Source of the DNA: Centroscyllium fabricii
Taxonomy: Eukaryota
Assembly (NCBI GenBank): GCA_051313645.2
Contig: JBNRSN020000012.1
Span: forward strand, 58,528,001 to 58,592,000
DNA length: 64,000 bases
Direction: 5' to 3'
The translations under genes were made by a program, and so were the position numbers. The notes beneath the pieces are model-generated. The model saw only the letters and a list, made by a program, of their open reading frames with translations, did no database searches and was not told where the DNA came from. Positions 1-64,000 of the stretch are shown here, piece after piece; positions within the stretch are counted from its first letter, which is position 1; each line of letters starts with the position of its first letter.

Positions 1-38
1 GGAAGAAATAAGTTCCTTGGGGCAAGAACAGACTTAAA

Positions 39-219
39 CTATGGGTCTACCAAGACAGTCCTGTTTGTGGATCTTGGGAAGGTGGTAGAAGCGGGTTGTG
101 CGTGATTGGGGACTGAGGTTGGAGGGAATAGCTCCAGAGGATCAGTGATTGTCTTGGAAATGATGGCTTGATGTTCGGTGGTGAAGTCATCGTCCAGGGG
201 GAGGTAGGAGGAGGTGTTA
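39..219 (-). mobile_element. Penelope-like retroelement RT fragment (degraded)
   Basis: The minus strand gives NTSSYLPLDDDFTTEHQAIISKTI and, after a frameshift, RFYHLPKIHKQDCLGRP, matching the FYxLPKIHK..GRP motif of Penelope RTs. Confidence 0.75.
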
Positions 220-503
220 AAGAGTTCCAAATATATGTAACTTCTGAAATAGCAATAAGAAAACTACTGAGGATACAGATCAAACCAAAAAAATATTCTA
301 TTCCTTCTAGTGTGGTGAATTTATATTCAAGGAACTGTTTGTAAATACAAAACCAGTACCCAGCATGGCTTCCTGCTAGATAACCTGAGACCATGTGATA
401 TTTAAGCAATGTTAATTAGTAAACACTGAATTCCGTTTTTGTAGATTTTTTGCACTGTTTTCTTCAGTTAGATCTTTGTGATTGATCTTTACTCTTTTCA
501 CAG

Positions 504-597
504 CCACGAAGAGTATTTCTCGGGTCGGCCATATGGAGCACTGGATTCTGGTTTCAATAGTGTTGACAGTGGAGATAAGAGGTGGTCAGGGAATGAG
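504..597 (+). CDS. LRCH3: LRCH3 internal exon (HEEYFSGRPYGALDSGFNSVDSGDKRWSGNE)
   Basis: ttttcacag acceptor, GAG|gtac donor; LDSGFNSVDSGDKRWSGNE is the conserved post-LRR motif of LRCH proteins; phase 2->0. Confidence 0.95.
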
Positions 598-923
598 GTA
601 CATGACGCGGTGCCTTTTTAAACAATATTTGGAGCAGATATAACCTGTGTTTAAGAACTCTGTTTCAATATCCATTACAAGCAACAATAGCAAAAAAAAT
701 GACTTCCATACCTTTAAATCTATACACGGACCTTAATGAAAATTAGCACTGACAACTCCCTCATTGTTCCTGATCAATACATTTCTTCCTGTGCTTGCTG
801 CAGTGGAATAGTGGCTTGTCAGTTGGCTCCTCCTGGCACTTAATGGTTCAATTACAGTAGTCCCTCATGTTGCTTGATGCTTTGCACTGTCAATTTTGGA
901 AGCCTATGGTCTAACTGTTAATA

Positions 924-1418
924 CAGGTACACAACCCTTTATCCGAAAACCTCGGGACCGGGCGGGTCTCGGTTTTCGGATAAATACAGTTTTTAGAGTT
1001 GGCCCCAGTGCGCATGCGCATTGCTGTGTTTGCGGCCCAGCTCGCAGCCGGGGAACGGCAGATCGACCGTTTGCAGGGGAGATCGGCCGTTTGCAGGGGA
1101 GATCGGCCGTTTGCAGGGGAGATCGGCCGTTTGCAGGGGAGATCGGCCGTTTGCAGGAGGAGATCGGCCGTTTGCAGGAGGAGATCGGCCGTTTGCAGGA
1201 GGAGATCGGCCGTTTGCAGGAGGAGATCGGCCGTTTGCAGGAGGAGATCGGCCGTTTGCAGGAGGAGATCGGCCGGTTTTTTTCCTCAGCACGGCATCAA
1301 CAGCACGAGATTGGGGTAGGAATGTGTTTCTTCTGCTGCAGCTTAAATCATTTTTTTCTTAAATAAATTGAAGAAAAACTTTGGGTTTTGGAGTTGCGGA
1401 TAAGGGATTGTGTACCTG
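924..1418. mobile_element. Tc1/mariner-pogo-type MITE, subfamily A, with 20/21-bp internal minisatellite
   Basis: TA|CAGGTACACAACCCTTTATCCG ... CGGATAAGGGATTGTGTACCTG|TA; about 10 copies of GATCGGCCGTTTGCAGG(A)GGA at 1061-1274. Confidence 0.9.
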
Positions 1419-1819
1419 TACCAGTGAATCTTTTATATCACCAGGCTTGCTTGTTCTTGGCTAGCCAGTCCTTTTACTACACTTTTTAAACATTCTTTGT
1501 CTCCCCCACAAAGTAATTGTCTATTTACTAATGTATTTCTTTCAATTATTAATAAGACAATATCAATTTAAATCTGAATTTACAGTCATGCATCAGTGTC
1601 TGAGTAGTAATAGTGACAAATGCTGTCCAATTGTGCAACCTCTGTGTATTGCTACCCCATGTATGATACAACCCACATGATACTTAGAAAGGTAGGCACA
1701 TCCTAACATAACTGTTTTTGTTTGTTGTATTACAGTATCCATTGTGTAAGGTCCATTACTGCAGTATTATTTAGGTTATGTTATATGTGCAAAATAAAGC
1801 CTTGCCTTTCTTATGGCAG

Positions 1820-1940
1820 CCCACAGATGAGTTTTCTGACCTCCCACAGCGAATGGCTGAAATTGCAAAGGAGCAGCGGCAGCGACGAGAGAGTCAGCAT
1901 CACGAACATAGAGCTGTACCACCCGTGACAAATGGCACAG
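1820..1940 (+). CDS. LRCH3: LRCH3 internal exon (PTDEFSDLPQRMAEIAKEQRQRRESQHHEHRAVPPVTNGT)
   Basis: ggcag acceptor, CAG|gtaaag donor; phase 0->1; PTDEFSDLP..AEI.KEQR.RRESQ resembles LRCH3. Confidence 0.95.
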
Positions 1941-2481
1941 GTAAAGTAAATCCAGAGTGAGACAGACACAACCTCAGTAATTGAATAAGTGTGGTCATGA
2001 TAGATGACACACCCAGTGAAAATGAAGAAACATTCTGTGCTTGTTAGCATTTATTTCTTTTATAACTTGGCATACGTGCTACATATCAGCCATAGAATGG
2101 AGATTCATTCAATCTGCAAACAGATTGTAAAGGATACTACCATCAGACATGAGAATATCTAATAAATCTTAAAATTTGCCTGGCAAGTAGTTTTACAGAA
2201 AATGGAATATTCATTTTCTTAGGCTGCTGTTGGTGTGACTTCAAATATTTTAAGTGGTTGAACAAGCTTTGTTCTCTTGCAGGTTTTTCAGATACGTTTC
2301 ATTCTAAGGTCTATCATAGTTTATTTTAAAACCAGAAACTTGCCCCGTTAAACCAACTTCCTTCACTTTGAATAACCCATACACACATACAAATACTGTT
2401 GCTCAGTTTTTGCATAATCTTTTATTCTCCAAGTAACAGAATTCTGATTCTGCAGTGACCCCTGATTATTATGCAAAAGGT

Positions 2482-2688
2482 CATAGAAACTAGGAGCAGG
2501 AGTAGGCCATTCAACGAGATCATGGCTGATCATCCAAACCCAGTATCCCGCCCCTGCCCTCTCCCCATATCGAGCCTGCATCAACACATATCCCACCCTA
2601 TCCCCGTAACCCCACATATTTAATCCCCCTAACACTAAGGGTCAATTTATCCTGGCCAATCAACCTAACCCGCACATCTTTGGACTGT
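2482..2688 (-). mobile_element. 5'-truncated HE1-type V-SINE with CR1 tail
   Basis: Near-identical to the 3' half of the copies at 35151 and 46416. Confidence 0.85.
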
Positions 2689-2939
2689 CCAATCAGGAAG
2701 TTAAACTATGCATCCGGATATTGTTTCAATTAGTAGAGTATCTTATTTTCAGGTTGTTTGGTAGAGTCTTGGCAATTGTGTAACTAGCAGGGGGTGGAGG
2801 GAGAGCAGATTTGCATACTTATAATCCATGCTATGGAATGATGCAGTTCAGTTCCAAACCCAAGATTCCCTATTTGCTGAGCTCTTGATTCCCGCCAGGA
2901 CCAGCAGGTCGGACTTCCTTTGAGACAGAAGTTGGTAGG

Positions 2940-3214
2940 TGATGTGCCTTCAATAACTACAAAACTAGAAGTTATAGACTTAAACAGAAAGGCTTTTAAT
3001 CACTAAGAATTAGAGCTCACATTTCGACGGGCCGGCTGTCTCACAGGAATGAGTTATACAGATCTTTATGTATGGTGAGCCAGGGGTGGAGCCAAAGCCA
3101 ATTCCTGGAATCTCCCAGGTTCAGTCAGGAAACAGGAAGTGAAACTATACACAGTGGGGGAGGGTAATATACATGAGTGCCAACGAATACATACAGACAA
3201 CAGATTTCATTACA
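2940..3214 (-). mobile_element. Solo LTR (Gypsy/BEL-type)
   Basis: TGATG...CATTACA termini; 5-bp TSD GTAGG (2935-2939, 3215-3219); ATTAAA on the minus strand. Confidence 0.8.
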
Positions 3215-3327
3215 GTAGGGCTCATAACTTTCATTTACACTCCCTGCTTGCTCATTATATGAGCATTAGTGAGGCATGGGAACAAGTCATTGCTCACTAA
3301 CTAGTTTGAAGGTGAATGGGCAGCATT

Positions 3328-3420
3328 TGTAAGAAGTCACACAACACCAGGTTATAGTCCAACAGTTTTATTTGAAATCACAAGCTTTCGGAGCGCTGCT
3401 CCTTCCTCAGGCGAAGTGAC
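3328..3420 (-). mobile_element. Penelope-like pLTR fragment with minimal hammerhead ribozyme core
   Basis: Minus strand 3414-3378 reads TCGC-CTGAGGA-AGGAGC-AGC-GCTCC-GAAAGCTT-GTGA; same family as the 18569 element. Confidence 0.75.
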
Positions 3421-3486
3421 GAGATTCATTTAAACATAGCATATATATATAGAGAGAGAGAACAATGTGGTCTCTCCAACTGTTTA

Positions 3487-3630
3487 CATAGATACATAGA
3501 AAATAGGTGCAGGAGTAGACCATTCGGCCCTTCGAGCCTGCACCGCCATTCAACACGTTCATGGCTGAACATGCTACATCAGTACCCCATTCCTGCTTTC
3601 TCGCCATATCCCTTGATCCCCCTAGTTGTA
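3487..3630 (-). mobile_element. CR1 3' end fragment
   Basis: ACATAGATACATAGAAAATAGGTGCAGGAGTAG tail resembling the 50157 element. Confidence 0.8.
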
Positions 3631-4034
3631 AGTATTCACATCACACCTCAGCTGAGGGACATCAAAGGTGTTCTAACATATCAGTCAGCCTGAGATCAAA
3701 GAGTGCAGTCACAAAGGGTCAAATGTTACAGTCTGCTGTCTGTGAAAATCCCACAGAATGATTTTTAAAAAAAAAAGGATTTTCCTTACTGAAAATCGCA
3801 GAACAAGCCAAAGATGATTCGATGCATGGCATGGGAGGCAAAATTGTGAGAAAAATAAATTAGGGCTCCCACCGCCCCCACCCCCACCCCCCCCCCCCCC
3901 CAACCCCCCAAACATACTTTGGTTGTAATCCACAACAAATTTGTTATAATCAAAGATTTAATTCATTGGTGAAATACAATAATTATTCCAAAAAATGCGT
4001 TCTAAATATAGCAATTCTGTCTACCCTATAATGA

Positions 4035-4500
4035 ACCATAGAAGTCTACAGCACCAAATGAGGCCATTCAGCCCATCATGTTTGTGCCAGCTCTTTGCTG
4101 GAACAATCCAGAACTAATCCCACTGCCCTGCTGTCTCCCCAAAGCCTTGTGACTTTTTTTGTTTAAAAAGTTATCAAGTTTTCCCTTAAATCGTGCAATT
4201 GGTCTCTGCATCAACCACTCCCAGCAGCAAAGCATTCCGTGCTCCAATAACCGTTTGTGTAAAAAAAATTCTCTTAATCTCTATCTTCACTCTAAGTGGT
4301 AATGTTAAGTTGATGACCCCCCTACCCACCCCGTCACTGACTCCCCAATCAGAGGCAGTAGTCTTTTCAAATTCATTTCAAATTCACTCTCTAAAACCTT
4401 TAATACTTTTTTTTTTTACTCTTTTTTAAATCTCTTCTACTCCAATGGAAATAGTCAATGTACCTCAAGCCTCTCCTCATAACTAAAGCTTCTCATAACC
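4035..4500 (-). mobile_element. Old CR1 3' fragment (appears to resume at ~6398-6610)
   Basis: Degenerate similarity to the 14431 CR1 tail and RT end; split by nested insertions. Confidence 0.65.
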
Positions 4501-5013
4501 ACAGTCCCCACTGATTTATAGTGGGTGCATTTGAGCGAGCGCAATCTACTCACTATACACAATGTCGAGTATAACAGTTATTGTGTGCTAAACCAAGTTG
4601 CTCTCACTGGGGTTGCGGTATTTATCTCTCAGTTGCCCTCACTGAAACTGTTTACCTCAGCCAATTTCCCAGGATAATCTCTGTGGCACCTTCTTGAAGT
4701 GTTTTGTTCCAAGGAGATACACTGTAAACAGTGAGTTTCGGCCCAAGCTGGGAGGGAGAGCTTGCGGCTCCGACTCAGGTGCTGACTCCAGGCAAACTGG
4801 GCAGGTCAGTGACGGGTAGAAAGATCCCTTAGAGAGAGAGAACCTGCCAACTCCAAGAAACTCTTGACACCGACTCCAGGCAAACCGGGCAGGCCAGTGA
4901 TGGGTAAAAATTCGGCCTGAAATAAATGGAGCACTAAAGACGCTATAACCGGCAACTGTCAAATTGACATTAATGCAAATAGTTAATGGTTTTCACTTTT
5001 TGGCCGATATAAG

Positions 5014-5239
5014 TGATGTGCCATCGACAACTCCAAAAGACTAAGAGTTAAACTTATAACAAGTAGGCTTTTATTAACAAAAGAATACGAGCATGCCTCT
5101 GCTGGTAGACCGATCCTTAAAGCCAGGGGGATTGGAGGTCAGTCACCTTTATACCTGGGCTTAGGGGATGAGCCAGGGGCAGAGCCAGCTGAGGCATGCC
5201 CAGACATGTTCTGTACAGGCAGATTAGTGGTTTACCACA
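5014..5239 (-). mobile_element. Solo LTR related to 2940-3214
   Basis: TGATGTGCC...ACCACA termini; 5-bp TSD ATAAG (5009-5013, 5240-5244); shares GGCTTTTA and GAGCCAGGGG blocks with the 2940 LTR. Confidence 0.8.
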
Positions 5240-5284
5240 ATAAGTGACTGCCCTTTTTAAACGTGGATGTTTTACGTGGGACTG

Positions 5285-6393
5285 TGAGGGAGGGTATCTT
5301 TTACCTGGTTTACGGTAATTTACCTGGTCCAGCCACTGCACTGTGACCACTACCAGTTTGCGGTTTCGAATCGCTACACCTCCCCTTCCAGTCCTGACTG
5401 GAGGAACTTATGATTAATAATATAAATGGACAAATAGTTTGGATACTGGAAAAGTCAAACTTTATTAACTAAATAAGCTTCACCACACGATCAATGTAAT
5501 CATGGTAAAATCGCTTAACAGGGAGGGAAAAAGACGGACATCAGAGAAAACGACTAAAATGATAACTCAATCCCATGTTACTCCCACCCCTATGCCTATC
5601 CTAAATTGCCTGTGGAAGGTCAGAAAGATATTTGCTCACCTCGCTGCAATTCTGCCTCGTGCCCTTCGATCTGAGATCTTCACTGCCCAGAAGTGGAAAC
5701 ACCCCAGTATTTTAAAATTAACATGGCTGGTGTTCACTTCTTCGGACAGACCCAACAAACTGTAGAGGCATACAAAGGCAGGTGACAGAGAGAGAACGAG
5801 ACTTCTGGGAAGCCATCTCTTATACCCCAAATTTGGGGCCGAAAATGTTCCCGCCCAGATCCGGAGTCTTCTGGGCTAAAACAAAGGATCCAAAACCATC
5901 CCCTTGACTGGGCAGGGTTTTGAGCAAAGTTGCCATTTCCTGTGCTGGCTGTCAATCAAACTGCAGGGGGTTTTGCCTGTGTCTCCATTCTTGAATGGGG
6001 TCGAGTCACTATGTAAACAGACACCCGTTGTGAAACAGAAACTGAGCAGTTTCAAGTGATTACCTCCTTTTGTGCAGCAGTTGTAGGTTTTTGACCTGCC
6101 CGCTTGCCAGCCAACTTTTATGCCCTGGGCAATTCACACAGTTCAAACTCCTGCACATTTTCCTTTTAATAAAATGTGCTGTCTTAAAGCATGCAAGTAT
6201 TTTTCCACAAAGTTCTTCGAATCCAGTGTCATCTGCGTGCCGCCCAACTCAACGCAGAGGCATCCCTCGATTCTGGATATGTTTAAAACATTGTCCAACC
6301 CAGAGGCAATTTAAACCACGCAGAGCCTTCGTCCACGATGTGGATTAATATTTCCCGATCTTCGGGGCTGAGGGATTTTGCGAAACCCTTACA
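5285..6393 (-). mobile_element. Long solo LTR (~1.1 kb; Gypsy or ERV type)
   Basis: TGAGGG...CCCTTACA termini; 4-bp TSD ACTG (5281-5284, 6394-6397); AATAAA on the minus strand near 5461. Confidence 0.7.
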
Positions 6394-6740
6394 ACTGTAT
6401 AGCTTCACCTCCCTGGGATCTTCCTGGTGAATCTACGGTGTATGCTCTCAATGCCTTTTCTATAATATGGTTCCCAAAACAGCACATGGTACTTGAACTG
6501 TGGCTTAACCATTGTTTTGTATAAATGCATCATTACTTCTGTGCTCTTGCAGTCTATGTCCCTATTTATAAAACCCTAAATTCTACTGACATTTTCAATG
6601 CCGCAAACAGTTTCAGTAATTTGCTATGAAAGAGATTATAGAAAAGCAAAGACTAAAATAGTAGGCACAGTGGATGTTTTGTGAGGTAAATAATTTGCAA
6701 ACAGTAGCAGGTTGAAATTATTTTTATATCTTTTTTCCAG

Positions 6741-6889
6741 TTGAACATGACCTAGAGCAGATTGATTACATTGATAGCTGTGCAACAGAGGAAGAGGAGG
6801 AGGAAATGCGATTGTCAAAGCGTCCTGACTCCACCAGCCTCAGCTCACAATTCATAGCATATATTGAACGACGGCGTATTAACTATGAG
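6741..6889 (+). CDS. LRCH3: LRCH3 internal exon (EHDLEQIDYIDSCATEEEEEEMRLSKRPDSTSLSSQFIAYIERRRINYE)
   Basis: ttttttccag acceptor, GAG|gtaac donor; phase 1->0; QIDYIDS and SLSSQF.AYIE motifs. Confidence 0.95.
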
Positions 6890-7039
6890 GTAACTCTTGC
6901 AGCCATCAGTTCTTGACTAAAAACGATGAGAATATTTGCATGTAAAGGCTATATGATTAAGAGTAGCAGTTTACAGGAGCAATGTATATTTATAGATATT
7001 TTGATTTACTACTTAGACTTTGCACCATCTTTGTTAATA

Positions 7040-7752
7040 CAGGTTGAGCACCGTTAATCCGTTACCTGAAAAACCGGCAACTTCGAACGTCCAGCAATAA
7101 TTTCCCCGACTGTTCCGCGCATGCACAAAATAGCTGCCGCGATTGATGCTTCGCCGAATGATCTGCTCATGCGATTGATGCTTCGCCAAATGATCTGCGC
7201 ATGCGCAGATCATTCACAATGGTCTCTCCGAGCCGATGCCGGGCCGTGTCTCCCCGAACGATGCTGGGCCGGGTCTCCCAGAACGCGGGCTGGGACTCCC
7301 CGAACGCAGGCTGGGCCGGGACTCTCTGAACGCGGGCTGGGCCGGGACTCTCTGAACGCGGGCTGGGCCGGGACTGCCGGTACTCTCGGAACGCATGCTG
7401 GGCCGGGACTGCCGGGGCTCTCTGAACGCGGGCTGGGCCGGGACTATTCGAACGCGGGCTCTGCCGGGACTCTCCGAACGCGGGCTGGGCCGGGACTGCT
7501 GGGGCTCTCTGAACCAGGACTGCCGGGACTCTCTGAACACGGGCTGGGCCAGGACTCTCCGAACGCGGGCTGGGCGCCAGGATTTCCCGAACGATAAGCG
7601 CATGCGCAGACCACAAAATGGCCGCCGGCCTTTCGCGGTGGCCATTTTGAATGATCTGCGATTGCGCTTGCCGAAGCTTCAATCATTCGGGATTTTCACT
7701 TTCCCGGCACGGGCCTGGTCCCGCCCATGCCGGATTAACGGTGCTCAACCTG
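7040..7752. mobile_element. Tc1/mariner-pogo-type MITE, subfamily B, with 26/35-bp internal minisatellite
   Basis: TA|CAGGTTGAGCACCGTTAATCCG ... CGGATTAACGGTGCTCAACCTG|TA; ACTCTCTGAACGCGGGCTGGGCCGGG array at ~7225-7590. Confidence 0.92.
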
Positions 7753-7794
7753 TAGAATAACCTTGTCCAGGATATTACTCTGTTGCTGTTTTAA

Positions 7795-8140
7795 GAACAT
7801 AAGAAATAGGAGCAGGAGTAGGCCAATCGGCCCCTCGAGCCTGCTCCGCCATTCAACAAGATCATGGCTGATCTGATCCTAACCTCAATTTTATTTTTAC
7901 TCTCCACCCCGCCCTGACCAATGTGATCACCTGGGAGAGGTGAAAAAACAGATTTTAAAAAAAAACAGTAGCCAATTTTGGAGAAATAAAAATCAGGAAA
8001 ATTCCTCTCCGACCCATCTAGGCGATCGAAAACTGGTCCAGGAGATCACATGGCCGATCTGAACCTAGCCTCACGTCCACTTACCAGCCCGTTCACCATA
8101 ACCCCTAATTCCCTTTAATTCCAGGAAACTGTCTATCTTG
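7795..8140 (-). mobile_element. CR1 3' end with composite tail
   Basis: AGAACATAAGAAATAGGAGCAGGAGTAGGCC tail; two GATCTGA(T/A)CCTA motifs around a spacer. Confidence 0.7.
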
Positions 8141-8340
8141 TGTGAATGAGATTTATGGCCAAAGATAAATATTTGGATGATTGTTTGTGCATGCAATACA
8201 GTGTACAGATGTGTAAAAAACCATCATAAACCATTCTTTATATATTTCATTGCTGGCTAATAAATTTTGATTGCTACAACATATTCCATTTTACAACACT
8301 GGTTTATAATGTTGAAGGGTTTTCCTTTCCTCCTTTGAAG

Positions 8341-8417
8341 GCCCCCCCAGCGAAATCAAAGCCCATCGGAGATCCACAAAGAACTGAGAATGGGAGGGGC
8401 TGGCTGCAACAGAACAG
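8341..8417 (+). CDS. LRCH3: LRCH3 internal exon (APPAKSKPIGDPQRTENGRGWLQQNR)
   Basis: Polypyrimidine tract then gaag acceptor, CAG|gtatt donor; phase 0->2 fits both neighbours. Confidence 0.85.
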
Positions 8418-9155
8418 GTATTGCCTTCAGCTTCATCTTGGAGCAAATTTACATGAAAGAATGAAGAATAGTTGTACATTTGAAATCACAAATGTATTTC
8501 AAATCCAGAGCATCCTGAAAATAATTTTACTGGATATATAATTTCTCTTGCTGCAACACATTAGGGCTTATAATTGTAACAGCCAAGACCGGTAAACAGA
8601 AAAAAAGTTATATTATCATGTCCTTTATATATCTCTAATGTAAGTAAAACATTTTAAAGATTTGATAGCACTACAAAATATTCCAAATATGGAAGTACAG
8701 TATCAAGGTGCATTTTTGATTGTGTAGTAGTTAATTAATAACTATTACTGGGATGTGACATTCTTTAATTTATTGTACAGTAATTATTGTCTGTTACATA
8801 TGAATACTGTTTGAGTGAAAGGCAAACTGAGAAAAACCCTGACAAAAAACTTGACAATGTACAGACTTAGTGAGATCAGCTAAATTAGCACAAGCTAAAG
8901 ATCAAAGAGCCCATTGAGGCCTGTGTGTCTTATTGTAACCACAGGTCTGCCTGTGTCTGCCTTTTTCGATGGCTAGGTTATGCTCACTAAGTCTGTACAT
9001 TGTCAGGGTTTTTCCTCAGTTTGCTATCTTTCAGCATGGTCAGGTAATCAGCCATGGTGTACTGTCTGTTTAGGGCCAAATAGCAATCGAGTTTGCTTTG
9101 GGTTTTTGTCGTTTCTTTCCAATATGTCAAATATTTTTCTTTTTGTTTAGTAATA

Positions 9156-9746
9156 CAGGTTGAAGTTCATTAATCCGGCAGGGTCGGGACCAGCACCCTG
9201 CCGGATTGCTGAAAACGCTGAATTATTGAAGTCACGGCGGCACATGCATAAAACCTTCAAAATGGCCGACGCGAAATTTTCAATGCTCTGCGCATGCGCT
9301 CGCCGGTACCTGGCAGTTGATTTTCAGCCCAAGGGTCGGGTGGCACTCGCACTCGATTCTGCTGCGGGTCAGGGAGCGGGCTGCACGGCTCCAGCGGGCC
9401 TGAGGCCCAATGCGCGGCGCACCGCACGCCAGCTTCAGAACGCGGTGACGTCAGCACGCAGCCAGGCAGGAGCCTCCGGTAGCGATGGGCACCAAGCATT
9501 GCCTGTGTCGCTCCCTGCGAAAGGCGGCTGGCACAACAGCTCATCTTCTGGGCCTGGGATTCACCATCGGCAGCGGGGTGGTCACTAAGCCGGGATCCAG
9601 TGAGTATATGTTAGGTGAAAGAGAAGCCCAGCCCCGACGGTGGCCATTTTAAATTGTCTGCGCATGCGCCGGGCAGTCGGGGAAATCTGTGCCGAACGAC
9701 TGAAGCTGCCGGTTTTTCGGGTGCCGGATTAATGAACTTCAACCTG
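9156..9746. mobile_element. Tc1/mariner-pogo-type MITE (B-related) inserted in the LINE
   Basis: TA|CAGGTTGAAGTTCATTAATCCGGCA ... TGCCGGATTAATGAACTTCAACCTG|TA; the LINE coding sequence continues on both sides. Confidence 0.92.
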
Positions 9747-11474
9747 TAATTGTGTTGGGTCGAATTTTCTGTGCTAGGATGTCAGTATCCTGGGGCAGGT
9801 TGTTACTAGTAGTGTTAGTAGTTACTTCACTGAGTCCCAGGACCAGTTGACTGAGGGGACTCTTTATGTTCGCCTCTTGGCATTTCAGGGCTTTGTAGTG
9901 ATAGCAGTGGGGGTTGCTCATTTTTAGATGTTTCCAAAATTTGATGGCTCTTTTTTGGATATTAATTAGTGTTGGATATTGGCCTAACTCTGCCCTGCAT
10001 GCATTGTTTGTGGTTTTCCTCTGAGTCCGGATGATATCTTTACAGAATTCTGCATGTAGGGTCTCAATTGGATGTTTGTCCCATTTTGCAAATTTGTGTT
10101 GTGTTAGCGGACCCCACACCTCACTGCCATAAAGTGCAATTGGTTCAATTACTGATTTAAAAATTTGAGCCAGATGCCAATTGGAATTTCTATTTGGATT
10201 GACTTTTTAATTGCATAGAAAGCCCTTTTTACTTTCTCTTTCAGTTCATTTACAGCCAAATGAAAATATCCCGTAGAACTGATTTTTAAGCCTAAGTATG
10301 TGTAATTTGTAGTTTGTTCAATTTTAGTTGCTCCTAATGTGAGGTTTATTTTGGGTCCCTGATGTCTGGATCTTTGCTGGAACACCAGAACTTTAGTTTT
10401 TTGGGGGTTTATTGTCAGGGCCCAGGTCTGACAGAATGACTCTAGCAGATCAAGGTTCTGCTGTAGACCCTCTTCTGTTGGTGTGAGCAGAACCAGGTCA
10501 TCTGCACAGAGGGGGAATTTAACCTTGGAGTCATATAGGGCGAGGCCAGGTGCTGTAGATTGTTCAAGTAGTTTTGCCAATTATAAATCTTAAGAGTCGG
10601 TGAGATAGATGAGCCCCATGCCACGCCCCTGTGAGAAATATTTTGTTTGTTTGTCTCCAATTTTAATTGCACATTTATTGTTTATATACATTGATTTAAT
10701 TACATCATATGTTTTTCCCCCTACACCACTTTCAATAAGTTTTAAGAATAGACCGTCATGCCAAATAGAATCGAAAGCCTTTTGGAAGTCTATAAAGCAG
10801 GCAAAAATGTTGCTTTTGTTTTGGTGGACATGTTTGTCAATTACGGTGTGTAGGGTGAAAATATGATCCGATGTTCTATAATTTGGTAAGAATCCAATTT
10901 GGCTTTTACTCAAGACATTTTGCTCCATAAGAAAGGTTATAAGTCTTTTGTTTATGATACTACAGAATACCTTCCCCAGATTACTGTTCACACAGATGCC
11001 TTGGTAGTTATTTGGGTCGACTTTGTCTCCACTTTTATATATGGGCGTTACGAGTCCTTTGTTCCAGACATCAGGGAAGTAACCGACACTCAGAACCAAG
11101 TTGAAGAATTTTAGGATAGCCAATTTCAGTTTATCATCAGTGTGTTTAAGCATTTCGTTTAGGATGCCATCTGCACCGCAGGCTTTTCTTGGTCGCAGGT
11201 CCATGAGTTTTTCAAATAGCTCTTTTTCAGTTATAGAGTAGTCTAAGGGGTTTTGGTAATCTTTTACGGTCAGTTTGAGCTTTTCCAATTTTTTACATAT
11301 TTGATCTTGTTCTGGGCTTAGTGTGTTTTTCTGTTATAATTTTTCAAAGTGGTTTTCCCATGTGTCTCCATTTTGAATGGGCAATTCATCGTGTTTTTTT
11401 GTAATGTATTCGAGTTGTCCCAGAAACAATTGGAATCAATAGATTCTTCAGTGGCGCTGAGGTTTTTCTTAATA

Positions 11475-12065
11475 CAGGTACACAATCCCTTATCCGCAAC
11501 TCCGAAAACCGAAAAGCTCCAAAAACCGAAAGTTTTTTCGGAGCGTCACATGATCTGATTTGCGCCAAAATAACTTAATTTGTTTTCTCAGCTGGGGATA
11601 TTGTGCTGTTTTCTGGATCTGAAGTAGCTGGAAATTGGGTATTGTCACCAGTCCCTGCTAGCCAGGATGGTTAGAATCCGAACGCTGAAAGTTTTCATCT
11701 GTTTCCTCCTCCTCAAGGAGCCGAGGTTCATTTTTGCGGCGATGCTGCTGGCCATCGACATCCTGGTCGCCAAGATGACTGCTGGAGCTGGCCTGGTGAC
11801 GGTTGCTAGGGGAGCAGATGCTGCTGGAGCTGGTCCGGTGATGGTTGCTAGGGGAGCAGACGCTACTGGAGCTGGTCCGGTGACGGTTGCTAGGGGAGCG
11901 GATACTGCTGGAGCTGGCCCGGTGACGGTTGCTAGTTTCAGTGCGTAATTCAACACAGCCATGCGTTCTGCGCATGCGCACTGGGCACCAACCCGAAAAC
12001 CGAAATTATCCAAAAACCGAAGACCGCCCGGTCCCGAGGTCTTCGGATAAAGGATTGTGTACCTG
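11475..12065. mobile_element. MITE subfamily A (opposite orientation to 924) with 42-bp internal repeat
   Basis: TA|CAGGTACACAATCCCTTATCCG ... CGGATAAAGGATTGTGTACCTG|TA; about 4 x 42 bp at 11778-11935. Confidence 0.92.
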
Positions 12066-13525
12066 TATACTGTTCTTTCTTGATTGAGTGTTTTTATATT
12101 GTGTTAGCGCCTGACAATAGGCATGGTGTAATTCCTCATTTTCTGGTTGTCTGTGTTTTTGGTTTGATATTTTTCTGAGTTTTTTCCTAATGTTATGACA
12201 GTCTGAATCAAACCATTTTTCATGGTTTTGTGTTTTGGATTTATTCTGGGACGATTTCAAGTTGGACATTGATGCCAAATTCTCAAAAATACTATTTAAG
12301 TTATTCACTGCCAGGTTTACGCCTTCGTTATTTTGAGTGTATGTGTTTTCCAGAAAGGTGTCTAAGAGAGGTTGAGTTAATTGACTGCTAATTGCTTTCT
12401 GGTATTTTTCAGTGCTGTTTTGGGCCCATCTGTATGATTTTTTTATGTTGTACAGCTTACTGGGCTGTGTTTCTGTGTTGGTTGTTTCTGTCCTTTGAAG
12501 ATACGTGGTAATTTGGCTGTGATCTGACAGAGGTGTTTGCGGTTTGACTGTGAATGCTCTGAAAGAGGATGGGTCCAGATCTGTAATCATATAGTCTACG
12601 GTGCTGATGCCAAGAGGTGAAGTCTAGGTTGATTTTCCGAGAGAGTCCCCTCTGAACCTACCATTGACAATGTACAGACCCAGGCTTCGACAGAGCTGCA
12701 GGAGTTGCTTTCCATTTGCATTTGTCTGTTTGTCGTAATTATTCCTGTGTGAATGAAAAGGAAGATCAAAAAGGTTATTCCCAAATATGTAACTATTCCC
12801 CCGAGTACTAATAATGTCTGGTTCTTCACCAGTTCTTGAGTTGAGATCACCACAGATCAACACATTTCCCAGGGCCTGGAAATGGTTAATCTCCCTTTCA
12901 ATGTTGGAGAAGGTGTCCTCTTTGAAGTACGGGGATTCTATAGGGGGGGATATAGATTGCGCAAATGAAATATTTCTGCCTGCTCGAAATAATGTCTTTC
13001 TTAATCTTGAGCCATAAATTATTTTCGCCCTTTTTTATAAAGTCATTGTAATTCCTAAGCTCTGCTTTAAACCAAATCAGTATGCCTCCGGAGTCTCTGC
13101 CCTGGGTTACTCCTGGCAGTTTATTGGAGGGAACTACCCGGTGGACCCCTCTCCTCTACACCAGGTTTCTTGCAAAATAATAATGTCCAGATCTTTGATT
13201 TCATCTAAGAACTCTGGGATCCTGCTCTTCAAACCAAACACATTAGAGCGTAGGCCTTGGATATTCCAGGTTGAGATGCACAACAATTTCATGTTAAGAT
13301 TGGTCATTTACTGTAATTTTTCATGTGTGGGATGGGCCAGTCATTGTCCTTCCTGCTCCATAAGGCGGGAGCAGATGATGCTGAGCATCTGCTGTATGTC
13401 TCTCCATGGGTTGTCTCTGCCTGCAGTATTTCTTACCGCCTGAGCATAGCTCCATCGGTCGGGCTGGAATTCCTGCTGCTGGGGTGGGCCTGCCATCCTG
13501 GGAGGTAGTCACCCAGCCGATTGGG

Positions 13526-13814
13526 TGCCCGCCCGCCACCTTTCAACGGCGGGGTTCCCGCCAGGCGGGTTTTGGGTGGGAAGAGGGCTAAAATAGTTGA
13601 GGGCCCTTAAAATAGGATTACCCATCCAATTAAGAGCTCTCAACGAGCTCATTCTGCATCCCTGCCGGCGGCCGGTGGGAAACATTCGGGGCGGGAAAAC
13701 CCGCCCGAGGAAAATCGCAAATGGGCGGGGATCCGGCTTCCCGCCCGCCGGAATTGTGATTTTTAGACCCCGCCCCGCCGGAAACCCGCCCTCACGGCCC
13801 TCCGAAAATCCCCC
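13526..13814. mobile_element. Right half of a GGGGGATTTTC-ended non-autonomous DNA transposon (Harbinger-like)
   Basis: Ends GAAAATCCCCC; shares GAGGGCCCTTAAAAT..CCAATTAAGAGC with 32181-32939. Confidence 0.65.
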
Positions 13815-14430
13815 TCAAGGGCTCAAAAATTGGAGCTTTGTGTCAAAATTTGCATATTATACTAAATTGAGGGTATAGCTAATAATGTGGAGCACTGCAC
13901 AGTCGCTCTCGCTCGTTTGTTCACTGATGTGTGCTTTACTGCCTGTGCTCCCCATGGACCTCCACCTGTTACATTAACTTCATGCTCTCCTGTTCCTTTT
14001 CCCCTTCTTACTCTCTATGCCTTTCCCTCCTCTTCTCCCCTCCCCTCGCTATTTTTGTCTTCTCTTACCTTACCCATTCCCCCTTTGTAGCCTTGGTACT
14101 GCTCTTCCTCCTCCCCTGTTGTCACCAGTCCTGTTCTTCATTCACCCTCCCCCTCTCCCCGTCAGACAGAGTGCACTCTTGCTCACCGTTAAGAGTTCAG
14201 GGGGAGGGGGGTAGCAAGGAAACAGGGACACAGCTGCCGGTGTGCTCCTGGCCACTGGCTTTGGAGCCTACTGGCTGTTATGGGGTCATTGTGGGAGGCT
14301 TGTGCCATCATGTCTTCCAGCTACCCCTGCAGGCTCTTCGGTCCAGCAGGATTCTGATGCAGCCCCACCACAAGGTGCCTTTGCTGAAGTGCGAAATCCG
14401 GACACCTCATTCCCATCTCGTTTACGTCCT

Positions 14431-17400
14431 TATAGAGTCGTAGAGTTTTACAGCACAGAAAGAGGCCCTTCGGCCCATCACGTCTGTGCCGGCCATCGAG
14501 CCCTGTCTACTCTAATCCCATTTTCCTGCATTTGGTCCGTAGCCTTGTATGTTATGGCACTTCAAGTGCTCATCCAAATGCTTCTTGAATGTTGTGAGGG
14601 TTCCTGCCTCCACCACCCTTTCAGGCAGTGAGTTCCAGATTCCAACCACCCTCTGGGTGAAAAAGTTCTTCCTCAAATCGCCTCTAAACCTCCCGCCCCT
14701 TACCTTGAAACTATGTCCCCTTGTTATTGACCCTCTACCAAGGGAAAAAGTTCCTTGCTATATACTCTATCTATGCCCCTCATAATTTTGTACACCTCAA
14801 TCAGGTCCCCCCTCAGCCTTCTCTGCTCCAAAAAAAACAACCCCAGCCTGCTCCAGCCCAGGTAACATCCTGGTGAATCTCCTCTGCACCCTCTCCAAGG
14901 CAATCACATCCTTCCTATAGTGTGGTGACCAGAACTGCACACAGTACTCCAGCTGTGGCCTTACCAGCGTTTTGTATAGCTTTATCATAACCTCCCTGCT
15001 CTTATATTCTATGCCTCGGCGAATGAAGGCAAATATCCCATATGCCTTTTTAACCACCTTATCTACCTGTCCTTTTGCCTTCAAGAATCTATGTACATGA
15101 ACACCAAGGTCCCTCTGATCCTTTGTCTTTCCTAGGGTCTTACCATTCATTGTCATAGTCATAGAGTCATAGAAACTTTACAGTGCGGATAAAGGCCATT
15201 CGGCCCATCCAGTCCGCACCGGCCCAGGAAACTCCTCACTATACTAACCCCATTTGCCCGCACCTGGCCCATAACCCTGTATGTTACGGTCCTTCATGTG
15301 CTGGTCCAAATATTTTTTAAATGTTGCGATGGTTTCTGCCTCCACCACCCTTACAGGCAGGGAGTTCCACACTTCCACCACCCTCTGAGTAAAGAAATTT
15401 CTCCTTACCTCCCCCCTAAACCTCCCCCCCCTAATCTTGAATCTATGTCCCCTAGTACTTGACTCTCCCACCAAGGGAAACAATGCCCCTTTATCCACCC
15501 TATCGTGTCCTCTCATGATCCTGTACACCTCAATCATGTCACCCCTCAATCTTCTCTTCTCCAAGGCAAACAACCCCAGCCTGTCCAGCCTTTCCTCGTA
15601 GCATAAGTCCCCCAGACCAGGTATCATCCTGGTAAACCTTCTCTGCACCCTCTCCAGGGCAACCACATCCTTCCTGAAGTGCGGTGACCAGAACTGCACA
15701 CAGTACTCCAGCTGAGGTCTCACCAGCGTGTTATACAAGTTTAACATTACCTCCCTACTTTTGTATACTATGCCCTGGTTAATAAAGGCCAGAATTCCGT
15801 ATGCCTTCTTGACCACCTTGTTTACGTGTCCAGCAACCTTCAGGGAGCTGTGCACCTGTACCCCAAGGTCCCTCTGTTCCTCGGTCCTACCTAACGTTTT
15901 TTTGTTCATGGTATATTCCCTTACCCCATTTGGTCTGCCGAATTGTATGACCTCGCATTTCTCTGGGTTGAACTCCATTTGCCATTTTTCTGCCCAACTA
16001 ACCATTACATTTATATCTTCCTGGAGCCTTTTACTATCTTCATCGTTATTTACCACCCTTCCAATTTTCGTATCATCAGCAAATTTGCTGATCGTACCCC
16101 CTACTCCCATGTCCAAATCATTGATGTATACTAGAAACAGTAAGGGTCCCAAAACCGATCCTTGGGGGACACCGCTGGTTACTGGTTTCCAGTCACAGAA
16201 GCAGCCCTCTACCATTACCCTTTGTCTCCTATCCCCCAGCCAATTTTGAATCCACTGTGCCAAGTTGCCCTGTATCCCATGTGCTTTAACCTTTGTTATT
16301 AGTCTCCTATGTGGGACTTTATCAAAAGCCTTGCTGAAGTCCATATACACCACGTCAACCGTACTCCCTTCATCCACCCTCTTTGTTACCTCTTCAAAAA
16401 ATTCCAAGAGATTAGTTAGGCACGACTTACCTTTGACGAAGCCATGTTGACTATCCCTTATCAGACCCTGCTTTTCCAAATGCAGACTGATTTTGTCCCT
16501 CAGAATTTTTTCCATTACTTTCCCCACTACAGATGTAAGACTGATTGGCCTATAGTTACCCGGTTTGTCCCTACTACCCTTTTTAAACAGGGGTACTACA
16601 TTAGCCGTTCTCCAGTCCTCGGGTACATCCCCTGACGCGAGAGAGGACCTGAAAATTTGAGACAGGGGGCCCGCAAGCTCTTTCCTGGCCTCGAACAGCA
16701 GCCTGGGGAACATCGCGTCCGGCCCTGGTGATTTGTCTACCTTTAAGCTTCCCAAGATTTCTAGTACTTCTTCCCTTGTAATGGTAATATCCTCAATTAC
16801 CCCCCCTACACTCTGTCCGATTACGATGTCGGTTCCGTCCCTCTCTCTTGTGAATACTGAAGAGAAAAATTCGTTTAGTACCTCCCCCACCGCCTCGGGC
16901 TCGACGCACAGCTTTCCGCTATCGTCCTTAATGGGCCCCACTCTTTCCCTCGTGATCCTTTTGTTTTTTATATAACTGTAAAATGCCTTAGGGTTATCCT
17001 TGATTTTGCCGGCCATTGCAATCTCATGACCCCTCTTGGCTTTTCTTATCTCCTTCTTTAATTCCCCCCTATACTTCTTATACTCCCCTAGCGCCTCCTC
17101 AGTTTTTAGCCGTTTATTGTGTATTCCCTTGCCTTGTTAGTCCTTCCAAAATGCATCACCTCACACATTTCAGGGTTAAATTCCATTTGCCACTGCTCTG
17201 CCTATCTGACCAACCCATCTATATTGGCCTGCAGACTGAGGCTTCCCTCCTCGCTATCTGCAACCACACCAAGTTTTGTGTCATCAGCGAACTTACTGAT
17301 CATACCCTTTACATTCATATCCAAATCATTAATATAGACTACAAACAGCAAGGGACCCAGCACCAATCCCTGCGGTACCCCACTGGACACAGGCTTCCAG

Positions 17401-17797
17401 TCACAAAACCAACCTTCGACCATCACCCTCTGCTTTCTGCCACTAAGCCAGTTTTGGATCCACTGTGCCAAGGTGCCCTGGATCCCATGGGCTCTTACCT
17501 TCTTGACCAGTTTCCTATGCGGGACTTTATCAAAAGCCTTACTGAAATCCAAGTATACCACATCCACTGCACTACCCTCGTCCACATGCCCAGTCACTCC
17601 CTCGAAAAATTCAATCAAGTTGGTCAGACATGATCTTCCCTTGACAAAGCCATGCTGACTATCCTTGATTAATCCTTGCCTCTCCAAGTGAATACTAATT
17701 CTATCCCTCAGAATTTTTTCCAATAATTTCCCTGCCACTGATGTTAGGCTCACTGGCCTGTAATTCCCTGGTTTATCCCTACTACCCTTCTTGAATA
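14431..17797 (-). mobile_element. Older 5'-truncated CR1 (14431-15152 plus 17115-17797), split by a younger CR1
   Basis: ORFs 14797-15162 and 17202-17807 are consecutive parts of a CR1 RT (LDFSKAFD, GVPQG, KFADD, RPQLEY); rejoin at a short ATTG(T) duplication. Confidence 0.9.
15153..17114 (-). mobile_element. Young 5'-truncated CR1 with uninterrupted RT frame
   Basis: 590-aa ORF 15244-17016, open upstream to ~17114 (RLKTEEALGEYKKYRGELKKEIRKAKRGHEIA); own 3' tail at 15153. Confidence 0.93.
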
Positions 17798-18110
17798 ATA
17801 AGAACATAAGAAATAGGAGCAGGAGTAGGCCAATCGGCCCTTCGAGCCCGCCCCGCCATTCAATAAGATCATGGCTGATCTGATCCTAACAACCAACCTA
17901 CTATCACAGAGGCATCTCCTACATCTAACAGAATTCGACACAGGAAATAGGAGCAGGATCAGGCTACACGGTCCCTGGGCCCGCTCCACTACCCACAGGG
18001 CCATGACCGATCTGAACCTAGACTCATGTCCAGGTTCCTGCCTGCTCCCCGTAACCTTTAATCCCTTTTACTACTAGGAAACTGTCTATTTCTGTTTTAA
18101 ATTTATATAA
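17797..18110 (-). mobile_element. CR1 3' end with tandem diverged tails
   Basis: Two AAATAGGAGCAGGA...GATCTGA(T/A)CCTA units. Confidence 0.7.
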
Positions 18111-18568
18111 TGGTACCACGTTAGCTGTCCTCCAGTCTATTCTAGGCACAGGCTGATTGTCTTCAGGTTAGGGAGACCACATTGCACCAGCTCTCTGCTC
18201 CAAGAATGTTCCCCAGGTGCAGTGAAGAGGCAAATCTCCCTTCCTTTGTCTGCGGTTCCTCCACCCCCCCCCCCCCCCCATCTGCATCTTGCCCTTCCTT
18301 TTGCAACAGTTCTCCCAGGTAACTGGCTGCAATTTGCCACTGTTCACTTTTTTTTTTTAAGTGCCCGTAGAGGTTATGCTATATTCGCTGAGTAATTTTT
18401 ACTTTAGCAGATATACCATGAGAAAGGGAGCAACTGTTTTCCTGCCGGCAAAGTGCAGGTCCTTCGGAAGATGAAGGCATTGGTGTTTGTGCTGTACACA
18501 CTTTTAAGTGAAAGCCAGTAAACCAGTGAAACTTATCTATAGCCCCAGGAGCAGCTCAACTTGAAGGT

Positions 18569-18772
18569 GATGTGGAGGTGCCGGTGTTGGACTGGGGTGG
18601 ACAAATGCAAGAAGTCACACAACACCAGGTTATAGTCCAACAGTTTTATTTTAAATCACAAGCTTTCGGAGCTTCTGCCCCTTCGTCAGGTGAAAGAGAG
18701 ACTGACTGAGAAAACTTGTGATTTAAAATAAAACTGTTGGACTATAACCTGGTGTTGTGTGACTTCTTGCAG
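18569..18772. mobile_element. Penelope-like mini element: inverted pLTR pair with hammerhead core
   Basis: ~55-bp inverted repeat (18606-18662 / ~18715-18771); 9-bp TSD CTTGAAGGT; minus strand TCAC-CTGACGA-AGGGGC-AGAA-GCTCC-GAAAGCTT-GTGA. Confidence 0.8.
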
Positions 18773-19329
18773 CTTGAAGGTAGGCAGCCAAGGATGCATG
18801 TAGCACAGGCGAGGACAGGAGGCCGCTGCTTTTCATCCGCTCTCCATTATCGATTGGTTCCTCTGCTATGCAGCTGGATTCTGCTTGCAACTTACTGAAC
18901 TGGTTTTACCTGTGTGAATTCCCTGGGCTTCAGGCTGTGTTCTTGCACTCCTAATTGAGGATTTAGACCAAGACAAAAGAAGTACGCAGCTGCCAGCAAT
19001 GTGGGAGAGGACTGCAAATTTGGATTTTTAGTTGCAGATTCACAAAAATGTCCCACCTGTGGACAACATATGGTGCAACAGACAAATAGAAAATATGCAC
19101 TGTAGAGTATGGAGGAATGCATAACCTCATTGAGGCGTAATATTGTATGTCTATTATCATTTAATTCCCATGTTTAGTTTGATCCTAATATTGCTGGTTA
19201 TATTAGTTGAGAAGTGAACTAGATGTTTAACCTCTCATTATTTGGCCTTTAACATTCATGAAATTAATGACGGATCACACAGCTGGCCATGCATCATGCG
19301 TATACACATAAACAATTTTAACTTTTCAG

Positions 19330-19410
19330 AAATGAGGCCATTGGCTCCAAGAGACCTGAAACTTTGCAACTGTGGCACGATGGTGAGCGACAGCAGGCAT
19401 TGAAGGAACG
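19330..19410 (+). CDS. LRCH3: LRCH3 symmetric exon (NEAIGSKRPETLQLWHDGERQQALKER)
   Basis: ttttcag acceptor, CG|gtgagt donor; 81 nt, phase 2->2, open frame. Confidence 0.8.
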
Positions 19411-19871
19411 GTGAGTTCAAATTTAAAAAGAAATGATTGTTTTAAAAGGAAAGCCCTGTTTAATTATGGATTTGTCAGATATCTTGCATGAACCTACAGA
19501 CAACATGTTGAACCGAATTTATTTGAGTTTTTCTCCTCTCCTGAAGGTAAGCGTGTGGGGTAGATTTTCACTGGTGTCAGCAGCCTCCAGTACTTTGCCC
19601 ATGTGCTTCTGGGTAGTGATTGTTAGCACCCTACCTTATCTGAAGTCCACATGTGTAACACGTCTAACACAGTATCATTTCCCTCAGGATCAATGGATAG
19701 CATTCAGGACTTGAGAACCATGAATTTTGTTCTCTGGCCACGTCACCTCTTTCCTTTTATTCCCTCCTTCTCCCCACACCCCCCACTATAGGCGAAAACC
19801 ACTGTAGCACCTGTACTGCTGCCTCCGCTAACTCAGTACAGATCAGGGTTTGAACTTGGGATTTGCAGGTA

Positions 19872-20216
19872 CAGGTTGAGTAATCCTGGCACTCTCGGGA
19901 CCAGGCCGCTGCCGGACCACTGAAAATTCTAAACCACTGACGGTTCGGGTAGAGCGCGCGGGTAGAACACTCTCTGGGGCGGGGCCTGGAGCGCGCGGGT
20001 AGAACACTCCCCGGGAGGGAGCCCGGGGATAGAGCACTTACAAGCCTGAAAAAAACAGAAACCTAAACGCCTGACGCCTTCGGCGCTCGCCCACCCTTCA
20101 TAGGAAACGGTGGCGCCGCTGCCGAGCGGCTGCTCCAAAGACCGCCGGTTTCGATTCGTGCCGGACAACTGAAATGTTCCGGACCATCGGGTGCCGGATT
20201 ACCGGTGCTCAACCTG
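19872..20216. mobile_element. Short MITE (B-related) with ~37-bp internal repeat
   Basis: TA|CAGGTTGAG-TAATCC (small deletion) ... GGATTACCGGTGCTCAACCTG|TA. Confidence 0.85.
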
Positions 20217-21383
20217 TATATATGCCCACCAATTCATCCTGTCTCCTCTTTCCACCTCCCCCCACACCCAAAAAAACAGCATTTTATTTATGTAAAGTGA
20301 AATCCTTTCATGTGAACAAATAAAATGGTTAGCTAGCATGAAATGAAATTGAGAAACTCTTTTTCCTTATTCTGATTCTGAATTTGGATTTGTTTTGTCC
20401 AAACTGGTGAGAGGAGTGTGGTTGCTTTTCAGACCATTTTTGACACACTGTAGTGTTTCAAATTGATGTTAAATAATTTGGTTACATCAGTTGTTGACAC
20501 GGTTTTTCAGTACCCAAATTAGCCCTGTTAATCAACTAGATGCTTTGAAACAAATCTGACGATTTGCCTAAAGAAAACAGCAATCTGACCGGAGGGGATT
20601 CCTGAATATGTTGAGACTGCTTTCAGGGAATTGGTGAGAAACTTTAAATTAGACACAACACTTGAAAATTTAGGTAAAAATCAAGTGTCCCAAGATTTAT
20701 TCTCATTTCCATATTTTATACTTATTCATTAGTTATCTATTCTCTATCTCCAGTTCTTTTACTTTCTCTGAAACACAAGATTCCAAATAATAGACAGTCT
20801 GAGGAGAGTTCAGCTGTGCAAAGCCTGCCTGAGAATAACAGCATCCTGTTACCATTGGACACACTGCTGGTGGTGCTGCTTCACACCAGATCTCTCCAGG
20901 AGAATTCCAATCAATAGCTGGCAAGACATTTCCTCAACAGGAAGTGGGAAAATGCTACCTTCGAGGGCGATTGGTGTGGAGAATCTGCAATTGGAGACAC
21001 TGGATTATAACTCTTCCATGTCAACTAGATAACCTTTACTTTGCAAAGCAATGTTACAGATATTTGATCACTGTTTATTTGGGAGAAAAGCAGCCGGTCC
21101 ATATTGGCATGGACTAGCACAATCCAGTAATTCCTAAGATTCCCTTTTGTCCTAAAAAGATGTAACAACCTAACTTGTCTATAGCCTATAATTGAATGTG
21201 AGTTTTAAATGTCAATATTGATGTAATCTTAACATATTTTACTCGGTTTATCATATAAATATAAATTTTCCCATTATTGTTGAAGATTCTAAACCTGCTC
21301 ATTTAGCATTTACTTTTTACTGAACACCTCTGATTATAAATACAAGTTGTTGTTGATGATTATATTTATTGTTCTCTTTCCAG

Positions 21384-21438
21384 TGGATCTTCAGATGCTG
21401 GCTTGATCTCTCAAACTCCATCTAATGGCCAATATGTG
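21384..21438 (+). CDS. LRCH3: LRCH3 internal exon (GSSDAGLISQTPSNGQYV)
   Basis: ttctctttccag acceptor, GTG|gtaatt donor; supplies the phase 2->0 link the exon chain needs. Confidence 0.75.
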
Positions 21439-21678
21439 GTAATTATTATGCAGTTGATTGCATTAAAGTGCCTTCTGTTAAATCATCTGTCATCCATCAG
21501 TTATTTGAGCAGTTTTTGTCATATCTGAACAGCTGCATTATTGAAGGGAATTGCAATTGAAATGGTGAAGTTGGTCTGGAAGGACCCAGATGCAATGATT
21601 TACAGCTGTAATGAAGCTAGATTAAAATGTCAAGATAAGAGTTAAATAGAAGAATTGTGCAGCCCAGGTTATCTTAGT

Positions 21679-23010
21679 CAGGGCGTGACAAAACCGCTTG
21701 CCCGGGGCAAGCAATATGCGCCGCAGGGCAAGCAAATGAAAATCGCACTTGCCCGACCGAGCTCGGCCAATCACAGCCCGGCAGTTTTCTCGCGCTCCGG
21801 CGGTTGCTGGGTTTGAAGCGCTGCCCCCTGCCCGTGCTCGGCCAATCATAGCTCGCTCCGGCCGGCTGCCACCGCAACAGCTCAGCATCTCGCAGCAGCT
21901 CGAACCGAGCAGGAAAGCAAGGGCGATAGCAAAATACTGCAGATGCTGGAAATCCGAAATAACAACAGAAAATGCTGGAAAAACTCAACTGGCCAGGCAG
22001 CATTGGTGGGGAGAAATATAGAGTCGATAGAGAAATATAGAAGCTCAGCTTTGTCCCCCCCCCACCCCCAGCCACCACACCCTACTGTTCCTCACCCAAT
22101 TAAAAGCAGAAAACCACAAAGGCTGCAAAAATGAAAGATCTGAGAAAAAGATGAACAGATGGTGAGTGAAGGGACTGGGATGAGGTGACAGCGGGCTTCC
22201 TCTCAGGGACACTGACACCCAGAGACCGAATCCAGGGACACTGACACCCAGAGACCGAATCCAGGGACGCTGGCACCCAGAGACCGAATCCAGGGACACT
22301 GACACCCAGAGACCGAATCCAGGGACACTGACACCCAGAGACCGAATCCAGGGACACTGACACCCAGAGACCGAATCCTGGGATACTGACTCTGAGACCA
22401 AATCCAGGGACACTGACATCCAGAGACCAAATCCTGGCACAGTCCAAGGTGCGAAAAAACCGCTTGCCCGCTCGATGATAGAGGCCACGGGAACGGGTGG
22501 GTGGATCCCGCCCTGGAGGCGGGTGCGGATTGGCCGGTGGGGGCCAAGCGGCGCAGTGGGGATTGGAGGAGGCGGCGTGTCAATCGAGACGGGGCAGCAG
22601 TCGGGTTAGGTGGAACGGGCTGGTGGCACGCGGCAAGAGTGTGTCGGTGCCGTCGACCCGCTGAGGGGGAGAGAAAAAACCGGAGCGGCTGCTGGACAAA
22701 GGTAGGCGGGGAGAGAGAGTGAGGGAGCCAGCGGCCTGCGGAGGCTTCACAGAAAGTTTGGTAAATGAGGGAAGAATGTTCAGAGTAGAGAGAGCGAGAG
22801 ACCCTGGCAGAGAGGGGCAGAAACTGGGCCAATGCAACTAAAGGCACAATCACAATCTATGACTTTATATTGAAGCATTTTAATAAAAACATAAAATCTT
22901 TAATTATTTCTTTAAAAATTTTGGGCAAGTGAAATTTGTGTTCAGGCAAGTGTTTTAGAAATCCACTTGCCCGACTGGGCAAGTGATAAAAATGTTTTTG
23001 TAGCACCCTG
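21679..23010. mobile_element. Non-autonomous hAT-like DNA transposon with 5-bp TSD
   Basis: CAGGGCGTGACAAAA ... TTTTGTAGCACCCTG; TTAGT on both sides; subterminal CTTGCCC/GGGCAAG motifs; contains a Penelope pLTR piece (~21925-22020) and a 29-bp array. Confidence 0.8.
22205..22440. repeat. 29-bp minisatellite, about 8 copies
   Basis: AGGGACACTGACACCCAGAGACCGAATCC in tandem. Confidence 0.95.
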
Positions 23011-23691
23011 TTAGTGTACCATAGATATAGAGAAATTGATATATTTTATGTCCGTTCCATCAATGAAGAGTACTTGAAACCGAGGCAGTTTCTTAAATTG
23101 AATTGTTCAATTCTGTGTCTCTTCCCAATTTCATTTTTGTTTTTCAATTCGTCATAACTAACACACTGCACTGCAGAGTAGTAGAAGTTGGGTTAATGCC
23201 TATGATTTTCCCAATACAGGATAATCAGGTAAACCAGTTCACTTAAATAAAAGAGAATTCAGGCTGTGATACTTGCTCACCTTCCTTCCTTCCTTCCCCC
23301 CCCCCCCAGTTGGTTACAGAGTGGGACTGGCAGACATCAGAGCAGGTTGTGTTGTGGGCATTGCAATCCAGGGAGCCAATGAAGAAGGCCTGCTGAGTTT
23401 CTCCAGCGTTTTCTGTTGTTATTAAGGACAAAGATATCTTCTTTAAATCATTAAGAAGACATCTTTGAAAATAGAATTGCATTGCATGGATCGTCAACCG
23501 TTAAATCTTACGGACATTCAGAATTCATCATTGCTGACCTTTTCCTTTCGTAGATTAGGCATAATGGGTATACTTAAAATACAGTTTTACATTACAGCAA
23601 TTGGAAGCTAATATTGTTGTAAAAGGAATTCTTCATTTGAAGATCAGTGGTTGGTGAAGAGGTTGGATGATTTGAATGCTGTACTTGTCAG

Positions 23692-23853
23692 ACTTCGAAT
23701 GTGGGGTGCTCAGAGCTGGAGTTGCAGAGGCGACGTGAGCAACTACTGGTGGAACGGACCAGAAGAGAGGTGCAAATCGCAGCCCAACAATATGAAGAGG
23801 AGAGAATCCGAACAAAACAAATTCAGAAAGAAGCTGTCCTTGACTTTGTGAGA
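23692..23853 (+). CDS. LRCH3: LRCH3 coiled-coil exon (TSNVGCSELELQRRREQLLVERTRREVQIAAQQYEEERIRTKQIQKEAVLDFVR)
   Basis: cttgtcag acceptor, AGA|gtaagc donor; 162 nt, phase 0->0; resembles recalled LRCH3 RREQLVERTRREAQLAALQYEEEKIRTKQIQ. Confidence 0.93.
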
Positions 23854-25459
23854 GTAAGCACACACATTTTAAAGATCTAATAACGATGCAGTTGTAATTT
23901 TCCAGGTACAGTCCAGAATGTACCAACTTTGTTAGTTTACTGAAGAAATGGTCTGTGGGAGCTCTACTTGGTTTCCCCTCTCTATTTTAGCCTTTTTTCT
24001 TCTTTTGGGTCTCCCACTCTCCGAACTTTTACCAACCTAAATAGCTAACAAAATTGCAGAGCAGGCTCAGTTGCCAGCCTTTGTTTCTGCGTTCCTCAGG
24101 GATAGTCAGGAAACTTGCTCCAGACTTCTGGTGAAACTATTCTGTGACCACTCATTAGGAGCTCTGTGACTCCCCAGCCTGTGCTCAGCATCCCCTAATC
24201 GTCTCACTGAACTCAAATGCATCAAAAGTGCTATCAGTCCATTGGCGGACTGTTCTTTTTAAAATCTTAATGTCTTTCCTCCCCTGCACCCAGTCGTTTA
24301 TAAGTGGGGAGGGGGATTATGTATTGCCCCAGTGACTTTAAAAACTCTCCTCATATTTAAAGCCTTAAGGCACTTGAAAATTAGTATTCTGAGCAATCAG
24401 CCTATTTCAATTATAGCTCTTTCAGAAGTAATCCACCATCTTAAAATGAATAATTACCACAAAATTTGTTCTGTTTGTTTTTGCACCTCTCTCACCCTCT
24501 AGATTCCTTTTAAAAAGGTAGTGTCCTCCAGTCCAAATGGAAATGGCAGTACTTCATGTATTAATCTGGACAGGTGATTTTGGCAGCGATTTTGTACGTG
24601 GGGGCAATGGGAGAATCACAGTCCTCTCCTTGTTCCGATGCACGTATGCACACTGGATACTAATCTGGAGTAGGCGCTCTGGTCTATTGCTCCTTCCTAA
24701 TCCAGGAATGTCGAGTCCAAATGTTGTGTCGCTGCTGTCACCCATGTTACATATCCGGCATCTAATCTGGGGAGCTACCTGGTCTGTATGGCTCCCATTA
24801 TATGCTGGCTTTACCAACGGAGCAATCAGTAAAGTTAGACTTTCAACTTTACCAACTTTATCGTGCCTTTCCCATCTGATGAGTTTGTTTCAAAAATCAC
24901 ATTTGTGGGAACCTCTTTGAATGATTGCAAATGTAACCCCTAACAAGTTCAACTTGATCAATACCAAAGAGAATTCTCAAACGTTAATACTAACGCATAA
25001 TGTTTATTTAAAATATGTAAGTTAGGCCCTTTTAATTAACACTGGTATTTATATGCTTGGGTGTATGTTGTTGTGACTAATACCTGTATTAACCTTTGGA
25101 ACATTGTGGATTTGTTGTCTGGGTGTAGTTGGGCTTCATGTGCCCAAGAGAACTCATCCTGTAGCAGCACTTTCGCATTTGATGCTTTAAAATATGTCAG
25201 ATGCTTCAGTACCATTTTTCAAATAATCAGCATCATTTTCTCATGGGTCATGCGGCTTTAAGATGTGAGTAAAAGATGGAAACATTCCTGCTTAGCAAAG
25301 TTGCAAGTTACTTGTGTGCTGGTGAGTATTTTATCTGAGTTGGCAGGTGTAAAAGTACAAACTCATTCATCAAATGTACAATTTATGGAGCTGCCACTTT
25401 AATGTCATTTATAGGAATGGTGGCTAAGATGATAGTGTTTGTGCTTTATCTCCCTGCAG

Positions 25460-25516
25460 CAAAAGAGTGGCCAGAGCCCTCAGAAACAGAGTTCCTCAGA
25501 CAGCGATCACAGTGAT
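25460..25516 (+). CDS. LRCH3: LRCH3 internal exon (QKSGQSPQKQSSSDSDHSD)
   Basis: ccctgcag acceptor, GAT|gtaagt donor; 57 nt; QSPQKQ motif. Confidence 0.9.
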
Positions 25517-26555
25517 GTAAGTCCTTGTGCAGGTTTAGCTGGATGTTAGAGAATAGAGTGAATGGCGAGAGATCTGTCTGACCTTTTTTTAAAGGGACAG
25601 TGATGTTAGTGTCTCATAACCTTTCAGTTCACACTTCAAGGACAGTACCACTTGTAAAGGAAAAACATCACGTACCAGAATATGTGATCTTTGTCTGTCT
25701 GGGTTATCCCTATACACCTGTCCCCTTTCACTCCTTTGGAGTACTTCATTTGTACTGATCATATTCTAGACATGCTTCGATATCAAGTTATTTAGAACAA
25801 AATTACCATTTAAGAAATTAATTTGGAGGATTTTGTAATATAGGTTTCCTGGAGTAGATTTTGTACATAAATATTCTATAGGTAACTGCTCTTCCATATC
25901 ACAATGACAGGTTTGTAGAGGATGTGGCTTTTCCTCTTCTGTATTGACGGATCAATGCCTCTTGTTTTGCTGTATCGCTTTCTGCAGTGAACAGTAATTG
26001 TTTTAATGTATTTTATGAATATCCTTGTAAACATCTATTTTTTATTTATAGAATTGTACAAGGATAGCAACATTTCCAAATTCAGAACTCAAAATTATTG
26101 TCTGATTGTTGTGAGAACTGAGATAGAGTGGATGTTTTAAACTAGTCTTCCTGTGCAAAGCTGGAAAACTGCTGTTCCCTCACCTCACCCCTCCCCAATC
26201 TCTGACTCTTATTGAATTGTAACTTGTAAAAACGTTGTCCTTTTTGACACAGTTTTGCAGCAGTTTCTCCCCCCCCCCCCCCCCCCCCATTTTTGCTGGC
26301 ATTGTGCACTTGTTTGGAGACAAGAACATAACCAATTTAATCATCAGGTTTCTTTTTTTTTGTTTCTCACTGTGTTTTGTCCAGTCCCAATTGGAACGCA
26401 AAGTTTAGTCCAGACTGATCCTCGATTGGCACTATTTTGGTTTGGTTTAACTCTGTTCAGATGATTAGTTTGCTTGTCCCTACATGTGACTGTTGAGAAT
26501 ATTTGTTGTGTTTTGTTATGATTACTCATTTCTCTCCCCGTTCCCCTCCCCCCAG

Positions 26556-26615
26556 CTCCCCAAACATTTCCCTATCAGACGGTCCCAGCACACAGATGAT
26601 AGCGCCTTGTTAGTG
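26556..26615 (+). CDS. LRCH3: LRCH3 internal exon (LPKHFPIRRSQHTDDSALLV)
   Basis: Long pyrimidine tract then cag, GTG|gtaag donor; RRSQHTDDSAL motif. Confidence 0.92.
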
Positions 26616-29600
26616 GTAAGAGTGTGTCTGCATGGATTGGCCTGTATTTTAATAGAAGTTTAGATCATAGAAATGGCATGATGTGTAATCTATCAATTTA
26701 CCAATCATTAGCTAAAGCTTTACTGAATAGCACAACTCACATTAAAATGGAAGGATTCTTTGTGCTCCATCACTGGAGAATATCCTTATGACACTTGTGG
26801 AAACAGAATTTTCTTCTACAATGACTGGAACACATTTGTGTCAAGTCTTTGCTAAACAACATCCTATAATAATAACAACTTAAAGGCAAGCAAGCAAAGG
26901 GAAAAAAAGTTCTGTTTAATCTTGCATCTGGATTTGTCATAAAAATAGCAGAGACACAAATCAGTCTCTTGAATGGAAGAGATATAGTGGTACTGTTCTT
27001 TTATTAGATCACTTTTTAAACGCTATACCATAAACAAAATAAAGAACACAATGGGTGGGAAATTGAGTGAAGCAGTGACACTTTTTTCAACTCTCTTACT
27101 TGAGTTTTGAATCCAGTCTAAACTGATGAGGTGAACATCTCCTCGCTCAACTGCCTGTAATATGACTACCTGAAATGAATTTGGGCAGCCTCATTCAATT
27201 TCTCGTGGGTGCAGGTCCACAGAACAAAAGGCTTCCATTTGGCAGTCTTGCTGGCGAATAACTTAAGTGGAATAATCCATACTGGTTATTTGGCACATTA
27301 GTGGGAGGAGCAGCTGGGCCCTTAATTAACATATAATATACCTTGCCTGGAAACACTTGATGCTGGCACTGAGTAATAATTGTTGCCTTTCCTGCTTCTG
27401 ACATTTCTCATCCCATTGAAGGTAAAAGTAACTTTAAAAAATTGATACTAATGATGCTGCATAATAATATATTAAAAATGGAATGAAATCAGTGACTTTA
27501 GATTCACTGTTTTAACACCTATGCTTTCTTCAGCAAAGTAGTTGATATGTTGTACTGTTTTGCTGATCTTTCACTGAGTGGATGTGCTGAAGGTCTAATT
27601 TGGAGCCCTTAACAAATTGCTTTATCATAGCTCTGTGTGACAGTGTTTTACAAATCTTTGGAAGCCAAATCAGACCTCTGACGCCTGACATCTTGGACTG
27701 ATCCATGAAATGAGTGGGTTGAATATCTCAAATGAAACCACATTACTAGTCAACTGGGGAAAATTCGAAGTTGAACTCTTGATTTGTGGCCACCACACTT
27801 GGTGCATAGTATAATCAAGAGCACCAAAACAAGAAGGAAGGAGTAGTGTACTGTTCGGTTGACCCTGCACTGATGACCTCCATTAGGTGAACACAGAGTA
27901 GAAATGGCAACAAGGACATAAAGTGTAGGACAAGAAAAGACTTTGGTCCAATAACCTTGCTCATTTCATGGACTGTGTACAATCTACCCATCGTGGACTT
28001 GAACCCTCCCACTTAATCTCTCGGCAAACCCATGTAATCACCTAAGAGATAACTGTGCATAAAAAATCACTAATCATAAAAGGAAATCCAACAAAAAAGC
28101 AAAATATTCGTCCAACGCCACACTTCCACTATTCTTCTGTCCTGCACAGACAACAAATTCCCTTCCCCAGCAGTAGAGGAATCCTCATATTTCATTGATG
28201 ATTTGATCATGTCAGTCAATACCATTCCTGTAACCGGCAATCCTGTTCCCAACCAGATACTTACACAACACGGAATCGAGTGCCTTTGCTAGGAGTCATT
28301 TACTAACTTTTGGGAGTGGGGGAAGTTTTTTTCTATTCTCACCTCTTCATAAAAGAGTTGGTGACATCATATAACCCCGCTGGTTGAAAGATAATTTAAG
28401 ACAGGGCCTTTAAAGAAAAGGGAATAAAACATTCAAGTGCAAGCCTTTTTGAGATCACAAATTGATTATGCTTATATACAAGTGCTTAAAATGAACAAAA
28501 TGGGCAGAGAGAAGGAGAAAGTGCAAACTTTGTAAATTCAAAAACTTCCCAAAGCAATTCTTGTTCAACTTGAAGTTGGGAAAGACAGCTGTGGTTTGTG
28601 CTATTCACATTAACTTTACCTAGTAGTGATTTATTCACAGTTACCTGATTCTGACTTGAATCCGTAGTTAGTAACACTGTGCTGATCTTGCCCGGACAAC
28701 AGTGAGGCATGGAATGATGTTGCATTGCATGTACTCCACACCTGCCCACATTCTATCTGCAGTAATAACCAATGGGCTACTCGTTGGTGCAGTGGAGCAC
28801 ACAAATCATTGGAATGCATGCTTACACACTGCAATATATATAATATATATATTATCAAAGCTTTTAGATTACCCATGCATCAGAATGTTTTGTGGTCAAG
28901 TTATTTTATGTGACAACTGTACAAAGACCAGCGTGAGCTGAAATTTGCTAGTTCTGCCTTCACTGGTCTGTTGCAACAAAAGCATTTCCATAATGTGTGT
29001 CTGAACCATTGATTATAGTTTTCAAACTAGATTTTTGACACTTCTACTTTTCACCTTCAATTTTATTTTTTTCTAGTTTTAAACTCATGACATATCTAAA
29101 TTTTATTTACTTGATCTAAATTCTTTTAAGGTTTATTAAAATTAAATCGTTTCTGTTGATTACATCCTGTTTTTATTTTCTGACCTCTTTAACTCTTTCT
29201 TTGCCATATATTTATTTCATCATTTGTTGACTTCAACTTTTTTCAGAAGGGGTATTTGTTTTTGTTTGGAGGTGTGTTAGCTTTAATTCTTCGTTGGTCT
29301 GTTACTTTCACTGAGATATCTCAAGTTAATCTGTGTTTCATTTCTTTTGCTTTCTGTTTGGCTGCTACAGTATTTGCAGCTACTAAACAAATTAAGCACA
29401 GTAATGTCAAGATTCCTATGACCAGAGGAATGTTGAAACAGATAATAAAAGCTGTCATTTTTAAGCATGGGACTTTTGTTATAGGACGTTCTTCATTTGC
29501 CACTGGGCCACCTCGAGGCAGAAACTGAGTACTGCAGCATGGCATGGCCACTGTCCATTGATTTTTTTAAATGACGAGTCCAACCTTTTTGCAGATCTCC

Positions 29601-30404
29601 GACCAGTGGAATTTTTTTTAACTTGATGGGATTCACAAGTTGTTAGGATACTGTGTTTATCCTTACGGCAGGGACATTTTTAGCTGACTAAAATAGTGAA
29701 AATAGTTTTACACAACCCAATAAACTGCATGTTGTAAAAGCATTTTCTTTTTCATAGCCAGATAGATGAATCATACTTTTCCATGTAAAACCCAATAAAA
29801 GCTGTCGTGCCATATTTTTCCGCAGTCTGTGTTATTTAAGAGTTTTTAAGATGTGTGGCAGTTAATGGCTGAAGCTGGCTTGCTTGCATTTCAAAGTGCT
29901 CCAGTATAGTTGGGCAATAATAATTGCAAGGTTGACTGCTTATTTTAGTACCTGGGGGATTGTTCTAATATAAGGCAGATCTATGTGCTAAATACAGAAT
30001 CTTGTGTGCTGAAAACTTGATAAATACACACCTTTATGTTTATTATTGCCATTAGATTGCAGGTATGTTCAGTTTTTCTGGTGTATTGCTCTTGATGATT
30101 ATATTGATAATGCAGCAGCTAGCCCATTGAAGAACAATGAAATACTATGAAGCCACATTTGCGCTGAACCTGGTAGATTTTACTATGATTCGCAGCAAAT
30201 CAGTAAACCACCTTTAGGACTTCCTGTAATCTAATGAAAAGTATTTTCTATTGAACTGTTTACCAGAATGCTGGGTTTTTTTAAGTGTTAACTTCAGTTT
30301 TCATTTTCCTGCCTGGCAGAACCTCACTTCCATAGCTCTAATTTTGATAAACTAATGATCTACACACCATGTACAAATTTCAGCTGAAGTACTAATATCT
30401 AATA

Positions 30405-31136
30405 CAGGTTGTTCACCGTTAATCCGTTACCCGATAAGCCGGCAACTTCAGTCTTCTGGAACAAATTGCCCTGACTGCCCTGCGCATGCGCAAAATGGCC
30501 GCCGCGATTGATGCTTCGGTGAATGATCTGCGCATGCGCCACCGAATGGCGAGCACATGCGCAGATCATTCACAATGGCTGCCGTGAAGTTTTTAATGAT
30601 CTGTGCATGCACTGCCAAACAATCCCGGGCCGGGCCTTCCCGAGCCTCACCTTACCGAGCTGGGCCGGGGCTTCCTGAGCCGGGCCTCGCCTTACCGAAC
30701 CTTCCTGAGCCGGGCCTCGCCTTACCGAGCCTTCCCGAGCCGAGCCTCGCCTTACCGAACCTTCCTGAGCCGGGCCTCGCCTTACCAAGCCTTCCCGAGC
30801 CGAGCCTCGCCTTACCGAACCTTCCTGAGCCGGGCCTCGCCTTAACGAGCCTTCCCGAGCCGAGCCTCGCCTTACCGAACCTTCCTGAGCCGGGCCTCGC
30901 CTTACCGAGCCGAGCCGAGCCGAGCCTTACCGAACCTTCCTGAGCTGGGCCTCGCCGGGCCGGCCTGGGCCTTACCGAACAATAAGCGCATGCGCAAACC
31001 ACTCAAAATGGCCGCCGGCCTTTCGCAGCGGCCATTTTGAATGGTATGCGCTCGCCGAAGCTTCAATCGTTGGGGATTTTCACTTTCCCGGCACGGGCCT
31101 GGTCCCGCCCGTGCCGGATTAACGGTACTCAACCTG
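30405..31136. mobile_element. MITE subfamily B with 30-bp minisatellite in a 60-bp higher-order dimer
   Basis: TA|CAGGTTGTTCACCGTTAATCCG ... CGGATTAACGGTACTCAACCTG|TA; arms similar to 7040-7752; array ~30630-30980. Confidence 0.92.
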
Positions 31137-31576
31137 TACTAATATGCAGCTTCTTGAATTCAAAAATTATATGCAACAGAAGCAGTGGTAAAAAATCACT
31201 GGATCTCTTAATTTCTGTCAATCTGGGGGTTATTAAGCAGGCCAGTGGAAGAGCTTTATCATAATATTGTAGCCTTTTTTATTTGAGTAGAAGCTGCTGA
31301 AGTAATTACATAATTCTTTCCTTTGTAACATCTAGTGACACATTAAATGATGTAACTTAAGAGAGCTATTGGCTCATATCAAAACAGTACTCTCGGAGTA
31401 CTGTTGTAACAACATAAATGAATAGGCATTGTTATGCACAACTTAACTGTACATATATTTGGACCGACTGAGTCCATTTTACAGATGTGATGTATGGGAT
31501 TTTCTGGAGCTTTTTAATAAAGTTGGTATTTTGGTACTTTGCTGGTAGATTCTCAATCAACAATAATGATTGGGTA

Positions 31577-33045
31577 TAACAACAGAAAACGCTGGAGAAA
31601 CTCAGCAGGCCAGTTAACGTTTCAGATTGATGACCTTTATTGAGAACTGGAGCAGCTGGGAGGGGGGATAGATTTTAAAGCTTGTAGGGGCTGGGGAAAG
31701 GGGGGGGCTGAAAGAACAAAGGAAAGATCAGAAATTCAAGGAGCACAAGATGGCTCTGGATAGGTGTGAACGTGTCCACTGCACTGCATTCAGACCTCAC
31801 TGTCTGTGGCCTGTTGCATTGTTCCATGGAAGCTCAGCGTAAACGCGAGGAACAACACCTCATCTTTCACTTAGGCACTCTACAGCCCTCTGGACTAAAC
31901 ATAGAGTTCAACAATTTTAGATCATAACCTCGGCCCCCACCACACTTTTTTACATATATTTTCTCTTTTCAATCCACACTTTCGTCTGGGCTGTTTTCCT
32001 TTTTTCTTCTCTCTGCCAGATCCGTTCACACCTATCCAGAGCCATCCTGTGTTCCTTGAATTTCTGATCTTTCCTTTGTTCTTTCAGCCCCCTCCCTTTC
32101 CCCAGCCCCTACAAGCTTTAAAATCTATCCCCCCTCCCGGCTGCTCCAGTTCTGAAGAAAGGTCATCAACCTGAAACGTTGGGGGGGACTTTGCCAGAAG
32201 TGCGGGAACCTGGCGGGGATTGGTCTGGGCGGGTTCCTGTCCTGCCCGCCCAAACACCTGGGAAGCTCACGCAATTTTAATTTAATTGAGTTGTTAAATC
32301 CACGCTGGCGGCAGCGGGTGGTAATTAACTCAATTGAGTCGAGCGGCAGCGGGGCTGTGAGGCGGCTGATTGACAGTTCCAGCACTGGTTGTTGACAGTT
32401 CCCATGGAAACACTCCACTGTAACATCACAGTCGAGTGGAACCAATGGGAAAGGTCAAGTGCTGGTGACTGACAGGTGGGTGGGTGGGCTCCGAATCCTT
32501 GACAGCTCGCACCGGCTGTGAGCAAATGTGCAAAGCTGAGATTTCTCAGTTTTTGCTCACAGCTGGTGTAGCCACCACGGAGAAACTTACTGCTCTAAGG
32601 TGCTGGAGGCATGCCAAGCATTTGGCAGCATGTGCTTCACACCTTGAAGGAGAAAGTAATAACCAGTGCTGTGCTCGTTTAAGGTGAAGGGTTTAGGGTG
32701 GGAAACAGCTCAAAATGGCTGAGGGCCCTTAAAATGGCATTAAACATGCCAATTAAGAGCCCTTAACGAGGTGACAACCCATCCCCGCCGGCGGGAAGGT
32801 TTCGGGGCGGGGAATCAGGGCGGGAGAAAATGTTAAAGCGACGGCAATCCGGCAGGGGGTCTCGCGACCCACTGGTTGCGCTATTTTGCCAGCCGAGCCG
32901 CCAAAAACCCCGCCTCATGGGGACATGAAAATCCCCCCTGTTAACTCTGTTTCTCTCTCCGCCGATGCTGTCCTGGCCTGCTGAGTTTCTCCAGCGTTTT
33001 CTGTTGTTATTTCGGATTTCCAGCATCTGCAGTGTTTTGCTATCG
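31577..33045 (+). mobile_element. Truncated Penelope-like element with inverted pLTR, GIY-YIG C-terminus and hammerhead core
   Basis: 16-bp TSD CAATAATGATTGGGTA; 31787-31927 encodes HSDLTVCGLLHCSMEAQRKREEQHLIFHLGTLQPSGLNIEFNNFRS*; 31577-31772 is inverted relative to 32023-32180 and 32941-33010. Confidence 0.88.
32181..32939. mobile_element. Harbinger-like non-autonomous DNA transposon nested in the Penelope pLTR
   Basis: GGGGGGACTTT ... AAAATCCCCCC ends; apparent 3-bp duplication GTT. Confidence 0.7.
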
Positions 33046-33639
33046 CAATAATGATTGGGTAATCTGTTGATTGAATTCCAAAGGCGCTATTTTGAACTGT
33101 GTATAGTATGCTCGTGCATGCAGACATAGAAAACTACCAAAGCTAACCAACAGGTTCACAAAAATTGACAGCCCCAGAAAAGCTGAGAATTGAAAAACAT
33201 TCCTGAATATATGCGTTTATGACACGTGAAGATAAGGGATGCAGTAAGACGTGTGCTGATTATCAGTTAATCTGCAGGTGCTCCCAACAATTAATCATCA
33301 TTATTGTAGTGAAAATATCCTAAAGTACATGAAAGCACAGTTTGCAGCAGTGGCGAATATTGAAGTTATTGAGGGAGAATGTGAATGCTGAAGGCATGAG
33401 ATTTATTTTCTATGAGATCTGGGGGGCATGCCACTCCGAGGTTTTAATTTTTGACACTATCTTGTGCATTTTCCAACATTTTGGAGCCTGCTATAAATCA
33501 GATTTTCTTTTCAGCCGAAACTAATTTCTCCTGGAAAAGTTTAGAGATATTTTATGTAGGAAAAAAGTCGTACAGATTGCAATACGACTTTACGGATGAC
33601 ACTATATGGGTTGATGCCCTCCTGTTAAAATAATGTCAA

Positions 33640-34105
33640 ATAACAGCTTACATTTGCATAGAACAATTCCTTAAAGCGCTTCACAGATGTGTAATCAAAA
33701 AAATGGATGCTGCGCCAAAGCAGGAGGTATTAGCAGGGATGATCAAAAACTTGGACAAAGAGATGGGTTTTAAGGAGGGCCTTGAAGGTGGTGGAGGAAT
33801 TTAGGAAGCGAATTCCAGAGCTTGGGATTGATGTAGCTGAAAGCATGACCTCCAATGGTGGGGCGAACGGTGAGTTGATGCACAAGAGTCCAGTGTTCGA
33901 AGAATGGAGAGTTTGGAAGGGGAGTTGTCGGGCTGGAGGAGGTTACAGAGATAGGGAGGAGATGAGCCCAGAAGGCATTTAAACACAAGGATGAGAATTT
34001 AGTTTTGACGTGTTGGGAAACCAATAGCCATTGTACCTCAGTGAGGGCAGGGGTGATGGGTGAGTGGGACTTGGTGCAGGATAGGATTGGGACAGCACAG
34101 TTTTA
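33640..34105 (-). mobile_element. Old L2 LINE 3' fragment
   Basis: Minus strand encodes IGGHAFSYINPKLWNSLP, a typical L2 ORF2 C-terminus. Confidence 0.75.
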
Positions 34106-34539
34106 ACAACGCATTAAACATTCATCCATTATTATTGCCAACAGTCCAGTTCTTTTGAATCTGTCAAAAGTTTACTTAGTTGTACCAAAAATATAATATT
34201 ACACATTACTATCTTTTTTTAAATAAAGTGTGCAAAAAGTATGATTTTCAGGAATAGGCATGGGGAGCTGAGTTTGTGCCCTCAGACACATATGTTTGCT
34301 TCCAGTCTGGAAGTTGCCAATCTATTATACCCTAATTGATTATTAATATCACTCCTCATGTTTCCCCATAGATGTTGACCGCTTTACAATAGGTATTGTG
34401 GGCGGTCTTCCTGGTTACTTTAAACAAATTGAATGCACCTAAGTTGCATGACATAACAGGGCACTGTGACTCGCCAGTCGTCTGCACCCCACGTCACAGC
34501 AGTACATTGCAGTAAAATCCTAAATCTAGGAATCACAAT

Positions 34540-35703
34540 GGGCCAGAAATTGCAGTCTGCGCATATCGGGTTTAAGCTCTGGTGCAAGCGCACCAGAGCT
34601 TAAACCCGCAGGAAGCAGCCGGTAGCGCAGCTTCGGGTTTTCCTATGCCGCCCAGCGGGGGGGTTGGAGTTCCTGCGAGGGCCAGCGCAGGAAGCATCGA
34701 ACTACGGGTGCGTCCAGACATTCCGATTTTTTAAAAAGTTTTTATACGGACCAAGACCAGGATTTTCTACGCTGGGAAAAAGCAGTCGTAAGTAGCCGTT
34801 TTTATCTGGTAAGTGTGTATTTTATTGATTTTAAATTGTTGTTTTTTCAGGTTTTTAATTGTTGATAACTTTAAAGACAGGTAAGTATTTTTTTTAGATC
34901 TGCTGGAAGTTGAAAAAAATTTCTGTAAATTTTTATTTTTTCTTTAAAATAGGTTATTTGTGTTAGTTGGGGTAATGTTAAAAAAAATGTGGTGTTTGTA
35001 AAATTTTATTTTTGTGTTTAGATGTCTTTTGGGCAATCTCTCCTTTCAGAACTCGCACAGATTTCTCAGTGGAAGTTTTGAACGGAGAATTGGTTCCACT
35101 GATTGGCTCCCTGCCAATCAGGTGGTCTCAAAAGCCATCTCGCACTAATTACATAGAAACATAGAAACTAGGAGCAGGAGTAGGCCCTTCGGCCCTTCGA
35201 GCCTGCTCCGCCATTCAATGAGATCATGGCTGATCATCCAAACCCAGTATCCTGCCCCTGCCCTCTCCCCATATCCCTCGATCCCTATCGAGCCTGCATC
35301 AACACATATCCCACCCTATCCCCGTAACCCCACATATGCAATCCCCCTAACACTAAGGGTCAATTTATCATGGCCAATCAACCTAACCCGCACATCTTTG
35401 GACTGTGGGAGGAAACCGGAGCACCCGGAGGAAACCCACGCAGACACGGGGAGAATGTGCAAACTCCACACAGATAGTACCCGAGGCCGGATTTGAACCC
35501 GGGTCTCCAGTGCTGTGAGGCAACAGTGCTAACCACTGAGCCACCGTGCCGCCCTTCAGATGCCCATGAAACTCGCACGGAGCTCTGACAGGCTGGGCTA
35601 ACTGCAATTTCTGAGTGCAAAAAAGCAAAACTGAATATGGGCAGTTCAAGTGCGTTAAGCAGGTACTGCACCCACACGAAGGCTCCACTGCAATTTCTGG
35701 GCC
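34540..35703. mobile_element. Harbinger-like MITE containing a nested V-SINE
   Basis: GGGCCAGAAATTGCAG ... CTGCAATTTCTGGGCC TIRs; AAT/ATT flanks. Confidence 0.75.
35151..35554 (-). mobile_element. Full-length HE1-type V-SINE (tRNA head, V domain, CR1 tail)
   Basis: A box TGGCTCAGTGG, B box GGTTCAAATCC, V-domain GGGTTTCCTCCGGGTGCTCCGGTTTCCTCCC, tail matching the 50157 CR1. Confidence 0.92.
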
Positions 35704-36029
35704 ATTGTTAATTTCTTAAATTAAGTAAAGCATCACCACATCTACTCCACTCTATTTCCAAATCCTGGTAATTCCACCAGATTGGTGACAGGAATGCTCA
35801 ATAAAACTAATTACTGCATACACGTTCAAAAAAGTGGTTGCTACTAGTCTTGAAGAAAGTAAACTTTCGTATAAGACAGCAAGCAGGAAATTTTTTTATT
35901 TTTTTAATAGCTTCATTTTAGCATTTACAACAACTTTGGTGACATCGCTAAATAAAAACATCTATAACTGTGACACTCAAAAACCTGTGACGCTCAAAGG
36001 CCATTGGTTCATCTGAAGTTCAGACGCAA

Positions 36030-36170
36030 GGCTCGATAGGGATCGAGGGATATGGGGAGAAGGCAGGGACAGGGTGCTGGGTTTGGATGATCAGCCATGA
36101 TCTCATTGAATGGCGGAGCAGGCTCGAAGGGCCGAATGGCCTACTCCTGCTCCTAGTTTCTATGTTTCTA
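36030..36170 (+). mobile_element. 3' tail of an HE1-type SINE
   Basis: Reverse complement of ~35155-35295, including the GGCTCGAT|AGGGATCG junction. Confidence 0.85.
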
Positions 36171-36827
36171 AGTGTGTACACAACCAACAGTGGGGGAAAA
36201 ATGAGTTCTGGTCACCTCCAATTTTACCCTGTGACTCCTGTTGTGCCTTCTGACTGACCTGATTAGTTCATGTTGACAATCTCGAATGCCAGTGGATAAA
36301 AGAGGATTTCTCTTGTGAAACACTGACAAACTGACTGTCCGGCTCGAAAAGCTGACCGTCGGCACGTATGCATGTGACTCGGGCAAAATTATGAATGTTT
36401 GTTGCAATTACTGTGATCTTTGACATCTGTGAACTGTAATCAGGAGTGGAATGAAAGTTTTTTCTTTAGTGAAGGGAACATTGTCTGGGTAGGTACTTTA
36501 TGCCACATGTGCATCACTTTTTTCTCTTGATGGCCAAATTTTCTACTTGATAAGAGAACGTTAGATAAATTTATCCAAAAATTGTTATGAGGTGACTTAC
36601 TAAAGGACTTAAGGAACTGCCACAATAGCACACTGAAAATTCTACATATGCAAAATGTCTTGATTATTTTTACCTGTTAACTGTAAATTTTGTTTCAAGA
36701 GAGCACATATTCCTTACTTCCAGTGTTTTGATTTATCAGCATTTTCCTAGGGGTCAGGTGGCTATCGTATTGCACTTGTCAGAATCTTGCTTTAATCAAT
36801 ACGTAATATATCCAGCATTGATTATAA

Positions 36828-37412
36828 GTTCAAGTTCAAGTTTATTGTCACATGTACTAAATACAATTTAGACAGTGAAATGCTTACTGCTACCCGAACG
36901 CACCGCGCAACAAGGACATTAAGCTGCCCGGCACGCACGAGCCCGCAAGACGTCAGCCAATCTCCGGCGCCATCATCGTGGGTCCCGTTCCTGCTCCGGC
37001 TACTCAGTTTGATGTTAATTCTCCTCTACCATTCCGTTAACTTGCTCTGCCGCTGTTTCTTCCATGGTTTCTCTTCACTTGACTCCTTTCTGCCCGACAC
37101 CATGCCGGCTCCCCCGAATCCACAGAGCTCCGAACTCCGGGTGCAGCGTCCTGAGGCCTGGGGCCTAGCTTTTGTCCAAGTGCCATTCCGACTCCCCCGA
37201 ACTCTGGACCAAGGCCTGGGGCCTAGCCTGGCTCTCCTCCAAGTGCCCAATCCCGGCTCCCCCGAGCTCCGGGCCAAGGCCTGAGGCCTAGCCTGGCTCT
37301 CCTCTAGGTGCCCAATCCCGGCTCCCCCGAGCTCCGGGCCAAGGCCTGGGGCCTAGCTCTCCTCCAGGCGCCCAATACAGGCTACCCAGAGCTCCGAGCC
37401 AAGGCTGCCCTT
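36828..37412 (-). mobile_element. Non-autonomous Rex1/Babar-like retroelement with GC-rich tandem repeat
   Basis: Minus-strand 3' end GCATTTCACTG...ACATGTGACAATAAA(CTTGAA)n; internal GATGGCGCCG; ~55-65-bp repeats at 37100-37410. Confidence 0.55.
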
Positions 37413-38045
37413 TGGAGTATAGTCCCAGATATAAGGTCACAGGATCCACGTTTTGGCTCGTTATCATGTTATGTTTTGTAGTATGCGATATGCACTGTAG
37501 CACAAGCTGTATAATACAACGTTTAACTCAAAAGAGCAATTTTTTCCAAAATCTCTGATACTGTTTGATAAAATATTAATTTGAGAAAAGTTAGTAAAAT
37601 CCATAAAGAAAAGTTTGTTGAGTCTGGAGTAAAATACAGTTGAATTGCTGTCTAAACTATTGCTGACTCAAAAATCAACTATATTATGAAATAATTTTAA
37701 ACCATTATTTCCTGAGCTGTAATAAAAGCTTCTGATATTGGTTCACCAACATCAGCCAGCTTTGGTAGATTTTAAAAAATTATTTTCATTTCCTTAAGAT
37801 CTAGGAATTGAGTTAAATTTCTAAGTTTATTTTGATGCAGATCTGTAACAGCCTGTTATTATCCATTTGTGTCATTTTCTGTGGAAAAACTAAAACTACC
37901 ACAGAGCAAGTTTTGTAAGGAAAAGATTATTGAAGTAAGGCAGAATACTGTAGGCGTCTTTCCCCAAGACTGTCCCTCACAAATTATATGCAGGCTGTTG
38001 GACTCTCTTGCCTAAAGCTTTCTCCTCTGCTTCTTTCTGTAACAG

Positions 38046-38126
38046 AATGGCTTTGAACCGCTCTTCTTCTTTGAGGTTGACAGTAACACCAATACCATTA
38101 AACGGAGGCCTGGCTCACACAGCAAG
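38046..38126 (+). CDS. LRCH3: Probable LRCH3 symmetric cassette exon (NGFEPLFFFEVDSNTNTIKRRPGSHSK)
   Basis: Strong pyrimidine tract then aacag, AAG|gtgact donor; 81 nt, phase 0->0, open frame; homology not confirmed. Confidence 0.65.
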
Positions 38127-38426
38127 GTGACTGAGCAGCTTGTGTGGAGTTTGTGGCTTTGTATAGATTCTTGTATTTTTACATTCTATGCATGAAATGG
38201 TGGCTGGCTGTGGTTCCTTTCACCAGACCAGACTTGACCGTTTAAAACAAAAAGACACTCAGAATAGAATTAGGTTTGTGCTGTTATTTTCACATTTTAT
38301 ATGGAGTCAGTAATGTTTTGTCTGCCATGTTTTGTTATTAATGAGCCATTTGAGAGAGGTACAAATCAGGAGAGGTTAAAATGATTACAAAGCTCCCAAC
38401 ATTTAAAATAAACATTAAGCCAAACT

Positions 38427-38739
38427 ATAGAATCATAGAATCCCTACAGTGCAGATAGAGGCCATTTCGGCCCATCGAGCCTGCACCGACACATATCCCA
38501 CCCTATCCCCGTAACCCCCACATATTCAATCCCCCTGACACTAAGGGTCAATTTATCCTGGCCAATCAACCTAACCCGCACATCTTTGGACTGTGGGAGG
38601 AAACCGGAGCACCCGGAGGAAACTCACGCAGACACGCGGAGAATGTGCAAACTCCACACAGATAGTCACCCGAGGCTGGATTTGAACCCGGGTCTCTAGT
38701 GCTGTAAGGCAACAGTGCTAACCACTATGCCACCGTGCC
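38427..38739 (-). mobile_element. HE1-type V-SINE with the alternative tail
   Basis: Same head and V domain as 35151; tail ATAGAATCATAGAATCCCTACAGTGCAGATAGAGGCCATT. Confidence 0.92.
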
Positions 38740-40151
38740 ACTGTATTTACACAGATTTTGGTGATCTAATATTTTAGGCAATGCAGTGGGCTGGTGAAAG
38801 GTTCTACCCAATCTGCATGTGGAGACTAACTTCTGAATTGCAAGACTATCTTCATCCTTTTTAATTCTATTTTACCCAAACCACTTGATCTTTTTTAAAT
38901 AAAAAAATGGAACCAGATCATACATAATGCTGAACTGGAAATTATAAATACTTTGAGGATTGCATTAGTATTTTTGCACCATGTCCAAAGATTCTACGTT
39001 CTTACAAATTCCCTACCTGTGCAGCCAGTAGAACGTCAGATATGCCTGGATCAGAATTTTAATTTTCCCATACGTTACAATGTTTTATATTGTGTTCATT
39101 TACTGTAATACAAAATTCTTAATGTTTTTTTAAAATTCCAGTAAAAGATTTTTTTGAGATTTTATTTTCATGCCCTAATGTAAATACAGTTTATTTAAAT
39201 GGTGTTTGTTTTGAAATGCAACCTGCTTATGCCACGAGTGCAGCAATGCAACTTCTACAAAGTATGCTACTGTAATGTGTGTAAACTGGGATATAGAAAC
39301 AGAATTTTTAGGCCTTAATTTTATCGTACATTAATCCTGTTTACCCATCTTCTCACCAGACAATACAATTTGCATGCATTAGCTGTGAAAAATGTTGTGA
39401 TAAAATATTGAACCATAGTGCCAATCTTTCCTTGCACTATATATCCTGATTGTATTCTGTGTAGTTAATTAGAGTGCCTCTTAAATGATCTTTCATCCTT
39501 ATGTAGATAATTATTTCATCCCAGATACTGAAAGCTATTCTTTCACCTGTCTCTTATCCTCTCTCCCTCTATCTCTATCGCTAACGTAGAAAAACTCTTC
39601 ATGCTGACTAGGAGACCCTAACGGTACGTGCCGCTCATACTAAAAAGAAAAGCTAGAAAATGTAGACATTCCCTGGCCCAGGACATATGTTTCAATCTGA
39701 GTGTGAAACAAGTTCATGTGAGAAAAGAGAAATCAGAGCTCTGCATTTATGCTCAATTATGTGAAATATAAGGCCTGTGCAACCAAATCAGTAATTGATA
39801 TTGCCAGATTTGAGCTGTAGAAAACTTCTTCAATAATCAAACGCACACAAAACCTGTTGTACTACAATCAAATCTCTATTGGTACAAAATCTAAAGTGAA
39901 AAATTTGGATCACTTATTAAGAAAAGACACAGCAACCACTCTTCAATTCCAAAGTAAATTGTGCACTAACAAATTTCTTGTAACATTATGAACACGGACC
40001 CCTTACCCTCATTGCCACCAAAGAAAACTTGGCTTATTTGGGTAGTAAAATTTACACAGGAGAGTTTCAAAGATAACCACTGTTCTCCTAAATGAATTTG
40101 AGCAGACTCATTGTGGAGGTCATTCACAAAGAAAGTTTGCATTTCATTTCA

Positions 40152-40388
40152 GGGGAGTGTAAATGATGGAAAACTAAGCATCCTTGTCCCAGTATGGATT
40201 CAGTCTCCAATGAAATGCAGCCTTACAACTTTGGTGTTAGCATCTGGACTTTGGTAATAGAAAACTCAAAGTATGATATGTTAAAGTGTGCCTGTTTCCT
40301 TCTCTAATCACAACAGACCTTCTTAAGTTCTCACTAAACAAATGCCCCGGCCTGCTAGTCTAGAACGCCCGATCCCAAGTCGACCTCG

Positions 40389-40421
<33 letters not shown>

Positions 40422-40792
40422 GGATGGGAGACCATCGGGGAAGACCAGGTGCAATAGCAGGCAGTGGCCACGGAGGAGGCGCTAACGCGCGGTCAAAAAG
40501 CAGACCGTTAACCGGTCTGTTAAAAACTCCATCCACCACTTCGAAAGAAGACACGATAAGAAGAAGACTAAACAAATTTGTTTAACTACTGACCAGTACT
40601 GCTGAGTAGTTATAAATACATGTATGTTTAAAAAAAACTTAACTGCTGACATTGCATGTTGTATAAAATGGACTTGAACATACTTCAGCAGTGGAAGAGT
40701 TGGACATTTTCTCAAAAAAACATTATTTGTGTTTTTGTGACTGAATCCATACCAGGACAAGGATGTTCAGTTTTCCATCATTTACACTCCCC
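40152..40792. mobile_element. Old MITE with ~53-bp TIRs (Kolobok-like)
   Basis: GGGGAGTGTAAATGATGGAAAACT..CATCCTTGTCC..GTATGGATTCAGTC inverted at 40739-40792; flanks TTCA/TCAA resemble a decayed TTAA. Confidence 0.7.
40344..40566 (+). mobile_element. 5S rRNA-derived SINE (SINE3 type)
   Basis: CTCGGAAGCTAAGCAGAGTCAGGCCTGGTCAGTACTTGGATGGGAGACC (5S A/IE/C boxes), ~105-bp body, AAGAAGAAG tail, 11-bp TSD ACTAAACAAAT. Confidence 0.88.
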
Positions 40793-43700
40793 TCAAGAAC
40801 AAACTTACATTCTTGGAATTGGAGGTTAAATGTTATCCTTGGAAAAGGCCAAATTCTTGGGTCTGATGAGCAAATACTGATGCATGCTGATCTATAATAT
40901 TTGTATTGTATATGGGGCACATCAATCTGCTAACTAACAATGTCATTGTAGGTCTCTCTGCCACTTGGGTTCATCTGCCTCAGCTCAGAAAATAAATTTT
41001 CAGTTCTTACCCACTAGCTGGAATATCTTGCTGCAGCTCTGGTTGACAAAAGTGTGCCTAATTGGTGGCAGAAAAAACTGCCATAGACACAGTGCAAGTG
41101 TTGCATAGAGTAATTAGTCATCAAGTTGTATTGTTGGTTATTAACTAAGCAGCTCCTCATAGTTTTGGGTTGATGACTCATTCCGGTGGGGGAAAGGGCA
41201 GATGAGAGGAGAGAGAAAAGGATCAAGGATAAAAATCTGGAAGAAAGAAGACTTTGCACATGTAGACTTTCCTAAGTTGTGTAGCCAATGAATATCAGCA
41301 CTGATAACGTCATGAAGCCAGAAAGGATGTTCAATCCCAAAATAATTGTTTCACTTCTGCCACTTAGATTATAATACAGCCTTGACACAAATAATCAAAG
41401 TTGTTTTTGTTATTTTTATTGAGAAACCCTAGGTGAGGGGCCAAAGCTGCACAACCAAGGTTGAAGAAAGAGAGAAAGGGGCATGAATGGGAAATAAAAG
41501 CAATTGATGCCATCGTTGGATTTCAAAAATCCAGATTATAGGAGGAAGGAAAGAACGCTAGAGCTAAAGGGTTCCACACTTGAGGTCAAAAAAATGAGTT
41601 GGAGAAGATGTGATGAGTCTTGATTTCAACATACTGATCGCAGTCCCCTTGTAATAAAGTACTGAGCACGATTGAAGCACCTGCCATCCAGCCTGACTCG
41701 TGCCTGGGTGCATGAGCTTGTTTTCTGATCAAAGATAGTTCTGAAATTAACAATATTGTAAGAATGCAGAATGTCAGTACCTTGCTGTACGTCATCCAAT
41801 TCTAGCACGACTATAGTAGGGTTGTGATTTAGGTGAAAATGATCTGATGTACATGCCTATTTTGTGTATGTCTGCTCATGCCTTGAATTTAGGAAAACGT
41901 GCTGTTCCATTCATTTCTCCATCTGAGATAGAACGTTGGCATACAATAATGTGGGAGAAGATTTTTCTGTTCAGTGTAGAAAAATCATAAACAAGTTCGT
42001 CATATACCTATTTGCGATTGTGGTGTAAATCATCCAAAAATGCAGTTCCTTAATCTTCCCTTCCTGCTACAGGCTTTTGAAACCAAAGTTTGCTGTTGTT
42101 TGAGCATAGCTTCCTGATTTATTTCATCTTCTCTCCTTCTTTCAACTTTGTCGATGTCTTATTCTGTAAGTCTTGGCCCTTCACCTCAGCTTCTTAGTAA
42201 AAGGTCCATTGTCATTTTACTGCTGATTAGTGTTATATCTATGTATTTCTTAGATAAATACTCACAATTCCATTATTTGTAGAACGGCCACCCTATTTAA
42301 ATGCTAGTTAAACGATCTCTGAAGATGGGAATAATCCTTGTTGATCCAAAAAGATCATCTACGAAGACATCTTCACTTGGTCCAAAGAAGTAATTTCCAA
42401 AGAAGATAATACAGAATGCCACCTGACCTTTATCCTCCCACTGAGAGACTGCTGGATCAGAGCCTTGTAGAGACCTATAAGGACATTTCATCCATCGCTG
42501 CTGCCTATCAAACCCTGTCTTAACATAAGCTTTTTTTCCTGTTTCCTTTGCTAATCCTTTTTTTCACCAATCACCATCAGATACATAAGAATTACTTCTT
42601 TGACCCTGCCTTATGCCAATGCCTTCAGACCTATCTGGGCATCTTCGTTTCATTCTCATAACAAAGTGGCCATTGCAAAATCCATATGATTGTTTACCGT
42701 GGATCTTAATCGTGTAAACAAATCTACTTTTCAAAGATACATTAAGTAGATTTATTCAAAATAATTAATGTATAAACTAAACTAGAAAATATTATCCATT
42801 CAATAAAATAAAGAAGTCTGCATTTGGGAGTTAACTAAGTGAGATTCCACTCGAGATTTAAGTAAGCATATGCATTATGTGGGAGGGTATTTATTGAGCC
42901 ATACAAGCCAAAAGGTCCTTGGTCTTTGCTGTTAATCAATCTCAGTTGGAGAAGCTTTTTGGGTTGCCAGAATCTCTTCACTTTTGGGCAGTGGGGGATG
43001 CCTGGGTAAGAAATGGTGCCTTTGGAGCTTACCACAGAATGGGTTAGTGCTTTCAGATGCATTTTTTCTATTTTTTTTGAAGGTGCCAACTTGCTGCGGT
43101 GTGGTTCTATAGGCACTGGTAGCCCTTTCATACATCAACCAAATGCCTGTTTTTTGGGTGTGAGCCTGTACAGTGATTGTCATCAGACTGTTTAACTGGA
43201 GGATACCTTATCAGAGGCCTAATCTGCCCTCACCCACCAGCCATGTGTACCTATTTCCCAGCTGGAGTCACTGGATAGCACTTGTAAGTGGGAGGAACCC
43301 TGGCTGACCCATTTCTCCCTCCTGTCAAGGTTGCTCCACACAGATGGGATCAAACCTGAGATCTGTCTGGCATGGATGGCTTACTACTGGCCCACTGGGG
43401 ACATCTGCTTAAAAGGATTATGATGTGCAATAGTATAAGTAGATTTTTCTATACAGAATAATTTCAATTCTCTGTTCTTTCAGTATCTTACCAAGAGTAC
43501 AGTCTACTTGCTAGTAAAGTCTGTTGTGTGATGTCTTGTGTGATGAAACTAGTAGAACTGAGTCAATTACAAACCAATTAGATTCGATTGGACTTTCAGT
43601 CAGTTAATATTTAGAGATTAGATTTGATTTTGGAATTAAGCAGGATGAAATAAGCCTCCTTATTCAGGTCCCCTCCAGACTGACTGCCCTGTATAGCTAC

Positions 43701-44037
43701 AGTTGTGTTACCAGTAACCTGCACAGGGCAAATGCACACCTGAGTTTTTCTAACTTGAATTAACTATTTTATTTAACTGGATCAAAAACTGTTACAAAGT
43801 GAATTGATTTAGATCCCCTGTTTACAGTTTAATCCGCTACTTTTGTCTGAAGGAATGAAAAATGTGTTAATGTGCTTTGGCATTGAAGAGGAAGCAAGCT
43901 GCATTGCAGAAAGGCTGTCTGCTATTCTGAAGCAAGCTGAGTTTAATAGAGTGAGAGCTTGCTCCACGCTGCTTATTTCTAATCCCTCAGAGCAGTTTAT
44001 CTGCTACTGTAAAAGTTCTTGATCTTCTTTCTCATAG

Positions 44038-44098
44038 AGTGAAGAAAGACCACCTGTGTCACCGAGTGCCTCTATTCCCCAATCATCTGTCCATAATG
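44038..44098 (+). CDS. LRCH3: LRCH3 internal exon (SEERPPVSPSASIPQSSVHN)
   Basis: ttctttctcatag acceptor, ATG|gtaag donor; phase 0->1. Confidence 0.82.
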
Positions 44099-45365
44099 GT
44101 AAGAGAAAACTAATTGTAAAAACTTTTGTACTGTCGGTCTATATATGTAACGTTTGTGTATTTTGTGCTTTCTCCATTTGATGGCAGGCAAAGCATTTAT
44201 TTTTCCTTGTTTAGAGCTGGTATTAAGCAATATTGCTTTGTGTTAAAGGTAAATCTTGATACAAGGAACAAAATTCAGCTATGTGATTAAATTTTGCAGT
44301 ATTATCTATCAAGTTAGTTGACAAAAATATGATATCGAGTGTCTTATAAAATGTGCAGTGAGTCGGATATGGCACATGTTGTTTGTAAAGCTCTGAACCC
44401 CTCCAATAACCTGTTCGAACACCTCTGCCTTTGCAAATCCCATAACACCTAGTTAAACTCCTCCAGATAGAAAGTAGGGAGACTGGCGATGTATTGATGT
44501 GAGCAAGCCTACCGATTTTACCTGATGGCTCGTGGTAAATGGAACCGGGTGTGTGATACTGACAGAGTTCCATCCTTGATCTGTGTTGAGTTAGCTGATC
44601 TCAGTTGGGCCTGTGTTCCTGTACTACAATTTGTCTCAATATCATTTGACTTAAAGGAGAGACAAATCAGTCCTGCTCTTGGTAAGTATCCAGCATTCCC
44701 TGCTGGTGATGTTGGGGTCACGCTCAACTGTTCTCACCCCTCCCCAGTTAAATAGCCTGCACATCTCGCTGCCTTGGCTCACGGATGAAAAAGAGCTACT
44801 TGGTGATGTAATGGAGGCCTATTGGTGCCAGCAGAAGTAACTGGCTTCAGGACAGGAGAGGAAAAAATTATACTACTTTTGAGTCTGGGTCCCAAATAAC
44901 TGCAGGCTTTACAAAACCTTGGTATACATAACCTGTTCCACAAAACAATCCCCTGTTATATACTGAAACCTCCTTATGTAAATAAAAAGAACAAAACTTA
45001 CAAATGCTGGAAATACAAAATAAAAATAAAAAGTGCTCAAAATACACAACAGGTTTGTCAGCATCCGGATAACATTTTGGATACAGAAAGAAATGAGTAT
45101 TAGCTGTGAAACCTAAACTATGTGCTCACCATTAAAAACTTGTCATCACTTTTAAACCAACCCATCCCTAATGCACCAAACCATTTATCACCTACCTTAA
45201 TATTGCAGTGTTACTGTATTATGCTAGTTTGATTTTTACCCATTTTAATATTTGTTTTCTCATTTCTATCTCTATTTCTTGCTTCTACTGATTGTTGATT
45301 AAACTCTATTTCTGAATCTTATCATCAAATTCTGCTCATTCTTACACTCTTGTCTCTGGCTGCAG

Positions 45366-45482
45366 TCCAGCCTGCCCCTCCTTATCCTAGTTCTTCTCCC
45401 CACTCTTACAAACAGCCCACACACGCTTATCGGCCTGAGAACTTCCTCTTGAGAGCAGCCATGAGAGATGAGATGAAGAAAG
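45366..45482 (+). CDS. LRCH3: LRCH3 internal exon (QPAPPYPSSSPHSYKQPTHAYRPENFLLRAAMRDEMKK)
   Basis: ctgcag acceptor, AAG|gtagg donor; phase 1->1; RPExFLxRA motif. Confidence 0.9.
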
Positions 45483-45904
45483 GTAGGTTTGACATGAAAG
45501 TGAATTTTACATAACCAGGGGTTTATCAGCGGTGATTTGTCACTTAACTGTTTGTTTCGATACAGGTGTGTAATATTTTAGATTATATTACCAGCAGGTA
45601 ACATATAACATATGCATTAACAAGAGATTATGCTCAAAACAGGCATTTAGTAGACATGAGGGGAAGATGGAGAGAAATAATGTTAAAAAGAAGATGGTAT
45701 GATATAAATCAAGTTCAAACTTGGATCAGGTGTTGAATGAATAGGCACTTCTGGTAGTCACTTGAACTTGAAGCAATAATGGATTTTGAATCCAGCGGTC
45801 GCAGTTGGTTTCATGCTTTGCCACTCCAACAGTCTTACCATATGTAAACTATAAGCACTCGATGCTCAGTCGGGCTTCAAAATGTCTTTCTCTTACATTA
45901 ATAT

Positions 45905-46134
45905 GTAGATGCCATTGGCAGGCATGCCTTGAGCTGCGTAGGCCTCAAGTTCTGAAATGTCCTCCATAAACCACTCCATCTCCCTCTCCTCCTTTCAAGA
46001 CCCTTAAAACCCATCTTTTACACCAAGCTTTTGGTCATGGCTACTAATACCTCCTTCATTGGCTCAGTGAACATTTTTTTGAACATAGACGTTTTTCTAC
46101 ATTAAAGGCACTATAGAAATGCAAGTTGTTGTTG
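45905..46134 (+). mobile_element. Old L2 LINE 3' end
   Basis: Degenerate similarity to 33640-33870 in the opposite orientation; ends AAATGCAAGTTGTTGTTG. Confidence 0.65.
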
Positions 46135-46415
46135 CAGTATGACATTGGCACCATCCTGTTGCATTTTAAAAATGTAAATTTGTCCATCTTCTTAGCTCAG
46201 AATTAAAATTTGTGAATCATATAGACCCAAGAGGGTTCTGGGTCTGATCCCCAGCTGATCTCAGTGATAGCACCAGTAGGATTGGTACATCTGGCCTCTA
46301 TGCCCCAGGTTGGAGAAGGGAAAAATCGTCACACGTCCTGCTTCTGATCATTATTTGTGATCCCTGCTGGAAATGCATATGTATGGATTCCTGATTTTTT
46401 TTAAGTATCACACAG

Positions 46416-46819
46416 ATATAGAAATATAGAAGATAGGAGCAGGAGTAGGCCATTCGGCCCTTCGAGCCTGCTCCGCCATTCAATGAGATCATGGCTGATC
46501 ATCCAAACCCAGTACCCTGTCCCTGCCTTCTCCCCACATCCCTCGATCCCTATCGAGCCTGCACCGACACATATCCCACCCTATCCCCATAACCCCACAC
46601 ATTCAATCCCCCTAACGCTAAGGGTCAATTTATCCTGGCCAGTCAACCTAACCCGCACATCTTTGGACTGTGGGAGGAAACCGGAGCACCCGGAGGAAAC
46701 CCACACAGACACGGGGAGAATGTGCAAACTCCACACAGATAGTACCCGAGGCTGGATTTGAACCCGGGTCTCTAGTGCTGTAAGGCAACAGTGCTAACCA
46801 CTATGCCACCGTGCCGCCC
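46416..46819 (-). mobile_element. Full-length HE1-type V-SINE
   Basis: Near-identical to 35151-35554. Confidence 0.92.
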
Positions 46820-47218
46820 TGATGACCTACCTGCACTCAATCCAGGCTTCCACATGAATAATGATTCCTTGGGTGATGTATAGGTGGGGACCTGGCAACC
46901 GTAGAACTGTACTGCATTAAGCGAGTAAGTGCCTTGAAGAGAAAAGAGTATCAGGTTGTACAATTATTCCCTTTATTCAGGACAGAACTTTCTGTTCTAA
47001 TTGACCCTTAATTTCTTGGTTTGATGCCTTGAATAGAGTGGCTCTCAACAAAAAATCTACAATGTATCTTAAAGCTAGAAATTATTCAGTCCCATTGAAT
47101 CTTAAAGAGCAAGCTTGAACCCGAAAAAAAGTACATGAAAGGACAAATGATACTGATGTAAAGCAGGAATATTCCTGTGGTAATCTGTTCTTATGCATAA
47201 TTGATCTTCTGTCTCTAG

Positions 47219-47337
47219 ATGGGACTTCTTCTGCCTCCTCCTCCATTACCCCTAGCCAGGACTCTGGAGACCCCTTGATATTGCAGAACCAAAAGCAATA
47301 TGAAGATGAACAGAGAGTGGTGCAGCAGCTACGGAAG
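47219..47337 (+). CDS. LRCH3: LRCH3 exon leading into the CH domain (GTSSASSSITPSQDSGDPLILQNQKQYEDEQRVVQQLRK)
   Basis: ctgtctctag acceptor, AAG|gtaatc donor; phase 1->0; ends in QLRK. Confidence 0.92.
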
Positions 47338-48027
47338 GTAATCAGTTGTACATTTGCTCACCAGAACAGAAGCATCATTGCACAAACCTGCAGTAAATAA
47401 AATCCACGGAGAATGTATTAATGTGCTAATTGTAGAATGATTCCAATTGGTACTTTTTTTTACCGGGAAATATATTCATCTTGACTTCATTTATTTTCTT
47501 GTCGTCCATTCCTTCTCTTTACCCCCTCCCCCCTGCCAAAATAAAATTGGAGCCTCGCGTTGTGCATAGCTAGCTGATCAGAAATTCACCTAGCATTAGA
47601 GCTCAGACTATTTCTGTTATTGCACTAAGGCTAGATTTATCACAGAAGTCTGAACATTTTGTTTTAATAATTAGCACCTTTACATCCCTACCCCATTCCC
47701 ACAATTTTATCCCACAGGGACTTCTATGCAAGCAGTTTTTTTTAAATTCTTCCCTTTCCCTTCATGCCACCCAATCCATTCCACTCTGGCTCAGAAGAGC
47801 ACGTCCAATGCAACAATAGGAGTTTTTCCACGTATTCACTAGGAACTGGCCCAAACTCATTAACATAGGATCCTTACACTGTGACAGCAGACTAAAATTA
47901 CTTTATCCCATCAACCTGTGTTGAATTCAAGCACAAGTTCCAGAACTCAAAGGTCAGTGCATCACCCAGCCATCCCCTCCACTTAATGATCAAATAGTTG
48001 TACATTTCTCTCTGGTTTCTTTCTCAG

Positions 48028-48165
48028 AACATTGAAACACGGTTAAAAGTTTCTCTCCCAAGTGATCTTGGTACAGCACTTACAGATGGTGTTGTCCTCT
48101 GTCATCTGGCTAATCACGTGAGACCACGGTCGGTGCCCAGCATACATGTCCCATCTCCAGCAGTG
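48028..48165 (+). CDS. LRCH3: LRCH3 calponin-homology domain exon (NIETRLKVSLPSDLGTALTDGVVLCHLANHVRPRSVPSIHVPSPAV)
   Basis: ttctcag acceptor, GTG|gtgagt donor; DGVVLCHLANH CH motif. Confidence 0.97.
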
Positions 48166-49334
48166 GTGAGTATTCTGAAGTCTGATGCTATCAAAACAAT
48201 GACATTAGTGACAAATATATCAAGCTTTTCTGTCAGAGTAAGGAAGTGGGCAATAGTTGCATCCAGACAGTGACGTAATTATGAAGAATTTAGCCATAAT
48301 TAAGCTGGTGTGCTCATATAACCCAATTCGTGCATGTTCTTCTTCAGTTCTTTTATTTTTATAAATTAAATCTTGGTTCCCTTGATGACCTAATAAGTAA
48401 ATGCACTTTATGGTAAACCAGAAAGATCAGGAACAGGCAAAGATTGCCTGGTCTGTGCTGAATTAAGTTAGCCAGGCATGAATAGAGCAGAGGGAGCTCT
48501 ACACTTGACCTCCGCTTTTGTGGGGATCGTTACTCCTGCTGGAGAGAGAGAGAGAGAGTGTATCTGCGTTGTGTGCAGACTGGATAGGAATAGACTCATG
48601 TGATCAAATAACCAGTTGATACTCTTGCTTGGGCTCACATGGGCACTTAGGTGATGTGCTGGAGGGGTTCCGGTGCTTTTAGAACAGTGCGTGCATGTTC
48701 AACAGGGGAGAAAAATGTAAATGAATTTCTCGAAAATGCACATAGTAACTTCACCGTAGCCAATTAATCTTCTCTTGTTTTAAGCACTGTTGTGTTTGTT
48801 GAGATGAATACATCAGATTGCTGATTTTAGCACTAGGCTATCAGTGGCATCACACTGTTATCTTTCAGTAATTTTAATAACATTTAAAAGTTTAACAGTG
48901 CTTGTTTTTTCCACTTTCCAACTTTCTTCCCTTTCCTCCTCTGCTGATGACATTGACATGCTCACTGAGGTGCATTTTCAAGGGCTCCCTTTGGTGTGTT
49001 GTCACTGTTTAACAATACCTGTTTTAAAGAATCTCCAGTGAAAAGTGTAATCAGATCTTTTTATAATTAATAATGCATAATGGGATTTCAGCTGGAAGGT
49101 CCAAAAGTTGAGCTAGTATCTCAAACCTTGGTGTGATCAGCTCATGGTGAGAACTGCTTTGCTGTTTCCCATGCGTTTATAATTGCAAGGATTGATTGAA
49201 TTTCAGGATTTGTTCTCTATGAATGTTTCCAGCTTTCCCCCTCCCCCTCATCCTTTATCAAACCCTCTCCTGCCCTCACTACCACGGACTGTTCACTGAC
49301 TGAGTTTGCTTGCTTGTTCCACTTCTGGTTGCAG

Positions 49335-49412
49335 CCCAAACTGACAATGGCAAAATGCAGACGAAATGTGGAGAACTTCCTAGAGGCTTGTAAGCGAATT
49401 GGTGTACCACAG
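49335..49412 (+). CDS. LRCH3: LRCH3 CH domain exon (PKLTMAKCRRNVENFLEACKRIGVPQ)
   Basis: ttgcag acceptor, CAG|gtatg donor; highly conserved LRCH motif. Confidence 0.97.
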
Positions 49413-50250
49413 GTATGCACCGTTCTGTATTACAATGGGTTATTTCAGGTCTTTATCATTAAAAATCTTGTATCTGTGCTATTGCATGTTTGATTTTTAC
49501 CATTTTAGTGAGCCTCTAACATTGCTGATTTGCCCCACGCTAAATACATGACACCATGGACCAATCAGATCTTTGGAAGAAGATTTATAACCTATGTACA
49601 TCACTGTGATAGTTCCTCACTCCTCTCTCCTGTTGATTCCCCAGCCCAAGCATTTTACTCACTCTGCCCATCCTGTACCCCTGCTTACTGCTCAAGCCCT
49701 ACTCCCCTCACTCCCAGGTCTTCCTCCAAATGCTGCAGCTCCACTCTCTTCCTACCACTGATTCCCATCCTAAGTGCTCCAGCTCCCACTCTTTCCCACC
49801 TCCCCAAGTGCTCCATCTCTGATTCTTCCCATCCACTGAAATGTGCAGTTCCAATTCCAGTGCCTGTTCCCAATACAGTATTGCAGCTGACCACCTCTGC
49901 CCTGAAAAGTACCCCTCCCCCACTATGATCAGCTCCCCTATCATCCAGTCCCTAGCTCCCAAATTCTCCCTCCGGGATACTGTGACTGGGCAACACTGGG
50001 AGATCTCATAGTTACTGTTATTTCTGCTTTGTTTTAGAGTTAATGTTGAATCTTAATTAAGTTACTGTGGTCAGGGCTACTGATTTAAGTGAGTGAATTA
50101 ACCAAATTCAGTTACAGAAAGGATTCTGGGACTTTTTTTGTGTTTTGGGGGTTGTGTTACATAGATACATAGATGATAGGAGCAGGAGTAGGCCATTCGG
50201 CCCTTCGAGCCTGCTCCGCCATTCAATGAGATCATGGCTGATCCTTCAGT

Positions 50251-53154
50251 TCAGTATCCCGTCCCTGCCTTCTCTCCGTAACCTTTAACCCCTTTTGCCT
50301 GCAGAAATATATCTAATTCCCTCTTAAATATATTTAATGAGCTGGCGTCCACTGCCCTCTGTGGCAGTGAGTTCCACAGGTTCACCACTCTCTGGGTGAA
50401 GAAATTCCTCCTCATCTCTGTCCTAAATGGTTTAGCCCTTATCCTTAAACTGTGTCCCCTAGTTCTGTACTCTCCTGCCATCGGAAACATTCCTTCTGCA
50501 TCTAGTCTGTCCAGGCCTGTCAGAATTTTATATGTTTCTATGAGATCCCCTCTCAATCTTCTAAACTCCAGTGTGTACATCCCCAAACTACATAGTCTCT
50601 CCTCATAGGTCATTCCTGCCATTCCTGGTATCAGCCTGGTGAATCGCCGCTGCACTCCTTCCATGGCAAGAACATCCTTCCTCGGATGAGGCGACCAAAA
50701 CTGCACACAGTACTCGAGGTGTGGTCTCACCAGTGCCCTGTACAGCTGTAGTAAGGTGTCCTTGTTCCTGTATTCTAACCCTTTTGATATGAAGGCCAGC
50801 ATACCATTTGCCTTCCTGACCGCCTGTTGCACCTGCATGCTCGCCTTCAATGACTGGTGCACAAGAACACCCAGGTCTCTCTGTACTTCCCCATCTCCCA
50901 ATCTATTGCCATTTAAATAATAATTTGCCCTCCCGTTTTTGCCCCCAAGGTAGATAACTTCACACTTATCCACATTATAGTGCATTTGCCATGTATCTGC
51001 CCAGTCCCCCAATTTGTCCAAATCGCTCTGGAGCTTCCTGATCTCTTCTTCTGAGCCTACCCCCCCTCCTAGTTTAGTGTCGTCTGCGAATTTGGAGATG
51101 CTGCATCCGATTCCCTGATCTAGGTCATTAATATAAATTGTGAACAGCTGGGGACCCAGGACAGATCCCTGAGGTACCCCACTTGTTACTGCCTGCCATT
51201 CAGAAAATGAGCCGTTTATTCCAACTCTCTGTTTTCTATCTGCCAGCCAGTTCTCTATCCACGTCAATACTTTTCCCCTTATCCCATGAGCCTTGATTTT
51301 ACATGCTAATCTTTTATGTGGGACCTTATCGAAGGCTTTTTGGAAGTCCAGGTACACCACATCTACTGGCTCTCCCCCATCTATTTTACCAGTTACTTCC
51401 TCAAAGAATTCCAATAGATTCGTCAAGCACGATTTACCTTTTGTAAATCCATGTTGACTCTGTCCTATCCTGTCCCCATTTGCCAAGTGCTCTGCTATTA
51501 CATCCTTAATGATGGACTCTAGTATTTTGCCCACCACCGATGTAAGGCTTACAGGTCTGTAATTACCTGCTTTTTCCCTACCCCCCTTTTTAAATAGTGG
51601 GGTAACATTAGCTACCCTCCAATCCATGGACACTGTTCCCGAGTCTATCGAATTCTGGAAAATTATCCTTAAAGCATCTGCTATCTCTAGGGCCACCTCC
51701 TTGAGTACCCTAGGATGCATGTTATCAGGCCCTGGGGATTTGTCAGCCTTCAGTCCCTTTAGCTTCCCCAACACCATATCCTTAGAGATATTGATTTTTG
51801 TCAGTTCCTCCCTTCCAATTGTCCCTATGGTTCCCGATATCTCAGGGAGGTTTTTTGTGTCTTCCTTTGTGAAGACAGACCCAAAATATGCATTTAATTG
51901 GTCTGCCATTTCCTTATTTCCCATTATATATTCCCCAGAATCTGACTGTAATGGACCGACTTTGGATTTCACCAGTCTTTTCCTCTTAATATACTTGTAA
52001 AAGCTTTTGGAGTTAGTTTTTATGTTTGCCGCAAGCTTACTTTCGTACGCTATTTTTCCCCTCCTGATTAATCCCTTTGCCCTCCTTTGTTGTATCCTAA
52101 ACTGTTCCCAATCTTCAGGTCTGGTGCTTTTTTTGGCTATTTTATATGCCCTTTCTTTGGATTTTATGCTGTCCCTAATTTCCCCTGTTATCCACGGTTG
52201 AGTCACCTTTTTAGATTTCTTTTTATGCCAGATTGGTATAAACAATTTCTGCAATTCTGCCATTCTGTCTTTAAATGCTTGCCATTGTTTATCCACCGCC
52301 AGTCCCCCCAGAAACGCTGCCCAATCAGACTTACTTAATTCCCGTCTCATGGCATCATAATTCCCCTTATTTAAATTCAGGACCTTAGTCTCTGAGTCAG
52401 TTTCTTCGCTCTCCATTTCGAGTGAGAATTCGATCATGTTATGATCGCTCTGACCCAAGGGTCCCCGTACAACAAGATTACTAATTAGTCCCTTCTCATT
52501 GCACAGTACCCAGTCCAAGATAGCCTGATCCCGAGTTGGTTCCTCGACATATTGATCCAGATAACCATCCCTTAAACACTCAAGGAATTCCTCCTCCTCA
52601 TTATTTTTACTAATTTGGCTAGTCCAATCTATATGCAAGTTAAAGTCACCTATGATGACAGCTGAGCTCTTATTGCACGCTTCTCTAATTTCCCTTTTAA
52701 TGCCCTCCCCTACCTCCATAATACTATTTGGAGGCCTATATACCACTCCTATTAACATTTTCCGCCCCTTGCTATTTCTTAGTTCTACCCATATAGATTC
52801 CGTATTAACCGAGTTAATATCCTTCCTTTCAATTGCATTTATCCCCTCTTTTACCAGCAATGCTACCCCTCCTCCCTTTCTTTTTTGTCGATCCTTCCTA
52901 AATATTGAATACCCCTGTATGTTAAGTTCCCAGCCTTGCCCATCCTGCAGCCATGTTTCCGTAATCCCAATTAGATCATATTTGTTTACCTCTATTTCTA
53001 CTGCTAATTCATCCACCTTGTTCCTAATGCTTCTTGCATTAAGGTATAAAGCCTTCAGGCTTGTTTTTTGCTCACACTTTTTATGAATTACTTTGGCCCT
53101 TTGTGTATTTTGTTTTTTGTTTCTCACCCTTTTACCATTTATTTCTGGCTGCAT
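50251..53154 (-). CDS. CR1 ORF2: AP endonuclease and reverse transcriptase (967 aa)
   Basis: YLNARS, ITETW, GDFN, SDH; QHGF, LDFQKAFD, GVPQGSVLGP, FADD. Confidence 0.97.
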   Translation of the reverse strand: MQPEINGKRVRNKKQNTQRAKVIHKKCEQKTSLKALYLNARSIRNKVDELAVEIEVNKYDLIGITETWLQDGQGWELNIQGYSIFRKDRQKRKGGGVALLVKEGINAIERKDINSVNTESIWVELRNSKGRKMLIGVVYRPPNSIMEVGEGIKREIREACNKSSAVIIGDFNLHIDWTSQISKNNEEEEFLECLRDGYLDQYVEEPTRDQAILDWVLCNEKGLISNLVVRGPLGQSDHNMIEFSLEMESEETDSETKVLNLNKGNYDAMRRELSKSDWAAFLGGLAVDKQWQAFKDRMAELQKLFIPIWHKKKSKKVTQPWITGEIRDSIKSKERAYKIAKKSTRPEDWEQFRIQQRRAKGLIRRGKIAYESKLAANIKTNSKSFYKYIKRKRLVKSKVGPLQSDSGEYIMGNKEMADQLNAYFGSVFTKEDTKNLPEISGTIGTIGREELTKINISKDMVLGKLKGLKADKSPGPDNMHPRVLKEVALEIADALRIIFQNSIDSGTVSMDWRVANVTPLFKKGGREKAGNYRPVSLTSVVGKILESIIKDVIAEHLANGDRIGQSQHGFTKGKSCLTNLLEFFEEVTGKIDGGEPVDVVYLDFQKAFDKVPHKRLACKIKAHGIRGKVLTWIENWLADRKQRVGINGSFSEWQAVTSGVPQGSVLGPQLFTIYINDLDQGIGCSISKFADDTKLGGGVGSEEEIRKLQSDLDKLGDWADTWQMHYNVDKCEVIYLGGKNGRANYYLNGNRLGDGEVQRDLGVLVHQSLKASMQVQQAVRKANGMLAFISKGLEYRNKDTLLQLYRALVRPHLEYCVQFWSPHPRKDVLAMEGVQRRFTRLIPGMAGMTYEERLCSLGMYTLEFRRLRGDLIETYKILTGLDRLDAEGMFPMAGEYRTRGHSLRIRAKPFRTEMRRNFFTQRVVNLWNSLPQRAVDASSLNIFKRELDIFLQAKGVKGYGEKAGTGY

Positions 53155-53201
53155 TTTGCTTTCCTCTTTTTCACTACATAGGTTCCTAGCCCCCTGCCAT
53201 A

Positions 53202-54146
53202 CTAGTTTAAATGCTCCCGAACTGCTTTAGCAAATATTACCCCGAGAACATCAGTTCCATCTCTGCCTAGGTGTAGACCGTCCCTTTTGTATAGGTCACA
53301 CCTCCCACAGAACTGGTTCCAATGCCTCAAAAATTTTAAACCCTCCCTCTTACACCACTGCTCAAGCCACGTATTCAGCCTCTCTATCCTGCTCTCTGTA
53401 TTCTGACTAGCACGTGGCACTGGTAGTAATCCAGAGATTACTACCTTCAAGGTCCTACTTTTCAACTTAGCTCCTAGCTCCCTAAATTCTGCTTGTAGGA
53501 CCTCCTCCCTTTTTTTAGCTACATCGTTGGTACCAACATGTACCACGACAACTGGCTGTTCCCCCTCCCCCTCCAGAATGTTCTGTACCCGCTCCGAGAC
53601 ATCCTTGACCCTTGCACCAGGGAGGCAACATACCATCCTGGAGTCTCGGTCACGGCCACAGAAACTCCTATCTATTCCCCTTACGATTGAGTCCCCTATC
53701 ACTATAGCCCTGCCACTCTTTTTCCCGCCCTTCTTTGCAGCAGAGCCAGTCATGGTGCCATGAGTCTGGCTGCTGGTGCCTTCCCCTGATGAGTCATCTC
53801 CCCCAACAGTACCTAAAACGGTGAACCTGTTTCGAAGGGAGATAACCGCAGGGGATTCCTGCACTACCTTCCTGCCCTGGTTCTGCCTTTTGGTCACCCA
53901 TGCCCTGTCTACGCTGGCCTTTACCTGCGGTGTGACCAACTCCCTGAATGTGCTATCCACAACCATCTCAGAATTGTGGATGCTCCAAAGTGAGTCCATC
54001 CGCAGCTCAAGGGCCACCATGCGGTCCCTCAGGAGCTGCAGCTGGACACACTTCCCGCACACATAGTTGTCAGGGACACCGGAAGTGTCCCTGATTTCCC
54101 ACATGGCACAGGAGGAGCATGACACAGGTCTGAGCTGTCCTACCAT
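53202..54146 (-). CDS. CR1 ORF1: zinc finger/zipper plus SGNH esterase (314 aa)
   Basis: CSSC..CGKC, IGDSIVR, HVGTND, DGLHL. Confidence 0.95.
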   Translation of the reverse strand: MVGQLRPVSCSSCAMWEIRDTSGVPDNYVCGKCVQLQLLRDRMVALELRMDSLWSIHNSEMVVDSTFRELVTPQVKASVDRAWVTKRQNQGRKVVQESPAVISLRNRFTVLGTVGGDDSSGEGTSSQTHGTMTGSAAKKGGKKSGRAIVIGDSIVRGIDRSFCGRDRDSRMVCCLPGARVKDVSERVQNILEGEGEQPVVVVHVGTNDVAKKREEVLQAEFRELGAKLKSRTLKVVISGLLPVPRASQNTESRIERLNTWLEQWCKREGLKFLRHWNQFCGRCDLYKRDGLHLGRDGTDVLGVIFAKAVREHLN

Positions 54147-57100
54147 GACTTAACCCTTATATTACCTTTTAATTTACTAGTTTTAGCTTATTTCTTAACT
54201 TTTACTTCCTGAAGCTACTTTGGCTTATTTATTAACTTTTACTTCCTGAAGCTTACTTTAGACCGATCTATAAAGTACCCTTCGTTTCCTTTCTAGATTT
54301 ACTGAATCCCACTACTTTTAGTAGTTTTTAGAAAAGTTTGAGGAAAGTACTCACCAGTCCCTTGCCTCCTGTTGGGAAGGCTTTCTCTGTCCTGGAACCC
54401 TTTCCACCTAGGTTGGGCTCCTGAAAATAAAAATAATTTGAACTTACCTTTTTAAAATCACTCTAACCCCCTAAGGTTAGAGGAGGATGGAAGGGTTGTG
54501 CGATTGAATCTATTTACCATTAGAGCATTAGTCTATAGAGACTGAATGTTGAATTCTGTTTTTAATTACATGGTTTTCTAGAATTTTTACTGGAATTTTG
54601 GGATTGAATTTTGCAGCTCCAACCATTATTTTATGAAAAATATAAACCTGAGGCATTTAACTACGCCGTAACAAGTCTTTTTTTTTAAATTAGCCAAGCA
54701 ATTGCTAAGCTGCTGAATTCTGGAACTGGTGTTGGTATGCACTGTGGATGCTTTACATTTAGAATACAAATTTACTGATGACTACAATTTTGTCTTTATA
54801 GGTCTACTTCTTTTGACAGGTCTTTAATTACAATATTTAACTTGTCTATTAAACTACTCAGCAGCTGTGAATTTGTGATCTAAAGGTGTATTTTTAAGTC
54901 TTCTAAGGATTCCTCACTTCAGCAATATTCTGTGTTTTCAGTGGCCTAGGTCTCCTATCAAGTGTGAATTTTATGTTCTGGGGCATGGAGGGGTGGGGGT
55001 TGGTTAAATGAATGTTTTAAGGCAGGTGACCTGATGAATCTTTTGGCTGCATGTATACCTGCATGTGCTGAAAAAGCTTTCAATTCTCTAACAAGTTATA
55101 ACTTAACATACTTTGACTGTATTTAGGCCAGATCATAATGTTTCTGCTTTCTGTAACCTTTTTCACACTGTGTTGGGGCATGACAGCATATTGAACATCC
55201 TGTTCTCTCAAATGAGAAATTTCACACACATCCTACTTGTTTCAGCTGAGAGGATCGAGCAGTTCAGGCCAAGAACAACTACAGTAGTGTAATGAAGGCA
55301 ATGCAGGCCAGCCTGTGTACTGCAGCACTTCCTGTAATTGTCACTGTTACTTCCTGTCCCACTTTTTTGATGGTACCCCTATTGGAGTAAAACAGCATAT
55401 CTTCTGACACAACATGAGCAATGCCGTGGGAGATCTCCAGCAATTGGTTACTATCTGGGAATACATATTGTGTATAAAATAACCTGCAAACCACAGAAAT
55501 TAACCTTGTACCCTAATACCCACTGTGTAATGCTGTAATCCTCAACTCCATATGGTACTGAACTTCAAAATCTCCTCTGCCAGTGTGCATCGCAATTGGC
55601 TAACAGCAGTGCAGTCATTATGTAAATGCACTTATCATTAAACACATACAACATATTGTAATCTACCTCAAAGGATTCGAAGAATGTTCGCAAAGCACTG
55701 GTCTTGCGGTTTATGATTTCAAATCAATCTTTTCTGTCCCAGCAGCGTATCCCATTCCTTCACGCTTTTGTTAAATATGTATTGATCTGGTCTAAATTCC
55801 TGTTTTATGTTAGCATAAACTATAAAAGACAGTATCCATTCTTATAATAGCTTATCACCAATGTCATTGTTTATTTCAAATAATATGTTATGTTCCTAAG
55901 ATTCACCAGAGTCTTAAATTGTTTGGCAGTGATTCTTATTGAGTCTAGCTCAAGGATGTGCTGTAAAAATTAAAATCATAACTAGTTGTAAATTTAAAAT
56001 ATTTAGCATTTAAAGATTGAGCAGCAAAGTTTTAAATGGATCACAAAAGCTGGGAAACAAGTGAATATTTTTTATATTTACAATGAGAGGGTGTAAGGTA
56101 AAAATGTTGTTTCCCCCCATTAAACTTCCCCTGTTCCCTGTCACAGGAAAGGAGGATGACTTCCTTGCAGGCCTGTACATATTCTGCTTTGCAGCTAGCT
56201 GCTATCAGGTGTCCAAGTTGCTATCTCTCTGAATCCCTCTCCTTGGAATCTACTTGTTCCTGCTTTTCTTTCTTTCTTGTACTTAGTGGGAAATCAAATG
56301 CAGAAGTGCAATCAGAACAGTTTTCATATGCAACGGTTGCATCTAGCAGCTGTAACTTTTGTTGATTCTGTGAAAATTATACCATTAGAACTTCAAACCA
56401 TTTTTAAAAAATCTATAAATAAGACGACCTTTTTGTAGACATGATGTTGGGACAAGACAAACAACTTAAGAATTGCAGAATTACTGCATTCATCTTTTAC
56501 CCAAGCCCTAATTAAATTCTTCCCCTCCACCTTAAGGCTTCTATCTTCCAAACATGTTTTCCAGAGAGGAATTCAGGAGTTTCCATTCATTACTTTTAAC
56601 AATTGTTACAATCACTATTTGTGCAGTAGTCAGTGCTGACATGTGGTGCTCCACAATGCAGCCTGGCTGACCACTAAAAATGTCCCAGCAGTGGCAAGTG
56701 GACACCCATGATGCAGTGATGATTGGAAATTGAATCCAGTGGTGTAGCTCCCACAGTAACTGGCCTATCCTAGTGTTCAAACTCTAATTTGGATGTAAGA
56801 ATATAGTTAAAATGAGCAACAGCAACCCGTTTCAACTTCTAAAGCACAGAAGTTCATCTGTGTAAAAAGAATTTCAGTTAAACTGCCTTGGTAAATTGAA
56901 ACAAATGATCTAATAGATTTTCAAAAGTTAAATCAACGAATCACTGTTTGACTCTTGGGAAATCTCCCACAACAAGGAGGGAAAGATGAGAGTAGCTGGT
57001 AATCAGAAACAGTATTTAAAGTTAATGCTCCCTTTAAACTGGATACTGTCTTTTTGAAGTTAATTGTGCACCCTGTGTTTATTGCGCATGAGTCTGAAAC

Positions 57101-57201
57101 GGGACAAAGATAAAAGTAATTCTAAGTAAGTGTTGCATGCCGATTTTCTCGACTAATTTTTCTCTATCGTTTCTCTCCTGCACTCACTGAAACATTGGAA
57201 G

Positions 57202-57408
57202 GATGACCTTTGCTCTTCATCTGATGTGCTCCAAGCCAACCTCCTCAGCACTCAAAAGACGGTTGACATGCTACTGACTTTGGGAGCGAGCATAACCAGT
57301 CCTGTTCTCGCCCCTCTCTCTGGTGGCCAGCTTGCAGGCTTTGCTCTCTTTTACATCAATGTGATGCTTCTGCTTTTTGCTCTGTACCATTGGGTCACTG
57401 TGTTTTAA
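57202..57408 (+). CDS. LRCH3: LRCH3 alternative terminal exon with C-terminal transmembrane segment
   Basis: ggaag|GAT acceptor, phase 0; DDLCSSSDVLQANLLSTQKTVDMLLTLG...QLAGFALFYINVMLLLFALYHWVTVF*. Confidence 0.92.
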   Translation, partial: DDLCSSSDVLQANLLSTQKTVDMLLTLGASITSPVLAPLSGGQLAGFALFYINVMLLLFALYHWVTVF

Positions 57409-59439
57409 TTAGAAGAGAAAGTATGTGTAAGGGGAAAGAGAGAGCGAGAGACTGTGCAAAGGGCTCTGTACTATTGGCCTTAGTTGAAAAAATTCCATAG
57501 AAAATGTTTCTAAGTACAGTCACAAGAGATTATTTTTAATAGAGATCTATGCTCAGGCTCCTCATATTTTGGAACAGAAGCCATTTACAGTGCCTTTCAT
57601 ACCATTTCTCTTGACATTTAACAGATTTTGAAGTCAAGACTTTTTTACTCATATTCAGTCCACTCGCAGAGCCACTACCTGTATTTGACTGAAAAGTTCA
57701 TGCATTCTTGGCTGACATTGCAAGCTGTTCTTAGTAAAAAGCTCTTTAAGTGATTGCCATACCATCAGAATCATTTTGTATCTTGTTAATCAGATTAAAA
57801 TATTCCCAAAATAACCAGGCTGGTATTTACACTTTTGTTGGGGCTAGTTCTAAGGGCAGGACCTGTTGTCTGTTGGAAGATGGATCAAGCTGTTATTATT
57901 AACATTAGTGAGACTTCCATACCCCTTCTTCCTGGGCTGTATCTGAGGTGGAAAGGCAGTGCATTAAATACTGTACCTTCAAAAACAATTCCTTCATTTT
58001 TGGTCTACCAAACACTGGTCTCTTTTGATTGTTTAACAGCCTGTGATTAAATCCATTATATTAATATCAAGTTGTTAATCCTGTCCTTTCCGGGATGGTT
58101 GAGTGGCTAGTGTAGAAGTTGCTGGTTGCAGAGTTATTGATTATCTTCATGTACCGTGAATCTATTCTGCACTTGTGAATGTGAAAAATTAAGTATACAA
58201 TACATGTTATGCCCCTGCCATCACTGCATCATTACTACTGCATATATATTGCTATTAAACTACAACTTCTGGATAATTCAATTAAAAGCCATGGCAAGGA
58301 TGGATAGTTTCAGTAGCAATAAGACAATCTTATTGTTTTGTTTATTTTAGAGAACAGAATTGATTTTTTTAAATCTGTGTTCAATTTTTGTATATGTCAA
58401 GTGTAACCACCATCTATCTATCTGCCTTTGATCCTGCCCCCATAGTTAATGTTTCACCACCTTTGGAAAACTTATTAGCAAAAGCAGACTGTTGTGAACC
58501 AATTTCTGCCTGTTCTTGGGAAGTAAATGATATCCATATCATTCAACTTAATGTTGTACAATAGAGAACATAATCAAAATTAATGGAGTAAAGATTGTCT
58601 CATGTGGGAACAGGCAAAGCCTTCTGCTGCAGAACTCACTCACTTTTCTCAGGGACAGGTACCTTACCTATCCAAAGACATCATTGATACCATCATTTTA
58701 TTGACATTTTTGATATCTTCTGATTTAAGCAGAAAAAAATTACCTCACTGACACAAAGTTGAACACCCTCCTTTTTCCTTTGCATTGAAACATTAAAGTT
58801 GAAGATACTTGATAATATCATAAATCTTGAAAAGAAAAACTTTCTTTTTATATAGCGCCTTGTCACGCTTGATGTATGAACCAAATATTACTGCATCTTT
58901 AACTGTCAAGCACAACTTTTTTGTGTGAGTAGATGAATTGCATAATCGACTTCCAACTAATTTTGTTCATTCATTCATTTATACTCATTTAACAGGTTAT
59001 TTTCTTGCACAGCAGTAAAGAAGGTATATGTTTTACTAAATAAGCCTTCAAATGGTCACATACAGTATTCAGAGCAGTGGACATTGCACTAGAGTTAGTG
59101 GTCACCAGCATCTGAAAGTAATTTTATGGTGGCCAAAAATAAAGTTACAATATGAAAATAAATATTCCATCCACATTTATTTCTCTCATCCAAATCTATT
59201 TTCTGCACTTCTAAATCACAGCAAGTGTTACCCTTGCTCTGTACCAAAGATGAAACCCGTCTGTAACTTTTTGCTAAAAGGCATGCATAAGAAATACTGC
59301 CATTGTGGTTTGTGTACCGCAATGTCCAATGATGTGAGGCAGTAATGAGAACTGACTAAATACCAAAAGGGACACGAGCCTTTTTAATAAATAAATGCTT
59401 TTTCCTCCTTTTCTCCAAATTTTTCCCTTTGCATCCCCA

Positions 59440-59820
59440 CCCCTGCTGTGGCTCATGCTGGGGTACAGTTCCATTGGCAGCACCCACTCTCTAGTGCCAT
59501 GCCCAGATGGTTATTATTCCAGTGTGATCCTGGACAATGAGTGTCAGCAGGATATCCAAACATCACAGCTTGAACCAAGTCATTTTTGCACCCACTGTCC
59601 ACATGCATCCATTTCCAGCAGGATAGATATCAGGAGTGGGAATGTTGGGCTGATTTATTTTTCATTCTTAGCCCAATATCTGAGACCAGTTTTAGCAGCT
59701 CTATTGCTATTTGACTGAGATCGTCTAATTCACTTCTAACGAGAGCTTAAACCTGGCACCTTCCTGGTCTGTACAACTCGGGACCACACCAGACAGTCTG
59801 TTTACCCACTCAACCAGCAA
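59440..59820 (-). repeat. Ancient decayed SINE-like repeat (related pieces at ~43200-43400, 44540-44840, 46225-46380, 48440-48700)
   Basis: Recurring degenerate blocks (CTGGTCTGTG..GAGTTAGC, TTTCCAGCAGG/CCTGCTGGAAA) at several loci; family not assignable. Confidence 0.45.
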
Positions 59821-61229
59821 AGGGCTCTTGTCATATGTAGATTTGAATAGTAAATTAACACTATAGCCCCAGTAAAATCCTGTAACTTTGAAGAAACAGC
59901 AGTAAATAAATGTATCAACTTTCTGCAGAATTGAAAAATATTTAAAATTCAACTGATTCTGTGGTGTAGCAAGGGCTCACTGAAGTACATCAGTATGAGG
60001 ATTAACTCAAGATTACTGTTGGTTTTATGTAATGTGGCAGGTGGGAATCTATAAACTGTTTAAATTGCCGTTTTAAAAAATAAAGCTTTTTAATTTATGA
60101 AAGCATTATAAATAGAAATTACCTGACCGAAACATTTGCTTTCCAGTGAATGTTCCAATTCATATGGGTTTTTCATTTAACAGTGAGAAGATCACTACTG
60201 ATAAAATATAAAACCAATTCATTTGTTTGTAGTGGTAAATTATAGATTCTTACTACATGTTCTTTGTCAATTTTTGTCTGAGGATTTTATTTTTCTAATT
60301 ATTTATTGATTTTATTACATTACTGTACAGTATTTGTATAAAACCAAGATTGTTAGAAGTGATTTAACCGTGCAGTAGCTTTTACATATTTTAACACTGA
60401 GTCCATCATTTTTCTTAACTGATGAGGAAAGGCATAAGTAATACATTTGCAACTTGTCTCACGATGGATAACCTTGACGGTCTGGATCGCTACTTGGTAT
60501 TTTAGTCCAGGTCCCACTTGTTCTTGCTATTCAAAGTTCTGTCTGTGTAATGCATTCTGAAGATAAGTCTGCAGTGAATTAACATATCAATAATTGAGAT
60601 TCTATTTGCTGCCTTTTATTCATTTTAAATAGGAATTTTACACACAAATCACTATAGCACTACATTTAATATCTTGCAAGTGGGAAAGAGTTTTCTAATT
60701 TTTTAAATCAAACCTAACCCAACATCTTTTTAAAAACGTTTATCTTCCCTCACACACACATAGCAAGTGTACAGCAGTACTTTTTGCTTCCATTGAAGTT
60801 GAGAATATAAATAGGCATCCAAAAATCACCTAGCCTAGAGCAAAATACAGTTTTATTGCTTTTTTGCATTTCCATCATCTGTCAGTCACATTGTGGGCAC
60901 AAGTGCATGAAGATCTGCGTTAGGGGGTGAGATTTAGCCTTTTGTTGGTGGGATTGGTTGGGGATAGACTCCTGAAGTTACCATTGGCAACTGCACCCCT
61001 GCCCCTCTCCCACTTTGTTGCTGCTCATCTGCTTTCCTCAATTAATTTGTATGCAAGCAGTTAGTGTTCACAAGTTAATTTTGATGTCTTATATTGTCAT
61101 TTCGTTTTTCAGGTCTTCCATTTTTTAAGTTTGGTTTTATCTTTTCACATGTATGTCATTTGTTAATTTTGTTTTTCTCCCCTCTCTTCTTTTATTCCCC
61201 TCCCTTTCTCTTTTTTTCATTTTGTTTAG

Positions 61230-61337
61230 GATCGATTGTGCCTGCCCCTTCACATTCTAGAAGAGAAAGGACTGGCACAGGTAGCCGTGACTATAGAAAC
61301 TCTGCTTGAGCTCGCCCCTACCAAACAGCACCATTAA
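61230..61337 (+). CDS. LRCH3: LRCH3 alternative terminal exon, soluble isoform (DRLCLPLHILEEKGLAQVAVTIETLLELAPTKQHH*)
   Basis: Very long pyrimidine tract then tttag, phase 0; LCLPLHILEEKGL.QVAVT..LLELAP motif. Confidence 0.94.
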   Translation, partial: DRLCLPLHILEEKGLAQVAVTIETLLELAPTKQHH

Positions 61338-63827
61338 TCAACTGTCTAGAGACTGCAAGTGATGGGCACCTCACCCAAGAAACACTGTAACAGCACAATA
61401 GAATATGCTCCAAGTTGGTCTCCATGGTGATCACATTTATCACTCTCTTTAGCATCTGCATGATGACTTTCTGACTTTTCAGTTCCATCAGCCAGTTGCT
61501 AAACATGACTTTTTTGATCCCTCTATTCTGTTACTTTTCCAAAAAGGCAGCACTCCATTTGTTTTCCAACTTGGGTACCATGATCCAAATAGTTTTCATA
61601 GTAGCATTTAAAATGGTGATACATTGCACAGAGTAGATTTACTAACAGGCCTAGGAACTAGATCAAGAGATCTCCCTTCATAACTCTAATCTAGTGAGTA
61701 GCTCGACTATATGCATTGGATTTCTAATTTGACATAGCTCAATGTTTGCCTTGTGGCCAATAAGGTATGATTTAGCTTGAATAGTCAGCACAATCTGAGA
61801 CATAAATAGGAATAAGAAATTCACAATAAAGTTACACATAATACTCAGTATAATTTTACTTGATTTCCAGACATAAGTAGGAGTAAGAAATTCACAAACA
61901 GCAGCAGAATTTCCCACGGTGTGAGAAAAATATTCTTTTAATGTTGCCTGTTCTCTGTCTGGTAGGAAATACTATGAGAAGTTGCACAAGTGCATGAAAA
62001 TCTAGTCAGCAGCTTTTTTTTGTATAGGAATGGTATATTTCACCGGTAGCTGAACCCCACTGAATACTGTAAAGGGAATGTTACATGGTGTTTCTAGAAG
62101 ATCATTTCTAGAAATTATACTGTACTCTTAAATGGATCAGTACTGTATGAATTGTTCCAGGTTTGGTTACAGGGTTTCCTTTGTCCTGGCTATATATTTT
62201 TAAGCACTGTTACATAGGTTTTCCTTTCTGTTGGCTTCATGTATGCATTTTTATAATCTATCTAAATGGTTTAATTGTGCTTCTAGAATTGACACTTAAT
62301 ATTTGTTAGATTATGTTCATGCAGTATACATATGTATCTATTTATTCATAGCACACAAGTATGATAATACAACCACTAAATAACCCCTGGTTGCTCAGCT
62401 GTACTTGAGTCATGTAGTGAATAGCACTTTATCATGAAGTAGCATTGATAATGCTGTCAGTCAACTTTGTGACATCAGAAAGAAACGTAACTGTCTGTAG
62501 TGTAGGCTTTCTACATGAATTATAGTACCTTCCACTACATTCTTAATTTATGTGTCTACATTTTTATGAATAGTATAAACTGAATACAGTGAGAAATAGT
62601 GGGATACAGAGTTCATGTCAGTTTTAATTGAGCACTTATCCATCCTTTTATGACTTAAATTAGTTGTGGGTTATGACTTGAAAGGTGTCCTTGTGGAATA
62701 AATTGTGCACCCACTGTTTCTCATGGTGTAATTAATCTCTATTTAAACTTAAATGTACACTTGTAATAATTATAAACCTAAAATGTTCAAACTTGCATAT
62801 GATTGAATTATTCTTGTAATCCACCTTTAAACAATTTGGATGCTAGCACCAAACTTTTGTCGTGATCTTTGCCAAAGTGATTTATTTTAACATTTCAATG
62901 TGTTTTTCTTTACTTTAAGCTTGGGATAGCTTTTAAGTGCAGCATAGGTAGCCAGCAGAAGGAAGTTCTGTTTTTTTTTATTTATGACTTGAACAGATGG
63001 AGTTTTGCCTGCACTTTCCTTTTTCTATGTAAATACATTCCATGTGTTCTAGTTTTTATGTAAAACAGTTCACATTCCTCTTCGAGTACAGCTGTGTTTC
63101 AAATTATTGTGTTTTTATTTTGTGTTATGCTGTATATGGTTTTATGATTTTGTTACCAAATGTTGATCACCTTGTTACTTGTGTTTTCATTTTTGTCATT
63201 TCAAGTCCACTAACCAATATCTGATTGATTGTTAGAAACCAGTTGACCTTTAAAAAAGTTACTTTGATCTGAGGTGGAAATGGTCAGGACCAGGTTAAAA
63301 TCTTTCACATTGACTTTGAAGTGAACTGAGCTGTACAAACCCACTTCAGTTACAGTAGTTTTCACCAGCCATGTTTCTCCTCTTCAAAACCCGCTGAGCA
63401 GAAAAGTGCATCATTCTTGTTCACAGATACTATCTGGAACAACTTGAATTATGCCTTACTGGGACAGCAGCCGTTTGTTTGTGGGCTTGATTCCAACGCA
63501 GAAACACTAACTTTAAAGCCAGACTCAGTGAGGTTATATCATCTTTTCGAGATGTTTCTTTTTATTTGAAAGGGCAGACAGGGGTAAGTAACAGTGAGGA
63601 GTAGAGTGACTTTTAAAATGGATTTTCGATTAGCAGTCATCATAGGAAAGCATTATTTGGGCTCTATTCTCTGATTATGTTACAGTGAGCTGGAGGTGCG
63701 GGGTGGGGTTCATTTTTGATGAGCAAATAGAATTTTGCCTGCCACATTTCAAAAGGATCCGCTGGATTGCAGCAGTTAGAGAGCAGCACTGAAGCAGCAA
63801 CGTTGCAGCTGCTGACAGTTACTTGTA

Positions 63828-64000
63828 CAGGTCTGACACCGTTAATCCGGCACCATCGGGACCAGGCCGGTGCCGGACTAGTGAAAAATCCGAACGACTG
63901 AAGCTTTGGCGAACACATGCACAGACCATTCAAAATGGCCACCGCGCATGCACAGGCCATTCAAAATGGCCACCACGCATGTGCAAACCATTCAAAATGG
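63828..64000. mobile_element. MITE subfamily B (reverse orientation, cut by window end) with 31-bp repeat
   Basis: TA|CAGGTCTGACACCGTTAATCCGGCAC; repeat unit CCATTCAAAATGGCCACCGCGCATGCACAGG. Confidence 0.85.

Follow-up and report, generated by a model that had tools for sequence, protein, structure and literature searches.

The analyzed window is a stretch of 64,000 nucleotides from Centroscyllium fabricii (GenBank assembly GCA_051313645.2, contig JBNRSN020000012.1, positions 58,528,001 to 58,592,000 of the forward strand). Seven TA-flanked elements (E1–E7) are located in it, and all seven starts were exactly those given in the original prediction (positions 924, 7040, 9156, 11475, 19872, 30405, and 63828). 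E1–E6 each end in ACCTG followed by TA, the complete copies being 345–732 bp long, and E7 overruns the window end, leaving its left end only. TA was present on 13/13 visible flanks. The elements have 22–25-bp terminal inverted repeats (TIRs) starting with CAG and two unequal arms (A and B). E1 (924..1418, plus strand, 495 bp; left-hand A arm, flanking TA at 922–923 and 1419–1420) belongs to TIR group 1 together with E4 (11475..12065, minus strand, 591 bp), which is oriented opposite to E1. TIR group 2 contains E2 (7040..7752, minus strand, 713 bp; perfect 22-bp TIR, right-hand A arm) and E6 (30405..31136, minus strand, 732 bp). E3 (9156..9746, plus strand, 591 bp) has its own perfect 25-bp TIR, the left TIR of E5 (19872..20216, plus strand, 345 bp) has a 5-bp deletion, and E7 (63828..64000, plus strand) is cut by the window edge.

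Pairs of TA-CAG and CTG-TA ends with a TIR complementarity of at least 17/22 were found five times in the window and not once in 100 block-shuffled windows; E5 was missed by this test because of the deletion in one TIR. With the exception of E5, the complete copies had 0–3 TIR mismatches per 22 bp, and the pooled mismatch between left and right TIRs was 4/110 positions (3.6%), which served as a TIR clock. In E1, the left and right TIRs were complementary at 20/22 positions, and E4 shares one of the two mismatches. Two TIR subfamilies had been proposed, and at least three variants were distinguished, that of E3 included. As the TIRs of E2 and E3 are unlike each other, yet each is perfect between left and right, the differences are subfamily marks. 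No further or decayed copies were found in the window by arm-profile searches (seven A arms and six B arms); the copy number is seven in 64 kb, and no two copies are near-identical.

Both E3 and E4 are hosted by a decayed LINE (8944..13292, minus strand; Pfam RVT_1) with homologues from fish. Three of the 10 named LINE homologues read gap-free across E3, giving an insert of 591 + 2 bp, and the other seven were uninformative at this junction. The insertion of E3 made an exact 2-bp TA duplication in the interrupted LINE, which, together with the TIRs starting with CAG, bears out the Tc1/mariner class assigned earlier. In the empty-site comparison for E4, the LINE had a frameshift near the junction. 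For a CR1-type LINE, the best named matches were to turtles (44–45%) and to a stingray protein (51% over one third of the length).

The elements, which lie in a vertebrate gene, are one non-autonomous Tc1/mariner lineage, short and non-coding. No transposase family was detected in the 68 open reading frames (ORFs) overlapping the elements or in the 143 other ORFs of the window, and no Pfam family scored above the cut-off in the 68 overlapping ORFs (≥ 45 aa). A candidate coding remnant in the E1 array was rejected, the coiled-coil matches being below the cut-off and a product of the repeat. Matches to known RNA families within the elements were limited to two weak ones, far below the gathering score. 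No autonomous partner (CENP-B-type HTH and DDD transposase) was present in the window.

The lineage is probably of the pogo/Tigger4 type, judging from its ends. Of the 13 ends, 12 matched the printed 20-nt TIR of the Tigger4-like anole element TcMar-N17_AC at 14–16/20, none identically, and elsewhere in the window only 4 of about 128,000 positions reached 14/20. A chance match of 18/20 to the same TIR was seen inside a LINE at position 16443. In the available text of PMC3014272, Tigger4/Zombi-type elements such as TcMar-N17_AC share with E1–E7 the TA duplication, TIRs of about 22–25 bp starting with CAGGT, and a size of 350–730 bp; unlike TcMar-N17_AC as described there, E1–E7 have GC-rich, array-bearing, and copy-specific interiors. 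According to the parts available, Tigger4 is the same as Zombi (PMC5753468), and intact Tigger elements with 18–23-bp TIRs have been reported in Chondrichthyes (PMC9219625). No matching TIR was present in the supplement of PMC9219625, no description of the lineage was found in the literature (mostly open-access coverage), and prokaryotic genomes gave 0 matches to the arm pattern, as expected.

The A arms of all seven copies aligned nearly gap-free over ~65 columns, which supports the descent of all seven ends from one common ancestor. Over the first 64 bp, the arms differed by 12–47% in 20/21 pairs. No two copies are close in both arms, so each may represent its own subfamily. A subterminal hairpin around an invariant CGGGACC occupies identical columns of the A arm in 7/7 copies (in E3, 9175..9204, plus strand). 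With the register taken from one of the seven sequences, 87% of the cells were paired, and two-sided changes occurred in 7/10 pairs; 0/500 shuffles reached 87% pairing, and slid registers gave 27–46%. The hairpin was not folded in E5 (z = 0.0), and no consistent hairpin was observed in the B arms (z from −1.8 to +1.6). In Tigger4, too, the arms are known to be unequal and to have a subterminal hairpin. The covarying hairpin in all seven copies appears to be a new detail, possibly a second, inverted transposase binding site, and is a testable candidate cis-element for pogo-type transposition.

TRF detected an internal tandem array in four of the six complete copies and in E7, with 21-, 26/35-, 42-, 30/60-, and 31-bp units, in agreement with the periods predicted for these copies. 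The E1 array (1060..1275, plus strand) consists of four 20-bp and then six 21-bp units and a partial one, with 1.0% substitutions between units (young). To this, the E4 array (11773..11935, plus strand; 42 bp × 3.9 copies, 9.5% apart) has no relation. The E2 core (7234..7590, plus strand) has 21–35-bp units made of 8–9-bp blocks, its 26-mers differing by 20%, and the E6 core (30625..30978, plus strand) has nested 5/15/30/60-bp periods with alternate 30-mers 0–3% apart. The array of ~37 bp expected in E5 was reduced to two degenerate copies (19952–20025, plus strand), 16% apart and not detected by TRF at score 40. No array was found in E3, the interior of which (about 9300–9640, plus strand) is GC-rich and without repeats, as predicted.

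Duplications were also located outside the cores. The 31-bp array of E7 (63916–64000, plus strand), predicted to be a central core, begins 88 bp from the element end; it comprises three copies of an A-arm module of which E2, E3, and E6 each have one copy. In the B arm of E2, 32 bp are present in two copies (7139..7205, plus strand). With duplications in the arms too, the notion of one defined central slot was not upheld. In total, 6/9 arrays (period ≥ 20, score ≥ 100, counted after manual merging of overlapping rows) fall within the elements, which make up 5.7% of the window (p = 2e-6, GC-uncorrected), in support of an enrichment of arrays in the elements. Two repeats unrelated to E1–E7 hold arrays as well, and arrays were present in 2/7 GC-rich segments outside the elements. 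The units of E2 (20%) and E4 (9.5%) are more diverged than the near-perfect TIRs (3.6%), which suggests that these arrays are older than their insertion; with 1% in E1, the arrays of E1 and E6 look equal in age to the insertion or younger.

The arms described as matching in the original prediction match loosely. E1 and E4 have about 97 bp (86%) and 40 bp (95%) in common, in opposite orientation, and their interiors have no detectable similarity. A 16-bp interior resemblance spotted by eye was not above the null. E1/E4 is the only pair with unrelated interiors behind shared ends. Between E2 and E6, the A arms are 93% identical (7.4% difference, with two differences in the first 64 bp), and the B arms 81% (19% difference). 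The excess of the A-arm difference over the TIR clock was not significant (p = 0.29), and the two copies may be one subfamily on the A-arm side, in line with the original prediction. They apparently form a mosaic pair, which would be another new detail.

The E2 and E6 cores end at one and the same arm position. Their similarity score of 43 (shuffle maximum, 29) made them the sole pair of 15 above the shuffles, the remaining 14/15 being at shuffle level. With repeat-preserving nulls, p was 0.011 and 0.026, and for the core units the support was modest (p = 0.037, uncorrected among 36 pairs, with an unrelated pair reaching 0.032). The two cores look as if they came from one seed and were expanded divergently, not swapped. 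Unrelated interiors behind related ends are supported for E1 and E4; interchangeable cores in one slot are not supported, and those of E2 and E6 are apparently homologous. All six complete copies differ in their interiors, and six distinct interiors at n = 6–7 need roughly 8–10 or more equally common subtypes; fast turnover fits too.

It is rather likely that the elements form a diverse Tc1/mariner family in which the interiors, GC-rich and unconstrained, build up arrays through local duplication and are occasionally replaced. Such elements would move by cut-and-paste in trans, with a transposase encoded elsewhere that would require the ends alone, i.e., the TIR and the subterminal hairpin on one arm, the latter being maintained through paired changes. 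The GC-, CpG-, and palindrome-rich interior would be under no constraint and free to vary, and short segments of the element itself, in arms and middle alike, would duplicate into minisatellites. The repeats in E7, E2, and E6 are demonstrably of local origin, and the molecular route would be slippage or template switching. The arrays of E2 and E4, which look older than the insertion, would be carried along on a master copy. Since the interiors of E1 and E4 share nothing detectable, local duplication alone is insufficient, and a whole interior (E1 vs E4) or an arm (E2 vs E6) would be replaced now and then. It is best to regard the seven copies as drawn from several subfamilies, not as a scaffold with a swappable slot.

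Such a scaffold, with a hypervariable central slot where new arrays are generated or captured at a high rate (e.g., by template switching in post-excision gap repair), is unlikely. It would account for the common ends and differing interiors of E1 and E4, the six complete copies being all unlike inside, the common arm end-point of the E2 and E6 arrays, and the array enrichment, and gap-filling capture is documented in animal TIR elements in the available text of PMC8277862. The duplications in the arms, the seemingly homologous cores of E2 and E6, the divergence of nearly all arm pairs over the first 64 bp, and the arrays in two unrelated repeats argue against it, and no donor for an array, or for the four unique interiors, was seen within the window (at 64 kb, a weak test). 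Whether every copy is instead an ordinary fixed subfamily, its arm type predicting its core type with copy number alone variable, is doubtful. The TIR and arm differences are subfamily-like, and there are precedents in the available parts of the sources: the three DINE-1 subtypes of D. willistoni, which differ from one another in both subTIR and central repeat (PMC2374699), and the anole hobo-N families, whose centres are specific to the family (PMC3014272). Seven copies of which no two share both arms fit cores that track the arm type, the refuting case of the original prediction, as well as cores that do not. Fixed subfamilies would probably already be in de novo repeat libraries under anonymous names. 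Against fixed subfamilies speak the distinctness of 7/7 copies and the pair E2 and E6, in which the A arms are nearly identical but the B arms are not alike and the arrays have grown in different ways.

It is quite unlikely that the arrays are ordinary GC-rich minisatellites that arose in place after insertion and are unlinked to transposition. Arrays in GC-rich segments outside the elements, and the E1 units and alternate E6 units, at the age of the TIR clock or younger, are consistent with this origin; the more diverged units of E2 and E4 speak against it. A young, very abundant Tigger-type lineage acting as a minisatellite generator, with near-identical ends that repeatedly gain interiors or units and swap arms at a transposition-linked rate, is improbable. 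If true, nearly each insertion would seed a different GC-rich VNTR and CpG-rich promoter-like motifs into introns. If many unrelated units sat behind identical ends, thousands of independent, datable minisatellite births would be available on one scaffold, and the origin of the first duplication could be tested directly. For the family as described here, the elements add one more vertebrate case in which tandem repeats are generated and dispersed by transposons, in a group whose genomes are poorly curated. The case is of use for the curation of repeat libraries, where a family of this kind would be split or collapsed when a consensus is built.

Related architectures, with shared ends and different central repeats, are already known from DINE-1, pearl/DTC84, miDNA4, Xmix, and anole hobo-N. 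In DINE-1 and pearl/DTC84, conserved ends likewise flank non-homologous central repeats, the flanks have been termed a 'cassette' for internal repeats, and within a single genome, subtypes that differ in their ends also differ in their repeats (available text of PMC2374699 and PMC3879986). Those elements are proposed there to be Helitron-like, with TT/AA sites and 50–500-bp units, whereas E1–E7 are cut-and-paste elements with TA sites and 20–60-bp units; membership of E1–E7 in the DINE-1/pearl group was ruled out by true terminal repeats and duplicated TA. Similar ends are also found in anole hobo-N1 to N15 (hAT), which have family-specific centres and mosaic arms from inter-element recombination (PMC3014272, in part), and filler DNA is captured by TIR elements in animals as Pack-TIRs (PMC8277862, in part). 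Unlike in E1–E7, the hobo-N and Pack-TIR centres described in these parts are captured TE or gene fragments, not minisatellites, and hobo belongs to another superfamily. According to the sections available, miDNA4 is a Xenopus Tc1/mariner MITE, of the same superfamily as E1–E7, and Xmix/Xstir is a Xenopus T2-MITE related to Kolobok (PMC12628747, PMC9659126, PMC6004289). Like E1–E7, these are vertebrate MITEs with an internal tandem array, theirs variable in copy number. One satellite motif each is described for them, whereas several 20–60-bp units lie behind related ends here, and each array unit of E1–E7 was seen once in the window, those of E2 and E6 being at most related.

All seven element starts named in the original prediction were exact. 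Complete elements were located at 924–1418 (E1), 7040–7752 (E2), 9156–9746 (E3), 11475–12065 (E4), 19872–20216 (E5) and 30405–31136 (E6), and E7, starting at 63828, was truncated by the window end. TA was present at 13/13 visible flanks. In a strict test for terminal inverted repeats (TIRs), five pairs passed in the window and none in 100 shuffled windows; E5 failed because of a 5-bp deletion in one TIR. Profiles built on the arms retrieved no eighth copy from the window. On the plus strand, TAA lay immediately left of the TA in five of the seven insertions (919–923, 7035–7039, 9151–9155, 11470–11474 and 30400–30404), regardless of element orientation, and the mirror TTA lay right of the insertion in none of six (the background frequencies among TA sites were 2.4% and 1.5%, respectively; Fisher p = 0.02, post hoc).

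The window represents genic DNA of a vertebrate, putatively a cartilaginous fish. Pfam matches comprised a calponin-homology exon at ~48.0 kb (47998–48270) and several LINE reverse transcriptases, and homologues of the window LINEs came from fish, turtles, shark and stingray. E1–E6 appear to be intronic in a gene that we take, from its exons (1822–1940, 6740–6890, 8341–8418, 48030–48166 and 49336–49412), to be LRCH-like. One decayed LINE (8944–13292, minus strand) was interrupted by both E3 and E4. At the E3 junction, three of ten named LINE homologues could be followed up to the codon ending at 9748 and continued with the next residue at 9154, and the other seven fell short of the junction or overran it. 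Because the homologue residues run on from 9748 to 9154, the insert is 593 bp long (the 591-bp element and two bases), which directly demonstrates the TA duplication. The E4 junction was obscured by a frameshift in the codon-continuity comparison. A 31-bp inverted repeat (8844–8874 and 8983–9013) was observed at the 3′ end of the same LINE.

The elements belong to Tc1/mariner; no transposase family was detected in the 68 ORFs overlapping them or in the 143 other ORFs of at least 75 aa in the window. The anole element TcMar-N17 is described as Tigger4-like, with its TIR printed (PMC3014272). This TIR was matched by 12 of the 13 ends at 14–16 of 20 positions; elsewhere in the window just four positions reached 14/20, one of which, inside a LINE, reached 18. 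The elements are likely of the Tigger4 type.

Every element had two unequal arms (A and B). The A arms of E1–E7 aligned nearly gap-free over ~65 columns around an invariant CGGGACC, and both TIR groups (E1 with E4, and E2 with E6) therefore descend from one ancestor. The flanks of CGGGACC formed a 10-bp stem, with 87% of cells paired and two-sided changes in 7/10 pairs; this pairing was matched in 0/500 shuffles, a test inflated by the relatedness of the copies, and slid controls gave 27–46%, the register being taken from one member. Folding of the A arm was found in five of seven elements (z −2.0 to −5.3), was weak in E7 and absent from E5, and the same test gave no consistent hairpin in the B arms. 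This stem pattern would be expected either from selection for a symmetric protein-binding site or from template switching that corrects a quasi-palindrome. The arms also contained repeated palindromic modules: the window's 9/9 exact copies of GCGCATGCGC and 8/8 of CAAAATGGCC fell within elements. These motifs resemble NRF1 and YY1 sites; no paper linking them to such elements was found in the literature searched. CpG observed/expected was 0.8–1.06 in the elements vs 0.35 outside, and the absent depletion could reflect youth or shielding from methylation.

Tandem Repeats Finder (TRF) bore out the predicted arrays of 21 bp in E1 (1060–1275), 26/35 bp in E2 (7234–7590), 42 bp in E4 (11773–11935), 30/60 bp in E6 (30625–30978) and 31 bp in E7 (from 63916), as well as the lack of an array in E3. 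The proposed 37-mer array of E5 was missing from the TRF output and amounted to just two copies, 16% apart. The E7 unit is an arm module, single-copy in E2, E3 and E6 and triplicated in E7, 88 bp from the end; a second duplication in E2 was located in the B arm. The E6 array had nested periods of 5, 15, 30 and 60 bp, and the E2 26-mers and 35-mers were one 9-bp block apart, each pattern being consistent with slippage that occurred locally and more than once. In E2 and E6 the cores (GC-rich interior repeats) stopped at the same arm position and were the sole pair of 15 exceeding the shuffle level (43 vs a shuffle maximum of 29); nulls preserving repeat structure gave p = 0.011 and 0.026, and the unit-level p was 0.037, uncorrected among 36 pairs, one unrelated pair giving 0.032. 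Given the common end position and above-null scores, these cores are likely to have expanded from one seed, although the support is modest. E1 and E4, whose interiors had no detectable common sequence in the core comparison, are the sole clear case of related ends with unrelated interiors, and the whole interior differs, beyond the array; no donor for the unique interiors was found within the window. The elements held 6/9 long-period arrays of the window (p = 2e-6), but the enrichment is not clearly family-specific, since they also held 40 of the 69 most GC-rich sub-windows and 2/7 GC-rich segments outside contained arrays, both apparently other mobile elements.

When the first 64 bp of the A arm were compared pairwise, differences amounted to 12–47% in all but one of the 21 pairs, and E2/E6 alone were close (3%). 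The E3 TIR is unlike that of E2 but perfect end to end, and the differences are therefore inherited marks of subfamilies. A rough post-insertion clock was provided by mismatches between the left and right TIRs of the same element (4/110), with E5 omitted and one asymmetry common to E1 and E4 left uncounted. The A arms of E1/E4 (12.5% apart, p = 0.02) and the B arms of E2/E6 (19%, p = 1e-4) exceeded this clock, and the A arms of E2/E6 (7.4%, p = 0.29) did not. E2 and E6 diverged more in the B arm than in the A arm (p = 0.002), with E3 equidistant from both in either arm (25–30%), and this single case suggests a mosaic.

The original prediction, a scaffold with an interchangeable minisatellite core, described real elements but in part misdescribed them. 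We consider it reasonably probable that they are pogo/Tigger-type elements mobilised in trans by a transposase, in which the ends would be held under constraint, possibly through the hairpin, and the GC-rich interior would duplicate locally, perhaps during repair, and now and then be replaced, giving many subfamilies. This reading partly overlaps with its three rivals. Fixed subfamilies, probably catalogued already, are distinctly less likely. No pair of copies was closely similar in both arms, so that fixed cores and fast turnover are inseparable from the window, and ~8–10 or more subtypes of equal frequency are required for all copies to be distinct. A dedicated slot for capture is unlikely. 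An origin of the minisatellites purely after insertion is less likely still: unit divergence was 1% in E1, 0–3% between alternate units in E6, 9.5% in E4 and 20% in E2, and thus some arrays look older than the insertion and some do not. It is also doubtful that the elements form a minisatellite generator linked to transposition.

Tandem-repeat elements of this kind are already known, and by literature comparison this lineage is a further member; no account of it was found in the literature searched. Internal arrays occur in the vertebrate MITEs miDNA4 and Xmix, as covered in reviews. Non-homologous central repeats between conserved ends are reported in DINE-1, of which one species has three subtypes that differ from one another in both ends and repeat (PMC2374699), and in pearl/DTC84, which is termed a 'cassette' (PMC3879986). 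There are also accounts of anole hobo-N, with common ends, family-specific centres and arm recombination (PMC3014272), of filler DNA capture by Pack-TIRs (PMC8277862), of minisatellites born from short repeats within TEs (PMC6947457), and of TcMar elements making up 2–3% of skate and ray genomes (PMC12361510).

Other repeats were also observed in the window. An unrelated non-autonomous TIR element (21679–23009) with CAGGG ends and apparent 5-bp TTAGT flanks contained a 29-bp array (8.3 copies, 22204–22441). A GC-rich insert (~36820–37410) with a 60/65-bp array (37175–37405) adjoined what appeared to be a minus-strand 3′ tail of LINE type, and is perhaps an array-bearing non-autonomous retroelement. 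A nested inverted structure (31576–33010) had perfect outer arms of 38 bp and inner arms of ~157 bp (31616–32180), and included a GC-rich element (~32180–32940) related to another at ~13470–13820. A TIR element with GGGCCAGAAATTGCAGT ends (34540–35703) was split by a SINE-like insert, and SINE-like inverted arms of 145 bp lay at 35151–35295 and 36029–36173. At 40148–40796, 63-bp inverted arms surrounded a 5S rRNA-like sequence (40350–40463; Rfam, 58.7 bits). A possibly young CR1-type LINE (50254–54149, minus strand) had an ORF2 open over 991 aa and a GDSL-esterase ORF1, and more CR1 fragments were present at 14.4–17.9 kb.

Follow-up and report, generated by a model that had tools for sequence, protein, structure and literature searches.

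A conserved NRF1 word near the ends of pogo/Tigger MITEs in a shark LRCH3 locus, and a tentative case for selection on mobile master copies

Introduction

The locus described here bears on an open question, namely how DNA transposons without a transposase of their own can outdo the parent elements and remain rich in CpG although the genome is methylated. The window, a stretch of 64,000 nucleotides from the shark Centroscyllium fabricii (GCA_051313645.2, contig JBNRSN020000012.1), consists of intronic LRCH3 sequence holding seven pogo/Tigger MITEs. It provides a natural test, with motif-bearing and motif-free sisters that share the same TIRs, a motif-less autonomous parent and intact transposase ORFs in the genome. 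A first-pass annotation had read the elements as possible portable CpG-island promoters or enhancers, or as users of host factors to stay unmethylated.

Element families and their setting

The coding exons of LRCH3 within the window extend from 502 to 61334, and every MITE is therefore intronic. The first coding exon of the gene lies about 130 kb upstream of the window and 130–190 kb from the MITE copies. NRF1-like words are also present in LRCH3's own promoter. The features are as follows.

924..1418, minus strand: Tigger MITE, TIR group II, subfamily C; TA on both sides, TIR 20/22; complete in 19/19 fetched relatives
6743..6889, plus strand: internal coding exon of LRCH3
7040..7752, plus strand: Tigger MITE, TIR group I, subfamily alpha; TA on both sides, TIR 22/22
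9156..9746, minus strand: Tigger MITE, group I, subfamily B, Pack-TIR; TA on both sides, TIR 22/22; complete in 23/24 fetched relatives
11475..12065, plus strand: Tigger MITE, group II, subfamily D; TA on both sides, TIR 21/22; complete in 17/19 fetched relatives
19872..20216, minus strand: motif-free Tigger MITE, group I, subfamily E; CpG o/e 1.01; left TIR with a deletion in this copy
30405..31136, plus strand: Tigger MITE, group I, subfamily beta; TA on both sides, TIR 19/22
63828..64000, minus strand: Tigger MITE, group I, running past the window end; from 63916 a tandem 31-base NRF1+YY1 module with decayed NRF1 words

All six complete elements exhibit a TA target-site duplication and short TIRs starting with CAG (identity 19–22/22, one deleted end excepted). 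The MITEs are non-coding and 345–732 bases long; their density in the 1-Mb sample, about 40 ends per Mb, extrapolates to roughly 1.4e5 elements genome-wide. They had been taken for one family, which does not hold, as several subfamilies in two TIR groups are present; the motif-free sister at 19872–20216 and the seventh element from 63828 had been missed. Autonomous relatives in the genome encode HTH_Tnp_Tc5 and DDE_1 domains. Group II (MITEs 924 and 11475) is partnered by Tigger ORFs of 505–619 codons (L192–L194), both ends being common with the MITEs, and the ends of MITE 924..1418 match this autonomous Tigger. For group I (7040, 9156, 19872, 30405 and 63828), the closest autonomous relative is a 2.4-kb Tigger family with a common subterminal block and a different TIR; the 105 transposase loci examined included other pogo families and no exact partner of this group. 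Ends of the human Tigger4/MER46 type are presumably a close known system. Tigger MITEs of the pogo superfamily are described with the same TA duplication, CAG-starting TIRs, subterminal repeats, lack of an ORF and high copy number (PMC7386202).

The six complete MITEs (GC 53–63%, CpG o/e 0.81–1.06) all show CpG-island composition (GC >50%, CpG o/e >0.6, >200 bases). The host had been described as AT-rich and CpG-poor, which is correct for the window minus MITEs (41% GC, CpG o/e 0.35) but not for a genome sample of 100 evenly spaced 10-kb stretches (50.4% GC, 0.62). Subfamily E, the internal control, is as CpG-rich as the motif-bearing subfamilies and about as common. Region 6900–12200 gave 0 matches in Rfam.

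NRF1 and YY1-like words in the window

The exact NRF1 word GCGCATGCGC occurs nine times, always inside MITEs (9/9), and is absent from the remaining 60,360 bases of the window. In 1000 dinucleotide shuffles of the seven MITEs, the mean was 0.021 and the maximum 1, which bears out the proposed enrichment of the motif in the elements; AAAATGGC, likewise seen nine times, had a mean of 0.30 and a maximum of 3. The sites reported previously were all recovered: TGCGCATGCGC at 1009, 7196, 9289, 9659, 11969, 30481 and 30529, GCGCATGCGCA at 7598 and 30986, and CAAAATGGCC at 7614, 9258, 30491 and 31004, with its reverse form at 7640, 9642 (AAAATGGCC only) and 31030.

Both group II elements carry a single exact NRF1 word and no YY1-like word (1010–1019 in MITE 924..1418, which has a 21-base minisatellite at 1060–1275; 11970 in MITE 11475..12065, which has 42-base repeats at 11773–11935). 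MITE 7040..7752 contains exact NRF1 words at 7197 and 7598 (the family consensus has five), YY1-like words at 7614 and 7640 and a GC-rich 26-base minisatellite at 7241–7593, while MITE 30405..31136 contains NRF1 words at 30482, 30530 and 30986, YY1-like words at 30491, 31004 and 31030 and a 30-base minisatellite at 30660–30956. The NRF1 words (9290, 9660) and YY1-like words (9258, 9642) of MITE 9156..9746 are all located in its arms. These words are not independent, as they derive from an NRF1+YY1 module of about 31 bases that was duplicated in tandem (63916–64000, period 31) and in inverted form (hairpin 7590–7670).

The assignment to NRF1 holds: GCGCATGCGC is the preferred NRF1 site and the one of highest affinity among those tested (PMC10810270), and an NRF1 DNA-binding domain is encoded in the genome. 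The YY1 core is enriched in the MITEs, but its identification is weaker than that of NRF1, the core being altered in 10–11 of 26 alpha copies. Across copies, the core AANATGGC shows 18/870 changes against 317/10453 (OR 0.68, p=0.12), and the YY1-like words of the MITEs do not match the full YY1 consensus. No title on NRF1 words in MITEs came up in a search of mainly open-access literature.

Position and invariance of the NRF1 word

In 1 Mb of evenly spaced DNA, 41 ends were called, three of which are by eye not MITE ends. The first NRF1 word lies 79–88 bases from the terminus in 17 of 19 motif-bearing ends; it is absent from 22/41 ends and, with one mismatch allowed, from 9/17 complete elements. 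The motif would be a helper rather than a requirement. Of the 36 perfect NRF1 words in this sample, 31 have a MITE end no more than 700 bases away. Transposons thus carry the majority of this shark's perfect NRF1 sites, which gives weight to the methylation sensitivity of NRF1 in this species.

Among four motif-bearing end groups, none of the ten motif columns varies, as opposed to 29/58, 20/58 and 16/58 terminal columns and 3–10 of 10 flanking columns. Between the TIR groups, motif identity is 1.0 and that of the flanks 0.11–0.41. Since the test takes in word-bearing ends only and these share kinship, the associated probabilities (0.001–0.04) are optimistic. The words most widely common to both TIR groups are overlapping NRF1 10-mers (15–16/22 and 3/14 end clusters). 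Of 23 aligned 3' ends from the autonomous group II family, 22 lack the word, and the one that has it resembles MITE D. The consensus of the autonomous family nearest group I lacks the word as well.

In the youngest subfamily (L043/L133), the two members are 1.0% apart and have seven exact words each. Even among young copies that are almost identical, the differences lie mostly at CpGs, and 4/7 words are gone from one of them. Between masters, CpG transitions make up 20/121 changes (17%; six consensus pairs) as opposed to 398/881 (45%) in copies (p=5e-10); the motif-free pair shows the low turnover too, and selection acting on transposase sites of the CCGG type could be behind it. Non-CpG sites between subfamilies show a transversion excess (54 vs 29), and the changes are clustered. 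Two further origins were rejected: a relic of the transposase promoter, as the motif is absent from both autonomous Tigger families and present at the 3' end, and a general AT-to-GC drift in MITE interiors, which was seen in one captured hairpin only.

Decay of the word in inserted copies

Fetched copies were top matches and rates were therefore taken from parts outside the query, except for subfamily E and the B interior (marked as selected). Excluded were the window's own copy of each set, 3/29 alpha and 6/29 beta loci without the far end, four alpha-type copies in the beta set, one B and two D loci, and columns with >20% transversion or non-CpG change. CpG transitions amount to 398/4044 compared with 235/15295 non-CpG transitions (about 6.4x), and the excess is 5–9x across sets (6.0x in motif-free E, 7.6–8.8x in the autonomous family), contrary to the suggestion that CpGs are retained. 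This excess points to germ-line methylation of the copies, and the MITEs are CpG-rich because their masters are, not because copies retain CpGs.

NRF1 words lose CpGs as fast as other CpG sites do (82/913, 9.0%, vs 268/2695, 9.9%; p=0.44, OR 0.89, 0.69–1.16), and non-CpG motif positions behave similarly (OR 0.91). Compared with other internal positions, the motif thus decays neutrally, which speaks against host factors keeping inserted copies unmethylated; 123/223 word positions are intact. Copy-to-copy heterogeneity is absent in five sets (p 0.28–0.92), and no protected subset appears among 104 copies, a sample that would miss rare co-opted ones. Neutral motif decay and the methylation-type CpG excess are two outcomes, seen here in sequence, that the first-pass annotation had itself named as refuting. 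In an unselected set, CpG loss is lower in motif families (136/1876) than in E (65/579), and also in NRF1 words (24/501) relative to other CpGs (112/1375); this set is confounded by subfamily mixing, the gap coming from young, mixed subfamilies with weak consensuses, and minus the poorly defined g11, g12 and g13 the values for NRF1 and other CpGs are 22/252 and 81/877. Some copy-level protection could account for the lower loss.

The inserted copies are likely methylated, decaying insertions, and those of the window look ordinary and inert as host regulatory elements. NRF1 is blocked by methylation (PMC9729108, PMC7605266), and transposable elements of the elephant shark are hypermethylated (PMC5437953). 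Host factors may still keep the transposing masters unmethylated, as these show little CpG loss and conserve the word.

A captured CYB561D promoter in subfamily B

9302..9638, plus strand: captured host DNA, promoter and first coding exon of a CYB561D-family gene; ATG at 9485, donor after 9599

One feature had been overlooked before: subfamily B does carry a real host promoter and first exon as cargo. The gene is likely CYB561D2. Consensus positions 149–495 match the parent locus L376:4003–4377 (86%, E 5e-115), with the following exons in L375 and L367; the captured 41-residue exon as a query returned no homolog, the parent match coming from other searches. The captured promoter holds an E-box (deleted in the window copy) and a CRE. 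No TIR lies within 1.5 kb of the parent, and the parent promoter has no NRF1 word; in the element, NRF1/YY1 words flank the cargo. A comparison of host and master for CpG loss on the master branch gave 3/58 CpG positions of the captured exon, but by eye most exon differences are synonymous and thus probably arose on the host branch. Among the assembled contigs listed, none formed a stack of loose ends at the captured splice donor; contigs cannot reveal starts, so this counts as evidence for neither side.

Host, non-TE sequence between arms with an identifiable parent, which defines a Pack-TIR, was found in subfamily B only; interiors of the other subfamilies had no host parent in the DNA examined. 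Animal Pack-TIRs such as the multicopy Pack-hAT-N8_XT, with the CAPSL 5' UTR, likewise hold host 5' sequence between TIR arms and were amplified (PMC8277862). In contrast to these frog Pack-TIRs, which have few copies, subfamily B has at least 40 scored copies among 1679 first-look candidates, and NRF1/YY1 words that belong to the element itself lie on either side of its cargo.

Discussion

In the arms of these non-autonomous pogo/Tigger elements, an NRF1 word, in many cases accompanied by a YY1-like one, sits directly inward of the terminal block. Host-factor binding may keep a few master copies open and mobile, which would conserve the word between subfamilies, while in ordinary inserted copies, which are likely methylated, the word decays neutrally. 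The conserved word is best accounted for by selection on mobile masters, probably via such binding, a reading that we hold tentatively. From the sequence comparisons, we infer both NRF1/YY1 binding and a transposition advantage, and the word likely promotes the spread of the elements instead of acting as a portable promoter for the host. As a MITE moves without transcription, any benefit would act on DNA accessibility.

Somewhat less probable, and on the whole unlikely, is that the word came along as a neutral passenger. On this view, a piece of promoter containing NRF1 and YY1 words was captured once or twice beside the ends and multiplied by tandem and inverted duplication, with the palindrome persisting by favouring template switching or self-repair. 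One real promoter capture (subfamily B) and the duplicated 31-base module fit this, as do the thriving motif-free relatives and the neutral decay in copies, and the clustered changes and transversion excess between subfamilies suggest non-point processes. However, duplicates and subfamilies preserve the 10-mer exactly, CpGs included, even where the bases next to it have changed, its offset is identical in two TIR groups with unrelated flanks, and the identified parent promoter lacks the NRF1 word.

It is improbable that the word acts in cis on behalf of the transposase or of end structure (a hairpin or alternating purine-pyrimidine tract), its likeness to NRF1 sites being incidental. A word that adjoins the subterminal block at a fixed offset, a right arm folding into a long hairpin and a third pogo family, whose YY1-like word resembles its own subterminal repeat, would all suit such a function, but the word is absent from both autonomous Tigger families examined, is common to two groups with different terminal repeats and equals the highest-affinity NRF1 site tested (PMC10810270). 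Very improbable is a host use of the copies as portable CpG-island promoters or enhancers that escape methylation, for although the six complete elements have island composition, one holds a true promoter and exon, the LRCH3 promoter uses NRF1-like words and the unselected set hints at lower CpG loss, the bulk of copies shows neutral motif decay, a methylation-type CpG excess and no protected subset, young copies differ largely at CpGs with 4/7 words lost in one, and the window copies lie far from the first LRCH3 coding exon.

Selection on mobile masters has partial parallels in known systems. The IAP LTR with CREB1 and the L1 5' UTR with YY1 are likewise mobile sequences with methylation-sensitive or housekeeping host-factor sites that are methylation-silenced in most copies (PMC9729108, PMC7605266); they need transcription to move, whereas a MITE does not, and the MITE sites are putative. 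The blurry promoters of Tc1/mariner elements also place promoter-like sequence in IS630-Tc1-mariner ends, but they are AT-rich, weak in motif and drive the transposase (PMC6446368), whereas the shark elements have exact, GC-rich motifs at both ends, and the autonomous elements examined have none. Unlike the autonomous Tigger elements examined, the shark MITE lineages have the NRF1 word at a fixed offset.

A broader and rather doubtful proposal is that mimicry of housekeeping promoters has evolved again and again in MITE lineages of vertebrates: two Tigger groups would have gained a perfect NRF1 site at the same place by their ends, and the youngest lineage multiplied it, as NRF1/YY1 binding keeps masters unmethylated and brings them to promoter hubs. 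If so, mobility would be raised without any transcription, the bias for capturing gene starts would be explained, and about 2e5 perfect NRF1 sites would have been loaded onto a genome whose host must methylate them. Related elements with the NRF1 word also occur in assembled contigs from another organism's runs.

MITEs and Motif Words in the Window

The window contains seven MITEs that fall into two groups according to their terminal inverted repeats (TIRs), and TA is found on either side of all six complete elements:

924–1418: group II (C)
7040–7752: group I (alpha)
9156–9746: group I (B)
11475–12065: group II (D)
19872–20216: group I (E), CpG-rich, without NRF1 or YY1-like motif
30405–31136: group I (beta)
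from 63828: group I, cut

The first-pass annotation had listed NRF1-like and YY1-like motifs here, and all of its motif coordinates are correct on re-scanning. Nine exact GCGCATGCGC words are present, each within a MITE, with none in the remaining 60,360 bases and a mean of 0.021 in shuffled sequence. In 100 evenly spaced 10-kb stretches of this 7.2-Gb genome (L031–L070 and L101–L160), 31 of 36 exact copies of the 10-base NRF1-consensus palindrome (NRF1 word) lie at most 700 bases from a MITE end, while 9 of 17 complete elements lack the word with one mismatch allowed. It is also the commonest palindromic 10-mer of the first 40 stretches (22 hits). The CpG-rich cores of MITEs other than subfamily B are mostly GC-rich minisatellites, and no parent sequence for these interiors was found in the genomic DNA examined.

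All window MITEs are intronic and distant from the LRCH3 start. LRCH3 coding exons span 502–61334 (the exon at 6743–6889 shows up to 100% identity to shark LRCH3 proteins), and the first coding exon lies approximately 130 kb upstream of the window, within a separate CpG island that contains two GCGCACGCGC words and in which no MITE ends were found. The sampled stretches have 50.4% GC and a CpG o/e of 0.62, high for a vertebrate; the LRCH3 introns have 41% GC. A repeat of a different type, a long inverted repeat at 31616–32180, has arms (31616–31772 and 32023–32180) that are 94–95% complementary.

Autonomous Relatives

Searches of the genome for DDE_1 and HTH_Tnp_Tc5 revealed three pogo-type autonomous families. 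One (L192–L194) has both ends in common with group II MITEs; the second shares the subterminal block of group I and has a different TIR. Tigger is described as a pogo family widespread among vertebrates (PMC7386202), and the window elements are almost certainly decaying Tigger MITEs. The third family (L301–L329, ~3030–3150 in element orientation) carries CAAAATGGCCACCGTC at roughly 90 bases from its 3′ end; these 16 bases also occur in the subfamily B arm and may be a variant of the third family's own subterminal repeat.

In L192–L194 (G000:C823, C800), intact Tigger transposase ORFs of 505–619 codons and a C2H2 zinc-finger ORF that reaches into the TIR converge tail to tail. Three or four near-identical loci show this arrangement, possibly through domestication or segmental duplication. 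MITEs are frequently inserted within autonomous Tigger copies (L170, L177, L198, L201, and L207).

A Captured CYB561D Promoter in Subfamily B

E-box and CRE words occur in the interior of 9156–9746, together with a 38-codon exon that terminates at a splice donor and matches N-termini of the CYB561D family. The parent of this DNA lies upstream of a second CYB561D-type gene, whose next exons follow in order and which would be CYB561D2, since the other locus is CYB561D1. Neither NRF1 word nor TIR is present at the parent, and the capture junctions directly adjoin the arms' NRF1 and YY1-like words. Subfamily B is a multicopy Pack-TIR, of the same class as the captured-DNA elements described in PMC8277862. 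E-box and CRE are retained in both versions, and a CCAAT word is found in the MITE (window 9390–9420) and not in the host parent (L376:4003–4377); it may have been gained in the MITE or lost in the parent.

Conservation Between Subfamilies

Clustering of 324 element ends gave 36 clusters. Depending on the end type, the offset at which the first NRF1 word begins is either 79 or 86–88. Of the 41 ends called in an unbiased megabase, 19 have the word, 17 of them at offsets 79–88. None of the motif columns varies among motif-bearing consensuses, as opposed to 28–50% of terminal columns and 3–10 of 10 flanking columns, in a test that is conditional on motif presence, with related ends and some consensuses built from 2–4 copies. 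Flank identity between the TIR groups is 11–41%, and the 10-mers most widely shared between their ends are NRF1 words; the word may have passed from one group to the other. The word is absent from 22 copies of the autonomous parent of group II, and parent/MITE homology stops where it starts. The youngest subfamily has seven exact NRF1 words. CpG transitions make up 20 of 121 changes between six consensus pairs versus 398 of 881 in copies, which suggests either that methylation spared the masters, the few mobile copies founding new subfamilies, or that selection preserved their CpGs.

We tentatively favor the explanation that the motif module is kept through selection on these few founding copies. 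NRF1 of the host, possibly joined by YY1, would bind beside the transposase sites of the master, keeping the donor element open and favoring excision; bound masters may also be placed near promoters, which would later serve as repair templates. The genome encodes the NRF1 DNA-binding domain, and among the NRF1 sites measured the NRF1 word is reported to bind best (Kd 0.31 μM; PMC10810270). The module would work much as host-factor sites do in the promoters of IAP and L1. Searches of the literature, mostly outside subscription papers, turned up no account of vertebrate MITEs that carry NRF1 words.

A neutral captured palindrome is a somewhat less likely alternative. A transposase or structural element, with which the narrow offsets would agree, is improbable.

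Decay of Motifs in Inserted Copies

The part of the element used to retrieve copies was kept apart from the part on which they were scored. In the 104 copies of five unselected sets, CpG transitions affect 82 of 913 sites in NRF1 words versus 268 of 2695 other internal sites (OR 0.89, CI 0.69–1.16) and 48 of 436 in TIRs. Non-CpG motif positions are altered in 38 of 1377 cases versus 317 of 10453 (OR 0.91), the YY1 core in 18 of 870 (OR 0.68, p = 0.12), and 123 of 223 NRF1 word positions are still intact. NRF1 words change like other internal sites, and the YY1-like word is looser.

CpG transitions are overall ~6.4 times as frequent as non-CpG transitions, with no copy-to-copy heterogeneity across the five sets. 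The ratio is 7.6–8.8 in the autonomous family and 6.0 in motif-free family E, a value biased low because its copies were selected. From this excess we infer germ-line methylation of inserted copies, consistent with the hypermethylation described for elephant-shark transposable elements (PMC5437953); methylation is reported to block NRF1 (PMC9729108, PMC7605266, and PMC7236515). For the bulk of inserted copies, this ratio and the NRF1-word CpGs do not support the proposal that they stay unmethylated or act as CpG-island promoters. Use as promoters by the host, which the motif words had suggested, is very improbable; by this germ-line test the MITEs are not CpG-island promoters.

An unselected scan points the other way: motif families lost fewer CpGs (136/1876) than E did (65/579), and the loss in NRF1 words (24/501) was below that at other sites (112/1375). 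The gap stems from young mixed subfamilies; with these left out, the counts for NRF1 words and other sites are 22/252 and 81/877. One young copy has three exact NRF1 words and its twin, at 2.2% distance, seven. Motif CpGs in copies may be slightly protected.

Other Repeats

A young MITE subfamily (L043:2722–2977 and L133:524–1402) contains a 174-base hairpin repeat with T-to-C changes at 23 of 50 T and 8 A-to-G changes, each mirroring a T-to-C site. Genomic relatives have at most four such changes, and an unedited one lies at window 18568–18771. By its sequence, the repeat resembles an RNA hairpin that underwent A-to-I hyper-editing, became fixed in DNA and was then multiplied by a DNA transposon; neighbor preference of the changes is not significant (p = 0.31).

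In an abundant LTR-retrotransposon-like family, gag-like and protease-like sequences flank a 45-base tandem repeat that contains AAGATGGCGGC words (L034:8549–8684, L040:4007–4140, L055:2131–2266, and L070:7105–7240) and is probably coding.
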